From an uncultured Planctomycetaceae bacterium (GTDB lineage: Bacteria > Planctomycetota > Phycisphaerae > SM23-33): DNA of 50,169 nucleotides. The stretch spans positions 1 to 50,169 of the forward strand of contig CAYWTX010000419.1 of NCBI GenBank assembly GCA_964461295.1. Reading direction: 5' to 3'. The translations under genes and the position numbers were made by a program. Under the pieces are notes generated by a model that did no database searches, was not told where the DNA came from, and worked only from the letters and a program-made list of their open reading frames with translations. This document shows, piece by piece, positions 1-50,169 of the stretch. Position 1 is the first letter of the stretch. The number at the start of each line of letters is the position of its first letter.

Positions 1-110
1 GACTCCTGCATGACCTGCTCCTTCTCAATGTGGCTCTGCCTCTGACCGGCAACACGCTGGCCAAAGCGTAACCCACGGCCTTGAGACTGGGGCAGGTCAA
101 TCCATTATGT

Positions 111-473
111 CTAGATCCTCGACGCCCCTCCGGGGCTAAGAGGGAGGAAGACTGCTTCCGCGATTCTTTCACAAACGCTCAGGCCGGCGAGGCGGCCGTG
201 GGGCGTCGCGCCGGTGGTGCTCCCGCGGCGGACGTGGCCCATCCTGCCCACGTACTGCGCGGCGTACTGCTGCCCGAACGGGTTGCGGCACGGCTCCAGG
301 TCCGCCGCGATGCGGTTGTACGGCCGCTCGGCGAGTTCGTCGGCCGCGGCGACGCCTTCGCCGTCGCGCCAGTCGCCGCGCACGCCGAGCTCGATGTCCT
401 CCACCAGCCGCCGCGCCCGCTCGAACAGCGGCGCAACCGGCGGCGGCGCATCGTCATCGCTCGGACGAATCAT
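111..473 (-). CDS. hypothetical protein (121 aa); C-terminus runs into repeat R1 copy 1
   Basis: This is an internal part of the 793-aa track ORF. ATG at 473-471 is preceded by GAGG. Third-position GC is high for about 85 codons (MIRPSDDDAPPPVAPLFERARRLVEDIELG...). The last ~20 codons are encoded by the R1 repeat, so the true stop is uncertain. Confidence 0.45.
   Translation of the reverse strand: MIRPSDDDAPPPVAPLFERARRLVEDIELGVRGDWRDGEGVAAADELAERPYNRIAADLEPCRNPFGQQYAAQYVGRMGHVRRGSTTGATPHGRLAGLSVCERIAEAVFLPLSPGGASRI
124..182 (+). repeat. R1 repeat, copy 1 (about 59 nt; core CCCCTYCGGGGCKAAGAGGGAG...CTTCYGCGAYTCTYTC)
   Basis: By-eye alignment to 6027-6085 and 14357-14415 gives roughly 80-86% identity, all on the same strand. 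Confidence 0.65.
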
Positions 474-575
474 GTTGCCTCGTTTCGAGTTTAATCTACC
501 TGCATCGGCGATCGTCTCGCTACAACTGTCGGCGATCACGTGCGGCAACCAGACAGCCAGATCACGAGGAACCCA

Positions 576-1616
576 ATGAGCAAGCAGATCGGCATCGGCA
601 TCGTCGGGCTGGGAATCGGCAAGGAGAATTGCAGGGGCTTCCTGCCCGACAAGCGGGCGCGGATCGTCGCCCTGTGCGACATCATCCCCGAGAAGATGGA
701 TGCGTTCGCCAAGGAACTCCCCAACCCCGTCAAGAAGTACGTCGACTACCGCGACATGGCCCGCGACGCCGAAGTCGACGCCATGGTCGTCTGCCCCCCC
801 AACCAGTGGCACGTCCCCATCGCCGTCGAGGCCATGCGACGCGACAAGCACGTCCTGGTCACCAAGCCCCTGGCCGACAGCGCCCAGGCGGCCGCCCAGG
901 CCGTCGCCGTCGCCGAAAAGGCCGGCGTGGTCAACATGATGTCGCTGTGCTGCCGCTGGTCGCGCCCGGTGATGTACCTCGCCGCGCAGGCTCGCGCGGG
1001 GCTCTTCGGCAAGCTCTACTACGGCCGCGCGCGGTCCATCCGCCGTAGCGGCATCCCCGACTGGAGCGAGGGGTTCGTCACGGCCGGGGGAGGGGCCTTC
1101 CGCGATATGGGCGTACACGTGCTCGACGCGGCGTGGTGGGTGATGGGCATGCCGCGCCCCATCAGCGCCTCGGGCGTCGGCGGGGCGCGGTTCGGCCCGC
1201 GGGGGCAGGGCTACTGGGACTACCACAAGGCGCCAAAGTTCTACCGCAAGTTCGCGGCCGACGACTACGCGGGCGGACTGATCCGCTTCGAGGGCGACGT
1301 GGGGCTGCACGTGGAGAGCTTCTGGGCGTCGCACCAGGCGCCGGAGTTCCAACTGGAGTTCTTCGGCACCGAGGCGGGGGCGAAGATGGACCCGCTGACG
1401 ATCTACCGCACGATGGACGGCTCGCCGGTTGACATGGCCGTCAATCCGCCCAAGGGGCCGACCGACTGGCAGCACATCGCCAGGCACTTCGTGGACTGCA
1501 TCGTTGACGGCGCCAAGTGCATCTGTCCGCTCCGCCACGGCCGGGCCGTCCAGTCGATGATGGAGGCGGTGCTCAAGAGCGCCAAGACCGGGCGCGAGGT
1601 GCGCATCGCATCCTGA
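576..1616 (+). CDS. Gfo/Idh/MocA family NAD(P)-dependent oxidoreductase
   Basis: ATG at 576 follows GAGGA. The N-terminal Rossmann motif is IGIGIVGLGIG. The EKP-type motif (LVTKPLA) and overall length are typical of the family. Confidence 0.85.
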   Translation: MSKQIGIGIVGLGIGKENCRGFLPDKRARIVALCDIIPEKMDAFAKELPNPVKKYVDYRDMARDAEVDAMVVCPPNQWHVPIAVEAMRRDKHVLVTKPLADSAQAAAQAVAVAEKAGVVNMMSLCCRWSRPVMYLAAQARAGLFGKLYYGRARSIRRSGIPDWSEGFVTAGGGAFRDMGVHVLDAAWWVMGMPRPISASGVGGARFGPRGQGYWDYHKAPKFYRKFAADDYAGGLIRFEGDVGLHVESFWASHQAPEFQLEFFGTEAGAKMDPLTIYRTMDGSPVDMAVNPPKGPTDWQHIARHFVDCIVDGAKCICPLRHGRAVQSMMEAVLKSAKTGREVRIAS

Positions 1617-1662
1617 AGACCGTCCACGAACGCAAGCCATTACGCGATCGATTCCCGGAGCC

Positions 1663-1935
1663 GTGATGATCGCCTGTTGGACTCTCAGCGCGGTGTTGCT
1701 GGCGTACGTCGCGGCCGCGACGGCATACTGGCTTTGGGCGGCGCACGCGCTGCGGCGGATGGCCCGCGACGTGCGGGCCGTGCACGTCACGGACCTGCCG
1801 GAGGGCTGGCTGGGCAAGGCCAACGCCCTGAACACCGGGTTGCGACACGCCGGCGGCGGGAATCGCCCTCTCCTGGCCCCCCAAGCGGGGCGACCGAGGG
1901 CTGCCGCCGGATCGCACCAGCAACGCGGCCCTTGA
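1663..1935 (+). pseudogene. possible remnant of a family-2 glycosyltransferase (N-terminal TM helix joined directly to a GKANALNTGLRHAGG motif; catalytic core missing)
   Basis: The 90-aa ORF carries a TM segment and then the GKAxALNxG motif of GT2 enzymes. It lacks the about 80 aa normally between them and lacks the DxD region. Confidence 0.3.
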
Positions 1936-2048
1936 TAGTGCCCTGCCTCTTTACGCCTCGCCGCGGACGTGCTAGTATTCCTGCCCGTCGGGCATGTCGG
2001 GGAGCATCGGCCCCGTTTCCCAATGCCCGCCTGCCCAGTGGAGAGAAC

Positions 2049-3131
2049 ATGAGCGGTTTGGCTATTCGCAAAGACGGCGACCTCGACTTCCTTTCCCTCG
2101 GCGCGGTCGTGCACCGGCTCGACCCCGGCGCCATCCCCTTCCGCAAGGCCCGCTCGGCCGAGATCCACGTCTCCGGCGGCGAGTACAACGTGGCCGCCAG
2201 CCTGTGCGACTGCTTCGGCCTGAAGACCGGCATCGCCACGGCCATGGTCAACTACCCCATCGGCGAACTGGTGCAGAACCGCGTGCGCGAGATGGGCGTG
2301 CGGCCGTTCTACAAGTGGTTCGAGCACGACGGCGTTCGCGGCCCGAACATCGCGACGGTCTACAGCGACCGCGGCCACGGCGTGCGCCCGCCGGTGGTGT
2401 TCTACAATCGCTGCAACGAGGCCGGGGCGATGCTGAAGAGCGGCGACTTCGACTGGGCGTCGATCTTCGGCGCCGGCGTGAAGTGGTTCCACTCCGGCGG
2501 CATCTTCGCCGCGCTGTCAGAGACCACCAGCGAACTGATCCTCGAGGGCATGCAGGCCGCCCACAGGGCCGGCGCGATCAACTCCTTCGACCTCAACTTC
2601 CGCGCCAAGCTGTGGGCGCCCATCGGCGGCCTGCCGAAGGCCCAGAGCACGCTGCGGAAGATCGCCTCCAGCGTCGACGCCCTCTTCGGCAACGAGGAAG
2701 ACATGCAGCTCGGCCTGGGCATTGCCGGCCCCGAGGCCGCCGCCAAGGCCTCCAAACTCGACACCAACGCGTTCTTCGGGATGATCGAGAACGTCGTCAA
2801 GCAGTTCCCCAATATCAAGATGGTCGCCACCACGCTGCGCGAAGTCCACTCGGCCAACCGGCACGACTGGGCGGCCGTGCTGTGGCTCGACGGCCAGCGA
2901 TTCGTCAGCCCCGCTTGCCAGCTCGACGTGCTGGATCGCATCGGCGGCGGCGACGGCTTCGCTTCCGGGCTGATCTACGGCCTGCTGTCGGGGCGCAAAC
3001 CCGAAGACGCCCTGCGCCTGGGCTGGGCGCACGGCGCGCTGCTGACGACCTTCCCCGGCGACGTCACGATGGCGAGCCTGAAGGAAGTGGAAGCGTTCGC
3101 CAAGGGCGGCTCAGCCCGCGTGCAAAGGTGA
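2049..3131 (+). CDS. PfkB-family sugar kinase (2-keto-3-deoxygluconate kinase-like)
   Basis: ATG at 2049 follows GGAGAG. Ribokinase/PfkB-like motifs are present: an N-terminal GGxxxN-like element (SGGEYNVAA) and the C-terminal DRIGGGDGFASGLIYGLL (PfkB signature 2). Confidence 0.8.
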   Translation: MSGLAIRKDGDLDFLSLGAVVHRLDPGAIPFRKARSAEIHVSGGEYNVAASLCDCFGLKTGIATAMVNYPIGELVQNRVREMGVRPFYKWFEHDGVRGPNIATVYSDRGHGVRPPVVFYNRCNEAGAMLKSGDFDWASIFGAGVKWFHSGGIFAALSETTSELILEGMQAAHRAGAINSFDLNFRAKLWAPIGGLPKAQSTLRKIASSVDALFGNEEDMQLGLGIAGPEAAAKASKLDTNAFFGMIENVVKQFPNIKMVATTLREVHSANRHDWAAVLWLDGQRFVSPACQLDVLDRIGGGDGFASGLIYGLLSGRKPEDALRLGWAHGALLTTFPGDVTMASLKEVEAFAKGGSARVQR

Positions 3132-3204
3132 ATCACCCACGGCGCGGGCTTTGCCCGTAACCCAAGGCAGCCGCTGTCGCGCACACGAGGATGTCGCGCC
3201 TTTT

Positions 3205-4023
3205 CTACTCGCCGTAGCGGCCGACAAGCGGGCCCTCGGCCAGCGCCTCGATCTGGCTTTCGTAGCTGGGCCGGTCGCAGCGGAATAGGATGCCGATGGG
3301 GATCTCCTCGCCGCCCGCCATGGCCAGCCGCATCGCCGCGTCGCGGTCGTGCGCGGCGTGTTCGGGGCCGATCGGCCGCACGCGATCCCTGTACCACTTG
3401 AACGTGTTGACGCGGTTGAACGACGGGCACGGCTGGAGGATGTCCACCAGCGCCAAGCCGCCCCGGTGCTTCAGGGCCGCCACCATCACCTCGTGCATGT
3501 GTTCGGCCAGGCCGGTGAACGTGCGAGCCACGAACGAGCAGCTTTCAGCGACGGCGACCGCCAGCGGGTCAAACGGCAGGCTCTTGACGCCATGCGGCTG
3601 CACCTTGGTCACCATGCCCAGATGGCTGGTGGGCGAGGCCTGACCCTTGGTCAGGCCGTATACCTGGTTGTCGTGGACGAACGCCTTCAGGCCGATGTTG
3701 CGACGGATGGCGTGGAGGAGGTGGTTGCCGCCCTCGCCGTACATGTCGCCGTCGCCAGACGTGATCACGACGTCCAGCTCGTGGTTGACCAGCTTGATGG
3801 CCGTGGCGGCCGGCACGGCTCGCCCGTGCAGGCCGTTGAACACGTTCGCCCGCATGTAGTGCGGGGTCTTGGCGGCCTGGCCGATGCCGCTGACCACCAC
3901 CAGCCTTCGCCGGTCGATCCCGGCCGCGTCGATCGCGCGGTCCAGCGCCTTGAGCAACGGGTAGTTCCCACAGCCCGGGCACCATGCCGGCTGGGTGTCC
4001 GCCCTGGACAGTTCTATCTGCAT
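3205..4023 (-). CDS. 2-oxoacid:ferredoxin oxidoreductase, beta (TPP-binding) subunit
   Basis: The start is MQIELSRADTQPAWCPGCGNY (ATG 4023-4021). The WCPGCG motif and the TPP-binding GDGD...N motif (SGDGDMYGEGGNH) are present. Confidence 0.85.
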   Translation of the reverse strand: MQIELSRADTQPAWCPGCGNYPLLKALDRAIDAAGIDRRRLVVVSGIGQAAKTPHYMRANVFNGLHGRAVPAATAIKLVNHELDVVITSGDGDMYGEGGNHLLHAIRRNIGLKAFVHDNQVYGLTKGQASPTSHLGMVTKVQPHGVKSLPFDPLAVAVAESCSFVARTFTGLAEHMHEVMVAALKHRGGLALVDILQPCPSFNRVNTFKWYRDRVRPIGPEHAAHDRDAAMRLAMAGGEEIPIGILFRCDRPSYESQIEALAEGPLVGRYGE

Positions 4024-4075
4024 GTGTAGTCCTCGGCGGAAGGCGGAAGGCGCCTCCGCAACTGCACCTCTTGAG

Positions 4076-5734
4076 TCACACCCTTTGGGCAATCCACTCT
4101 CCGGTGAACGGCAAGCCGTCGTAGCGGAGCAGCTTCTCCACCGGGCCCAGCGCCCCTGCGCCGCGCAGCAGCGCGGCAAGCTGGGCCGTGCTGTTGCCTT
4201 CCACCGCGATCACCCGTTTCCGCGAGCCGACGGCCCGCCCGATGCGCTCGCGGTCCAGCGGCCAGAGCTGCGCAAAGTGCAGCATGCCCGCCGGCCGCCC
4301 CCCGGCGGAAAGGATGTCCACCGCCTCGCGACACGGCCCGTACGTCGACCCCCAGCACAGCAGCAGCGTGTCGGCGTCGGGCCGGCCGTGGAACTCCGGC
4401 GACAGCGACTCGCTCGCCATGCCGTCGAGCTTGCGCATCCGCTTGTCGTGTTGCACAAGGTGCACGCCGAGGTCCTCGGTAAGATGTCCGGCCTCGGTGT
4501 GTTCGTCGCTGTCGACGACGACCAGCGCTTCGCCGCCGGGAATCGCCCGGGGCGAGACGCCGCTCCCGGTGACGGCGTAGCGCGCGTATTGGGCCGAGCC
4601 GGCGACGATGGCGCGATCGATCGGCCGCGGCTGGTCGCTCAGCGGCGACCCGGTCTGGGCCAGATCCTGGAGGAACTGGTCGGTCATCAGGATGACCGGC
4701 GTCTGCCAGCGGTGGGCGGTTTCCAGGGCCAGGCGCGTCAGTTCCCAGCATTGCCGGATCGTTCCCGGCGCGTACACGGCCCGGGCGAACTCGCCGTGCC
4801 CCGCATGCACCGCAAACAGAAGGCTCTGCTGGGCCGTGCGCGTCGGCAGCCCGGTGGCCGGGCCGGGGCGCTGGCCCAGAAGCACCACGGCCGGCGTCTC
4901 GGTCATCCCCGCCAGGCTCAGGCCCTCGACCATCAGCGCGAAGCCGCCGTCGGCCGTCGTCGTCATCGCCGGCACGCCCGCGTACGCCGCGCCGATCACC
5001 ATGTTGATGGCCGCGATCTCGTCCTCGGCCTGCTCAACCACAATGCCGTACTTGTCCGCCCACTGGGCCAGGTGCGTGAACGTCGCCGTCGACGGGGTCA
5101 TCGGGTACGACGCGACGAACTTCACCCCGGCCGTCGCCGCCGCCACGGCGATCGCCGAGGCGCCTGTGCGAACCTCGACCTCGCCGCTGCGCACCCCCGG
5201 GCGCGGGGCCGCCAGCCGCACGCCCGCGGCCCTGGCCAGTTCGGCGCCCGCGCGGGCGCACGCCTGGTTGCCAGCCACCACGTCGCCTCCCTTCCGCGCG
5301 AACTCCTTCGCCAGGTACGCATCCAAGACGGCCAAGTCCAGCCCCAACAACGCGAACACCGCCCCGGCCGCCACCACGTTGGAGTACAGCTTCTGCCCAG
5401 CCGTAGCATGCGCGACGGCCTCCAGATCAATCGCCACCGTGCCGTCGGCGCTTCGGCCGTTGTAGAGGATCGCGCCGCCATTGACCGTGCCTCGCAGCAC
5501 CGCCAGCGCCTCGCCGGTCAGAGCGACGAGCAGGTCGGCCTTCTCCGTGCCCGCCCACATCGGCTCGGCGCCGATCCGCACGTCGTACCAGTTCAGCCCG
5601 CCGCGAATCCGCGACATGTAGCTCTGCGTGCTCAGCACGTGCAGCCCCGCGGCCGACATGCTGTGCATCAGCACGTCGCCTGTGGTGGCCACGCCCTGCC
5701 CGGCCTCGCCGGCGATACGTATCGTGAAAGTCAT
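4076..5734 (-). CDS. 2-oxoacid:ferredoxin oxidoreductase, fused gamma-alpha subunit
   Basis: The N-terminus MTFTIRIAGEAGQGV is a gamma-domain motif. It is followed by an alpha domain (YPMTPST...EDEIAAINMVIGAAYAG). The gene lies directly upstream of the beta subunit. Confidence 0.85.
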   Translation of the reverse strand: MTFTIRIAGEAGQGVATTGDVLMHSMSAAGLHVLSTQSYMSRIRGGLNWYDVRIGAEPMWAGTEKADLLVALTGEALAVLRGTVNGGAILYNGRSADGTVAIDLEAVAHATAGQKLYSNVVAAGAVFALLGLDLAVLDAYLAKEFARKGGDVVAGNQACARAGAELARAAGVRLAAPRPGVRSGEVEVRTGASAIAVAAATAGVKFVASYPMTPSTATFTHLAQWADKYGIVVEQAEDEIAAINMVIGAAYAGVPAMTTTADGGFALMVEGLSLAGMTETPAVVLLGQRPGPATGLPTRTAQQSLLFAVHAGHGEFARAVYAPGTIRQCWELTRLALETAHRWQTPVILMTDQFLQDLAQTGSPLSDQPRPIDRAIVAGSAQYARYAVTGSGVSPRAIPGGEALVVVDSDEHTEAGHLTEDLGVHLVQHDKRMRKLDGMASESLSPEFHGRPDADTLLLCWGSTYGPCREAVDILSAGGRPAGMLHFAQLWPLDRERIGRAVGSRKRVIAVEGNSTAQLAALLRGAGALGPVEKLLRYDGLPFTGEWIAQRV

Positions 5735-5821
5735 GGGCGTTCCTCTATCCGCAAGCCGCGTACAAACCGCAACGCTTCACATTATTGCACGGCGGCTCGC
5801 CAAACCACGGGATTCGGCAGA

Positions 5822-5973
5822 TCTCAGCTCGACTTCTGCCATTTTCACTGGTGGCGGAATCGTAAGTCGTTACTGAGCAACAACTTGGTGGTGCAGGGAC
5901 AAGCGGAAAACCCACGCTTATAACTTCTTACCAAGCCGCTAGTTACAACAAATTGGCAGAAGTCGAGCTCAGA
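5822..5973. repeat. 20-bp near-perfect inverted repeat (TCTCAGCTCGACTTCTGCCA / TGGCAGAAGTCGAGCTCAGA) flanking a 112-bp lower-GC loop
   Basis: Read directly from the sequence: arms at 5822-5841 and 5954-5973 with one mismatch. It lies in the divergent spacer between the oxidoreductase operon and trmB. Confidence 0.6.
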
Positions 5974-6026
5974 GCTTGTGAAAGAATGGGATCTCGCGGG
6001 TCTGCCCGCTCTGGACGCTTTCTGTC

Positions 6027-6085
6027 ACCCCTTCGGGGCGAAGAGGGAGCAAGGCCGCTTCCGCGATTCTTTCACGACCTCTCAG
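6027..6085 (+). repeat. R1 repeat, copy 2
   Basis: It aligns to copies 1 and 3 and lies 5' of the probable trmB start. Confidence 0.65.
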
Positions 6086-6175
6086 CCCGACCCGGCGCCC
6101 GAGGCCGGCGATGCCTTCGTCAGAATGCCCTTGTTCTTCTTGCTTCCCGCCTCGCCCCGCGGGTACGTTCGCGAT

Positions 6176-6826
6176 ATGCGAGGCGGATCGCCCAAGAAGC
6201 TCTCGCACGGCCGGCGGGAGGAGTTCGACACCGCCGGCGTGCTGATCGAGCATCCTGTCACCGCGGGCATGCTGGACCTGCCCGCCATGTTCGGCAACGC
6301 GCGGCCGGTCGAACTGGAAATTGGCAGCGGCAAGGGGACGTTCCTGGCGGCTCGTGCCGCTGCTCGCCCGGAGATCAACTTGCTCGGCATCGAGTATGCC
6401 AGGGGGTACTGCCTGTACACGGCCGACCGCGTAAAACGGGCCGGCCTGGGAAACGTGCGGATGCTCTGTGTGGACGCGGCCGCGTTCGTGGAGCTCTGCA
6501 TGGGCGATGCGTCGATCTGGCGGCTGCACGTGTACTTCCCCGACCCGTGGCCCAAGACGAGGCACCACCGCCGCCGCTTGATCCAAGCAAGCTTCGTGAA
6601 GCAGGCAGTGCGAATCCTTCAGCCGGGCGGAGAGTTCATCGTCGTGACCGACCATCGAGACTACTTCGAGCAAGTTCGTCGCCTGCTTGCTGACGTGCCG
6701 GGCCTGGCGGCGATTCCGTTTCCGAAGATGAGCGATCAGGACGGGGAGTTAGTCGGCACGAACTTCGAGCGCAAGTACATCGTCCAGGGGCGGCCATTCC
6801 ACTGGATCGCTCGGATGCGATACTGA
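6176..6826 (+). CDS. trmB: tRNA (guanine-N7)-methyltransferase
   Basis: TrmB-type motifs are present: ELEIGSGKGTFL (SAM binding), FPDPWPKTRHHRRRL, and FERKY at the C-terminus. I chose the ATG at 6176 because the track start at 5978 reads through repeat R1. Confidence 0.85.
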   Translation: MRGGSPKKLSHGRREEFDTAGVLIEHPVTAGMLDLPAMFGNARPVELEIGSGKGTFLAARAAARPEINLLGIEYARGYCLYTADRVKRAGLGNVRMLCVDAAAFVELCMGDASIWRLHVYFPDPWPKTRHHRRRLIQASFVKQAVRILQPGGEFIVVTDHRDYFEQVRRLLADVPGLAAIPFPKMSDQDGELVGTNFERKYIVQGRPFHWIARMRY

Positions 6827-7298
6827 CAAGCGGCGGTTCTATAGAAGAGATAGATAAGTCGTAGCAGTACCTGATAGGGCCTGTCAGCGACTGTTGGAAG
6901 CGAGAACGGCGATTCTAACTTGTGTAAGTGCCGAAGATAAGGAAGCCTGCCACGCGGTCGGCAGTTGTGGAGGACATGTTGGCAGTTGCGGCGGGGGCGT
7001 TGGGTATGGGGTGATTCACAGACGAGCGGCCTAGGTTAGTTCCCTAAGGGGCTGTGCGGCGAAGGGCCAACTGCCACGTCGGAGACAGGTTATCCACCGG
7101 TTATCCAGAACCGCCGTGAGTAACGCGAAGGCGGACTGTGCGCAGCGAGGGACGACTCCGCTGCCGTGAAGGCGTTACGGGATGGGAAGGCGCGAAGATG
7201 CCCCAGCCACGCGGGGCCGGGGCTTGGAGAAGACGATCGGAGCTTGGAGAAGAAAGAAGGACGCCGAGAAGAAGGGAGCTTTGCGAGGAAACAAGTGC
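6827..7298. other. candidate chromosomal replication origin (oriC) region
   Basis: This 472-bp non-coding spacer lies immediately 3' of dnaA. GC drops locally (6841-6940 is about 48% by eye). Two adjacent DnaA-box-like 9-mers, TTATCCACC (7090-7098) and TTATCCAGA (7101-7109), each match the consensus at 8/9. Weaker 7/9 matches are at 7012-7020 and 6966-6974. Confidence 0.4.
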
Positions 7299-8639
7299 TT
7301 ACGCCGTCGCCTGGATCTCCTGCGTCAGGCGCTCAATAGTGGTCTGGAGTTGGAGATCGCTGGTGCACTGGGCGGAGATCGTGCGGTCGGCGTGGAGCAC
7401 GGTGGTGTGGTCGCGGCCGCCGAAGTAGCCGCCGATTTCCTCGAGGCTGTGCCGTGTCAGGTTGCGGGCCAGATGCATGCACACCTGCCGCGGCAAGGCG
7501 ATCGAGCGGCTGCGCTTCTTGGATTGCAGGTCGGCCAGCCGCACGTTGTAGCGTGTGGTGACGGCGTTAAGGATGTCCTCGATGGTGATCTCGCGCCGCG
7601 CGGCATCGACCTGCGCTGTTCCTAGTGCCTCCTGGGCGAGGGCCAGGTCGTGCGGCCGGTCGGTGACGGCCGCGAGCATCTGCACCTTGGCGATGGCGCC
7701 TTCGAGTTCGCGGGTATTGGAGTCGATGGTGCCGGCGATGAAGCAGACGACGTCATCGGGCAGTTCGACGTTGCGCAGGCGGGCCTTCTTGCGGACGATG
7801 GCGACGCGCGTTTCGTAGCAGGGGCGGTCGATCCGAGCCACCAGGCCCCAGTTGAAGCGGCTGATCAGCCGTTCCTCCAGGTGGGGGATTTCGCCGGGGC
7901 CTCGGTCGCCGGAGAGGATGATCTGCTTCTGCATCTGGTAGAGCGTGTTGAACGTGTGGAAGAATTCTTCCTGCGTCTGCTCGTGGCCGGCGAGGAACTG
8001 TATGTCGTCGATGGCCAGCTGGTCGGCGTGGCGGTAGCGGTAGCGGAACTCCAGGAGTTGTCCGCGTTCGACGGCGCCGATGAAGTCGTTGACGAACTCC
8101 TCGCACGTGAGCACGCAGATGTTGGCGTTAGAGTTGTCGGCGAGGATTCTATGGCACGTGGCGTGAAGCAGGTGGGTCTTGCCCAGGCCGACGCTGCCGT
8201 GGAGGAACAGCGGGTTGTACGTGCGCCCCGGCGACTCCGAGACGGCCTGGCAGGCGGCGTGGGCGAGGCGGTTGCACGGCCCGGTGACGAACGAACTGAA
8301 GAGGTAGTCGTCGCACAGGCGGCGGCGGTCCTCGGGCAGGCGCACCTCGACGGCGCCGACGTACTTCCCCGGCGCCGACTCCTCGTCGACGTCGGCGCGC
8401 GTGAGGAAGCAGACGCCGACGAGCCTGCCGGTGGCGGCCTGGGCGGCCTCGGTGAACAGGGCCGTCGCGTGCCGCTTGCAGTACTCCTGCTCCCGCTTGC
8501 CGGGAGCCTGTATCTCAAGCAGGCCGTGCTCCAGCGAAATCGGCTCCAGCTCGGTGAACCACGGCCGGATGAGGTTGCCGCCTTCCGCCACAACCTGCTC
8601 GACGATTCGCTGCCACAAGGAGCGATCCACCGTCGCCAT
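7299..8639 (-). CDS. dnaA: chromosomal replication initiator protein DnaA
   Basis: Walker A is GSVGLGKTHLL. The AAA+ box is IDDIQFLAGHEQTQEEFFHTFN. The C-terminal DNA-binding domain contains SIALPRQVCMHLAR...SLEEIGGYFGGRDHTTVLHA. The chosen start is MATVDRSLWQRI (ATG 8639-8637). Confidence 0.95.
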   Translation of the reverse strand: MATVDRSLWQRIVEQVVAEGGNLIRPWFTELEPISLEHGLLEIQAPGKREQEYCKRHATALFTEAAQAATGRLVGVCFLTRADVDEESAPGKYVGAVEVRLPEDRRRLCDDYLFSSFVTGPCNRLAHAACQAVSESPGRTYNPLFLHGSVGLGKTHLLHATCHRILADNSNANICVLTCEEFVNDFIGAVERGQLLEFRYRYRHADQLAIDDIQFLAGHEQTQEEFFHTFNTLYQMQKQIILSGDRGPGEIPHLEERLISRFNWGLVARIDRPCYETRVAIVRKKARLRNVELPDDVVCFIAGTIDSNTRELEGAIAKVQMLAAVTDRPHDLALAQEALGTAQVDAARREITIEDILNAVTTRYNVRLADLQSKKRSRSIALPRQVCMHLARNLTRHSLEEIGGYFGGRDHTTVLHADRTISAQCTSDLQLQTTIERLTQEIQATA

Positions 8640-8953
8640 AACCCACCCTCGACAGCGCGCAGCAAGCGCGGAAAAGAACCATGTTGCCCGAGAAGAACTG
8701 CTGTGACGCGGATGCGTAGCCGCCACAACCGCCCTCCGTGGCGGGAACTCGGCTGCGAGCGAGGAGCCGTCCTCGACCGCGACGGACTCTATAGCCGCCT
8801 TGCGAGTGTGTCAAAACAAAACCGGGCAAAACTTCGCGGCGCGAAGAATACCCGCATGCCCATTGGGCGAACTGGGGGCAGAAGCGCGGGTTCGCCTGGA
8901 CGTGATCCCGGGACGCAACCGCCCCATCGTCCTTGGCTGTTTCTCGTCTTCCC

Positions 8954-9949
8954 TCACGTGGGGCTGAGGTGCAGGTGATCGAACCGCAGGTCGAGGTAAT
9001 CGTGGAAGCCGGCCAGCTTGCCCCCGTGGTCGGCCACGTACGCGTCCAGATACGACATCTTTCGTTCCGGCGAGACCACGAAATCGCCGTTGCCGATGGG
9101 GAAACGCCCGAAGCGGATCTCCGTCGTCTTGCCGCGGCCGACCTGGGCCAGCACCCGCAACTCCGGCTCCGACCGGCTGATGCGGTTGGCGTGGTTGCGG
9201 ACGTCGATGGTCGCGATCTGGGCGAGGTAGGGTTTCGTCCGTACCAGTTCGACCAGGCGCAGGCCGTCCAGCAGGTCCGGGGCGTCCCATTTCCAGCCTG
9301 GCTGGGGCGGGTCGGTCTTCACACCCTCGATGACGACGTAATGGATCCGCCGCGCCGATGGTTGCCACTGTTTGCGAACGTCGCCGGGCGCCACGAAGCT
9401 GATCTGCCGGGCGTAGCCCCCCTTGCCGTCCGCGAACGACACGACGTACTGCGGCACCTGCTCGGACGGCAGCACGTGTCCATCGTCGCCGACGAACACC
9501 AACTCGCCCTTGTGGCGGACCCGCGCGACGGGTCGGCGGTACGCGGCGGACAAATCGACGATTCCGCGGCCGTCGGCGAGCACGCGAACGGCGACCTGCT
9601 CCACCTTGCGGACCCAGGGGTGCTGGGCGGCCAATTCGGCGACTTTCTCGGTCAGGCGCGGGTCGCTGAGGTTGGCCTGGGGCGGCGTCAGGTCGTTGGC
9701 AAGCGCCCGTGCCAGGGCGGCAGGCATCCATTGCGGCAGGCAAGCCAACTCGACGGACGCGGCGCCGCGTCCGGGACCGGCATGGGCATTCATGCCCAGC
9801 ACGTGGGCCTCGAGAACCGTCAGGCCGAAGGCCCCCGCGCCGGCCAAGGCGACGCACAGCGCGCCCCACGCCAACCAGCGCAGCGGCCGGCCGGTGAACC
9901 GGCGCGAAAGCAAACCGACCTTGTGTGAGTGATTGGCCATCGCGGTCAT
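8954..9949 (-). CDS. FtsQ/DivIB-like cell-division protein (single TM + POTRA-like domain)
   Basis: The TM helix is LRWLAWGALCVALAGAGAFGLTVL. It is followed by an FtsQ-type pattern (AELAAQHPWVRKVEQVAVRV...IVDLSAAYRRPVARV...VFVGDDGHVLP). The assignment rests on motif resemblance only. Confidence 0.6.
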   Translation of the reverse strand: MTAMANHSHKVGLLSRRFTGRPLRWLAWGALCVALAGAGAFGLTVLEAHVLGMNAHAGPGRGAASVELACLPQWMPAALARALANDLTPPQANLSDPRLTEKVAELAAQHPWVRKVEQVAVRVLADGRGIVDLSAAYRRPVARVRHKGELVFVGDDGHVLPSEQVPQYVVSFADGKGGYARQISFVAPGDVRKQWQPSARRIHYVVIEGVKTDPPQPGWKWDAPDLLDGLRLVELVRTKPYLAQIATIDVRNHANRISRSEPELRVLAQVGRGKTTEIRFGRFPIGNGDFVVSPERKMSYLDAYVADHGGKLAGFHDYLDLRFDHLHLSPT

Positions 9950-10128
9950 CTATTGTCGGTTCAGGGGGCGGGGTTTCTCAAGAGAAACTCTGCCCTGCGG
10001 CATGCCGGGGTAGCAGCGCTCCGCACCTCCGAGCGCCGGGAGCGATCGGAATCCTCTTCGATCGCGGCGAACCCATGGTGGGCCGCCGGCGAACACCTCC
10101 TCCTGGTCCCCCGTGCGCGACGCCGCAA

Positions 10129-10156
10129 TCGACAAAGGTCTCGCGGCCGGTATAAT
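10129..10156 (+). promoter_or_regulatory. candidate sigma-70 promoter for murD (TCGACA-16 nt-TATAAT)
   Basis: The -35 TCGACA is at 10129-10134 and the -10 TATAAT at 10151-10156, 32 nt before the murD ATG. GGAG at 10171-10174 sits about 14 nt upstream of that ATG. Confidence 0.45.
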
Positions 10157-10188
10157 CCCGCCACCGGAACGGAGTCTGGAGAACCAGG

Positions 10189-11502
10189 ATGAAGAGCGAT
10201 TTTGCGGGCAGGCGCGTAACCGTCGTCGGGCTGGGCCGCTTCGGCGGCGGAGTGGGCGTCACGCGATGGCTCGCCGAGCAGGGCGCCGCCGTCACCGTCT
10301 CCGACAAGGCCCCTGCCGGCGACCTGGCCGAGTCCGTTCGCCAACTTGACGGCCTGGCCGTTGCGCTCCACCTCGGCGGGCACGAGGAGGCCGACTTCCT
10401 CCAGGCCGAACTGCTCGTGGTCAATCCCGCCCTGCCGCCGGAGACGCCGCTGTTGCTGGCCGCCGCGGCCGCCGGCGTGCCACAGACCACCGAGATGAAC
10501 CTTTTCCTGGAGCGCTGCCGGGCCGCGGTCGTCGCGATCACCGGCACGGTGGGCAAGAGCACCACCACCGCGATGATCGGCGAAATCCTCCGCCGGCGCT
10601 GCCGCACGCACGTCGGCGGGAACATTGGGCGCAGCCTCCTGTGCGAACTGCCCGACATAGCTCCCGGCGACGTCGTCGTGCTGGAACTGTCGAGCTTCCA
10701 GCTCTTCCGAATGCCGCCGACCTTGCGGGCCCCGCACGTCGCGCTGGTGACCAACCTGGCCGCCAACCACGTCGACTGGCATGGCTCGTTCGAGGCCTAC
10801 GGCGACGCCAAGAAGAACATCTTCCGCCGCCAGAAGCCCGGGGACGTGCTCGTGCTGAACGCCGCCGACCCGCACGTGAGGGGCTGGGCCGCCGAAGCGC
10901 CCGCCGGCGTGAAAGTCGAGTTCTTCAGCGGCGAGGGCGAGCTGCCGTTCGAGTTGAAGATCGTTGGGCGTCACAACCAGGCCAACGCCCAGGCGGCCTG
11001 GCAGGTCGCGCGGGCGATGGGTATCGACCGCGCCACCGCCGCGGCCGCCCTGGGCGGATTCGCCGGCCTGCCGCACCGGCTGCAATTCGTGGCCGAGCGG
11101 AACGGCGTGCGGTACTACAACGACAGCAAGTGCACCACGCCGGAGGGCGGCATCGTGGCGTTGGAAGCGTTCGAGCCGCGCCGGGCCATCTTCATCGTCG
11201 GCGGGTACGACAAGCACGTCAGCTTCGACTCCTTCGGCCGGGCGCTCGCCCAGCGGGCCAAGGCCGTCGTCGCCATCGGCGTCACGGCTGGGCAGATTGT
11301 CGCGGCCGTGGAAGTCGCCCGCAACGGCCCGGCCCCCGTGGTGGAGCGAGCCGCCACGCTGGCGGACGCGGTGGCCGCTTGCCGTCGCCACGCGGCAGCG
11401 GGCGACTGCATCGCCCTTTCGCCCGCCTGCGCAAGTTGGGACATGTTCCTGAATTACGAGCAGCGCGGCGACCAGTTCGCCGCTTTGGCGCGGGGCGGAT
11501 AG
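10189..11502 (+). CDS. murD: UDP-N-acetylmuramoylalanine--D-glutamate ligase
   Basis: The N-terminal Rossmann-like motif is VVGLGRFGGG. The Mur ligase P-loop is ITGTVGKSTTTAMIGEIL. The C-terminal NDSKCTTP motif is present. Confidence 0.9.
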   Translation: MKSDFAGRRVTVVGLGRFGGGVGVTRWLAEQGAAVTVSDKAPAGDLAESVRQLDGLAVALHLGGHEEADFLQAELLVVNPALPPETPLLLAAAAAGVPQTTEMNLFLERCRAAVVAITGTVGKSTTTAMIGEILRRRCRTHVGGNIGRSLLCELPDIAPGDVVVLELSSFQLFRMPPTLRAPHVALVTNLAANHVDWHGSFEAYGDAKKNIFRRQKPGDVLVLNAADPHVRGWAAEAPAGVKVEFFSGEGELPFELKIVGRHNQANAQAAWQVARAMGIDRATAAAALGGFAGLPHRLQFVAERNGVRYYNDSKCTTPEGGIVALEAFEPRRAIFIVGGYDKHVSFDSFGRALAQRAKAVVAIGVTAGQIVAAVEVARNGPAPVVERAATLADAVAACRRHAAAGDCIALSPACASWDMFLNYEQRGDQFAALARGG

Positions 11503-11563
11503 ACAAGAGAAAACCGGGGGGGGGCTACTGGTGTTCAAGCCTCCAGAGAGAGAAGGAGAACGC

Positions 11564-13327
11564 ATGAACACCATCCGCGCCGCCGCTGCCGCCGTCGCCA
11601 TGGCCATTGTGGTCCTGCCATCGGCGTTCGCCGAGGAACCTGCCAAGACCCCCGCGGCGGCGGCCGCCGAGACGCCCACGGGAGCGCCCAAGATCACCCA
11701 CGACTGGCCCATGTACTTCGGCCCGTCGGGCACCTTCGCGGATCCGACCAGGGTGCCACTCCTGGATGATTTCAGCCAGGCTCGTCTGGTCTGGAAGAGC
11801 GAGGACAAGAGCATCGGGTGGGGCAAGACCACCACTGGGGATCGTCCGAACTCCCCACGTGCACCGGGCCTGTATCCCAGCGGTCAGGGCAGCCTGATCG
11901 TCGCCGGCGGCCTGGTGATCGCGGGATACTTCATCCCCAGCGGTGAGGCAATCGCCAAGGAATACGCGGACAACCCCCCCGAATTGCGCCAGCGCGGCCT
12001 GATCGGGGCCGATGATGTCATCCTGGCGGTGGACGCGGCGACCGGCAAGACCAGGTGGAAGCAGGTCTTCGCCGGCAAAGGCATGAACCGCGGCGCCGGC
12101 AAGCGTCCGATGTATGGACCGACGCCGGCGGCGGCGGACGGGAGGGTCTTTCACCTCGGGACAACCGCGCGGGTCTACTGCGTCGAACTGGCGACCGGCA
12201 AACCAGTTTGGGAGAGCGACACCGGCAAACAGCACAAGGTACTCGAGGAACACAAGACCGAACAGCTCGCCCAGCGATCGCTCGCCAAGATCGAGGTCGA
12301 GATGCTGACCAGTCTGGTTGTTTGCGATCAGACACTGCTCGTCCCGTCTGGCGGCACGCTCATCGGGTTCGACGCCGCATCCGGCAAACGGTTGTGGGAA
12401 TGCGCCAATGCGTTGTCGGGCGACAATGTCCCCTGTCCGGTGGTGGTCGAAGGCCAACCGACCCTCTTCTGTATCAACGGGCAAGGCGAGATGCGGCTGA
12501 TTCAACCCAAGACCGGCAAAGTTCTCTGGATGCAGACCACCACGCCCAGGATTGCCCATTCGACGCAGCCGGTCGCGGCGGATGGCAAGGCTTTCGTCTG
12601 GAACCCGGTCACATCGGACCTCGGTAAGGGCGGCGCCGTTGGCGTGGGCAAACCCGCCTGTTACACCCTCAGACTCGATGGCGCGAAACTGCTATGGGAA
12701 CTGCCCGACGAGTACCAGCACGGGATGCGTCGCGATGGGGGACCATGCGCGAAGATGGGTTACCGGGACGGCGTGGCCTACTTGGGGACTTTCGGAGTTG
12801 GAGGCAAGGCTGCTATGGTGGCCGTCGATGCCGCCGACGGGAAACTGCTTCATAGACTCACCCCAACAACTACAAGTTGGGGTCAGTTCCACCTCTGGGG
12901 TAACAAATTCGTGCTGATTGGCGACAACAGCCATGAGAGCATGAGGATGGCATGCGCCTACACGCCCCACACGCTGGAACTGGCGCCGACAGGAAACCCC
13001 TACGCTCCACGCGGCAATGAAGGGGTGTCCGGTTATATCCTTCCCATCCGCGATCCGTTCGCCGATGGCTTCCAGTTCACGCGAACTGCCACCGGCCAAA
13101 TCTGGTGCTACGACCTGCGGAAGTCCCCGGCCATGTTCAAGGTCGAAGCCGCCCCCAAAGACGCCAAGGACCCGCGCGTCAACCAGATGCTGACGGCAGG
13201 GCTGAGCGACGGCAAACCGGCCGCGCCCTTACTCCCGTTGATCCGCGAGGCCAAGACCAGGTGGACCCATCGCGCCTTCGCCGATGCCTCCGCCAAGGCC
13301 ATCGCGGTCTTGGGGAAAGTCCAGTAA
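11564..13327 (+). CDS. secreted PQQ-like beta-propeller repeat protein
   Basis: ATG at 11564 follows AGAAGGAGAA. The signal peptide is MNTIRAAAAAVAMAIVVLPSAFA. Propeller motifs of the form DAATGKTRWK, ELATGKPVWE, DAASGKRLWE and PKTGKVLWM recur. Confidence 0.7.
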   Translation: MNTIRAAAAAVAMAIVVLPSAFAEEPAKTPAAAAAETPTGAPKITHDWPMYFGPSGTFADPTRVPLLDDFSQARLVWKSEDKSIGWGKTTTGDRPNSPRAPGLYPSGQGSLIVAGGLVIAGYFIPSGEAIAKEYADNPPELRQRGLIGADDVILAVDAATGKTRWKQVFAGKGMNRGAGKRPMYGPTPAAADGRVFHLGTTARVYCVELATGKPVWESDTGKQHKVLEEHKTEQLAQRSLAKIEVEMLTSLVVCDQTLLVPSGGTLIGFDAASGKRLWECANALSGDNVPCPVVVEGQPTLFCINGQGEMRLIQPKTGKVLWMQTTTPRIAHSTQPVAADGKAFVWNPVTSDLGKGGAVGVGKPACYTLRLDGAKLLWELPDEYQHGMRRDGGPCAKMGYRDGVAYLGTFGVGGKAAMVAVDAADGKLLHRLTPTTTSWGQFHLWGNKFVLIGDNSHESMRMACAYTPHTLELAPTGNPYAPRGNEGVSGYILPIRDPFADGFQFTRTATGQIWCYDLRKSPAMFKVEAAPKDAKDPRVNQMLTAGLSDGKPAAPLLPLIREAKTRWTHRAFADASAKAIAVLGKVQ

Positions 13328-13429
13328 ACTGCACAGAGATCGCATTCATCGGCCTGCCGCGGCGGGATTCCGGCAGGCAGGACAAGGGCAAGAACCCCGT
13401 GAACGGCTACCGGAAAGGAAAAGTGGTCC

Positions 13430-14452
13430 ATGAAAAGTCTCTGCGCCATCGCGTTCGCCTGGTGTGTGCTGGCCCTGGCTGTTCCGACCTTGCCTTGTGC
13501 GGCCGGGGAGGCGGTCCTGCCGCCAAACCTGAAGAAGGGCGAGTACACCAGCCTCCAGTACACCAGCGCCGACGGCAAGGTCATGCACTACAACCTGTAT
13601 CTCCCCGCCTCGTACACGCCCGAGGCGAAGCTGCCGTTCCTGGCGGAGGTGCATGGCGGCGGGGTGCCCCCCCGGGACAAGCCATACAAAGGCGGCTCCG
13701 GCAAACGCTACCTGGAAAAGAACCCATCCTATAGCGAAGCCAAGTATCCCTGCGTCTTCTTCGAGCCGGTTGCCAATCCCGACTGGTGCAAGAGTTGTTG
13801 GGATGAGAAGGGATGGGGCACCGGCTCCCACAAGCACGACTTGGACGCTCCGCCGAAGGGGATCGCCCTGATCCTCGAACTGATTCCGATTCTCATGAAG
13901 GAACTGGGTTGCGACGCCAATCGATGCTATGTCGCGGGGGCATCCAACGGCGGGTACGCCACCTGGGACCTCATCATGTATCGGCCCGACCTCTTTGCCG
14001 CGGCCGTGCCTATCTGCGGAGCCGGAGACCCCTCCAAGGCGTCCCGCATTGCGCATATCCCGACCTGGGCGTTCCACGGCACGGCCGACAGGTGGGTCCC
14101 GTTCAAGGGCACGAAGGACATGATCGACGCCCTGGAGGCGGCCGGCGGCAAGCCTAAGCACACCTACATTGAGGGAGGCAACCACCATGCCTGGGATCCG
14201 GCATGGGAGAACCCGGAGTTGGTTCCCTGGCTGTTTGCGCAGGTGCGGAAGGGCAAGGCGGCCCCCGGCGCGCCCGCGGCTTCTGGTCCGGCGGCCAGTT
14301 CGCCGGCGCCGACCTCGCAACCAGTATCCCAAGGCACGGTGGGATGGCGCGGCGACGCCCCTTCGGGGCTAAGAGGGAGAAATGGCCGCTTCTGCGACTC
14401 TCTCGCAACCGCTCACGGATGGGCAGGCCGAGGAACTGGCGGCCCTGGATGA
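13430..14452 (+). CDS. secreted alpha/beta-hydrolase (esterase / PHB-depolymerase-like)
   Basis: A signal peptide is present, with the nucleophile elbow GASNGG and downstream D and H motifs (HGTADRWVP, GGNHHAW). The low-complexity Pro/Ala tail and the last ~30 codons read through R1 copy 3, so the true stop is uncertain. Confidence 0.75.
   Translation: MKSLCAIAFAWCVLALAVPTLPCAAGEAVLPPNLKKGEYTSLQYTSADGKVMHYNLYLPASYTPEAKLPFLAEVHGGGVPPRDKPYKGGSGKRYLEKNPSYSEAKYPCVFFEPVANPDWCKSCWDEKGWGTGSHKHDLDAPPKGIALILELIPILMKELGCDANRCYVAGASNGGYATWDLIMYRPDLFAAAVPICGAGDPSKASRIAHIPTWAFHGTADRWVPFKGTKDMIDALEAAGGKPKHTYIEGGNHHAWDPAWENPELVPWLFAQVRKGKAAPGAPAASGPAASSPAPTSQPVSQGTVGWRGDAPSGLRGRNGRFCDSLATAHGWAGRGTGGPG
14357..14415 (+). 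repeat. R1 repeat, copy 3
   Basis: It aligns to copies 1 and 2 and overlaps the 3' end of the esterase ORF. Confidence 0.65.
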
Positions 14453-14774
14453 TGCCGTCGTCAAGCGGGTCATTCCTGCCGCGGCCAGACGAATTGCCGA
14501 ACGGAATGGCCGCATCGCCGAACTCCAGGCCAAGCTCGATGGCCACGATGGATTCGGCCCTGCGGACCTACCTGACGACTGGCCAACTGCCCCCGCTACC
14601 CCCACAATCCGTTGCAGACGGGTGAAGTGTTACCCGCACTGTTCTCAGGAACGCCTTTCGGACGCGTCCCGACCCCACCCCGGCGCGTTTGCCGGAGAAG
14701 GTGCGTGTGTACTCGCGGTTTCCTCACGCCCTGGGCGTATTGCGGACATGTCGCCGCCCGTCGCTGCCTCCTAG
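14382..14774 (+). CDS. hypothetical protein (weak call)
   Basis: Third-position GC is moderately high over the first ~60 codons (SQPLTDGQAEELAALDDAVVKRVIPAAARRIAERNGRIAELQAKLDG). The start lies inside R1 copy 3. I see no recognisable domain. Confidence 0.25.
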   Translation: MAASATLSQPLTDGQAEELAALDDAVVKRVIPAAARRIAERNGRIAELQAKLDGHDGFGPADLPDDWPTAPATPTIRCRRVKCYPHCSQERLSDASRPHPGAFAGEGACVLAVSSRPGRIADMSPPVAAS

Positions 14775-15254
14775 CAGCCCTTCCGTCGATCAGCGGGGTT
14801 TACCACTTGCCTGGCCGCGCAACAACGCGAACGCCGAGGGAAGACTTTCTGAGATGAGCGTGAGACCCGCGATGATCGGAACGGCGCGATCGCGGCGATG
14901 CTGGACGAGGCCAATGGGACGACCGCGGGCTTGGCCAGCGCCGTGCGGCAAGCCTTCGCCGAGCCCGGGGAAGCCTTCGACGCGATCGCGACGTCGATGG
15001 AAATGCACGAGTTCGCGGATCGGGTCATTGGTCCATCGACGCCGCGACGTGACGGCAGCCTTGTTCCGGGTAGTATATCGCGCCCCCGCCATGCGTGGTT
15101 GCTTCGGCCCCGATCCCCTGCGCGAACCACGGCGCCGAAGTGGGCGGGCGAGGTCGGCAGTCGGCAATGAGCAACTCGGTTGCGGGCAAAGCCGGCGCCG
15201 GGCAGTTCGTGGACCATCTTCCCCCGCCCCGCCGCGGCCGGTACACTGCCGCGC

Positions 15255-15989
15255 ATGAACGCCACGGCCATCATCCCCGCCCGGTATGCCTCAACGCGGC
15301 TGCCCGGCAAGCCGTTGCTTGCCCGTACGGGCAAGCCGCTCATCCAGCACGTGGTCGAGGCCGTGCGGCAGGCCCGGCGCATCGGGCGGGTCATCGTCGC
15401 CACCGATGACGAACGCATCCGCGCCGCCGTGGAAGCCTTCGGCGGACAGGCTGTGATGACCCGCGCCGACCACCGTAGCGGCAGCGACCGCCTGGCCGAG
15501 GCGGCCGCTATCCTCGGCCTGGGCGACGACGAGATCGTCGTGAACGTGCAGGGCGACGAGCCGGAGATTCCCGCGGCCGCCATCGACCGCGTCGTGGGAC
15601 TTGTCGCCGGTTCGCAGGCGCCCATGGCCACGCTGGTGACGCCCCTGTCGGCCGAGGAGGCGTGCGACCCCAACCGCGTGAAGGCCGTGCTCGGCCGCGA
15701 CGGCCGGGCGCTGTACTTCTCGCGCGCCCGAATCCCGTTCGACCGCGACGGTGCGGGCGGGGCGCGATACCTGCTGCACCTGGGCATCTACGCCTACCGC
15801 GTGGCGTTCCTCAAGCGGTTCACGGCTCTGCCGCCCACCCCGGCCGAGCAGTCCGAGAAGCTCGAGCAGCTCCGCGCGCTGGAGCACGGGTACGCCATCG
15901 TGGCGGCCGAGGTAGACTACGACGGCGCGGGCATCGACACCCCGGGCGACTACGCGGTGTTTGTTGCGCGAATGGCGGGGCAGGCGTGA
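15255..15989 (+). CDS. kdsB: 3-deoxy-manno-octulosonate cytidylyltransferase (CMP-KDO synthetase)
   Basis: MNATAIIPARYASTRLPGKPL, VIVATDDERI, VNVQGDEP and HLGIYAYR are characteristic KdsB motifs. Confidence 0.9.
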   Translation: MNATAIIPARYASTRLPGKPLLARTGKPLIQHVVEAVRQARRIGRVIVATDDERIRAAVEAFGGQAVMTRADHRSGSDRLAEAAAILGLGDDEIVVNVQGDEPEIPAAAIDRVVGLVAGSQAPMATLVTPLSAEEACDPNRVKAVLGRDGRALYFSRARIPFDRDGAGGARYLLHLGIYAYRVAFLKRFTALPPTPAEQSEKLEQLRALEHGYAIVAAEVDYDGAGIDTPGDYAVFVARMAGQA

Positions 15990-17353
15990 CGGCGCCGTGG
16001 TCGGCCATCGGCGTCGAGCATCGCGACGGCGTGTGGTGGCTGGTCAACGCCGCCGGCGAGCGATTCGTCAGCCTCGGTGTCAACCACGTCCAGGGCGATT
16101 GCTGGCTGGCGCCGTACAATCGCCAGTGGTCGCTGGAGAAGTACGGCCCGGACCTCGCCGGCCCGGACGGCGAGTTCAACCCCAACGGCGCGGCCCTGCC
16201 GCGTCTGATGGCGAACGTCCTGGCCACGATGGGACGGTGGCAGTTCAATACCTTAGGGGTACACACGGCCGGCGTGCCGCCGCGGCTGTTCAAGGACGAC
16301 GTCTACTACGTGGTCGACACCAACACGCAGGACCTCGCCCCGCGCTGTGCGCCGGATGCCGCCTCGCCGTGGTGGCGCGCGCCGCGGTTGGGGCAGGAGG
16401 CGTTTCCGGACATCTTCGCCGACTCGTTCGCCGCGGCCGTGGAGCAGCGAGTGCGGGCCGTTTGTGAACTGCACCGCGGGCAGCGCAACCTGATCGGCTA
16501 TGCGTTCGCGGATATCCCGCGCTGGTATCTGTACCGCGGCGAGATGCAGCAGCACGGCGGGCAAGCCCGCCCGCCAAGTGCGATGCACCCGTGGGTGGAC
16601 GACCTGCGCCGACTCGGCCCGGCCGCGCCAGGCAAGCGGCAATGGATCGACGTGCTGCGCGGCAATCACGCCTCGCCGGAGCAGGCCGCGCGGGCGTACG
16701 GCGCCGCCTTCCGAACGTGGGAGCAGGCGGGCGAGTTGACGGACTGGCCTGCGCCGGCCGACGCAGCCGCGTCCGCTGCCGACTGCGCCGGTGTGCTCGT
16801 CGCGATGGTCGAGCGGTGGTACGAACTGCATTGCGGCTGCCTGCGCGAGCACGACGACGGCCACCTGATTCTGGGCGACAAGCTGCACAGTCCGGCGGAC
16901 ATCCCGCCGGCGGTGTTGGAGACCGTCGCCCGCCACGTGGACGTGCTGTTCCTCCAGTGGTACGCGCCGTTTGAGCAGCAGCGCGACACGCTGCTGCGGC
17001 TGCACGCGGCCACGGGCAAGCCGATCCTCAACGGCGACAGCAGCTTTGCCGTCGCCAAGCCGCCGCACCAGACGCGGGTCAAGGGGTACATGGTGGACAG
17101 CCTGGCGGCCGTGGGGCGGCACTATCACGACTATGTGCGTGGGATCATGTCGCTGCCGTTCATGCTGGGCTGGCATCACTGCGGCTGGGTGGAGCAGTGG
17201 GACGGCGCCCGCGCGGGCAGCGGTCTGCCGCTGAACGAGAACGGACTGATGGACCCCTTCGAGCGGCCGTACGAGGCGGTCGTCGAGCGTGTGATCGAGG
17301 CGAATTCGCAGGCGGCGGCGTGGCATGCGGGAGCGGGCAGTGTTAGAGCTTGA
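15986..17353 (+). CDS. hypothetical protein, glycoside-hydrolase-like (TIM-barrel resemblance only)
   Basis: The GTG start overlaps the kdsB stop (GTGA at 15986-15989). The coding-like frame runs through 455 aa. The product assignment is weak. Confidence 0.6.
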   Translation: MTAPWSAIGVEHRDGVWWLVNAAGERFVSLGVNHVQGDCWLAPYNRQWSLEKYGPDLAGPDGEFNPNGAALPRLMANVLATMGRWQFNTLGVHTAGVPPRLFKDDVYYVVDTNTQDLAPRCAPDAASPWWRAPRLGQEAFPDIFADSFAAAVEQRVRAVCELHRGQRNLIGYAFADIPRWYLYRGEMQQHGGQARPPSAMHPWVDDLRRLGPAAPGKRQWIDVLRGNHASPEQAARAYGAAFRTWEQAGELTDWPAPADAAASAADCAGVLVAMVERWYELHCGCLREHDDGHLILGDKLHSPADIPPAVLETVARHVDVLFLQWYAPFEQQRDTLLRLHAATGKPILNGDSSFAVAKPPHQTRVKGYMVDSLAAVGRHYHDYVRGIMSLPFMLGWHHCGWVEQWDGARAGSGLPLNENGLMDPFERPYEAVVERVIEANSQAAAWHAGAGSVRA

Positions 17354-17627
17354 AGTCGCGTGCGCCGTGGAAGACGCGGGTTATGTAAACGTGTTCGCCC
17401 TCCACGCGGTACATGACCCTGTAGTCGCCGACCCGGACCTCTCTGCGGGCCCTGTCGCCCGTTTCCGGTGTCACCTTGCCGGAGAGCGGGAATTCTGACA
17501 GACGCCGCGTCGCCTCGATGAGCCTGTCGCCGAACATGGAAGCCTGAGCAGGCGAGTCCTGGGCGATATACTCCTTTATCAGGTCCAAGTCGTCCAGGGC
17601 CGCGAGTGTCCACCTCACTTCGCCCAT
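17343..17627 (-). CDS. type II toxin, RelE/ParE family
   Basis: The 94-aa protein has a typical ParE/RelE layout (WTLAALDDLDLIKEYIAQDSP...GDYRVMYRVEGEHVYITRVFHGARD). It overlaps the upstream antitoxin ORF by 13 nt. Confidence 0.85.
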   Translation of the reverse strand: MGEVRWTLAALDDLDLIKEYIAQDSPAQASMFGDRLIEATRRLSEFPLSGKVTPETGDRARREVRVGDYRVMYRVEGEHVYITRVFHGARDFKL

Positions 17628-17797
17628 TGCCGGATTCTCTTCTCTGCTTCAGCTTGGGAAACCCAACGTCCTTCCCGGATGTCTTTCTCGCCTTTTTCGA
17701 TAGCGGCCCGCAGGTACAGCGCGTACATGACTTCTTCCATGTCGGCCTCATCCGGCAACGCATCGATAACCTGTCGTGCCATCTCTTTGACGCTCAT
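17615..17797 (-). CDS. antitoxin partner of the RelE/ParE toxin
   Basis: The 60-aa ORF lies directly upstream of the toxin and overlaps it. The pattern LPDEADMEEVMYALYLRAAIEKGEKDIREGR is common in small antitoxins of this class. Confidence 0.7.
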   Translation of the reverse strand: MSVKEMARQVIDALPDEADMEEVMYALYLRAAIEKGEKDIREGRWVSQAEAEKRIRQWAK

Positions 17798-17818
17798 GTC
17801 AGCTTCCCTTCAACGACA

Positions 17819-17847
17819 ATTATACACCATTCCACCGGCTTGACCAA
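17819..17847 (-). promoter_or_regulatory. candidate sigma-70 promoter of the toxin-antitoxin operon (TTGGTC-17 nt-TATAAT)
   Basis: On the minus strand the -35 TTGGTC is at 17847-17842 and the -10 TATAAT at 17824-17819, about 20 nt before the antitoxin ATG. Confidence 0.5.
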
Positions 17848-17873
17848 CCACCGACGCCGGCGATTCGCCTCCC

Positions 17874-19712
17874 TTACCCGCTGAGCACGAAGATCGCCAG
17901 GTCGGCGTTGAGGTTCGCGTCGTCGTTCACCTCGTGGCCGTCCTCGGTGTCCAGGGCGATGCGGCGGTGGACGGTGATGCCGCGCTCGCCGCAGAACTCC
18001 TCGAAATCGGCGATCGAGAAGAACCGGATGTTCGGCGAGTTGTACCACTTGTGGGCCAGCAGCCCGGCCGCCTCGGGCGCGCGGCCCTGTTCGGCCAGCA
18101 TGCGCCGCAGCTTGTGATACGCGAAGTTCGGGAAGCTCACGATGCACTGACGCCCCACGCGGAGCATCTCGCGCATCAGCCTCTCCACGTCGCGGATGCT
18201 CTGGAGCGTGCGGCTGAGCACGACCACGTCGAACTGGGCGTCGGCGAACGCGGCGAGGCCGGCGTTCAAGTCGGCGTGAATCACGCTGAGCCCGCGTTCC
18301 ACGCACGTCAGGACTGCCTCCTGGTTGAGTTCGACACCCAGCAGCCGCCCCTGCCCGCGCCTGGCGAGGTCGGCCAGCAGTTCGCCGTGCCCGCAGCCCA
18401 GGTCCAGCACGGCCGAGCCGGGCTCGATCAGCTCGACGATGCGTTCGGTGTCCAGGCGGTGCGGGTGGTCGGGGCAGAAGATGCTGGCCGGGCTGGACGT
18501 CGCCGGGCGCGCGGCGGGGCAGCAGCAGGGCCTGCGGGGTTCGCCGCTGAGGTCGGCCAGGAAGCCGCAAACCAGTGCGCCGTAGGCGTGCAGATCGTCC
18601 TCGAGCAGGAACGCGTCGTGCCCGCAGCGGCTGGCCACGTTGCAGTAGCTCACCGGCTTGTCCTCGGCGATCAGGGCGTCGACGATCTGCCTGGACTCGG
18701 CCGGGGAGAACAGCCAGTCGCTGGAGAAGCTGGCGACCAGCCAGCGGCACAGACTGGGGCGCAGGGCGAGGCGGAGTTCATCACCCGAGCCGCCGAGGTC
18801 GAACAGGTCCATGGCCATGGAGAGGGTGACGTAGCTGTTGGCGTCGAAGCGTTCGACGAAGCGCGTGCCCTGGTAGCCCAGGTACGAGCCGACGGAGAAC
18901 TTCTTCTCGAACGCGACGGGCACGTCGCGCGGGCGCAGGCGGTCGCCCTCGAACTTCTCGTGCATCGCCTCGCGCGACAGGTAGGTGATGTGGCCGATCA
19001 TGCGCGCGATGGCCAGACCGACGTCCGGGCCGTGTTCGTGGTCGTAGTACTGCCCGTCGTGGAAGCTCGGGTCGCGCAGGATCGCGTTTCGGGCGACGAT
19101 GTCGAACGCCAGCGCCTGGCTGCTCAGCCGGGGCGACGAGGCCAGCACGATCGCCCCGGCCACCCGTCGCGGGTAGCGCAGCGGCCAGAGCAAGGCCTGG
19201 TGGCCGCCCATCGAGCCGCCGACGACGGCGAGCAGGCGCTGGATGCCCAGCTCGTCCACCAGGCGGCGCTGCACGTCGACCATGTCCCCGATGGTGACGA
19301 CGGGGAAGTCGGCTCCGTAGTGCCGCCCCGTCGCGGGGCTGATCGAGTTGGGACCGGTGGTGCCGCGGCAGCCGCCCAGCACGTTGGGGCAGATCACGAA
19401 GTACCTATCGGTGTCGATACACCGGGCGGGGCCGACGACGATATCCCACCAGCCGGGATCGTCCTGCTCGTCGTGCCTGGCCACGTGCGAGTCGCCGCTC
19501 AGCGCGTGGCAGATCAGCACGGCGTTGTCGCCGCGCGCGTTCAGCTCGCCGTACGTTTCGTAGGCCACGTCGAGCTTCTCCAGCCGCCCGCCGCGCTCCA
19601 GCGCGAGCGGCTCGTGGAACTTCGCGGTCTTCGCGTATCGCAGCGGCTTGGCGCTGCGTACGGCGTCGCTGTCAAAGGATCCTTCTGCCACTGGGGTTGG
19701 CTCGCGATTCAC
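17874..19712 (-). CDS. metX: fused homoserine O-acetyltransferase (MetX) and methionine biosynthesis protein MetW
   Basis: The N-terminal about 385 aa are MetX (ICHALSGDSHV, GGSMGG nucleophile elbow). A Pro/Cys-rich linker follows. The C-terminal about 200 aa are MetW (VLDLGCGHGELL...LSRTLQSIRDVERLMREMLRVGRQCIVSFPNFAYHKLR...WYNSPNIRFFSIADFEEFC). Confidence 0.9.
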   Translation of the reverse strand: MNREPTPVAEGSFDSDAVRSAKPLRYAKTAKFHEPLALERGGRLEKLDVAYETYGELNARGDNAVLICHALSGDSHVARHDEQDDPGWWDIVVGPARCIDTDRYFVICPNVLGGCRGTTGPNSISPATGRHYGADFPVVTIGDMVDVQRRLVDELGIQRLLAVVGGSMGGHQALLWPLRYPRRVAGAIVLASSPRLSSQALAFDIVARNAILRDPSFHDGQYYDHEHGPDVGLAIARMIGHITYLSREAMHEKFEGDRLRPRDVPVAFEKKFSVGSYLGYQGTRFVERFDANSYVTLSMAMDLFDLGGSGDELRLALRPSLCRWLVASFSSDWLFSPAESRQIVDALIAEDKPVSYCNVASRCGHDAFLLEDDLHAYGALVCGFLADLSGEPRRPCCCPAARPATSSPASIFCPDHPHRLDTERIVELIEPGSAVLDLGCGHGELLADLARRGQGRLLGVELNQEAVLTCVERGLSVIHADLNAGLAAFADAQFDVVVLSRTLQSIRDVERLMREMLRVGRQCIVSFPNFAYHKLRRMLAEQGRAPEAAGLLAHKWYNSPNIRFFSIADFEEFCGERGITVHRRIALDTEDGHEVNDDANLNADLAIFVLSG

Positions 19713-19731
19713 ATCCGTTCCTTCATCCTTG

Positions 19732-19811
19732 GCTTCCAGCTACCAGCTACCAGCCAGAGGCCGCCGGAGCTTCCCGGTTCGGCTGGAAGCTGGCCGCTGG
19801 AAGCTGGAAGC
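19732..19811. repeat. tandem-repeat-armed hairpin A (CCAGCTW heptamer arms)
   Basis: The left arm is GCTTCCAGCTACCAGCTACCAGCC (19732-19755). The right arm is GGCTGGAAGCTGGCCGCTGGAAGCTGGAAGC (19781-19811). It fills the metY-metXW spacer. Confidence 0.75.
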
Positions 19812-21112
19812 TATGTCTGCGAAGCCTTCAGCGCCCCGTCGAGGTCGGCCAGGATGTCCGCCACGTCCTCGATGCCCACGCTGAGGCGGACGTACTCGGG
19901 GCTGACGCCGGTGGAGCGCTGTTCGGCCTCGGTAAGCTGCTGGTGCGTCGTCGAGGCCGGGTGAATCACCAGCGTCCTGGCGTCGCCGATATTCGCCAGG
20001 TGGCTGGCGAGCCGGACGCTGTTGATGAACTTGATGCCGGCGGCTCGCCCGCCCCGGATGCCGAAGCCGACGATCGCCCCGGCCCCGTCGGGCAGGTACT
20101 TCTTCGCGTTGGCGTGCTGCGGGTGGTCGGGCAGGCCGGGGTAGTTCACCCACTCCACGGCCGGGTGGGCGGCGAGGTGCTCGGCCACGAGTTGGGCATT
20201 CTCGCAGTGGCGCGGCATGCGCAGGTGGAGGGTCTCGAGGCCCATCAGGAACAGGAAGGCGGCGAAGGGGCTCATGCACCCGCCGGTGTCGCGCAGCCAG
20301 TGCGTGCGGAGGTGGATGACGTACGCGATGTTGCCGATAGGCTTGAGGGCCTCGGCGAACACCATGCCGTGGTAGGCGGGATCGGGCGAGCAGAACTCCG
20401 GCCAGCGCTTGGGGTCGCTCGCCCAGGGGAAGCGGGCCGAATCGACGACAGCGCCGCCGACGTGCGTGCCATGCCCGCCGATGAACTTTGTGGTGGAGTA
20501 GACGATGATGTCGGCGCCGTGGTCGATGGGTCGCAGCAGGATGGGCGTGCACACGGTGTTGTCGACGATGAGCGGCACGCCGATGGCGTGCGCGGCGTCG
20601 GCGACGGCGCGGAAGTCGGGCACGTCGTTGCGGGGGTTGCCGATCGACTCGATGTACACGCAGCGGGTGTTGGCGTCGGCCAGTTTGGCGATCTGCTCGG
20701 GTTTGTGGGGGTTGAACAGCCGCACCTCGACGCCCAGCTTGCTCAACGTCTGCGTGAACAGCGTCCACGTGCCGCCGTACAGGCTCGTCGAGGCGATGAA
20801 GTTCTGTCCCGCGTGCGTGATGGCGAGGATGGCGGCCGTGATGGCGGCCATGCCGCTGGCGAAGGCCAGGCCGGCGGCCCCGCCGTCCAGGGCGGCCAGG
20901 CGCTTCTCGAGCACGTCATTGGTGGGGTTCATCAGGCGGCTGTAGATGTTGCCGAACTCCTTCAGTGCGAACAGGTTGGCCGCGTGATCGGTGTCGCGAA
21001 AGACGTAGCTGGTCGTGGCGTAGATGGGTACGGCTCGCGCGCCGGTGGTGGGGTCGGGCTCCTGCCCGGCGTGCAAGGCGAGGGTTCCCAAACGGGGAAT
21101 CGAGTCGCTCAT
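19811..21112 (-). CDS. metY: O-acetylhomoserine (thiol)-lyase / sulfhydrylase
   Basis: The start [20 protein letters not shown] (ATG 21112-21110) follows AAGGAG. The PLP family is identified by [10 protein letters not shown] (PLP lysine) and the C-terminal [18 protein letters not shown]. Confidence 0.9.
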
Positions 21113-21299
21113 CAGGGTCTCCTTGGGTGTCTGGTCGTTCTCTCTGTCGGATGCGTTGCCAACCGGCCCCAATGGGGCGTTCGGCAATCGGCAACGGGTT
21201 CCCACGCGGAACCGGCCACCGGAAACGCAGAACCGCAGGAATCGAAAATGGGGGCTTACCACTGTGGGTTTTGCCCAGGCCGCCGCAGCCTGCGCCACA

Positions 21300-21422
21300 T
21301 CGATCCCTTTCGGGCTGGCAGGGGCACCTTGGCCGTTCCCGGGCGTCGTGAATACTCCGCCTCCTCGAACGGTCAGGTTGCCGTGCGGTCATCGGGCCAG
21401 TACCCTCGCGCACTCTCGATGG
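21300..21422 (-). ncRNA. SAM-I (S-box) riboswitch in the metY leader
   Basis: The minus-strand sequence is AUCGAGAGUGCGCGAGGGUACUGGCCCGAUGACCGCACGGCAACC...GGUGCCCCUGCCAGCCCGAAAGGGAUCGAU. It matches the conserved S-box blocks AUCRAGAG, GAGGGA-CUGGCCCGAUGA, GGCAACC, GGUGCC, CCUGC and GAAAG-AU. P1 is AUCGA/UCGAU and P2 is GUGCG/CGCAC. P3 (CCGUUC/GAACGG) is enlarged. Confidence 0.8.
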
Positions 21423-21429
21423 CACGGGA

Positions 21430-21459
21430 ATGATATGCCCGTTGGGGTGAGGGTGTCAA
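21430..21459 (-). promoter_or_regulatory. candidate sigma-70 promoter of the riboswitch-metY-metXW unit (TTGACA-18 nt-TATCAT)
   Basis: On the minus strand the -35 TTGACA is at 21459-21454 and the -10 TATCAT at 21435-21430, just upstream of the riboswitch P1. Confidence 0.55.
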
Positions 21460-21577
21460 GGAAATAAAGAAGTAGAAGGTTGACTTCTTTACGCTTGGGT
21501 TGCCTGGCGTGCCCGGTAGCGGCGAAACCGAACAATAAGGCGCCGTCACGAAATAACTTGTTCACGTTTCGCAGGCG

Positions 21578-21620
21578 GCACAGGTCTCCGACCTGTGCTG
21601 CACAGCTTGGAAAGCTGTGC
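21578..21620. repeat. two adjacent 8-bp-stem hairpins sharing the stem GCACAG (GCACAGGTctccgACCTGTGC, GCACAGCTtggaaAGCTGTGC)
   Basis: Read directly from the sequence. They lie downstream of the minus-strand lipoprotein gene and have no U-tract. Confidence 0.5.
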
Positions 21621-21837
21621 CACCAAGACTGGCTTGCTCAGGTTATCTCGTGACGGACCCTAAGGCGGGTCGCGCGGATCGCGCATCCGGCTCATCTTCC
21701 AGTGGATTGGCAACGGCGCGGAAGCTTCCCGTTGCTGTGATGCAGACGAAGCGAGGGGCGGCGCGGCACTACGCAAAGGCGGTTCGGGGTTCCTCCCGGC
21801 TCAGACGCCGTGCATGGCGATACGCACGGGGGGCACA

Positions 21838-22395
21838 CTACTGGCTTGTCGCCGTCGAACCGGGCGCGATCGGCGGCGGGGTCTGGCCCGACGGCGCGAT
21901 GTCCGGCAACGTCGCCAGTTCTCCCAGCCTCACGGGGTCGGGCGGCAGCGATGGACCGTTGTTCTTGTGGCGGGCCTTCACGTGGCTCCACTGCTGACGC
22001 TGCTCCGGCGGCTTGACCAGCCAGTCGCCCATCGCGACCCGCTGTGAGCCTGACTTCGTTGCCTGGTCCTTGCCGGTGATCCCCAGCCAGTCCCAATCGG
22101 GTCGTTTGGACGATCCCGCGGCTGCTGCGGCCCCGTTCGCGGCGCTCTTGCCCGTGCTGCCGGTCACTCCCAGCCAGTCCCAGTCCGGCCGCTGGTTTCC
22201 CGCGGCCGGGCGAGCCTGCACCTGCGCGGCGCTCTTCCGGGTGAGTCGGCCATCGGCGCCCGTGGTTGCGACGGACCTGGCGCCCTTGTTGGCGCTGGCG
22301 ACGGCCTGGTTCTCCGAGCGCATTGCCCTGTCGTTGGGCTGGCAGCCCGCGGCCAGGGCAAGCACGGAGAACGCCGCTATGCATAGTCTGGGCAT
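21838..22395 (-). CDS. lipoprotein with RPDWDWLG(V/I)TG repeats
   Basis: The lipobox signal peptide is MPRLCIAAFSVLALAAGC. Two exact RPDWDWLG repeats occur at aa 69-79 and 98-108, with a degenerate third (MGDWLVK). Confidence 0.6.
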   Translation of the reverse strand: MPRLCIAAFSVLALAAGCQPNDRAMRSENQAVASANKGARSVATTGADGRLTRKSAAQVQARPAAGNQRPDWDWLGVTGSTGKSAANGAAAAAGSSKRPDWDWLGITGKDQATKSGSQRVAMGDWLVKPPEQRQQWSHVKARHKNNGPSLPPDPVRLGELATLPDIAPSGQTPPPIAPGSTATSQ

Positions 22396-22506
22396 ACCGA
22401 ATCCCTGTCCCGCTGTCTGGTAGGTACATCGGCCGGGGGAGGGGGCGACTTGGGTAGAGACAAGGGAACGGCGTCGAATGAGTCGACATTCAGGGATCGG
22501 TATTCG

Positions 22507-23100
22507 TCATCCTGGTCTTCTGCCCGCCACGATGCGCACTTGCCTGCCCAGGGCTTCGGCCAGCATGTCGGACTTTTCGCGGGCGAAGGCGATTTCCTCG
22601 CTGCGCGCGTCCACCCCGCCGCAGGAGATGGCCAGTCGCCCGGGCGTGGGGGTGCAGCGCACGGCCGTCACCAGCGAGCGGTGCGAGCGATCCAGCCCGT
22701 CGGCGACTCGGAGGATTCCTGCCAGCAGGCGGAGTCGGCGCAGGTCGCCGCCGGGCAGGCCTTCGAGGTCGGGGTGGTGCTCGCCGGGCGGGTTCTTGCG
22801 GTGGCAGCGCGCGATCAGGGCGACCAGCCGTCGCCGCCTTGGGCGCAGCGGCAGCGTGCGATCGGCCAGGATCATCCGCATGGCCGTCTTGTGGTGGTCC
22901 TTGGCGGCCAGGGGCACGCCGATGTCGTGCAGCAGGGCGGCGCAGTGCAGCAGGAGGCGGTCGTCGGGCCCCAGCTTGTGCAGCGGGGCCAGTTGGTCGA
23001 ACAGATCCAGTGCCAGCCGGGCGTCCTGCCGCGAGTGCCCTTCGTCGTACCCGCAGGAGCGGGCGAAGGCGGCGGCGGTTTGGATGATGTCGTTGCTCAT
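22507..23100 (-). CDS. stand-alone HD-domain protein (resembles the C-terminal HD domain of Ppx/GppA phosphatases)
   Basis: The H..HD metal motif is HCAALLHDIG, followed by HHKTA and RVADGLDRSH. The protein is 197 aa. Confidence 0.75.
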   Translation of the reverse strand: MSNDIIQTAAAFARSCGYDEGHSRQDARLALDLFDQLAPLHKLGPDDRLLLHCAALLHDIGVPLAAKDHHKTAMRMILADRTLPLRPRRRRLVALIARCHRKNPPGEHHPDLEGLPGGDLRRLRLLAGILRVADGLDRSHRSLVTAVRCTPTPGRLAISCGGVDARSEEIAFAREKSDMLAEALGRQVRIVAGRRPG

Positions 23101-23122
23101 GTGCTACCAGAGGAGACAAGCT

Positions 23123-23244
23123 GGGATGAAAGGGATGGAAGGGATGGGAGGAAGTGTCGAGTGTCGGGAGATGAACGTGCCCTGTTTCCCTTCCCGACAC
23201 TTGACGCTCTTACTCTTTCTTATCCCTTTCATCGCCTTCATCCC
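23123..23244. repeat. tandem-repeat-armed hairpin B (GGGATGRAA 9-mers plus GTGTCGR 7-mers)
   Basis: The left arm is GGGATGAAAGGGATGGAAGGGATGGGAGGAAGTGTCGAGTGTCGGGAG. The right arm (23186-23244) is its imperfect reverse complement. The right arm overlaps the last ~12 codons of the CHAD gene. Confidence 0.7.
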
Positions 23245-24223
23245 TGCTGATCTCTCTCGTCTGCAACCGAGAAACCAGCATGCCTGCCAGGCGATCCCAG
23301 AAGCCTTCGTGCCTCAGGCGTGCCCAGAGCGTGATCAGTTCGCCGAACCGCTGCTGCCGCTGGCAGCGCCGCAACTGCTGGAAGTGCCTGATCCCCGGGC
23401 GCAGACGCGAGAACGGCGCCGCACGGCCATAGAACGCCCGCGCTCGCTCGCGTTCCTCCTCTTCGAAGGAGTCGAGTTGTTCGTCCCACACGTCGCAGTC
23501 GTGGATGTCGCCCAGCAGCGTCTGGAGTTCCTTGACGGCCTCGACCGGCGCGGCCATGGCGCCGTCGTACAGCGGCTGGGAGATTTCCACGGTGTAGCGG
23601 AGGCGTTTGGCGGCGATGCGCATCTGGTGGTGGGAGTCCTTCGCCTTCTCGTCGGCCAGGCAATCCTGCCAGGCCAGCAGTTCCTCGACGCGGCGGAGGA
23701 TTTCGCGTTCGGCGCGGAGGAACGCGGCGGGCGCCTGGATCACGACGCCGCGGCTGCGGAGGGTCTGGCAGGCGTGTTCGGTCGCGGCGGCGATCTCGCT
23801 CAGGACGCGGGCGCGTTCGAGGCGGTCGATGGCGAGGATGACGTCCTGCTGGAAGGCCTTTCGGCGCTGGCGGAGCCGCAGAAGCAGGCGCTGCACGCCG
23901 GGGTGGAGGCTCTTATCCCTAGGGGCCGCCAGGGCTTTCTGGGCCGCGGCCACGGACTCGATCTGCACGTCGGTGTCGCGCGCGGGGCCGAGGCTGCGCC
24001 GCAGGCGGCGCATCGACTTGCGCCAGGGCCTGGCCTGTTCGGCCGGGAAGCAGTCGCCGAACATTTCGAGGGCGGCGCGGAAGCGCCGCGAGGCGACGCG
24101 GGCCTGGTGGACGGGTTCGTTCTGGCGGGCCCTGCGGGCCCCGCGCAGGTGCTCGGAGATGATCCGCACCTGCTCAGACAGGAAATCCGCCCCCAGCAGC
24201 AGCCAACTTTCGTCGCAGGTCAT
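23210..24223 (-). CDS. CHAD-domain protein
   Basis: CHAD-type helical repeats are present (VHQARVASRRFRAALEMF, HQMRIAAKRLRYTVE). The start MTCDESW (ATG 24223-24221) follows AAGGA and lies downstream of an extended -10-like TGATACAAT (minus strand, about 24261-24253). Confidence 0.8.
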   Translation of the reverse strand: MTCDESWLLLGADFLSEQVRIISEHLRGARRARQNEPVHQARVASRRFRAALEMFGDCFPAEQARPWRKSMRRLRRSLGPARDTDVQIESVAAAQKALAAPRDKSLHPGVQRLLLRLRQRRKAFQQDVILAIDRLERARVLSEIAAATEHACQTLRSRGVVIQAPAAFLRAEREILRRVEELLAWQDCLADEKAKDSHHQMRIAAKRLRYTVEISQPLYDGAMAAPVEAVKELQTLLGDIHDCDVWDEQLDSFEEEERERARAFYGRAAPFSRLRPGIRHFQQLRRCQRQQRFGELITLWARLRHEGFWDRLAGMLVSRLQTREISRDEGDERDKKE

Positions 24224-24461
24224 GGAAGTGTGTCCTTGAGCCATGTGCGCCAATTGTATCACCGCCGAGGCGCCGAGGCGCGGAGTGAAGAAATGGAAAT
24301 GCCGCGATGTCCAACGCTCTTGTCTCCGCGTCCTTCCGCCGGGATCTGCGGCGGGGCCCCCTGGGGCGCGGTTGACCCGTCCTGGGCTGCGGGAGAAGCA
24401 CGATTGCCCGCAACTGCCCCGCTTGCCGGCGGTTGAACTGTAGTGCGGAAGGAAGGTTCGC

Positions 24462-25994
24462 ATGTCGGGTAGCCCATCGCTTCGCCTGGCGGCGGGTCTG
24501 CTGTCGCTGGCGGCGTTTTGCACGGCCGCGGCGGCTCAGGCCAAGCCGAAGATCAACATATGGGGCGCGCCCCCGCAGGAGAAGCCGCATTTCACCAAGG
24601 CGGCCGAGACGGCGGCGCCGTTGCCCCTGCCCGTCACGCCGCAGCGGCGGAGCGAGAAGAAGCGTCCGCCGGCTCCGCCCAAGCTCATCGCCAACCTCGC
24701 CAACTTCAGCGTGGAAGGCTGGCAGGGATCGCCCGGCGCCGTTGACACGCTGCTTACCACCGCCCAGGAGAACGTCAAGCTCTGGTACGGCTGGGAGCAT
24801 CTGGACATCCGGGACATGGTCCGCAAGCACACGGCGGGCGTGCGGACCAAGACGCCCATCCTGTACCTGTGCGCCTATTACCCGCTGAAGTTCACGCCCG
24901 ACCAGCGGGACGCGCTCAGGGACTACGTGATGGACGGCGGCACGATGCTGATCAACTGCTGCGGACAGAAGGACGCGTACGAGTCCGCCCAGGCCGAACT
25001 GAAGGCGATGTTCGCCCATCGCCCGCTGCGGATGCTGCCGCCGGATCACCCGCTGTACTGTTCCAACTACAAGATCGAGCGCGTCGCCCTGCCGTCGCTG
25101 GGGCCGGCGGCGCCCTTCACGGCTGCCGCGGAAGACCTTGCCGGCGTTCCGGGGGGTCAGGTCTCGGGGCTTCAGCGTCCGCGCGTCCACGCGATCAGCA
25201 TCGGCACGCGAGCGGCCGTGCTGGTGAGCATGGAGGACCTCGCCTGCGGCTGGAACAAGTGGGACAACGTCAAGGTGCTCCGCTACGCCCCGGGCGATTC
25301 GAACAAGCTGGGCATCAACATCATGACGTACGTGACGGCCGAGCTGCGCCTGGCGGAATACCTGTCTCGGACGCGGGAGATTCAGGGTCCCAGCGTGCGG
25401 CCGCGGCAGCAGTTCGTGCTGGCGCAGATCATTCACGAGGGGAACTGGGACGCCAACCCGTCGGGGATTCCGTATTTCCTGAAGGAACTGGGTTCGAACA
25501 CGTCGATCGCGGTGAAGTTCACGAGGGTGCGGTTGGAGATGAAGAACCCCAACCTGTTCACGTACCCATTGTTGTATATGACAGGCACGTGGGACCCGGC
25601 CCTGCGCGACGACGAGGTCGCCCTGCTGCGGAGGCACCTCAAGGAGGGCGGCACGCTGATCGCCGACGCCGCCAGCGGCCTGGCCGAGTTCGACGGCGGC
25701 TTCCGCGAGTTGGTGCGGAAGCTGTTCCCCGACGCCAGGCTGGAGAAGCTGCCCAAGGAACACGCGGTGTTCAGCAGCTTCCACAACATCGACAAGCTCA
25801 ACGCCAACCACCTTTCCGAGCCGATCGAGCCGGTGATCCTGGCGGTGATGCACGACAATCGTCCGGCGATTCTGTACTCGCCCATCGGGATGGGCGACGG
25901 GTGGGCGCAGAGGCACAGCGCGTTCGCGCGGTGCTACGCCCAGGAGGACGCGGTGAAACTGGGGACCAACCTCGTGGTGTTTGCGATGCAGTAG
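24462..25994 (+). CDS. secreted protein with two DUF4159-like (GATase1-like) domains
   Basis: A signal peptide is present. The duplicated pattern is PILYLCAYYPLKFTPDQRDALRDYVMDGGTMLI / PLLYMTGTWDPALRDDEVALLRRHLKEGGTLIAD. The gene sits at the head of the MoxR cluster. Confidence 0.8.
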   Translation: MSGSPSLRLAAGLLSLAAFCTAAAAQAKPKINIWGAPPQEKPHFTKAAETAAPLPLPVTPQRRSEKKRPPAPPKLIANLANFSVEGWQGSPGAVDTLLTTAQENVKLWYGWEHLDIRDMVRKHTAGVRTKTPILYLCAYYPLKFTPDQRDALRDYVMDGGTMLINCCGQKDAYESAQAELKAMFAHRPLRMLPPDHPLYCSNYKIERVALPSLGPAAPFTAAAEDLAGVPGGQVSGLQRPRVHAISIGTRAAVLVSMEDLACGWNKWDNVKVLRYAPGDSNKLGINIMTYVTAELRLAEYLSRTREIQGPSVRPRQQFVLAQIIHEGNWDANPSGIPYFLKELGSNTSIAVKFTRVRLEMKNPNLFTYPLLYMTGTWDPALRDDEVALLRRHLKEGGTLIADAASGLAEFDGGFRELVRKLFPDARLEKLPKEHAVFSSFHNIDKLNANHLSEPIEPVILAVMHDNRPAILYSPIGMGDGWAQRHSAFARCYAQEDAVKLGTNLVVFAMQ

Positions 25995-26077
25995 CAGGCT
26001 GCCAGCCGCCAGCTTCCAGCAAGAAGGAGCCGAAGAGTTCTTTGCTGAAAGCTGGTCGCTGGAAGCTGGAAGCTGGG
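25995..26077. repeat. tandem-repeat-armed hairpin C (CCAGCTW heptamers)
   Basis: CAGCAGGCTGCCAGCCGCCAGCTTCCAGC ... GCTGGTCGCTGGAAGCTGGAAGCTGGG. It fills the DUF4159-moxR spacer. Confidence 0.75.
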
Positions 26078-26085
26078 AGTTGAAC

Positions 26086-27111
<1,026 letters not shown>

Positions 27112-27115
27112 GAAG

Positions 27116-27226
27116 AACACGGACACACGGACGAACACGGACTGACACGGACGAATATGGACAAAGGCCGCGACCCGATGTCCGTGTCAGTCTGTGTCAG
27201 TCCGTGTTTGTCCGGGTGTCCGTGTT
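27116..27226. repeat. tandem-repeat-armed hairpin D (CACGGACKAA about 10-mers)
   Basis: AACACGGACACACGGACGAACACGGACTGACACGGACGAATATGGAC ... GTCCGTGTCAGTCTGTGTCAGTCCGTGTTTGTCCGGGTGTCCGTGTT. It fills the moxR-DUF58 spacer. Confidence 0.75.
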
Positions 27227-27239
27227 GGGCTAACCCCCA

Positions 27240-28181
27240 ATGCTGCAAACCAACGCCATAGCCGAGCTTCTTTCCCCCCAACTGCTGGAGCGGACGCGGG
27301 GGCTGATGCTCGTGGCGCGGCGGGTGGTGGAAGGGGCGCTGCACGGGTTGCATCGAAGCCCGCTGCACGGGCTGAGCATCGAGTTCGCCGAGCACCGCGA
27401 GTACAGCCCCGGCGACGAACTGAAGCACCTGGACTGGAAGGTCATCGCCCGCAGCGAGCGATACGTCGTCAAGCAGTACGAGCAGGAAACCAGCCTGCGG
27501 GCTCTGATCGTCCTGGACCGCTCGCGGTCGATGGCCTTCGGCGAGAACACGCTGACGGGCGAGCCCACCGGGCGAACCAGCAAGTTCGGCTACGGGCGCA
27601 TCCTGGCCGCGGCGCTGGCCCACCTGCTGATCGAGCAGGGCGACAGCGTCGGGCTGATCCTGGCCACCGACCGCATCACGCACCAGGTGCCGCCGCGATC
27701 GGCGCCCGGGCACATCCTCAGCATCTGCCGCACGCTCATGGACGCCGAGCCGGCCGGGAGGACCGACCTGGCCTCGGCGCTCAACCAGCTCGCGGTGAGC
27801 CTGAAGCGCCGCAGCCTCGTGCTGCTCATCAGCGACCTGTTCGACGAACCCGATGGGTTGATCGCCACGCTGGGCCAGCTTCACCACCGCGGCCACGAGG
27901 TGGTGCTGATGCACGTGATGGACCCGGTGGAGCGGCTGTTCGACGTCGGGCGCACCAGCGGCGGCGTGACGGTGCTGCGCGACATGGAGACCGGCGGCGA
28001 GTTTGACGCCGAGCCGCACCTGATCCAGGAACTCGTCCGCCGCGAGGTGGAGAAGTTCTGCGCCTCGCTGGAGGACGGCGCGAAGCGCTACGGCCTGCAC
28101 CTGGTCCGCTGCCGCACCGACGAGCCGGTGGAGCAGGTGCTGGTGAGTTACCTGCACCGAAGAGGAAAGATGCGGAAGTAG
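27240..28181 (+). CDS. DUF58-family protein (VWA-like, MoxR partner)
   Basis: The characteristic motif is GLSIEFAEHREYSPGDELKHLDWKVIARSERYVVKQYEQE, followed by VLDRSRSM and LLISDLFDE. Confidence 0.9.
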   Translation: MLQTNAIAELLSPQLLERTRGLMLVARRVVEGALHGLHRSPLHGLSIEFAEHREYSPGDELKHLDWKVIARSERYVVKQYEQETSLRALIVLDRSRSMAFGENTLTGEPTGRTSKFGYGRILAAALAHLLIEQGDSVGLILATDRITHQVPPRSAPGHILSICRTLMDAEPAGRTDLASALNQLAVSLKRRSLVLLISDLFDEPDGLIATLGQLHHRGHEVVLMHVMDPVERLFDVGRTSGGVTVLRDMETGGEFDAEPHLIQELVRREVEKFCASLEDGAKRYGLHLVRCRTDEPVEQVLVSYLHRRGKMRK

Positions 28182-28183
28182 CC

Positions 28184-28402
28184 GCCGGCTTCCAGCGGCC
28201 AGCTTCCAGCAAGAGAAAGAGAAGGTGACCCGGTTCGTAGTACCGCCCTTGGGGCCAGGGCCGTAAGGCGGAATCCCGGCACGCCTTCGACGAGACGGGA
28301 GCCGCCTTACGGCCCTGGCCCCAAGGGCGGAACTACAAACGAAATCGGCCTCCCTCCTGCTGGAAGCTGGAAGCTGGTAGCTGGAAGCTGGAAGCTGGAA
28401 GC
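28184..28402. repeat. tandem-repeat-armed hairpin E (CCAGCTW heptamers) carrying a nested 39-nt-arm palindrome (28233-28271 / 28302-28340)
   Basis: The outer arms are GCCGGCTTCCAGCGGCCAGCTTCCAGC / (GCTGGAA)n. The inner arms share a 29-nt perfect complement, CCGCCCTTGGGGCCAGGGCCGTAAGGCGG. Confidence 0.8.
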
Positions 28403-28406
28403 TTCT

Positions 28407-30680
28407 ATGACATTGTTGTCCCCCATCCTGCTCTTGTTCGCCGCGTTCGCCGCGGTGCCGCTGGTGCTGCACCTGTACCACCGGCGCAAGCGGATCATGG
28501 TGGAGTTCTCCACCAACCGCTTCTTCACCGACACGGTGATCCAGTCGCAGCGGAGGATGCAGCTTCAGCGGCTGATGCTCATGCTGCTTCGCATGGCGGC
28601 GTGCGTGCTGCTGGCGTTGGCGGTCTCGCGCCCGATCCTGGAGGTGCTGGGCATGGGCGGGGCCCAGGGGCGGCGCGACGTCGTCATCCTGCTGGATGAT
28701 TCGCTTTCGATGAAGGCGGCCGACGCGGCCGTGGCGAGCGGGGCGGACCGCTACACGCGGCTGGAGCGAGCCAAGGCGGTCGCGGCTGGGACGCTGCGGC
28801 AGCTTGCCCGCGGCGACCGGGCGGCGGTGCTGACGTTCAGCGGCAAGGCGTTGGGCAGCGCGGGCCTGGCGGGCGTGGAACTCACAAGCGACCCGGCCCG
28901 GCTGATCGGAGAACTGGCCTCGCTGACGGCGACCGACGCCGGCCCGGGCCCGTTCTGGGCCGTGGAGCAGGCCGCGCGGATCTTCGACTCGCCCCAGCAG
29001 CGGGCCCGCATGTTGATGGTCGCCACCGACCTGCAGGCCAACCAGTGGCCGCAGAGCGATTGGCCCCAGCCGCGCGAGCCCATCCAGACCGTGCTGCTGC
29101 ACGTGGAGGACCCGACGACGAACAACGCGATGGTCGAGTCGGCCGTGCTGAGCCAGGGCCTGGCCGTCATCGGCCAGCCCAACACGCTGGAGATTCGGCT
29201 GAGGAACTATCGGCCGGGGGCGATCGTGGGGCAGCTCGTCGTGGAGTTGGACGGCAAGGCGCAGGCGCACCGGCCGCTGGAGTTGCCCGGGCAAAGCGCG
29301 CACGTGGAGCACGTGCCGCTGGCGCTGGAGCGCGAGGCCAGCGGGCCGAGCACGGCGAGGGCGGTTGCGGCGCAGCCAGCGACGTCCTCGGCGCCGCGCC
29401 AACTGAAGATCGCGTTTGTCGCCCCGGACGCCCTGCCCGAGGACAACACGCTCTACGCGACGCTGGAGACCACGCGGCGGCTGCCGATTCTGCTGGTGGA
29501 CGGCATGCCGAGCGACAACCCGCGTCGCACGCCCGCCTTCTATCTGAAGGCGGCGCTTGAGGCCGTGGTGGCCGACGGCGAAGGTCTGCTGGTGAACTCG
29601 GTGGGCGTTGGTGAACTGCCCAACGAGAGCATGGACGGCTACCGCGTGATGATCCTGGCGGGCGTGGAGTCGCTGAGCGTCGAGCAGGTGGCGCGGCTGG
29701 AGAGATTCGTCCTCGCCGGCGGGGGCCTGGAGATCTTCCTTGCCGGCGGGGCAGCCGGCGAGTTCCACAACGGGGTGCTTGGCTCGCCGCGGCGGCCGCT
29801 GGGCGGGCTCCTGCCCGGCAAGCTCAAGCGGTTGGTGGCGTCGAAGGACCAGGCCGAGCCGATGCACATCCTCGAGGCACAGTGGGACCACGCGATTTTC
29901 CAGCGGTTCACCGGCCCGCTGCGCAGCGCCCTGGCTGGCATCGACATCCGCCAGGCGTGGCTCGTGGAGCCGCGCGAGGCCAGCGTGCTGGCGCGCATCG
30001 ACGACCGCATGCCGCTGATGCTGGAGCGGTCTTACGGCCGCGGGCGGGTCCTGCTGGTGACGACCTCGCCGCAGCCGGACTGGAGCAGCCTGCCGCTGCG
30101 GCGGAGCTTTGTCACGCTGATGAGCCGCACGATCAGTTACCTGGCGGGGGCGGGTTCGGCCGCGAGGACGAACGAGGTCGGGCAGGAGTTGGTGATGCTG
30201 CGCGGCAAGGCCGCGCGGCCGGCGGCGGTGAAGCGGCCGGGCAGCCAGCCGCCGAGGACGGCGCACCTGCGGGCGGCGGGGGCGACGGGCGAGGCGTACT
30301 TGCCGGCGGCGGATGTGGCGGCCGCCGGGTTCTACACGGTCGATGCGGCCTCGCCCGGCGAGGCGGCGGTCGTCGCGGCTGTGAACTGCCCGCGAAGCGA
30401 ATCGGCCCCGGAGACGGTGGACGCCAACGACGTCGCCCGCTTCAGCGGGCGATGGAGGATCACGCCTGTGAGTCTGGCCAGGGGCGAGGGCGGCAAGGCG
30501 TTGGGCGGCGAGGGCGCGATCGCGAAGGTGCTTTCGGCGGGCAAGGTGAGCCGCGGCATCTGGGACATGCTGCTGTGGGTGGTGCTGGCAGCGCTGGTGA
30601 TCGAGCCGGTGGTTGCCAACCGGCTGGGGAGGAAGAATGAGTCGGCCGCGTTGAGCGGAACGAAGGCGAAGGCGGCGTGA
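28407..30680 (+). CDS. BatA-like membrane protein (aerotolerance-regulator N-terminal domain + VWA + GATase1-like domain + C-terminal TM anchor)
   Basis: The N-terminus is LSPILLLFAAFAAVPLVLHLYHRRKRIMVEFSTNRFF with a second TM helix. The MIDAS-like motif is VILLDDSLSM. Also present are YRVMILAGVESLSVEQVARLERFVLAGGGLEIF and the C-terminal TM MLLWVVLAALVIEPVVA. Confidence 0.85.
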   Translation: MTLLSPILLLFAAFAAVPLVLHLYHRRKRIMVEFSTNRFFTDTVIQSQRRMQLQRLMLMLLRMAACVLLALAVSRPILEVLGMGGAQGRRDVVILLDDSLSMKAADAAVASGADRYTRLERAKAVAAGTLRQLARGDRAAVLTFSGKALGSAGLAGVELTSDPARLIGELASLTATDAGPGPFWAVEQAARIFDSPQQRARMLMVATDLQANQWPQSDWPQPREPIQTVLLHVEDPTTNNAMVESAVLSQGLAVIGQPNTLEIRLRNYRPGAIVGQLVVELDGKAQAHRPLELPGQSAHVEHVPLALEREASGPSTARAVAAQPATSSAPRQLKIAFVAPDALPEDNTLYATLETTRRLPILLVDGMPSDNPRRTPAFYLKAALEAVVADGEGLLVNSVGVGELPNESMDGYRVMILAGVESLSVEQVARLERFVLAGGGLEIFLAGGAAGEFHNGVLGSPRRPLGGLLPGKLKRLVASKDQAEPMHILEAQWDHAIFQRFTGPLRSALAGIDIRQAWLVEPREASVLARIDDRMPLMLERSYGRGRVLLVTTSPQPDWSSLPLRRSFVTLMSRTISYLAGAGSAARTNEVGQELVMLRGKAARPAAVKRPGSQPPRTAHLRAAGATGEAYLPAADVAAAGFYTVDAASPGEAAVVAAVNCPRSESAPETVDANDVARFSGRWRITPVSLARGEGGKALGGEGAIAKVLSAGKVSRGIWDMLLWVVLAALVIEPVVANRLGRKNESAALSGTKAKAA

Positions 30681-30732
30681 AGAACGCCAGAAAGCAAGCC
30701 GTCAGGCGATTGGAGCTGGCTGTGTGGATCGA

Positions 30733-33120
30733 ATGAGCTTGGGTGCATCACAACTTGCGGCGTTGCGGATTGACTGGTCCAATTTCGGGCCCGTCGCCGT
30801 CGTGCTGGTGGGGATCGGCGTGGCGCTGGTGGTGCTGGCGTATACGCGCGGGTTGCGCGGGCGAGGGCGGGCTGCGCGGAACAGGTTCCTGCTGCTGGGC
30901 CTGCGGCTGGGGGCGATCGCCTGCCTGCTGGCGGCGCTGCTGCACCCGATGTGGGTGTGGCGGAAGGCGGACCTGGACAAGCCTGCCGTTGCGGTGGTGC
31001 TGGACAACAGCCTGTCGATGTCGCTGCCGGCCGAGGGAGAGGCCGGCCCCAGCCGCTACGAGCGGGCGCTGGATGTGCTGCGCAGTCGCATCGTGCCCAA
31101 GCTGGGCCAGTCGGCCGAGCTGCGGTGCTACGACGCCTCGGGGAGCGTGCTGGACCTGGCGGCTCTGCCGGCGGCGCCCAAGGGCGAGCGGAGCCCGCTG
31201 ACGGAGTCGCTGGCTCGCGTGCAGAGAGCGCTGCGAGCCAGGAAGCTCGCGGGAATCATCCTGCTGAGCGACGGGGCCGAATCGGATGACTCACGGTCGG
31301 GCGCCGGCGGGCTGAAGGACGTTCACGCAGCCGTGTATCCGGTGGAGTTGGCCCGTCAGGCCGCGGCGGGCGTCGGGCCGAGCGACTTGTCGATCCAGGC
31401 GGTCATCGCCAACCAGCGGGCACTGGCGGGCAACGCGGTGAAGGTGACGGTGCTGATGGGGGCCACGGGGCGCATCGACGCGCGGAACGTCGAGGTCACG
31501 ATCTCGGATGAGCGGTCCGTGGTAGCGCGGAAGATCATCCGCTGGCACGCCGGGGAGATGAACCGCGGCGTGGACCTGGACTTTCAGGCGAGCCGTCCCG
31601 GCAAGCTGACGTACACGGTGGACGTACGGGCGCAGGATGCCAGCGCGGGACCCGGGCACGGGCCTGCGCCGGGCGCTTCAACCACGGCGCCAGGCGCCGA
31701 GGTCGCGGCTGCCCCCTTCCATATCGAGCGCAACCTGGGCAACAACCGCGCGTGGTTCCCGCTGGCGGTGCGCGTCCAGCCTTTCACCGTGTTGTACATC
31801 GACGGCGTGCTTCGCTGGGAGGGCAAGTTCATGCGGGAAGCCCTCGCCGGCGACCCCGACCTGAACGTGCTGTCGTCGGTTCGCACGGCGGCCCGCTCGG
31901 CTGGGGGCAAAAGCCGCGGCATTCTCACCAAGGAGCAGCTGGCCAACGTGAAGGTGGTGATCCTGGGCGACATCGAGCCGGGATACTTCGCCGAGGCGGA
32001 GTTGTCCGCCCTGAAGAGCTGGGTGAGCGACGGCGGCGGGCTGCTGCTGACCGGCGGCTACCTGGGCTTCGGGCCCGATGGGTTCGGCACGAGCGTCCTG
32101 CGCGACGTGCTGCCGGTGGACTTCGTCGAGGACGAGAAGGCCCAGATCGACACGCCGTTCAACCTGCGACTGACCGAGGAGGGCGAAGGCCATCCGATCT
32201 TCCACATCACGGGCGACCGCGTGCGCGACCGGGCGGTGTGGCACTCGCTGCCGCAACTGGCCGGGTGCAGCCGCATCAAGGGGATCAAGCCCGGCGCGCA
32301 GGTGCTGGCGGTGAACCCGGGCGTGTCCGGCGGCGACAACCGGCAGGGCCTGCCGGTGATGGTGAGCCAGCAGGTGGGGCGCGGGCGCTCGATGGTGTGG
32401 GCGGTGGACACGACGTGGAAGTGGCGGACGATCGTCGGCGGGTTCACCGGCGAGACGCTGTTTTACCGCAAGTTCTGGGGCCAACTCGTGCGGTTCCTGG
32501 CCGCGGGCGAGGATGAGGCCTCGGCCGAGAGGCTGTTTGTTTCCACCGACCGCTACCGGTACAAGGAAGGCCAGGACGTCAAGTTGCTGGTGGAGGTGCG
32601 CGGCGGCGAGGAATCGCGGCCGGGCAGCAGCACGCGGCCGTCGCTGCCGGCGAAGGTGGATTGGCGCGTGTCGGCGCTGTGCGTGGACGAAGAGGGCCGG
32701 CGGACGCGTGTGGGGCTGGCCTCGGCCGGGCAGGATCGCCACGAGGCGAAGGTGCCGGCGGCCCGGCCGGGACGGATGGACTTCCTCGTGACGGCCGAGC
32801 CGATTGTGCCGGCCGTGGTGAAGCGCGACCAGGACGAGTATGCGGTGCGGACGCAGGCGGTGACGGTGCAGGTGGAGCGGCCGGACCTGGAGTTGCTGGC
32901 GGGGCAGTGGGACTCGCAGTGGCTGACGCGGGCGGCACAGGCGACGGGCGGGCGCGTGCTGAAGGTGGACGAGATTGACACGTGGCGGCTGGAGACGGAG
33001 CCGACGGCCGTGACGCGCGTGGAGCAGGCGGGGTTGTGGCACCACCCGGTGCTGGTCGCGGCGTTCTTCGTTCTGCTGTGCGCGGAGTGGGTCTTGAGGC
33101 GGATGAGAAGGTTGGCGTGA
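30733..33120 (+). CDS. membrane VWA / GATase1-like protein (second BatA/BatB-like paralogue)
   Basis: There are two N-terminal TM helices. Motifs include VAVVLDNSLSMS (MIDAS), GIILLSDGAESD and VKVVILGDIEP...LKSWVSDGGGLLLTGG, with a C-terminal TM helix. An alternative GTG start is at 30724. Confidence 0.8.
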   Translation: MSLGASQLAALRIDWSNFGPVAVVLVGIGVALVVLAYTRGLRGRGRAARNRFLLLGLRLGAIACLLAALLHPMWVWRKADLDKPAVAVVLDNSLSMSLPAEGEAGPSRYERALDVLRSRIVPKLGQSAELRCYDASGSVLDLAALPAAPKGERSPLTESLARVQRALRARKLAGIILLSDGAESDDSRSGAGGLKDVHAAVYPVELARQAAAGVGPSDLSIQAVIANQRALAGNAVKVTVLMGATGRIDARNVEVTISDERSVVARKIIRWHAGEMNRGVDLDFQASRPGKLTYTVDVRAQDASAGPGHGPAPGASTTAPGAEVAAAPFHIERNLGNNRAWFPLAVRVQPFTVLYIDGVLRWEGKFMREALAGDPDLNVLSSVRTAARSAGGKSRGILTKEQLANVKVVILGDIEPGYFAEAELSALKSWVSDGGGLLLTGGYLGFGPDGFGTSVLRDVLPVDFVEDEKAQIDTPFNLRLTEEGEGHPIFHITGDRVRDRAVWHSLPQLAGCSRIKGIKPGAQVLAVNPGVSGGDNRQGLPVMVSQQVGRGRSMVWAVDTTWKWRTIVGGFTGETLFYRKFWGQLVRFLAAGEDEASAERLFVSTDRYRYKEGQDVKLLVEVRGGEESRPGSSTRPSLPAKVDWRVSALCVDEEGRRTRVGLASAGQDRHEAKVPAARPGRMDFLVTAEPIVPAVVKRDQDEYAVRTQAVTVQVERPDLELLAGQWDSQWLTRAAQATGGRVLKVDEIDTWRLETEPTAVTRVEQAGLWHHPVLVAAFFVLLCAEWVLRRMRRLA

Positions 33121-33146
33121 GAGACAATGCCACACCGAGGCGCACC

Positions 33147-36100
33147 ATGACACAGTCACAATCGATTGACCGCGTGCTGGCGATGATCAGCGCGATCCGG
33201 CGGCGGTGGGTGGCGCGGCAGATGGGCGTGCTGCTGGCCGCGACGGCGGCGGGGGCGCTGGGTTGGCTGCTGCTGATGCTCCTGGCCGACAACTTCGTGA
33301 TCCTTACGCCGGCGCAGTTCCTGGGCGGCTGGGCGGTGCTGCTGATCGGGGCGGGCGCGTGGATGGCGGGGATGCTCGCCACGGTGACGGTGCGGCGCCC
33401 CAGCGCGGTGCGGCTGGCGCTGCTCTACGAGCAGCGGGCGGGAAGGCAGCGCGCGGGGCAAGCCCCGCCGCTAAGCCAGCAGAACCGGCTCGTCAACGCG
33501 TTGCAGTTCATCGAGGCCGGCACAGCCGGCAGCGATCCGATGGCTGGAGCCGCCGTCATCGAGAACTCGCGGCGTATCGATCCCCGCACGGCGGGGCTGG
33601 CGATCGACCGCCGGCCGGTGACGCGCGGGCTGCTGGCGCTGGTGGCGTGCGGGGCGCTGCTGGGCGGGTACGTGGCGTTGCGCCCGGCGATGGCGAGCAA
33701 CGCCCTGGCGCGCCTGGCGCGCCCGCTGGCGCCGCCGGCCCACCTGTTGGCGACGGAGATTGTCGTTCGGCCGGGCAACGCGAGTGTGCTGGAAGGCACG
33801 CCGGTGGTCATCGACGTGGAGTTGGCCCGGTTCCTGCCGAACCGGGACGAAGTCGCCCTGGAGTATCGCCTGGGCGAGATGGGCTGGACGAGCGTGCCGC
33901 TGAAGCCGACGGGGGAGCGAGGCGCGAAGTACCGCTACGACGGCCTGACGAGCGTGACGGCGCCGATCAGCTACCGGGTGCGAGCCGGGCGAAGCACGAG
34001 CGAGAGATACTCCATCGACGTGCGGTACCGCCCGCGCGTGGACGGCATCGCGTGCTCGGTGACGCGCCCGGCGTATGCGGGCGGCGTCGTCGTGCGGCTG
34101 GACAGCGGGGTCGGCGAGTTGTCGGGGCTGGAGGGCTCGACGGCCGCCATCGAGGTAGCGTGCAACAACGAACTGGCCGAGGCGAAGTTGGAGATGTCCG
34201 ACGGCGCGGCCGTCGCGATGGCGATCGACGCGGGCAGCGCGAAGCTCGCCCGCGCGAGCTTTCCCCTCGCCGCCAACGGCAGCTACGCCGTGCGGCTGAC
34301 CGACCGCCACGGCGTGACGAACTTGAGCCCGCCGCGGTACGGCATCACCGTCACGCCCGACCAGGCGCCCACCGCGATCGTGACCGTGCCGGGGCGCGAT
34401 CTGATTCTCGCGGCCGACAGCGAAGTGGAGGTCGTCATCGAGGCGACGGACGACATCGGCCTGGGGGCCGTGGTGCTCCAGGCGCGGCGCCCGAAGGAGA
34501 AGTGGGAGGACGCCAACCGGTGGGAGTTCACCGCGCCGGACCTGCATGCCAGAACGCTGACGGCGCCGCTCTCGTTGCCGAAGTTGGGTATCGCCGCCAA
34601 CCAGACGCTGCTCTACCGCGTGCTGGCGTTTGACAAGCGGACGCCGCAGCCCAACCAGACCGTCGGGCGAACGTGGTCGATCACCGCGGCCGAGGGGTCG
34701 CGCAACGGCACGCTGCTGGGAGGCCAGCAGAAGCGCCTGCTCGACCTGCTCAACGCGGTGCTGGAGATGCAGAAGAACAACCGGAAGGGATTCGCGGCCG
34801 ACGACAAGCTCCAGGCGATCCGCGTGCGGCAGAACAAGGTGCGCGAGTTGACGTACGAGGCGATCGCGGAGCAGGAGAAGTCGGTCCGGCCGACGGGGAG
34901 CATCCTTCGCGACCTGAACGCCCTTGCGGCGGGGGCGATGCTGCAATGCATCCAGTCGCTGGTGCGATACGAGGGCCCGCAGCAGAAGCCGCTCAAGGAA
35001 TCCCTCGTCAAGCAGATGGACTACATCATCGCCCAGCTCGAGGACATCATCCGCCGCACGGCTGACAGCGTCGCCTTGGCCGACAAGGCCGCGGCCTCGA
35101 TGGAGAAGCTCACGCCGCAGCAGCGGGCGGAGCTGCTCAAGAAGATCAAGGACGAACTGAAGAGGCTGCGGGACTTCACGGCCGAGCAGGACAAGCTGAT
35201 CGAGGGCGTGGAGGAGTTCGTCCGCAAGGGCAGGGATCTGACCGACGAGGACAAGAAGAAGATCGAGAGGCTCAAGGGGGTCGAGGACGAGTGGGCGAAG
35301 ATCTTCAAGGGCAAGGTGAGCGACATCGCCGAGCTGGCCAAGCAGGACTTCAGCGACGCCAACGTGGCGAGCGACTACAAGGAGTTGGCCGAGCAGATCG
35401 AGGAAGCCAGCCAGACGATCGCCCCGCGGAACATCCAGGAGGTGAGGACGGGCGCGCAGTCGTCGGTAGTCGCCGAGATGAAGGACGCCAAGGACAAGGC
35501 CAATAAGGTCAAGGAGGAGATGGAGCAGTGGTTGCCGGCCGGGGCCGACAGCACCAAGTGGGTGATGGAGAACCCCAAGCAGCAGATCGAGGTGCCGAAC
35601 GCTCCGCTGCCCAAGGAGCTGTTCGACCTGGTGGGCGAACTGGTGGAGGACCAGGACCGGATGGCCGACAAGGCCGAGGACGAGACGAGCGGCAACGTGG
35701 ACCTGGCGCCGCCCAACGCGCCGGACCCGACGTGGGGCGTGGACGGCGGGCCGATCAGCACGTTCAACGCCAAGGGCAAGACGGGCAACCGCCTGCCGGA
35801 CAACAATCAGGCCGGCGGGCGCAGCGGCGACGGGCGCAGCGGCAAGAGCCAGGGCCAGTTCGTGGAGAACGTGGCCAAGGGTCTGGAAGGGCGTAAGCCG
35901 GAGACGGGCATCACCAACGACACGTACGAGAAGGGGGTCGTGAAGGAGTTGCAGAAGCTGGCGACCGGCGGGGCCACCGGCGGCGGCAAGGCCCGCGGCG
36001 GCGGGCAGGAGGGACTGGAAGGCGAGGCGCCCCCGCCGACGTACGGCGGCATGGCGGAGATGAAAGACTGGCAGCAGCGATACCGCCAGAAGGCGGCGCG

Positions 36101-36416
36101 GCTGGCGTCGGCGCTGAAGATGGCTGGCATCCACGTGCCGGAGGTCGACCGGCTGCTGAAGCTGATGGGCGTCGAGGACAACAAGAAAGCCGACGGGCGC
36201 TATGCCGACGACATGAAGCGCCACGAGATGACGCTGGGCTCGCTGAAGGCGGCGCCGGGGCTGGAGGCCCGGCCCTCGTCGATGCGGGCCGACCAGGCGC
36301 AGGGCGCCCCGGCCGGGAGCCGCGACCGCGTCCTGGACGCCGGCGACGAAGCCGTGCCCAAGGAATACGACGATGCTGTGAGGCGATACTTTGAGAAACT
36401 CAGCGAGAACAAGTGA
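33147..36416 (+). CDS. large membrane-anchored protein (about 1089 aa) with a beta-rich middle and a long K/E-rich coiled-coil and Gly-rich C-terminal half (DUF4175-like, unverified)
   Basis: ATG at 33147 gives MTQSQSIDRVLAMISAIRRRW followed by two TM helices. The coding-like frame is continuous. The track start at 32982 overlaps the previous gene and is Arg/Gly-rich. Confidence 0.75.
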   Translation: MTQSQSIDRVLAMISAIRRRWVARQMGVLLAATAAGALGWLLLMLLADNFVILTPAQFLGGWAVLLIGAGAWMAGMLATVTVRRPSAVRLALLYEQRAGRQRAGQAPPLSQQNRLVNALQFIEAGTAGSDPMAGAAVIENSRRIDPRTAGLAIDRRPVTRGLLALVACGALLGGYVALRPAMASNALARLARPLAPPAHLLATEIVVRPGNASVLEGTPVVIDVELARFLPNRDEVALEYRLGEMGWTSVPLKPTGERGAKYRYDGLTSVTAPISYRVRAGRSTSERYSIDVRYRPRVDGIACSVTRPAYAGGVVVRLDSGVGELSGLEGSTAAIEVACNNELAEAKLEMSDGAAVAMAIDAGSAKLARASFPLAANGSYAVRLTDRHGVTNLSPPRYGITVTPDQAPTAIVTVPGRDLILAADSEVEVVIEATDDIGLGAVVLQARRPKEKWEDANRWEFTAPDLHARTLTAPLSLPKLGIAANQTLLYRVLAFDKRTPQPNQTVGRTWSITAAEGSRNGTLLGGQQKRLLDLLNAVLEMQKNNRKGFAADDKLQAIRVRQNKVRELTYEAIAEQEKSVRPTGSILRDLNALAAGAMLQCIQSLVRYEGPQQKPLKESLVKQMDYIIAQLEDIIRRTADSVALADKAAASMEKLTPQQRAELLKKIKDELKRLRDFTAEQDKLIEGVEEFVRKGRDLTDEDKKKIERLKGVEDEWAKIFKGKVSDIAELAKQDFSDANVASDYKELAEQIEEASQTIAPRNIQEVRTGAQSSVVAEMKDAKDKANKVKEEMEQWLPAGADSTKWVMENPKQQIEVPNAPLPKELFDLVGELVEDQDRMADKAEDETSGNVDLAPPNAPDPTWGVDGGPISTFNAKGKTGNRLPDNNQAGGRSGDGRSGKSQGQFVENVAKGLEGRKPETGITNDTYEKGVVKELQKLATGGATGGGKARGGGQEGLEGEAPPPTYGGMAEMKDWQQRYRQKAARLASALKMAGIHVPEVDRLLKLMGVEDNKKADGRYADDMKRHEMTLGSLKAAPGLEARPSSMRADQAQGAPAGSRDRVLDAGDEAVPKEYDDAVRRYFEKLSENK

Positions 36417-38913
36417 GAGTCGCCGACTGTGGAACGTCCCGTTGGGGCCGATTGCGGACTGCCGAGTGGGGCCTCCCGCTGCCGCTTGCGGTCTGGCGGC
36501 GTTGCTGGCCGCGTTCTCGCTGTCGTTCGCCCAGGACGCCAACGCGCCTCCGCCGGTTGCCGTTGAGCCCGGCGAGCCCAACGAACCCGCCCCCGCGCCC
36601 ATTCCCGTCACCGCCAAGCCCCAGCCCTGGTGGCACGACGCCTGGGCGTACCGCGCGGAACTGCACTTCTCCAACTGGGAAGGCGACCTTGGCGTCGGGC
36701 ACGTGCGCCTTTACGGCCGTGCGGCCGGGGACGCCCGCGACCTGCGGGTCGTGGACGCCAACGGCGCGCCGGTGAACTTCATCGTGGTTCGGCATCGCCC
36801 GGACTACGTGACATCCCTGCTGGTTCACGTCCCAATCGCCGGGCCGCAGGTGTGCTGGCTGTACTACGGCAACAAGGATGCGCCGAAGATCGACACGCGG
36901 CGTTGGAACCTCCGCGGCGGGGACTGGAAGGCCCGCGGCGGGGTGCTCACTCGCGTTTGGCGGAAGGCCAGACCTGGGCATCCCAAGACGCTGGACGAAC
37001 TGAAGCAGATGATCGCGGCGGCCGGGGAGCCCGAGGGCGTGACCGTGCTGAGCAACACGTTCCTGGGGCCCAACCCGTTCGGCGAGTCGGACCACTTCCT
37101 CACGCACATGGAGGGGTGGCTGAAGCTCGACAAGGCGGGCAAGTACACGCTGCGGCTGTTTGCCGACGACGGCGCGTGGCTGGTGGTGGACGGCAAGGAA
37201 GTGATCGCCTGGCCGGGGCCGCGGGCGGAATCGGAGTGGCGCAGCCATTTCAATCCGCCGAACAAGGAGATCGTGCTGGACCTCCAGCCGGGCGAACACC
37301 ACGTGGAGATCTACCACGAGGAAGGCGAAGGCATGCAAATGTGCTCGCTGGGGTGGAGCCCGCCCTGGCCGTGGTCGACGCGGGCGGGCAAGGCGCTCGC
37401 GTTTCAGGGCAAGGAGTACTTCGGCGTCCGCGAGATCGACGAGTGGTTCTGGGGGTGCCGGCGCGTGGTGCGCCCTGGCGTGCATGAGAAGCGCGGCCAG
37501 GCGCTGCTGTGCAACCCGGGCCTGGAGATGACCTTCACCTACTGGGTGCCCGACACGGAGCAGCAGCTCACGATGGCGACCATGCGGGTGGCGTCGCGCA
37601 GCACGGCGGGGAAGATCACACAGGTGCGGGCCGAGATGGACGACGGCACGGTGCACGTGTGGAAGGGCGACGAGCGGTGGATGCGGCACGTGTTCTTCTC
37701 CAACGGCGCCGGGCGGCGCAGCGCGACGTTCACCGTCACCGACGAGAAGGGCAACACGGACACCCAGACGGTCTCCACGCCGACGTGGCAGATCAACGTG
37801 GCCCACACGGCCCAGGTGCGGCTGCCCAAGAACGTGCCCCAGGCCGAGGCGTACCTGGACTACATGAAGGACTCGCCGCCGTACGACGTGGGCAAGCTGC
37901 TGATCGATGATTTGGTCGGCTACGCGCTGTTCTGGTACACGTTCGACCAGGACGCCAAGGCGGCCTCGGCGCTGGGCAGGCTGGTGAAGGAAAGGCCCGA
38001 CCACCCGGCCCTGGGCGATCTGGCGACCCGTTGCCTGGGCTCGACGGTCCGTGGCGGGTGGAACCCCGAGTTGGCGATGAAGCTGTTGGGGATCATCGGT
38101 GGGGGCAACGGCCTGGCCGCGAGGATCCGGCGCGACAAGGACAAGCTGGCCTCGCTGCGGGCCGGCGAGCGCGGCATCCAGGATGGGCGGATGGCGGCCT
38201 ACGACCTGGCGGGATCGATCGCGGAAAGCGAGGAGATGCTGCGCGAACTGCCGTTGCACAAGGCGCACGTGCTGTCGTGGGGCAAGGAGGACTACAAGGC
38301 AGCCGTCGAGATTCTCAACGAGCTGATCGAGAAGTACGGCAAGTCGGATGTCGCGGCCGAGAGGGCCGCGGCCCGCAAGGCGACGCTGGCGAAGGCGGAC
38401 GTTTGCCTGCTGAAGACGGACTATCCGGAAGCGGAGAAGATCCTGCGAGAGTTGGAGAAGAACGATCCGCGCCGGATGGCGCAGGCGGAGAGGTTGACGA
38501 AGATCGGCGGGTATCCGTACACGATCGACGACTTCCTGGGTCGCGACGAGCCGAAGCTGGCGATTCAAGCGGTGGACCAGTGGGAGGACATCGCGCCGCT
38601 GGCGAAGCTGAAGGGGCAGACGTTCTTCTATCGCGGCAAGGCGATGTACGTGGACCAGCCGAGCATGGGGGCCGTGAAGTGCCTGGACCTGGCCGAGCGC
38701 GTGAACAGCGGCGCGGTACACGCGCCCGAAGCGCTGTGGCTGAAGGCCAACTGCCTGATGGACATCGGCGAGTACGAACGGGCGATCGTCGAGTTTGCCC
38801 GCCTCCGCGACGAGATGGCCTCCACGGAACACCTCAGGAAGCTGCCGGAGAAGATCGAGCAGTGCAGGAAGAAGCTGGCGGAGAAAGCAGCGGCGAGCCG
38901 GCCGGCGAAGTAG
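36391..38913 (+). CDS. secreted DUF2341-like + PA14-like + TPR-repeat protein
   Basis: The signal-like segment is AACGLAALLAAFSLSFAQD. WWHDAWAYRAELHF is DUF2341-like. HMEGWLKLDKAGKYTLRLFADDGAWLVVDGKEVI is PA14-like. The C-terminus has TPR-like helices. The start is uncertain: ATG 36391 overlaps the upstream gene by 26 nt, and TTG 36442 or GTG 36466 are alternatives. Confidence 0.8.
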   Translation: MRNSARTSESRRLWNVPLGPIADCRVGPPAAACGLAALLAAFSLSFAQDANAPPPVAVEPGEPNEPAPAPIPVTAKPQPWWHDAWAYRAELHFSNWEGDLGVGHVRLYGRAAGDARDLRVVDANGAPVNFIVVRHRPDYVTSLLVHVPIAGPQVCWLYYGNKDAPKIDTRRWNLRGGDWKARGGVLTRVWRKARPGHPKTLDELKQMIAAAGEPEGVTVLSNTFLGPNPFGESDHFLTHMEGWLKLDKAGKYTLRLFADDGAWLVVDGKEVIAWPGPRAESEWRSHFNPPNKEIVLDLQPGEHHVEIYHEEGEGMQMCSLGWSPPWPWSTRAGKALAFQGKEYFGVREIDEWFWGCRRVVRPGVHEKRGQALLCNPGLEMTFTYWVPDTEQQLTMATMRVASRSTAGKITQVRAEMDDGTVHVWKGDERWMRHVFFSNGAGRRSATFTVTDEKGNTDTQTVSTPTWQINVAHTAQVRLPKNVPQAEAYLDYMKDSPPYDVGKLLIDDLVGYALFWYTFDQDAKAASALGRLVKERPDHPALGDLATRCLGSTVRGGWNPELAMKLLGIIGGGNGLAARIRRDKDKLASLRAGERGIQDGRMAAYDLAGSIAESEEMLRELPLHKAHVLSWGKEDYKAAVEILNELIEKYGKSDVAAERAAARKATLAKADVCLLKTDYPEAEKILRELEKNDPRRMAQAERLTKIGGYPYTIDDFLGRDEPKLAIQAVDQWEDIAPLAKLKGQTFFYRGKAMYVDQPSMGAVKCLDLAERVNSGAVHAPEALWLKANCLMDIGEYERAIVEFARLRDEMASTEHLRKLPEKIEQCRKKLAEKAAASRPAK

Positions 38914-38920
38914 GCATTCG

Positions 38921-39050
38921 GCGCGCACGGAACAAGAGAGACCACGAATGACACGAATGAAGACGCGAATTGCACGAACACGAAACACGGACGTCTTCCT
39001 TCGTGACACTCGTTTCTTCAGTCGTGTCATTCGTAGTCTCTTCGTCGCGC
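38921..39050. repeat. tandem-repeat-armed hairpin G (CACGAAT-like units), about 130-nt imperfect palindrome centred near 38992
   Basis: The left arm contains GAGACCACGAATGACACGAATGAAGACG. The right arm contains CGTTTCTTCAGTCGTGTCATTCGTAGTCTC. The palindrome centre is GGACGTCTTCC. Confidence 0.7.
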
Positions 39051-40900
39051 TGTGCATGGTTGCCTCGGCGGCTTTAGCCGCCGACGAGGGGAACGGCCCG
39101 CGGCCGAGCGGGCGGGGAAAGGTTCCCAAGCTGGAGGAACTGCTCGCGGCGAGCGTCGCGCCGGCGCCCACGCCGGCGGCGCCGGACAAGGCGATGAACC
39201 TGGTGTACAACGGCACGTTCGAGCAGGTGGACGCCAACAGCGGCGTGCCGGTCGGCTGGCGCGGCGTGCCGGTTTTTCCCGGCGGCAAGAACGTGCTGGT
39301 GGTGGACGGCGGGCCGAAGCGAGGCAAGGTGCTGCTGCTCCACGGCGACGCCGGCCGCATGGGCGCCCCGGGCGTGATGTGCATGCAGACGGCCGAGATT
39401 CCCGTCAAGGCCAACACGCGCTACCGTTGCACGGGGTGGACGAAGTCGGCCGGGCCGACCTTCATCATCTTCGTGAAGGGTTTCGGGCTGGTAAAGCACA
39501 ACGTCGGCGACCGCACGAGTGTGTACGAGGAAGTGTACATGATGAAGAAGGAGATCAGCGGGCCGGTGACCGGTCGGGGCGTTCGCGACTGGGAGCCGTT
39601 CAACCTGGACTTCGAGGTGCGCCCGCTACGGGTGTTCTCTGACTTCAACACCAAGGTCGAGTTCGTCCGCGTGAAGATCTTCGCGTACTGGCCGCCGGGG
39701 ACGTGCTGGGCCGACGACATCCGGTTCTTCGAGGTCGGGCCGGTGCCGGCCGACCAGCGCGTCTCGGAAGAGGCGATGACGCACGCGGGGATCAAGCCGC
39801 GGCTGTCGGCGCCTGACCCCAACGAGGGGAAGTTCGACGAGGAGCAGGCGTACGTCGACGCGGGCAACGCGTGGAAGACCGGCGAGTACGTGAAGTGCCA
39901 CTTCCTGTCGAGCAGGCTTATCGCGGCCGCGCCGGGCACGGGGCTGTACCGCCTGCTGCTGGCGCGTTCGGCGACGATGCTGGGCAAGTGGGACGACGCG
40001 GAGGCGCAGGCCCAGTGGGTGCTGGAGGCGCAGGACAAGGGCGCGGCGGGGCGCGAGGTCGAGGGGTGGATGTTCGACTGGGCCGCCCTGGTGCACGCGG
40101 AGGTGGTGTTGCGGACGGGCGACCGCGCGCAGGGGTTGGCGCTGGTGGAGGCGCTCGTCGCGAAGACGGATTCGCCGCACGTGAAGGCAGCGGCGCGGAA
40201 GGTGCTGGCGCAGGCGCGGGAGGGAGACAAGCGCCCCGAAGCAGGCTCGGGCGGAGGGTCTTCGGCGAATTCGGCGCCGAGTGCGTCGATGCCCGCGACG
40301 CGACCTGTTCCGCAACCCGCGCCCGCGCCCGCGACGGGACCGGCGGAGAATTTCAACGACAAGGCATGGCATTCGCTGGGGCGAGGGGGCGTGTGGAAGA
40401 TCGTCGCCGATGGCGAGATTCACCAGCTCGACGGGGACAAGCCGTGGAAGAACAACGGCTTCAACCGCAAGATCGAACAGTCCGGGCCGATGGCGTGGGA
40501 GTACGAGATCCTCGTCGCCGACGGCTCGTGCGGGGCGGGGATGTACGTGATGGCCGACGACGAACAGGCCAACGACCGCGGGACAAGCTACCTGCTGTGG
40601 TACAAGCACGCCAAGGCCGAGGCCGGCAAACCGGCCTCGGGGCAGATGGTGGTCGGCAAGTTCGTGAAGAACAAGCGCGTGAAGGAGTTCCGCGTGACGT
40701 TCGACGTGCCGGTCAAGTTCGACGAGTGGGCGAGGCTGCGGTACGAGTTCGATCCGGCCAGCGGCAGGTTCACGCTGTACTGCCAGGGGCAGAAGGTTGG
40801 CGATGCCGTCGACGCCGAGCCGATTAAGGCCGGCAGCCACGTCTCGCTGCACACCTGCCAGACGGCCTGCAAGTGGCGCAACCTGCGGGTGCTGAAGTGA
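38948..40900 (+). CDS. secreted protein with N-terminal CBM-like beta-sandwich, central TPR-like region and C-terminal DUF1080/LamG-like domain
   Basis: The hydrophobic signal core is SLFVALCMVASAALAA. NLVYNGTFEQVD...GWRG is CBM4/9-like. The C-terminal WKIVADGEIHQLD...FRVTFDVPVKFDEW...WRNLRVLK resembles 3-keto-disaccharide-hydrolase (DUF1080) folds. The start codons at 38948 and 38957 lie inside hairpin G, so the start is uncertain. Confidence 0.7.
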   Translation: MTRMKTRIARTRNTDVFLRDTRFFSRVIRSLFVALCMVASAALAADEGNGPRPSGRGKVPKLEELLAASVAPAPTPAAPDKAMNLVYNGTFEQVDANSGVPVGWRGVPVFPGGKNVLVVDGGPKRGKVLLLHGDAGRMGAPGVMCMQTAEIPVKANTRYRCTGWTKSAGPTFIIFVKGFGLVKHNVGDRTSVYEEVYMMKKEISGPVTGRGVRDWEPFNLDFEVRPLRVFSDFNTKVEFVRVKIFAYWPPGTCWADDIRFFEVGPVPADQRVSEEAMTHAGIKPRLSAPDPNEGKFDEEQAYVDAGNAWKTGEYVKCHFLSSRLIAAAPGTGLYRLLLARSATMLGKWDDAEAQAQWVLEAQDKGAAGREVEGWMFDWAALVHAEVVLRTGDRAQGLALVEALVAKTDSPHVKAAARKVLAQAREGDKRPEAGSGGGSSANSAPSASMPATRPVPQPAPAPATGPAENFNDKAWHSLGRGGVWKIVADGEIHQLDGDKPWKNNGFNRKIEQSGPMAWEYEILVADGSCGAGMYVMADDEQANDRGTSYLLWYKHAKAEAGKPASGQMVVGKFVKNKRVKEFRVTFDVPVKFDEWARLRYEFDPASGRFTLYCQGQKVGDAVDAEPIKAGSHVSLHTCQTACKWRNLRVLK

Positions 40901-41029
40901 GCTACCAGCTACCAGCTTCCAGCTACCAGCAAGAGGGAGGCCCCAAGGGCGGTACTACGAACGCGCCCGCCTTCTGTCTTGCTGTAGCTGGTAGCTGGTA
41001 GCTGGCAGCAGGCAGCAGGTAGCTGGCAG
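40901..41029. repeat. tandem-repeat-armed hairpin F (CCAGCTW heptamers) with a partial copy of the hairpin-E inner element in its loop
   Basis: GCTACCAGCTACCAGCTTCCAGCTACCAGC ... GCTGTAGCTGGTAGCTGGTAGCTGGCAGCAGGCAGCAGGTAGCTGGCAG. The loop segment GGCCCCAAGGGCGGTACTACGAAC matches 28316-28340 at about 22/25. Confidence 0.75.
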
Positions 41030-41087
41030 TTGATTTGCTCTTGCTTCCGCGGCGGGCATTGTGTTTTCTGTCCGTTGAGGAGCAGCC

Positions 41088-41873
41088 ATGGCCACACCGA
41101 AAGCGTTAGTGTTGCGGGCCGCGGGCACCAATTGCGACCGCGAGACGGAGTTCGCTCTCCAGCAGGCCGGCTTCGAAGTCCAGCGCGTCCACGTCTTCCG
41201 TTTCATGGAAGAGCCGGCCCGCCTGCGCGACTACCAGTTCCTCGTCGTGCCCGGCGGGTTCAGCTACGGCGACGACGTGGCGGCCGGTAAGATCCTCGCC
41301 AACCAGATGCTGTACCGGTTGTCGGAGCCGTTGAACGAGTTCGTGGCGGCGGGCAAGCTGGTGCTGGGGGTGTGCAACGGCTTCCAGGTGCTGATCAAGA
41401 GCGGCCTGCTGCCGTGGGGTCGCGTGGACGCCGCGGAGGCCAACCGCGACGCGACGCTGGCGTGGAACGACAGGGGGCGGTTCGAGGACATGTGGATCCA
41501 CCTGCGGGCCGACAGCGACAAATGCGTGTTTCTGCCCAAGGGCGAGGTGATCGACCTGCCGATCGCCCACGGTGAGGGCAAGTTCGTGCCGCGCGACGCC
41601 GCCATGCTTGACCGGCTACGCTCGGGCGACCAGGTCGCTCTCCGCTACGTGGACGCAGCCGGCAACACCGGCCAGCCCTACCCCATCAACCCCAACGGCA
41701 GCGTGGACGACGTGGCCGCCCTGTGCGACCCCACTGGCCGCGTGATGGGCCTCATGCCGCACCCCGAGCGGTTCGTGGACATCACGCACCATCCGCAGTG
41801 GACCCGCGGGCGGATCGAGCGAGCGGATGGCCGGTTGTTCTTCCAGCGGGCGATGGAGTACCTGGCGAAGTGA
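41088..41873 (+). CDS. purQ: phosphoribosylformylglycinamidine synthase I (glutaminase subunit)
   Basis: ATG follows GAGGAG. Motifs are AGTNCDRE, VVPGGFSYGDD, GVCNGFQ (catalytic Cys) and MPHPER. Confidence 0.9.
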   Translation: MATPKALVLRAAGTNCDRETEFALQQAGFEVQRVHVFRFMEEPARLRDYQFLVVPGGFSYGDDVAAGKILANQMLYRLSEPLNEFVAAGKLVLGVCNGFQVLIKSGLLPWGRVDAAEANRDATLAWNDRGRFEDMWIHLRADSDKCVFLPKGEVIDLPIAHGEGKFVPRDAAMLDRLRSGDQVALRYVDAAGNTGQPYPINPNGSVDDVAALCDPTGRVMGLMPHPERFVDITHHPQWTRGRIERADGRLFFQRAMEYLAK

Positions 41874-41933
41874 GTTTCTGTGTGCCGTTACCCCGCGCGG
41901 GATTCTATTCTACAGCGGAATCGAGGGCGAGGA

Positions 41934-42260
41934 ATGGAGTACGAGTTCGGCTGGACTGAATGGAACCTGGAGCACGCAGCCGGACATGGCGTGGCCCCCG
42001 AGGACGCTGAGTTTGTTGTGGACAATGCCCGGAGCCTCCAGCCCAAGCGCGGCGGCGAAGCGAAGTGGTTTGTACAAGGGCAGGACCTCGGCGGCCGCTG
42101 TCTGCAAGTGATCTGCGTGGTCAGAGACGACGAGGTACTTGCGATTCGCAGTCGCCTTCTGGGCGAGGCCGACATTGCCGCCGCTACTTCTTCAGCTGCT
42201 GCCAGTCGGCCACGTCGCAGCGGGCGGCCCAATCGTCGTACTGCCCGGAAAGTCGCTTGA
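41934..42260 (+). CDS. BrnT-like (DUF497) toxin homologue, orphan; 3' part probably read-through
   Basis: MEYEFGWTEWNLEHAAGHGVAPEDAEFVV...LQVICVVRDDEVLAIRSR resembles BrnT. The ORF tail overlaps the convergent sulfatase 3' end by 77 nt. No BrnA-like ORF follows. Confidence 0.55.
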   Translation: MEYEFGWTEWNLEHAAGHGVAPEDAEFVVDNARSLQPKRGGEAKWFVQGQDLGGRCLQVICVVRDDEVLAIRSRLLGEADIAAATSSAAASRPRRSGRPNRRTARKVA

Positions 42261-43806
42261 CGCCGGCGGGGTCTTCCTCGGCCAGGTCGGACAGTTCGGT
42301 GCGGTCGGCGGCGAGGTCGTGGAGTTCCCAGCGGCCTGGGTATCGCGACACGAGTTTCATATCGCCGTCGCGGACGGCGCGGTTGCCTTCGTGTTCCCAG
42401 AAGATCGGGCGTCGGCGCCGCCACGTCTGCCCCTGCACCGCCGGGAGGAAGCTTTCGCCCTCGAGTGGAACGGGGCCGGTCGCCTTCGCACCAGCGAGAT
42501 CGACGATCGTGGGCGCCAGATCGACCACGTGAACGGGGGAGTGACACAGCGTGCCGGAAGCCCATGGCCCGCCGGCCGTGGGCTTGGAGGACGCGGGCGC
42601 GACAATCAGCGGCGTGGAGATGCCGCCCTCGTGCACCCAGCTCTTGTACAGGCGGAACGGCGTGTTCGACGCGTTGGCCCACGGCAGGTCGTAGCTCATG
42701 AACGTGTCGGCCGGGCCGGGCCGCAGGCCGGGGATGTTGCCGATCCGCATGGGCCGGCCGTCGCGGGTGGGGTAGTCGTATCGCATTGGTTCGGGGCGGG
42801 CGGAGTCCTCGGCGAGGAACTCGGCGCACCCGCCGTTGTCGGACAGGAACATCACCAGCGTGTTGTCGGCTGCGCCGGTGCGTTCCAGCGCGGCCAGCAC
42901 GCGGCCGATGCCTTGGTCCATGCGGTCGACCTGTGCCGCGTAGACGGCCATGCGCAGATCCTCCCAGTCGCGCCGCGCGGCGGGCAAGTCGGCCCAGGCG
43001 GGCGCCTTGGCGTCGCGCGGCGACGTCGGCCAGCGCGGGTCGAGGATTCCCTCGGCCGTGAGCTTTTCGCGCCGCCGGCCGCGAAGTTCGTCCCATCCGC
43101 AGCGGTAGGCGCGCTCGTAGCGGGCGATGTCTTCCTCGAGCGCGTGCAGCGGCCAGTGCGGGGCCGTGTAGGCGAGGTAGAGGAAGAACGGGTCGCGTTG
43201 GGGCGCGGCGTTCGCCTCCACGATCATGCTCACCGCGTGGTCGGTGATCGCATCGGTGAGATAGAAGGCCTCGCCCTCGGGCGTGACGATCGACTCGTTG
43301 CACGCCAGATAGGGCGTGTTGAAGTAGCTGCCGGCCCCGCCGAGCATACCCCAGAACCGCTCGAAGCCGCGCCGCGTGGGCAGCGGGTGGCGCTGGTCGC
43401 CGAGGCAGCGCCACGAGCGGCTGTCCCGGCCGACGTAACTGCCGCCCACGTGCCACTTGCCGCTCATCAGGGAGCGATACCCGGCTGGGCGGAGCATTTC
43501 GGCGATGGTGGGGCGGTCGGCGCGGAGGAAGCCCTGGTAGGCGGGTCCGACGCCGCGGTCGTTGACCATGTGGCCCACGCCGGCCTGGTGGGGATACAGG
43601 CCGGTGAGCAGGCTGGCCCGCGTGGGGCAGCAGCGGGCGCAGTTGTACGCCTGGGTGAACCGCAGGCCGCGGCGCGCCAGGCCGTCGAGGTTCGGCGTGC
43701 GAATCTCGCCGCCGTAGCAGCCGATGTCCGAGAAGCCCATGTCGTCGGCGAGGACCAGAACGATGTTGGGGCCTGGGGCCGCCGGCCGCCCGTCGCTCCT
43801 CGTCAT
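42184..43806 (-). CDS. sulfatase (formylglycine-dependent arylsulfatase family), no signal peptide
   Basis: Motifs are NIVLVLADDMGFSD and the FGly motif CCPTRASLLTG (C-x-P-x-R), with conserved downstream blocks (SGKWHVG, FLSDNGG). I chose the ATG at 43806-43804 because it overlaps the upstream stop as ATGA. Other in-frame ATGs are at 43815 and 43824. Confidence 0.9.
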   Translation of the reverse strand: MTRSDGRPAAPGPNIVLVLADDMGFSDIGCYGGEIRTPNLDGLARRGLRFTQAYNCARCCPTRASLLTGLYPHQAGVGHMVNDRGVGPAYQGFLRADRPTIAEMLRPAGYRSLMSGKWHVGGSYVGRDSRSWRCLGDQRHPLPTRRGFERFWGMLGGAGSYFNTPYLACNESIVTPEGEAFYLTDAITDHAVSMIVEANAAPQRDPFFLYLAYTAPHWPLHALEEDIARYERAYRCGWDELRGRRREKLTAEGILDPRWPTSPRDAKAPAWADLPAARRDWEDLRMAVYAAQVDRMDQGIGRVLAALERTGAADNTLVMFLSDNGGCAEFLAEDSARPEPMRYDYPTRDGRPMRIGNIPGLRPGPADTFMSYDLPWANASNTPFRLYKSWVHEGGISTPLIVAPASSKPTAGGPWASGTLCHSPVHVVDLAPTIVDLAGAKATGPVPLEGESFLPAVQGQTWRRRRPIFWEHEGNRAVRDGDMKLVSRYPGRWELHDLAADRTELSDLAEEDPAGVKRLSGQYDDWAARCDVADWQQLKK

Positions 43807-44966
43807 TCCACGCATCCTGCGCATCCTGCCATTGCCTTCTCATAGATTCGATATTTCTTGTACAACTCCGGCTCCAGGCTGCCGGTGATCGAGCGGTTGG
43901 ACATCCTGTTGTCTTCCAGCACCCAGGACGCCTCGCCTCGCCGGATGCCGCGGGCCAGACCGTTGATCACCGTTTCGGTGAACAGCAGCGCCGTGATGCC
44001 CAGGCTGCGGTACCGTTCCAGGGCCGCGATGCCGAAGATGCGCATTTCGTCAACGCGCCTCATCGCGAGCAGGAACCGCAGCCAGCCCAGCGGCAGCAGG
44101 CGGCCGCCCGCGACGGCCAGCCCGCGGTTGACGTTCACGATCGACATCGCCGCCCCGGCCGGGGCGCCGTCCACCTCGGCCAGCAGGATCAGTTTCGGAT
44201 CGACCACGCGCCGCAGGTTGCGGGCCGACTCGATGGCTTCCTCGGGCGTCAGGGGCACGTAGCCCCAGTTGTCCCGCCGCGCCTCCTCGAACACCGACAG
44301 CAGCTTCAGCACGTCGGCCTCGAAGTTCGACATGTCCAGGCAGCGGATTGTCAACTCCGGGTGTCGCCGCTTCGCCGCGGCCGAGATGCGCACCAGGCGC
44401 TCGTGCGCCTCGGTGCCGACTTCCAGGCGTTCGGCCCGCAGCAGGTAGGCGAAGAGATCCTTCGCCTTGGCAAACCCGATCGATTCGAGCATGGGCGGGT
44501 ACTCGGGCGGGTTGTAGGGCATGAGAGCCATCGGCGGCGAGTCGAACCCCTCGATCAACAGCCCGCACTCGGAGTTCATCGACGGGTTCACCGGCCCGCG
44601 AATCTTCGTCAGCCCGCGAGCGGCGAGCCAGTGTTCAGCCGCCGCGATCGCGCCTGCGCCCGCGTCCGCGTCGTCGCGCCGGCACTCGAAGAACCCGAAG
44701 AACCCCACGCCGTCGCGGTAGCGCTCGGCGTGCGCACGATTGTGGATGGCTGCCACGCGCGCAACGGCTCGTCCATCGCGCCGTGCAACGAAGAGCGCCG
44801 TCTCGGCGTGCCGAGAGAACGCGGTGCGGCCGCTGAAGATCCCTTGCTGCTCGCCTCGCAGGGGCGGCACCCAATTGGCGTCGCCGCGGTGGAGCCGGTA
44901 CGGAAGCTCCAGGAACTCCCGCCGCGACCGTCGATCGTCGGCCTGCCTCACCGCCAGCGCGCTCAT
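43803..44966 (-). CDS. large (about 387 aa) GNAT-like N-acyltransferase family protein
   Basis: The frame is coding-like throughout (REFLELPYRLHRGDANWVPPL...GPVNPSMNSECGLLIEGF...). The ATG at 44966-44964 overlaps the AOS stop as ATGA. The family assignment is from overall resemblance, not a verified domain hit. Confidence 0.7.
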   Translation of the reverse strand: MSALAVRQADDRRSRREFLELPYRLHRGDANWVPPLRGEQQGIFSGRTAFSRHAETALFVARRDGRAVARVAAIHNRAHAERYRDGVGFFGFFECRRDDADAGAGAIAAAEHWLAARGLTKIRGPVNPSMNSECGLLIEGFDSPPMALMPYNPPEYPPMLESIGFAKAKDLFAYLLRAERLEVGTEAHERLVRISAAAKRRHPELTIRCLDMSNFEADVLKLLSVFEEARRDNWGYVPLTPEEAIESARNLRRVVDPKLILLAEVDGAPAGAAMSIVNVNRGLAVAGGRLLPLGWLRFLLAMRRVDEMRIFGIAALERYRSLGITALLFTETVINGLARGIRRGEASWVLEDNRMSNRSITGSLEPELYKKYRIYEKAMAGCAGCVE

Positions 44967-46195
44967 GAGGCGGCCGGCACCCGCGGCTTCTTCGAGCACG
45001 GGTATTTCCGGCGCAGCTCGCCCATGGCGTCCAGAAGCGTCCGCAGGTCTTCGCGCGAATGGCTGGCCGTCGGGATCACCCGCAGGATGGACGTGCCGAT
45101 CGGCACGGCCGGGTAGAGCACGGCACTGGCGAAGATGTCGTACTCCTCGTCCAGTTCGGCGCTGATGTGCACGGCGTCGGTGCCGTTGCCGCGTATCGGC
45201 GTGATGGGCGTCTGCGTCTTGCCGATGTCATAGCCCATCGCCTTCAACTCGCCCTGGAGGAATCGCGTGTTCTCCCACAGCCGCGTGCGGCGGTCGCCTT
45301 CCGTTCGCACGATCCTCAGCGCTTCCAGCGTGGCGGCGGCGACGGCTCCGGGCATCGCCTTGGTGAACAGGATCGTCGGCGCGTTGTAGCGCAGGTGGTT
45401 GATGACGACGTCGTCGCCGGCGACGAAGCCGCCGGTGGTGGCCATCGCCTTGCTGCACGTGCCCAGGTGCAGGTCGATGCGGTCCTCCACTCCCTGCAGT
45501 TCGGCCGTGCCGCGGCCGTTGGCGCCGCACACGCCGGTGCCGTGGGCGTCGTCGACGATGAGGCGGGCGCCGTACTTCTCGCACAGGTCGCACAGGTCCG
45601 GCAGCGGGGCGGTGTCGCCCTGCATGGAGTACACGCCGTCGACCACGACCATGCGGGCGCGGTTGGCCGGCGTCTCCATGAGGATCGCCTCGAGGTCCTC
45701 CACGTCGTTGTGCTGGAAGAACCGCATGCGGGCGCCCGAGATGCGGGCCCCGCACACCAGCGACGCATGCGCGTACCGGTCCAGCAGGATCAGGTCGCGA
45801 GGGCCCGCCAGGGCCGCGATGGCGCCCATCATGGCGAAGGCGCCGTTGCTGAACACCAGCGCCTTCTCCGTTCGCTTGAAATCGGCGAGTTGACGCTCCA
45901 ACTCCTCGTGCAACTCGGTGTTGCCCGTCAGCGGGCGGGCGCCCATCGGGGCCGATATGCCGTAGCGGCTGGCGATGTCCGAGGCCGCCTTGATCACCCG
46001 CCTGTCGCTGGCCAGGCCGAGGTAGTCGTTGGTGCTGAACTGGAGCATGCGGCGCCCGTCGACGTCCATCCAGGGCCCGGCATTGTCCAAGGGCATCCTG
46101 CGATAGAGGACGCCCTCCGCCTTCTGGCGGTGCTCGCCCTCGATGATGGGCGAGTGATCTCGGAACTTGACGCACTTATCGAAGATGTCAGGCAT
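44963..46195 (-). CDS. alpha-oxoamine synthase family PLP enzyme (BioF / KBL / serine-palmitoyltransferase-like)
   Basis: Motifs are FSTNDYLGL, VFSNGAFA, DGVYSMQGD, DDAHGTG and the PLP lysine in GTCSKAM. The start MPDIFDKC is ATG 46195-46193. Confidence 0.9.
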   Translation of the reverse strand: MPDIFDKCVKFRDHSPIIEGEHRQKAEGVLYRRMPLDNAGPWMDVDGRRMLQFSTNDYLGLASDRRVIKAASDIASRYGISAPMGARPLTGNTELHEELERQLADFKRTEKALVFSNGAFAMMGAIAALAGPRDLILLDRYAHASLVCGARISGARMRFFQHNDVEDLEAILMETPANRARMVVVDGVYSMQGDTAPLPDLCDLCEKYGARLIVDDAHGTGVCGANGRGTAELQGVEDRIDLHLGTCSKAMATTGGFVAGDDVVINHLRYNAPTILFTKAMPGAVAAATLEALRIVRTEGDRRTRLWENTRFLQGELKAMGYDIGKTQTPITPIRGNGTDAVHISAELDEEYDIFASAVLYPAVPIGTSILRVIPTASHSREDLRTLLDAMGELRRKYPCSKKPRVPAAS

Positions 46196-46461
46196 AGGCG
46201 ATCTTTCGCCAGCAAGGCGGCGACGCCGGCACCTTTCCGGTTCTCCGAACCACGCCGCAGCCGCCAGCGGCGACCGGGAGTAGACCACTTTTCACTGTTA
46301 AAGGCAAGCGGGCAATGGGTATCTTCCGGGCGAGCCGAAGACACTCAGCCGCGCCGGACGCGGAGAAGAGCGGCTTTGAGACCTTCTCCTCTGCGCCCTG
46401 CCAACGCGACCTGGAGTTCGCGTGCTCGGCGGTGGAGCTCGTCCTGGCCCGCTGACGAACC

Positions 46462-48033
46462 ATGGGACTGCTTGCTTCTACCTTTGACGCCTACGCCGCA
46501 TGGAGATTGCGGCAGTTCGATGCCGCGTGCCGCGACCCGGCCGCCACGCAACGCAACGTCCTGGCCGAGCTTCTGCGCCGCGCCGCCGGCACCGAGTGGG
46601 GCCGCCGCTTCGACTTCGCCGACATCGGCTCGCCCGAGCAGTTCCGCGCTCGCGTGCCGGTGACGCCCTACGCCGAACAGTCCACCCACTGGCTGGGCTC
46701 CTGCCAGGGCCGGCGCGATCTCTGCTGGCCCGGGCACGTGCGCTACTTCGCCATCTCCTCGGGCACCACGGCCGGCGAGAAGCTGCTCCCCGTGACGGCT
46801 GACGCGATCCGCTCGAACCTGCGGGCGGGGGGGCTGTTGGCGTCGATTCTGGCCCGCCGCGGCGGGGCCAAGGCGCTGCTGGGGGGCAAGTTCCTCTACC
46901 TGGGCGGCTCGACGACGCTGCGCGAGAACGGCCGCTGCCTCTATGGCGACGCGTCCGGCATCGTCACGCGCCACATCCCGAAGATCGCCCGCCGGCGCCA
47001 CCTGCCCGAAAGCGATATCGCCGCCCTGGGCAACTGGGAGCAGAAGATCGACCGGATCGTGGAGCGGTATCTGGCTGCCGACGTCGCCGCCGTGAGCGCC
47101 TGCCCGTCGTGGGCGTGCATGTTGTTCCGGCGAATGCGCGCCGCCGCCGGGGGCGCCGGGAAGCCCATCGGCGAACTCTGGCCTAAGCTCGCCTTCTTCG
47201 TCAGCTACGGCATGGCCTTCGGACCCTACCGCACCGCGTTCCAGCAATACGTCGGCCGGCCGCTGCACTACGTCGACACGTACTCCTCGTCGGAGGGCGG
47301 CATGACCGCCATCCAGGCCGAGGAAGGCGGGCCGATGCGGCTGATCATCGATAACGGCGTGTTCTTCGAATTCGTGCCCGCCAACGGGGCCGCCGCCGCC
47401 GCGCCGCGCCTGCACATCGGCGAGGTCGAGCCGGGGGTCGACTACTCGGTGCTGCTGTCCACCAACGGCGGCATCTGGGCCTACCCGTTGGGCGACGTGG
47501 TGCGGTTCGTCTCGCTTCGCCCGCCGCGGATCGTCTTCGGGGGCCGCACGCAGGTCCAACTCAGCGCCTTCGGCGAGCACGTGTCGCTGGATATGGTCGA
47601 GAACGCCGTGGCGTCCGCCTGCGAGAAGACCGGCGCCGTCGTGGCCGACTACACCGTGGCCCCGCGATACCCCTCGCCCGAACAACCCGTGCCCGCGCAC
47701 TGCTGGGTGATCGAGTTCGATCACCCCCCGGCCGACGCAAGCGCGTTCATGGCCGAGGTGGACGCGAAGCTCCGCTCCTTCAGCGAGGACTACGACGTCC
47801 ACCGCACCGATAACTACGGCTTGCAGCCGCCGGTGCTCATTCCGGCCGCGATGGGCACGTTCCACGAGTGGATGAAACGCAAGGGCAAACTCGGCGGACA
47901 GCACAAGGTCCCGCGCGTGGCCCGCACGGCCGAGATGCTCGAGGAGTTGATGGCGATCAGTCAGGCGGCGCCATCGGCGGTGCGAAAGTGGAAAGGGACT
48001 ACGGAGATTGAAGGAAGGGATTGTGGGGGTTGA
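46462..48033 (+). CDS. GH3-family (auxin-responsive-promoter-like) acyl-acid amido synthetase homologue
   Basis: Motifs are FAISSGTTAGEKLLPVT, YGDASGIV, YSSSEG and FEFVP, with a C-terminal HKVPRV typical of bacterial GH3 proteins. Confidence 0.85.
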   Translation: MGLLASTFDAYAAWRLRQFDAACRDPAATQRNVLAELLRRAAGTEWGRRFDFADIGSPEQFRARVPVTPYAEQSTHWLGSCQGRRDLCWPGHVRYFAISSGTTAGEKLLPVTADAIRSNLRAGGLLASILARRGGAKALLGGKFLYLGGSTTLRENGRCLYGDASGIVTRHIPKIARRRHLPESDIAALGNWEQKIDRIVERYLAADVAAVSACPSWACMLFRRMRAAAGGAGKPIGELWPKLAFFVSYGMAFGPYRTAFQQYVGRPLHYVDTYSSSEGGMTAIQAEEGGPMRLIIDNGVFFEFVPANGAAAAAPRLHIGEVEPGVDYSVLLSTNGGIWAYPLGDVVRFVSLRPPRIVFGGRTQVQLSAFGEHVSLDMVENAVASACEKTGAVVADYTVAPRYPSPEQPVPAHCWVIEFDHPPADASAFMAEVDAKLRSFSEDYDVHRTDNYGLQPPVLIPAAMGTFHEWMKRKGKLGGQHKVPRVARTAEMLEELMAISQAAPSAVRKWKGTTEIEGRDCGG

Positions 48034-48084
48034 GAGATACCCGGGAACCAATCCCGCCAATCCCGTCAATTCCTTTCCTTCTTC
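48004..48084. repeat. tandem-repeat-armed hairpin H (GGGATTG / CAATCCCGY units)
   Basis: GAGATTGAAGGAAGGGATTGTGGGGGTTG (in the last codons of the GH3 gene) pairs imperfectly with CAATCCCGCCAATCCCGTCAATTCCTTTCCTTCTTC (48049-48084). Confidence 0.6.
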
Positions 48085-48241
48085 GTCTCTCGCCGCGCCG
48101 GCGACTCATATCCGCGGAGGGGCGCGAAACAAGCCCTGCCGCTGGAGTCGGAGTTTGTGAAAGAACAGCGTCGCGATCCCTCGCCCTCATTCGACGCCCT
48201 CCGTCGCCTCTTCGGGGTTCCGAATCGGACAGGTTGAGCCA

Positions 48242-49135
48242 TTACACCTTGAACAGATCGGTACTTAAGTACTTTTCCCCTCTGTCCGGGAAGATCACCA
48301 CGATATTCCCCTTCTCCGCTCTCTTCGCCACTTCCAGCGCGGCGTACATACCCGCTCCAGAGCTCATGCCCACAAATATCCCCTCCTTCCTTACTATCTC
48401 TCTGGCAAGCCTGAATGCGGCCTCGGATTCCACCATGATACTTACATCTATCTTCGACGGATCGTAGATGGCGGGAACAATTGCCTCCGCCATGTTCTTC
48501 AAGCCCTGGATATAGTGGCCCTTTACAGGATGAGCCTCCACAATCTGTATTGCCGAGCTCTTTTCCTTAAGGTACTTGCCGACGCCCATGATGGTCCCTG
48601 AAGTGCCCAGGGAGGAGACAAAATAGTCGATCTGGCCATGCGTGTCCCTCCATAGTTCCTCGGCGGTCGTCCTGTAATGGGCCATCTTGTTGAACTCATT
48701 CGAGAACTGGTCAGCCATGAAGTACTTGCCTGGATTGCTCCTGACAAGCTCGTGCGCCTTTCTGATGGCCCCGTCAGTGCCCAGACTGGCTTCCGTAAGA
48801 GTTACCGTGGCCCCAAAGGCCTTGATCATCTTCTGCCGCTCAACCGATACGGCACTGCTCATCACGATCTCGACATCATATCCCTTCACCGCCCCTATCA
48901 TGGCCAGGCCTATGCCTGTATTTCCACTGGTGGGTTCGATGATGGTCTTTCCCTTGACGAGTTTGGCCTCCTGTTCCGCCTGCTCTATCATCTTCAGCGC
49001 TATTCTGTCTTTTATGCTTCCCGTCGGATTGAACCCTTCCAGTTTCGCGTAGATAGTGACGCGCGGGTTGGGATTGAGCGCACCGATCCTCACTAACGGG
49101 GTATTCCCTATCGCTTGCAGGATGTTCTGGTACAT
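48242..49135 (-). CDS. cysK: cysteine synthase / O-acetylserine (or O-phosphoserine) sulfhydrylase, CysK/CysM family; low-GC gene
   Basis: Motifs are NTPLV, NPTGSIKDR (PLP lysine), TSGNTG and GTSGT. ATG at 49135-49133 follows GAGGGTGA. GC is about 50% in the first 100 nt counted, against about 68% in the flanks. Confidence 0.9.
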   Translation of the reverse strand: MYQNILQAIGNTPLVRIGALNPNPRVTIYAKLEGFNPTGSIKDRIALKMIEQAEQEAKLVKGKTIIEPTSGNTGIGLAMIGAVKGYDVEIVMSSAVSVERQKMIKAFGATVTLTEASLGTDGAIRKAHELVRSNPGKYFMADQFSNEFNKMAHYRTTAEELWRDTHGQIDYFVSSLGTSGTIMGVGKYLKEKSSAIQIVEAHPVKGHYIQGLKNMAEAIVPAIYDPSKIDVSIMVESEAAFRLAREIVRKEGIFVGMSSGAGMYAALEVAKRAEKGNIVVIFPDRGEKYLSTDLFKV

Positions 49136-49662
49136 GATGCTCACCCTCAAAGTTCACATGGGTATCCAGCACGGAGGATGGAAAGGAGACGAAGCGCCCG
49201 GAATCGCGCCGGGGTAAAGCTGCTGTGCCGCGCTGCCATGCGGGAGATGGGTATGAACCGGTAGGGGGTCGGGTCCAGCGGGGCGAAACCGGGAAGCCGG
49301 GAGGCCGCGGGGAGTCAGGCGGGCGGGGGCGCCCGATCCGCCACCGGAGGGCTTGCCGATGCCGCGAGAGGTTGTGTCTGCCACGGCTGGGCTCCTTTCG
49401 GACAGTTCCGATGGCGGTTCCGGTCCGTTCCCGCGATCCGAGGAGACACACCGCCACCGGGAGCGTAGTATGATACCACGATCCGGCAGTTGCGCGAAGA
49501 AGGAATTCACGCGAGTGCGGACGGCGCGCGAGTCCAACGGTATGTCCAGTGCGGGAGACGTTTCCGGAGAAGGGGGATTGACGCGTGAGTGGGAATCACT
49601 TCCTGGAGGCGCCGCGCGGCGCCAAAGCGTTCGGCTTGTCCTATGGTTCGGGAGGTCCTGAA

Positions 49663-49851
49663 ATGAAGGGCGAGCAGGTTACCAGGCGTACGGCGATGGC
49701 GGCGGCCGGCTGCGGCGCCGCCGCCGCGATCCTCGGGCAAGGCGGGGCGAGTTCTTGGAGCGAAGGAAGGCGAGGCAAACGAAGAACACATCGCTTTGCC
49801 CGCTTGCCAGGTGAGCCGGTGTCCGCTCTTCAGCCTGAAAGGCTGAGATAG
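49663..49851 (+). pseudogene. truncated ORF retaining only a twin-arginine signal peptide (MKGEQVTRRTAMAAAGCGAAAAILG...)
   Basis: ATG at 49663 follows GGGAGG. A TAT-like RR motif and h-region are present. The frame terminates at 49851 inside the REP-like palindrome after 62 codons. Confidence 0.3.
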
Positions 49852-50029
49852 TACAGCCCAGGGCAACGCCCTGGGGATGGATGTCCCAGACCAACAAGCC
49901 CTGAAAGGGCGCAACAACTGCCCGCCCGGGCAACGGTTTCTTTCGCCCTTTCAGGGCTTCGCCATCTTCGGCTGCGGGTTCCCAGGGCGTTGCCCTGGGC
50001 TGTAGTCTGTCAGCCCTTCAGGCTGAAGG
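49828..50029. repeat. REP-like nested palindromic element (about 200 bp)
   Basis: The outer arms at 49828-49876 and 49981-50029 are about 90% complementary. They contain CAGCCTGAAAGGCTG and CCCAGGGCAACGCCCTGGG sub-hairpins. The inner arms are perfect 16-mers, AAGCCCTGAAAGGGCG (49897-49912) and CGCCCTTTCAGGGCTT (49944-49959). Confidence 0.7.
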
Positions 50030-50169
50030 CCCCCCCCGTAACGTTGCTAGTGCGCCAGGCAAAGCCTGGGCGAGGAGGAGTGCAATGTAGAAGAGCACGT
50101 AAACCTTGCAATGGGACCCAGCGGGAACCCAACCCGCCCGGCCAAGCGTAGCCGGCAGCCGGAAGCGAG

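Follow-up and report, generated by a model that had tools for sequence, protein, structure and literature searches.

Eight gene junctions in a contig of an uncultured Planctomycetaceae bacterium (Phycisphaerae, Planctomycetota) are occupied by long inverted repeats built from short tandem units, which raises the question of what these elements are and whether they act on the transcripts that contain them. The window, i.e., the whole stretch of DNA that was analysed, is 50,169 nt long. We conclude that the eight hairpins are real repeat DNA and recent acquisitions of this contig. We lean, with slightly better than even confidence, towards reading them as dispersed arrays of the STRR or heptameric LSSR class arranged in inverted pairs, whose effects on the mRNA would be passive and REP-like. 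The elements are listed below (RNA MFE in kcal/mol).

J1, 19732..19811: arms of CCAGCTW / WAGCTGG heptamers (3.3 and 4.4 copies), MFE -52.7; between metY (minus strand, stop 19811-19813) and a metX-metW fusion (start 19712 or 19691)
J2, 23123..23244: GGGATGRAA units of 9 nt, MFE -73.1; junction of CHAD and HD-domain genes, both on the minus strand
J3, 25995..26077: heptamer arms (3.3 and 4.7 copies), MFE -40.4; between DUF4159 (stop 25992-25994) and MoxR (start 26086)
J4, 27116..27226: CACGGACKAA units of about 10 nt (4.3 and 4.8 copies), MFE -84.5; between MoxR (stop 27109-27111) and DUF58 (start 27240)
J5, 28184..28402: outer arms of CCAGCKK / GCTGGWA heptamers (3.3 and 6.4 copies), MFE -152.9; between DUF58 (stop 28179-28181) and a BatA-like gene (start 28407)
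J6, 38921..39050: degenerate CACGAAT-like units, MFE -63.1; between a PA14/TPR gene (stop 38911-38913) and the called start of the next gene (39056)
J7, 40901..41029: heptamer arms (4.4 and 6.1 copies), MFE -84.4; directly preceded by a stop codon (40898-40900), with the start of a purQ-like (GATase_5) gene 58 nt on (41088)
J8, 48004..48084: weaker hairpin of CAATCCCGY / GGGATTG units of 9 nt, MFE -33.9; between convergent genes, the partner being a PALP gene (minus strand, ending at 48242)

The folding supports that these hairpins are real, as all of them fold far better than dinucleotide-shuffled controls. Against 200 shuffles, the RNA MFE gave z values of -6.3 (J1), -8.2 (J2), -14.0 (J4), -14.8 (J5), -7.4 (J6), -8.4 (J7) and -3.25 (J8), and of -2.75 for J3, for which 2 of the 200 shuffles were equally good. 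TRF detected a period of 7 on both arms of J1, J3, J5 and J7, a period of 10 on both arms of J4, a period of 9 on a single arm of J2 and of J8 (the 3' arm in the latter), and nothing more than 2 x 9 nt and 2 x 21 nt at J6. The preliminary description of tandem repeats on every arm thus holds in full for five loci (J1, J3, J4, J5 and J7), but the arrays are degenerate in J2, J6 and J8. The window as a whole holds 25 arrays and 5 inverted array pairs, compared with means of 3.7 and 0.02 in 100 dinucleotide shuffles of it. An assembly artefact, the other concern raised at that stage, is countered for J1 to J6, which are base-identical in two other contigs of the JGI metagenome 3300037485 (16.7 kb spanning J2-J6 and 9.2 kb spanning J1, each ungapped and with one mismatch); J7 and J8 lie outside the overlap. 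J1 is identical in contig L427. No further tandem-armed hairpin was found in the window, and its other strong inverted repeats (5819-6091 and 49828-50028) belong to another type.

As initially described, the elements sit close against stop and start codons within strings of co-transcribed genes. Upstream of metY, whose stop codon overlaps the first stem base of J1, are a promoter-like site and a SAM riboswitch. In J2, the 5' arm (coding strand, CHAD side) codes for the C-terminal tail of CHAD (RDEGDERDKKE) and includes the stop codon of this gene (23210-23212), and the 5' arm of J8 encodes the last nine codons and the stop codon (48031-48033) of a GH3-family gene. The hairpin of J6 probably contains the true start of the following gene (ATG at 38948 or 38957) and the n-region of its signal peptide; the ortholog P0122 aligns its signal-peptide h-region upstream of the called start. 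The arms of J4 measure 48 nt and are 85 % complementary.

Seven junctions were compared with those of relatives, and an element was shared at J3 alone, with the closest relative (L002) alone. The other junctions showed a 4-nt gene overlap, a spacing of 1-47 nt or direct arrays of different units, and the relatives without elements at orthologous junctions were 68-83 % identical. At J1, the junction of L429 measures 10 nt, and that of L428 measures 47 nt and contains a direct 9-mer x3. At J2, the CHAD tail of L002 consists of coding GGGATGCAC x3, with a 22-nt spacer and no inverted partner. The J3 element of L002 (5308-5436) has the same unit, a different loop and an MFE of -86.5; the junction is an ordinary 42-nt spacer in L004 and 1 nt in L006. 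At J4, the genes overlap by 4 nt in L002 and L006, and the protein ends are conserved residue-for-residue with respect to both. The J5 junction is a 4-nt ATGA overlap in L002 and L004 and spans 91 nt with direct GGGCTCA and CCGGACT heptamers in L006, and that of J6 is 81 nt of direct AATGCYR x11 in L248 and 5 nt in L249. Direct-only arrays occur at the same or neighbouring junctions (L003 6076-6205, L006 9551-9641, L248 1005-1085 and L428 4434-4480), and those of L003 show block-wise unit variants, which fits slippage. Copy number is unequal between the two arms and between orthologues, and the flanking proteins retain their exact termini across the insertions. At the level of sequence, this comparison shows the elements to be lineage-specific additions to junctions that overlap or are short in relatives, with the flanking proteins intact, and J2 to be an older coding 9-mer array joined by a newer inverted copy. 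Judged from the same alignments, the elements are not conserved regulators.

The unit families reach beyond these junctions. GCTGGWA, AATGCYR, GGGATGNNN and CCGGAMY recur at non-orthologous junctions of relatives and in a high-GC phage fragment (L258) encoding terminase, prohead protease, scaffold and capsid, in which direct arrays are found just ahead of start codons. L258, L006 and L003 often have different units joined end to end. The same architecture, with many different units, was found in other phyla (61 inverted array pairs among the loci compared). In viral contigs, arrays of scrambled heptamers match or exceed GCTGGWA in frequency, and thus the spread of GCTGGWA across phyla is no evidence of transfer. 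Within the window, the CCAGCTW unit is common to four loci within 21 kb, while the units of J2, J4, J6 and J8 are private, with no paralogue in the compared sequences save the GGGATG family. J5 is composite, its heptamer arms surrounding a separate palindrome with 39-nt arms that are 95 % complementary, and a related unit lies in J7:

28233..28340, inner core of J5: REPIN-like doublet, its two GTAG-tagged REP-like units (GTAGTACCGCCCTTGGGGCCAGGGCCGTAAGGCGG ... CTAC) in inverted orientation
40939..40958, minus strand, loop of J7: single REP-like unit, GGCCCCAAGGGCGGTACTAC on the plus strand and GTAGTACCGCCCTTGGGGCC on the minus strand

The unit of J7 matches that of J5 in the opposite orientation, and the two loops align locally over 37 nt, including 24 consecutive identities, with flanking sequence shared in addition; the core common to both is written GTAGTACCGCCC. 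J1 resembles this loop without the REP, as the 9-mer CCCGGTTCG, common to J1 and J5, is followed in J1 by G and not by GTAG. An Rfam search of the J5 core returned spurious miRNA-hairpin matches and no family.

The likeness to STRR repeats and to REP/BIME drawn in the preliminary description proved apt. Cyanobacterial STRR heptanucleotides, reportedly described by Mazel and colleagues in 1990, are said to form direct arrays of unknown mechanism and function. They resemble the present elements in that a limited set of heptamer units occurs in tandem arrays scattered over many intergenic sites, often with different units concatenated; they differ in taxon, in unit sequences and in being direct arrays, as opposed to the hairpin pairs found here. 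Mycobacterial MIRU (Supply and colleagues, 1997) are reportedly 40-100 bp units in direct tandem with small ORFs inside. They share the location in intercistronic regions of operons, abutting or overlapping stop and start codons, and the variable copy number, whereas the elements here are hairpins of 7-10-nt units. REP, BIME and REPIN elements, including GTAG-tagged REPs, are intercistronic imperfect palindromes transcribed within operons that act as passive stabilisers or modulators of mRNA (PMC3116915, PMC3733652). Like them, the present elements are intercistronic, transcribed within operons and of lineage-specific abundance, and the cores of J5 and J7 carry a GTAG...CTAC tag in doublet or singlet layout. 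REP stems, in contrast, are unique sequences of 20-40 bp and not tandem-array arms; heptamer arms occur in no described REP family, and no RAYT was seen here. For the TAACTGA heptamers, which occur in Beggiatoaceae, Cyanobacteria and Bacteroidetes and nearly always in intergenic DNA, a function in translation has been proposed (MacGregor 2015, PMC4679880). As here, those arrays stop a few nt upstream of start codons and one unit occurs across unrelated phyla with no evident transfer mechanism, but they consist of a single unit containing stop codons and are nearly all direct, with one inverted case among 170 sets (PMC4679880).

The closest precedent is provided by the inverted GGGAATC arrays of Xanthomonas, and the initial view that the combination belongs to no described family does not hold, since inverted tandem-heptamer pairs near stop codons have been reported there (PMC4692102). 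In Xanthomonas and Nostoc, GGGAATC and GGGGA(C/T)T form tandem arrays of 2-26 copies of 7-nt units, about 90 % of them intergenic, that prefer co-oriented gene pairs and positions overlapping the ORF end or no more than about 50 nt from the stop codon (Rehm et al. 2015, PMC4692102). Xanthomonas has 70-75 convergent ("tandemly inverted") array pairs per genome that are capable of forming stem-loops; the length and sequence of the arrays vary among close relatives, most are transcribed, and the study established no function and found no regulatory role (PMC4692102). The units of J2 (GGGATGRAA) and J8 (GGGATTG) have similar G-tracts, unlike CCAGCTW, CACGGACKAA and CACGAAT, so G-quadruplexes are not the common denominator. 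Further differences are the additional 9- and 10-nt periods, the arrangement of all eight loci as inverted pairs, two with a REP-like core, and the host, a Phycisphaerae MAG.

Other explanations were weighed against this evidence. Dedicated cis-acting RNA elements under selection, serving polycistronic mRNA processing, upstream stabilisation or the expression ratio of neighbours, seem unlikely to us. Phage T7 early mRNA has RNase III processing sites, and near-perfect stems of 25-70 bp, as present here, are of the length cleaved by this enzyme. In addition, the elements lie precisely in the gap that separates the stop codon of one co-transcribed gene from the start codon of the next, their unit families occur in a phage structural module, which is unexpected for pure junk, and J3 is kept in L002 with the same unit on both arms (DUF58 83 % identical), which makes constraint possible rather than concerted evolution. 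Xanthomonas transcripts also start or stop at such repeats above control frequency (PMC4692102). Against this, the same junctions are without elements in the 68-83 % relatives, with genes overlapping or abutting, units and loops vary from locus to locus, relatives and phage often have direct arrays unable to form a stem, and no Rfam family matched. The transcribed strand is no more stable than its complement (5 vs 3 in the window, n = 8; 8 vs 6 with a mean difference of 0 in a pooled set, n = 14, with gene direction inferred crudely; both of low power). The absence at orthologous junctions and of a transcribed-strand folding bias argues against a conserved dedicated RNA function. The roles in processing, stability or subunit stoichiometry first proposed are not supported by these data. 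Terminators or attenuators without a U-tract ("I-shaped"), as proposed for high-GC bacteria, are highly improbable. They would fit the very stable GC-rich stems right behind stop codons, the location of J8 between convergent genes and that of J7 at a likely operon end, followed by a small terminator-like stem with a T-rich tail (41040-41066). A scan for terminator-like stems with T-runs, however, found none coinciding with any of the eight elements, confirming that no U-tract follows them, and the operons that contain J1, J3, J4 and J5 have overlapping genes in relatives. Moreover, CCAGCNN-armed hairpins of Acidobacteriota occur between rplF and rplR, between rplR and rpsE, after rpsD and between atpA and atpG. 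Obligate co-transcription is thus tolerated, and these hairpins cannot be efficient terminators, as efficient termination there would be lethal.

A non-autonomous mobile element of MITE or REPIN type, with the arrays forming either the terminal inverted repeats of a palindromic element or extensions of its stem, and with a transposase encoded elsewhere (e.g., a RAYT acting on the GTAG-tagged core), appears doubtful, a little more so than selected RNA elements. This earlier suggestion gains partial support from the REP-like core and flanking loop of J5 and J7 in opposite orientations, the REP-less counterpart in J1, the CCAGCTW unit in four loci and the recurrence of unit families at non-orthologous sites and in phage. 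Several Acidobacteriota copies end in TCAGCT...AGCTGA, and GTAG REPs are known in Planctomycetes (PMC3733652). Nevertheless, we saw no target-site duplication and no transposase within the 50-kb window; the outer units are fuzzy and degenerate, the arm copy numbers unequal and the Acidobacteriota loops unrelated, and both the private units of four loci and the abundance of scrambled heptamers in viral contigs speak against this explanation. We give very little credence to the arrays being sites for a single-strand binder with a register of about 7 nt (a cold-shock-domain protein or a CsrA-type GGA binder), the hairpin being a switch between a folded and a protein-coated state. Cold-shock-domain proteins bind one per 6-7 nt, in line with the 7-nt periodicity, and a by-eye count found GGA on one strand in 6 of 9 unit families (GCTGGAA, GGGATGRAA, CACGGAC, CCGGAAC, CCGGACT and CGGGATTG). 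CspB binding to heptamers has been discussed for the TAACTGA repeats (PMC4679880), and the direct arrays of L258 adjoin start codons on the upstream side. The units are, however, very diverse within and between genomes, the hairpin form buries the motifs in the stem, arrays occur in either orientation with respect to transcription, and no candidate protein was identified.

In our preferred reading as dispersed tandem-repeat DNA, units of mostly 7 and sometimes 9-10 nt would have colonised operon stop/start junctions of this Phycisphaerae lineage, usually as two inverted arrays, so that the whole spacer would become one long stem-loop. Arrays may arise on the spot or as copies of an array at another locus, expand and contract through replication slippage, and turn into palindromes by inverted duplication through template switching, and they would survive only at sites sparing both reading frames and downstream translation. 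The recurrence of the same few units at many loci is not accounted for by slippage alone, and this reading leaves unexplained that all eight loci of the window are hairpins, as opposed to mostly direct arrays in relatives. Long palindromes are normally unstable, and their persistence may thus need selection.

Within the operon mRNA, the elements would fold into predicted stems with energies from -34 to -153 kcal/mol. Long stems between cistrons of one transcript are also known from phage T7 early mRNA (RNase III hairpins) and from Rhodobacter (between pufBA and pufL). Those hairpins are unique in sequence and conserved, and their processing or stabilising roles have been demonstrated; by analogy, they may serve as a model for how such stems could act. 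Most likely, the effect would be passive and REP/BIME-like, with the stem as a barrier or landmark for RNases (3' exonucleases, RNase III). The stem would also keep the initiation region of the downstream gene occluded until it is melted by a ribosome that terminates at the stem base, and this ribosome-dependent melting would keep both genes coupled.

At all eight gene junctions (J1 to J8) one dominant stem-loop was predicted, with minimum free energies (MFE) of -33.9 to -152.9 kcal/mol. The preliminary description had read these spacers as long hairpins and proposed a comparison with dinucleotide-shuffled controls, and this reading held at every locus (z <= -2.75; J3 at -2.75 and J8 at -3.25 are the weakest, J5 at -14.8 the strongest). 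Its further statement that each arm is itself a tandem array stands for J1, J3, J5 and J7 (period 7) and for J4 (period 10), where TRF found arrays on both arms, and holds in a degenerate form for J2 and J8, with period 9 on one arm only, and for J6, with only a weak 9- and 21-nt periodicity. In a strict TRF-based census of arrays with an inverted same-unit partner, the window holds 25 arrays and 5 pairs, compared with means of 3.7 arrays and 0.02 pairs in 100 dinucleotide shuffles. Assembly artefacts are an unlikely source of the elements, because two other contigs of JGI metagenome 3300037485, L427 covering J1 and L001 covering J2-J6, each match the window with one mismatch and no gap. The elements and the flanking genes, the latter assigned by Pfam except where stated, are arranged as follows.

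Gene order and hairpin elements in the window
17874-19712, minus strand, metX-metW fusion
19732-19811, element J1
19811-21298, minus strand, metY (Cys_Met_Meta_PP)
22507-23100, minus strand, HD
23123-23244, element J2
23210-24223, minus strand, CHAD
24462-25994, plus strand, DUF4159
25995-26077, element J3
26086-27111, plus strand, MoxR
27116-27226, element J4
27240-28181, plus strand, DUF58
28184-28402, element J5
28407-30680, plus strand, BatA-like
30733-33120, plus strand, GATase1-like
33147-36416, plus strand, gene without a Pfam family
36502-38913, plus strand, PA14/TPR
38921-39050, element J6
39056 (called start)-40900, plus strand, probable secreted protein
40901-41029, element J7
41088-41873, plus strand, purQ-like (GATase_5)
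42184-43824, minus strand, sulfatase
44963-46288, minus strand, aminotransferase
46462-48033, plus strand, GH3
48004-48084, element J8
48242-49150, minus strand, PALP

Seven of the eight elements separate co-oriented genes. In J1 and J3-J7 the stem begins 0-7 nt past the upstream stop codon, in J2 and J8 it contains this codon, and the starts after J3-J5 follow the 3' base by 4-13 nt; the elements do hug stop and start codons, as had been observed, and this is expected since the element makes up the whole spacer. As also claimed earlier, none of J1-J8 is followed by a T-run; the terminator-like sites of the window, fewer than expected from shuffles, coincide with no element. The metY gene is directly preceded by a SAM riboswitch (RF00162; 21294-21425, minus strand; 50 bits, gathering score 44.4), and a sigma-70-like promoter site (11/12, TTGACA-18-TATCAT, 21459-21430, minus strand) lies just ahead of the riboswitch, which places J1 inside a riboswitch-controlled metY/metX-metW operon. 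The G+C content of the window is 67.6 %, and its best protein matches are MAGs labelled Phycisphaerae or Planctomycetota; dnaA is encoded at 7299-8726 on the minus strand.

An inverted-repeat scan of the window returned no additional element of this kind, and two unrelated inverted-repeat clusters (5819-6091 and 49828-50028). The former lies in the region 5740-6100, which is located in the gap behind the pyruvate:ferredoxin oxidoreductase genes and extends into the start of a trmB-like ORF (5978-6826), and comprises two overlapping inverted repeats, 5819-5845/5950-5976 and 5962-5987/6066-6091. The latter contains two Acido-Lenti-1-like hairpins (RF01687; 36.7 and 35.6 bits, just below the gathering score of 37) inverted around a third palindrome (49896-49959), so that 200 nt close to the end of the contig make up one composite inverted repeat; a TAGTAC.GCCC..GGG stretch within it resembles, by eye, the REP-like core of J5 and J7. 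Besides, a small stem resembling a conventional terminator, CTTGCTTCCGCGGCGGG, and ending in a T-rich tail is present at 41040-41066 on the plus strand, 11 nt past J7, and the real operon end may be at this stem rather than at the J7 hairpin.

Tandem repeats of heptamers have been known in bacteria since about 1990. The window elements consist of head-to-tail units of about 7 nt, as in the STRR/LSSR short-tandem-repeat classes, with period 7 in J1, J3, J5 and J7, 9 in J2 and J8, and 10 in J4; 7-nt units also dominate in the relatives, and in the window and the fetched contigs a limited set of units occupies many, mostly intergenic, sites. The cyanobacterial STRRs are part of this wider class. 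An excess of heptamers was reported in 2007 (cited in PMC4692102 and PMC4679880), and TAACTGA repeats, one unit found in distant phyla, pose the same puzzle as the repeats described here (PMC4679880). The closest published description is that of the GGGAATC/GGGGAYT heptamers of Xanthomonas and Nostoc, which form 70-75 inverted pairs per Xanthomonas genome, lie near or overlapping stops and mainly between co-oriented genes, vary between close relatives, and are mostly transcribed, with no function found (PMC4692102). The preliminary description could not assign its combination of features to a described family; inverted pairs of heptamer arrays had in fact already been described in Xanthomonas (PMC4692102). 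Convergent same-unit arrays able to form a stem-loop are present at all eight loci, at most about 50 nt from or overlapping the upstream stop and mostly between co-oriented genes. However, most units here lack the G-tract (GGGNATC) or G-quadruplex potential of the Xanthomonas type: four or more GGG tracts occur only in J2, two GGG tracts plus one run of GGGGG in J8, and CCAGCTW, CACGGACKAA and CACGAAT have no G-tracts. A literature search on the unit strings returned primer sequences only. The elements are dispersed heptameric tandem repeats arranged as inverted pairs, and what is new here is the phylum and the units.

Orthologous junctions were obtained from relatives fetched with three queries, DUF58, the protein at 39056-40900 and MetXW (percentages below give the identity of each relative). 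All seven junctions compared carry a hairpin in the window.

State of orthologous junctions in contigs of relatives
J1: L428 (77 %), 47 nt with a direct 9-mer x3; L429 (70 %), 10 nt
J2: L002 (83 %), 22-nt spacer, the CHAD tail being coding GGGATGCAC x3 (DARDARDA) without an inverted partner
J3: L002, CCAGCTW hairpin of 129 nt (MFE -86.5) with a different loop; L004 (70 %), ordinary 42 nt; L006 (68 %), 1 nt
J4: L002 and L006, 4-nt overlap; L004, 29 nt
J5 (REPIN-like core in the window): L002 and L004, 4-nt ATGA overlap; L006, 91 nt of direct GGGCTCA x4 and CCGGACT x3
J6: L248 (70 %), direct AATGCYR x11 over 81 nt, extending into the start codon; L249 (52 %), 5 nt
J7: L248, a different gene 11 nt further on; L249, 110 nt containing small hairpins of ordinary type

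The protein ends that flank the insertions are conserved residue for residue between the window and the relatives. At J5, for example, L002 reads ...RRGKTRK*/MTLLSPILLL and the window ...RRGKMRK*/MTLLSPILLL, and AAATGACG of L002 corresponds to AAG TAG, 225 nt and ATGACA in the window. This pattern of presence and absence, together with the intact protein ends, indicates that the elements are lineage-specific and were added to junctions where the genes originally overlapped or stood very close together. They can thus split 4-nt gene overlaps and leave both proteins intact to the residue, and the same operon seen with and without them in relatives is an unusually clean natural experiment. In L428, a GGATTGY heptamer array, ATTGCGGATTGTGGATTGCGGATT, lies at 2950-3000 between the SAM-riboswitch region and metY, and this spacer is a further junction colonised in one lineage only. 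An ATGA at the downstream start was considered as a mark of former overlap, but ATGA is common at starts throughout the window, so it is not diagnostic. The stop codon is TAG before four of the eight hairpins versus 3 of 20 other genes of the window, and mostly TGA in orthologous genes without an element; a change of CAGCT to TAGCT in the outermost unit may have restored the stop, but the counts are too low for certainty.

The elements also intrude into coding sequence. The J2 arm adjoining CHAD encodes RDEGDERDKKE and the stop codon, and the 5' arm of J8 encodes the C-terminus of GH3. After J6, the called start at 39056 would leave just MVASAALA of a signal peptide, and a 70 % orthologue (P0122) aligns with a full signal-peptide h-region upstream of this ATG; the true start is therefore probably ATG 38948 or 38957, inside the 5' arm, or possibly an ATT. 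With an upstream start, the J6 arms would encode about 30 codons.

The mechanism of origin that we infer for the elements begins with direct arrays. Direct-only arrays are present at the same or neighbouring junctions in relatives, and in L003, another relative's contig, unit variants occur in blocks (AATGTCA x3, then AATGCCA x3, then AATGCWG and so on), a hallmark of local duplication or slippage. J2 combines a coding-tail array already carried by the common ancestor with L002 and a new inverted copy in the spacer, and thus represents the conversion of an array into a palindrome. The J4 arms, 85 % complementary over 48 nt, appear by eye to share irregular unit spacing and a CTG variant at mirrored positions, and these features suggest whole-arm inverted duplication. 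Copy numbers would diverge between the two arms after such a duplication; by TRF they are unequal in J5 (3.3 vs 6.4) and J7 (4.4 vs 6.1).

Several elements share more than their architecture. A 37-nt stretch of the J5 loop aligns with the J7 loop, 24 consecutive bases being identical, around a REP-like unit with a GTAG tag, GTAGTACCGCCCTTGGGGCC, with core GTAGTACCGCCC. This unit is present as a doublet in J5 (28233-28340) and as a singlet of opposite orientation in J7 (40939-40958). CCCGGTTCG is common to J1 and J5, at the point where the REP begins. These homologies indicate that the CCAGCTW elements of the window are paralogues and not independent births. The cores fit the GTAG-tagged REPs known in Planctomycetes (PMC3733652), and the 20-40 nt imperfect palindrome of such REPs or REPINs is confined to J5 and J7, being absent from the other six loci. 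Three REP units are present within the 50-kb window, and no transposase-like protein was found in it. A small unit alphabet (GCTGGWA, AATGCYR, GGGATGNNN, CCGGAMY) recurs at non-orthologous junctions of L002, L003, L006 and L248, and in a phage fragment of 71 % G+C, L258 (IMGVR_UViG_3300013133_003705), which encodes a terminase, a ClpP-like prohead protease, a scaffold and a capsid. GCTGGWA, the CCAGCTW family read on the opposite strand, occurs at four window loci, in J3 of L002 and at two sites in L258; AATGCYR in L003, L248 and L258; GGGATGNNN in the window, L002 and L258; and CCGGAMY in L006 and L258. The phage fragment shows no synteny with the window, and concatenates different units of the alphabet as direct arrays just upstream of start codons.

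Intergenic arrays in the phage fragment L258
5180-5357, CCGGAAC x10 and GCTGGWA x8
6275-6344, GCTGGWA x5
10565-10640, GGATGCACG x3 and AATGCYC x5

A genome scan for three GCTGGWA units returned at least 120 stretches in many phyla, and 16 among the matches listed are well-formed CCAGCNN-armed hairpins, with a distance of 0-13 nt from the upstream stop to the first unit and of 2-11 nt from the last unit to the start. In Acidobacteriota MAGs, CCAGCNN hairpins lie between rplF and rplR, between rplR and rpsE, after rpsD and between atpA and atpG, and a further one lies about 150 nt downstream of a partial atpG-like ORF. Often the stop is TAG and merges with the first unit (TAGCT), and GCTGA often forms the end of the last unit, 2-4 nt ahead of the ATG.

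CCAGCNN hairpins in Acidobacteriota MAG loci
L119: 483-558, 932-1058 and 7307-7383
L017: 6618-6734 and 7610-7723

The fetched loci hold 61 inverted pairs in all, with many units, for example ACGTGCG x22 with x24 and GGGAATC x6 with x6. The same architecture reaches a giant size at 4668-5174 of another Acidobacteriota MAG locus, L092 (CAVUDT010000003.1; predicted RNA MFE -360 kcal/mol), where 196 nt lie between ACGTGCG x22 and CGCACGT x24. The spread of CCAGCTW across phyla was weighed as evidence of horizontal transfer and rejected: in viral contigs, scrambled heptamers of the same composition gave at least 120, 19 and 14 stretches versus 24 for GCTGGWA, so the unit is not special. Since the control scans with scrambled heptamers yielded comparable or larger numbers of arrays, the architecture is general and the GCTGGWA unit in particular is not. 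A metagenome scan with the arm-loop junction AGCTWCCAGCAAGAG retrieved two real arrays among the 120 matches listed, the rest being chance, as this 15-mer is too short for specific matches. In the conserved CCAGCAAGAGG junction, a small ORF and a Shine-Dalgarno sequence were sought, and no consistent start codon was found behind CCAGCAAGAGG. Nine IMG/VR contigs retrieved with the scrambled control GGCTGWA (L294, L319, L320, L322, L350, L366, L367, L380 and L388) carry the motif (A/T)TCACA-GGGATGAAGGGGATGAAAGGGAT several times per contig; GGGATGAAGGGGATGAAAGGGAT belongs to the same 9-mer family as J2, GGCTGAA arrays adjoin the motif, and the combination gives the impression of a system of closely packed repeats in some phages.

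Any function that we infer for the elements has to accommodate their positions. Efficient termination is excluded, because the hairpins occur inside ribosomal-protein and ATP-synthase operons and have no U-tracts; the absence of a stem-plus-U-tract, and the same architecture inside rpl and atp operons, likewise speak against intrinsic (Rho-independent) terminators. The same design is tolerated inside these essential operons of another phylum, and a phage structural module carries the same unit families, which implies that the hairpins are not efficient terminators and cannot block downstream translation. Selection on the stems as RNA should, through G-U pairs, make the sense strand the more stable one. 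The sense strand is more stable at five of the eight window loci (5 vs 3) and at 8 of 14 pooled co-directional hairpins (8 vs 6; mean difference 0), with gene direction in the pooled set assigned by a GC3 criterion, so that neither set gives a signal of a transcribed-strand advantage, at low power. Rfam 15 gave no family match at the elements, only spurious miRNA-precursor matches far below threshold at J2, J4 and J5. A conserved, dedicated RNA role is unlikely given the presence/absence pattern, the diversity of units and loops and the lack of a sense-strand folding advantage. Stems of 25-70 near-perfect base pairs are of the length cleaved by RNase III, and REP stems block 3' exonucleases; within a polycistronic mRNA the element stems would be of RNase III length and, like REP, would block 3' exonucleases.

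In J3, J4 and J5 the upstream stop is found where the stem begins on its 5' side, and the initiation region of the next gene is in the 3' arm or within 4-13 nt of it. A ribosome terminating at the stem base would open the stem and arrive next to the following start, and such delivery would account for the tolerance of palindromic inserts between genes formerly coupled by overlap. Alternatively, the ribosome would pass over the hairpin, which stays closed, and reach the next start in a bacterial termination-reinitiation 'shunt', comparable to caulimovirus shunting or T4 gene 60 bypassing, with the downstream initiation region closed to free ribosomes. That the inverted-pair form is not incidental, and allows genes that once overlapped and were translationally coupled to accommodate a large insert between them, is an idea that we regard as rather improbable. 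Less likely than this hairpin-bridged coupling is an enzyme-driven, unit-specific process that would deposit a small unit alphabet in host and phage DNA. The elements lack the hallmarks of a MITE: none of the 16 CCAGCNN hairpins is flanked by a target-site duplication, and their ends are not sharp, the outer units decaying gradually, although several copies do end in TCAGCT...AGCTGA.

Overall, the new facts are the insertion into 4-nt overlaps, the palindrome conversion at J2, the REP-like cores in the J5 and J7 loops, and the recurrence of the design in essential operons of another phylum and of the unit families in a phage; the ideas they raise are hairpin-bridged translational coupling, RNase III processing and array-to-palindrome conversion. 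In practice, gene callers are misled by the elements, as is probably the case at the J6 start codon, and in MAGs the elements are likely to be frequent sites of assembly breaks and of copy-number variation. If hairpin-bridged coupling were true, these repeats would be a widespread natural device that maintains coupling despite inserts of 100-200 nt, in ribosomal-protein and ATP-synthase operons as well.
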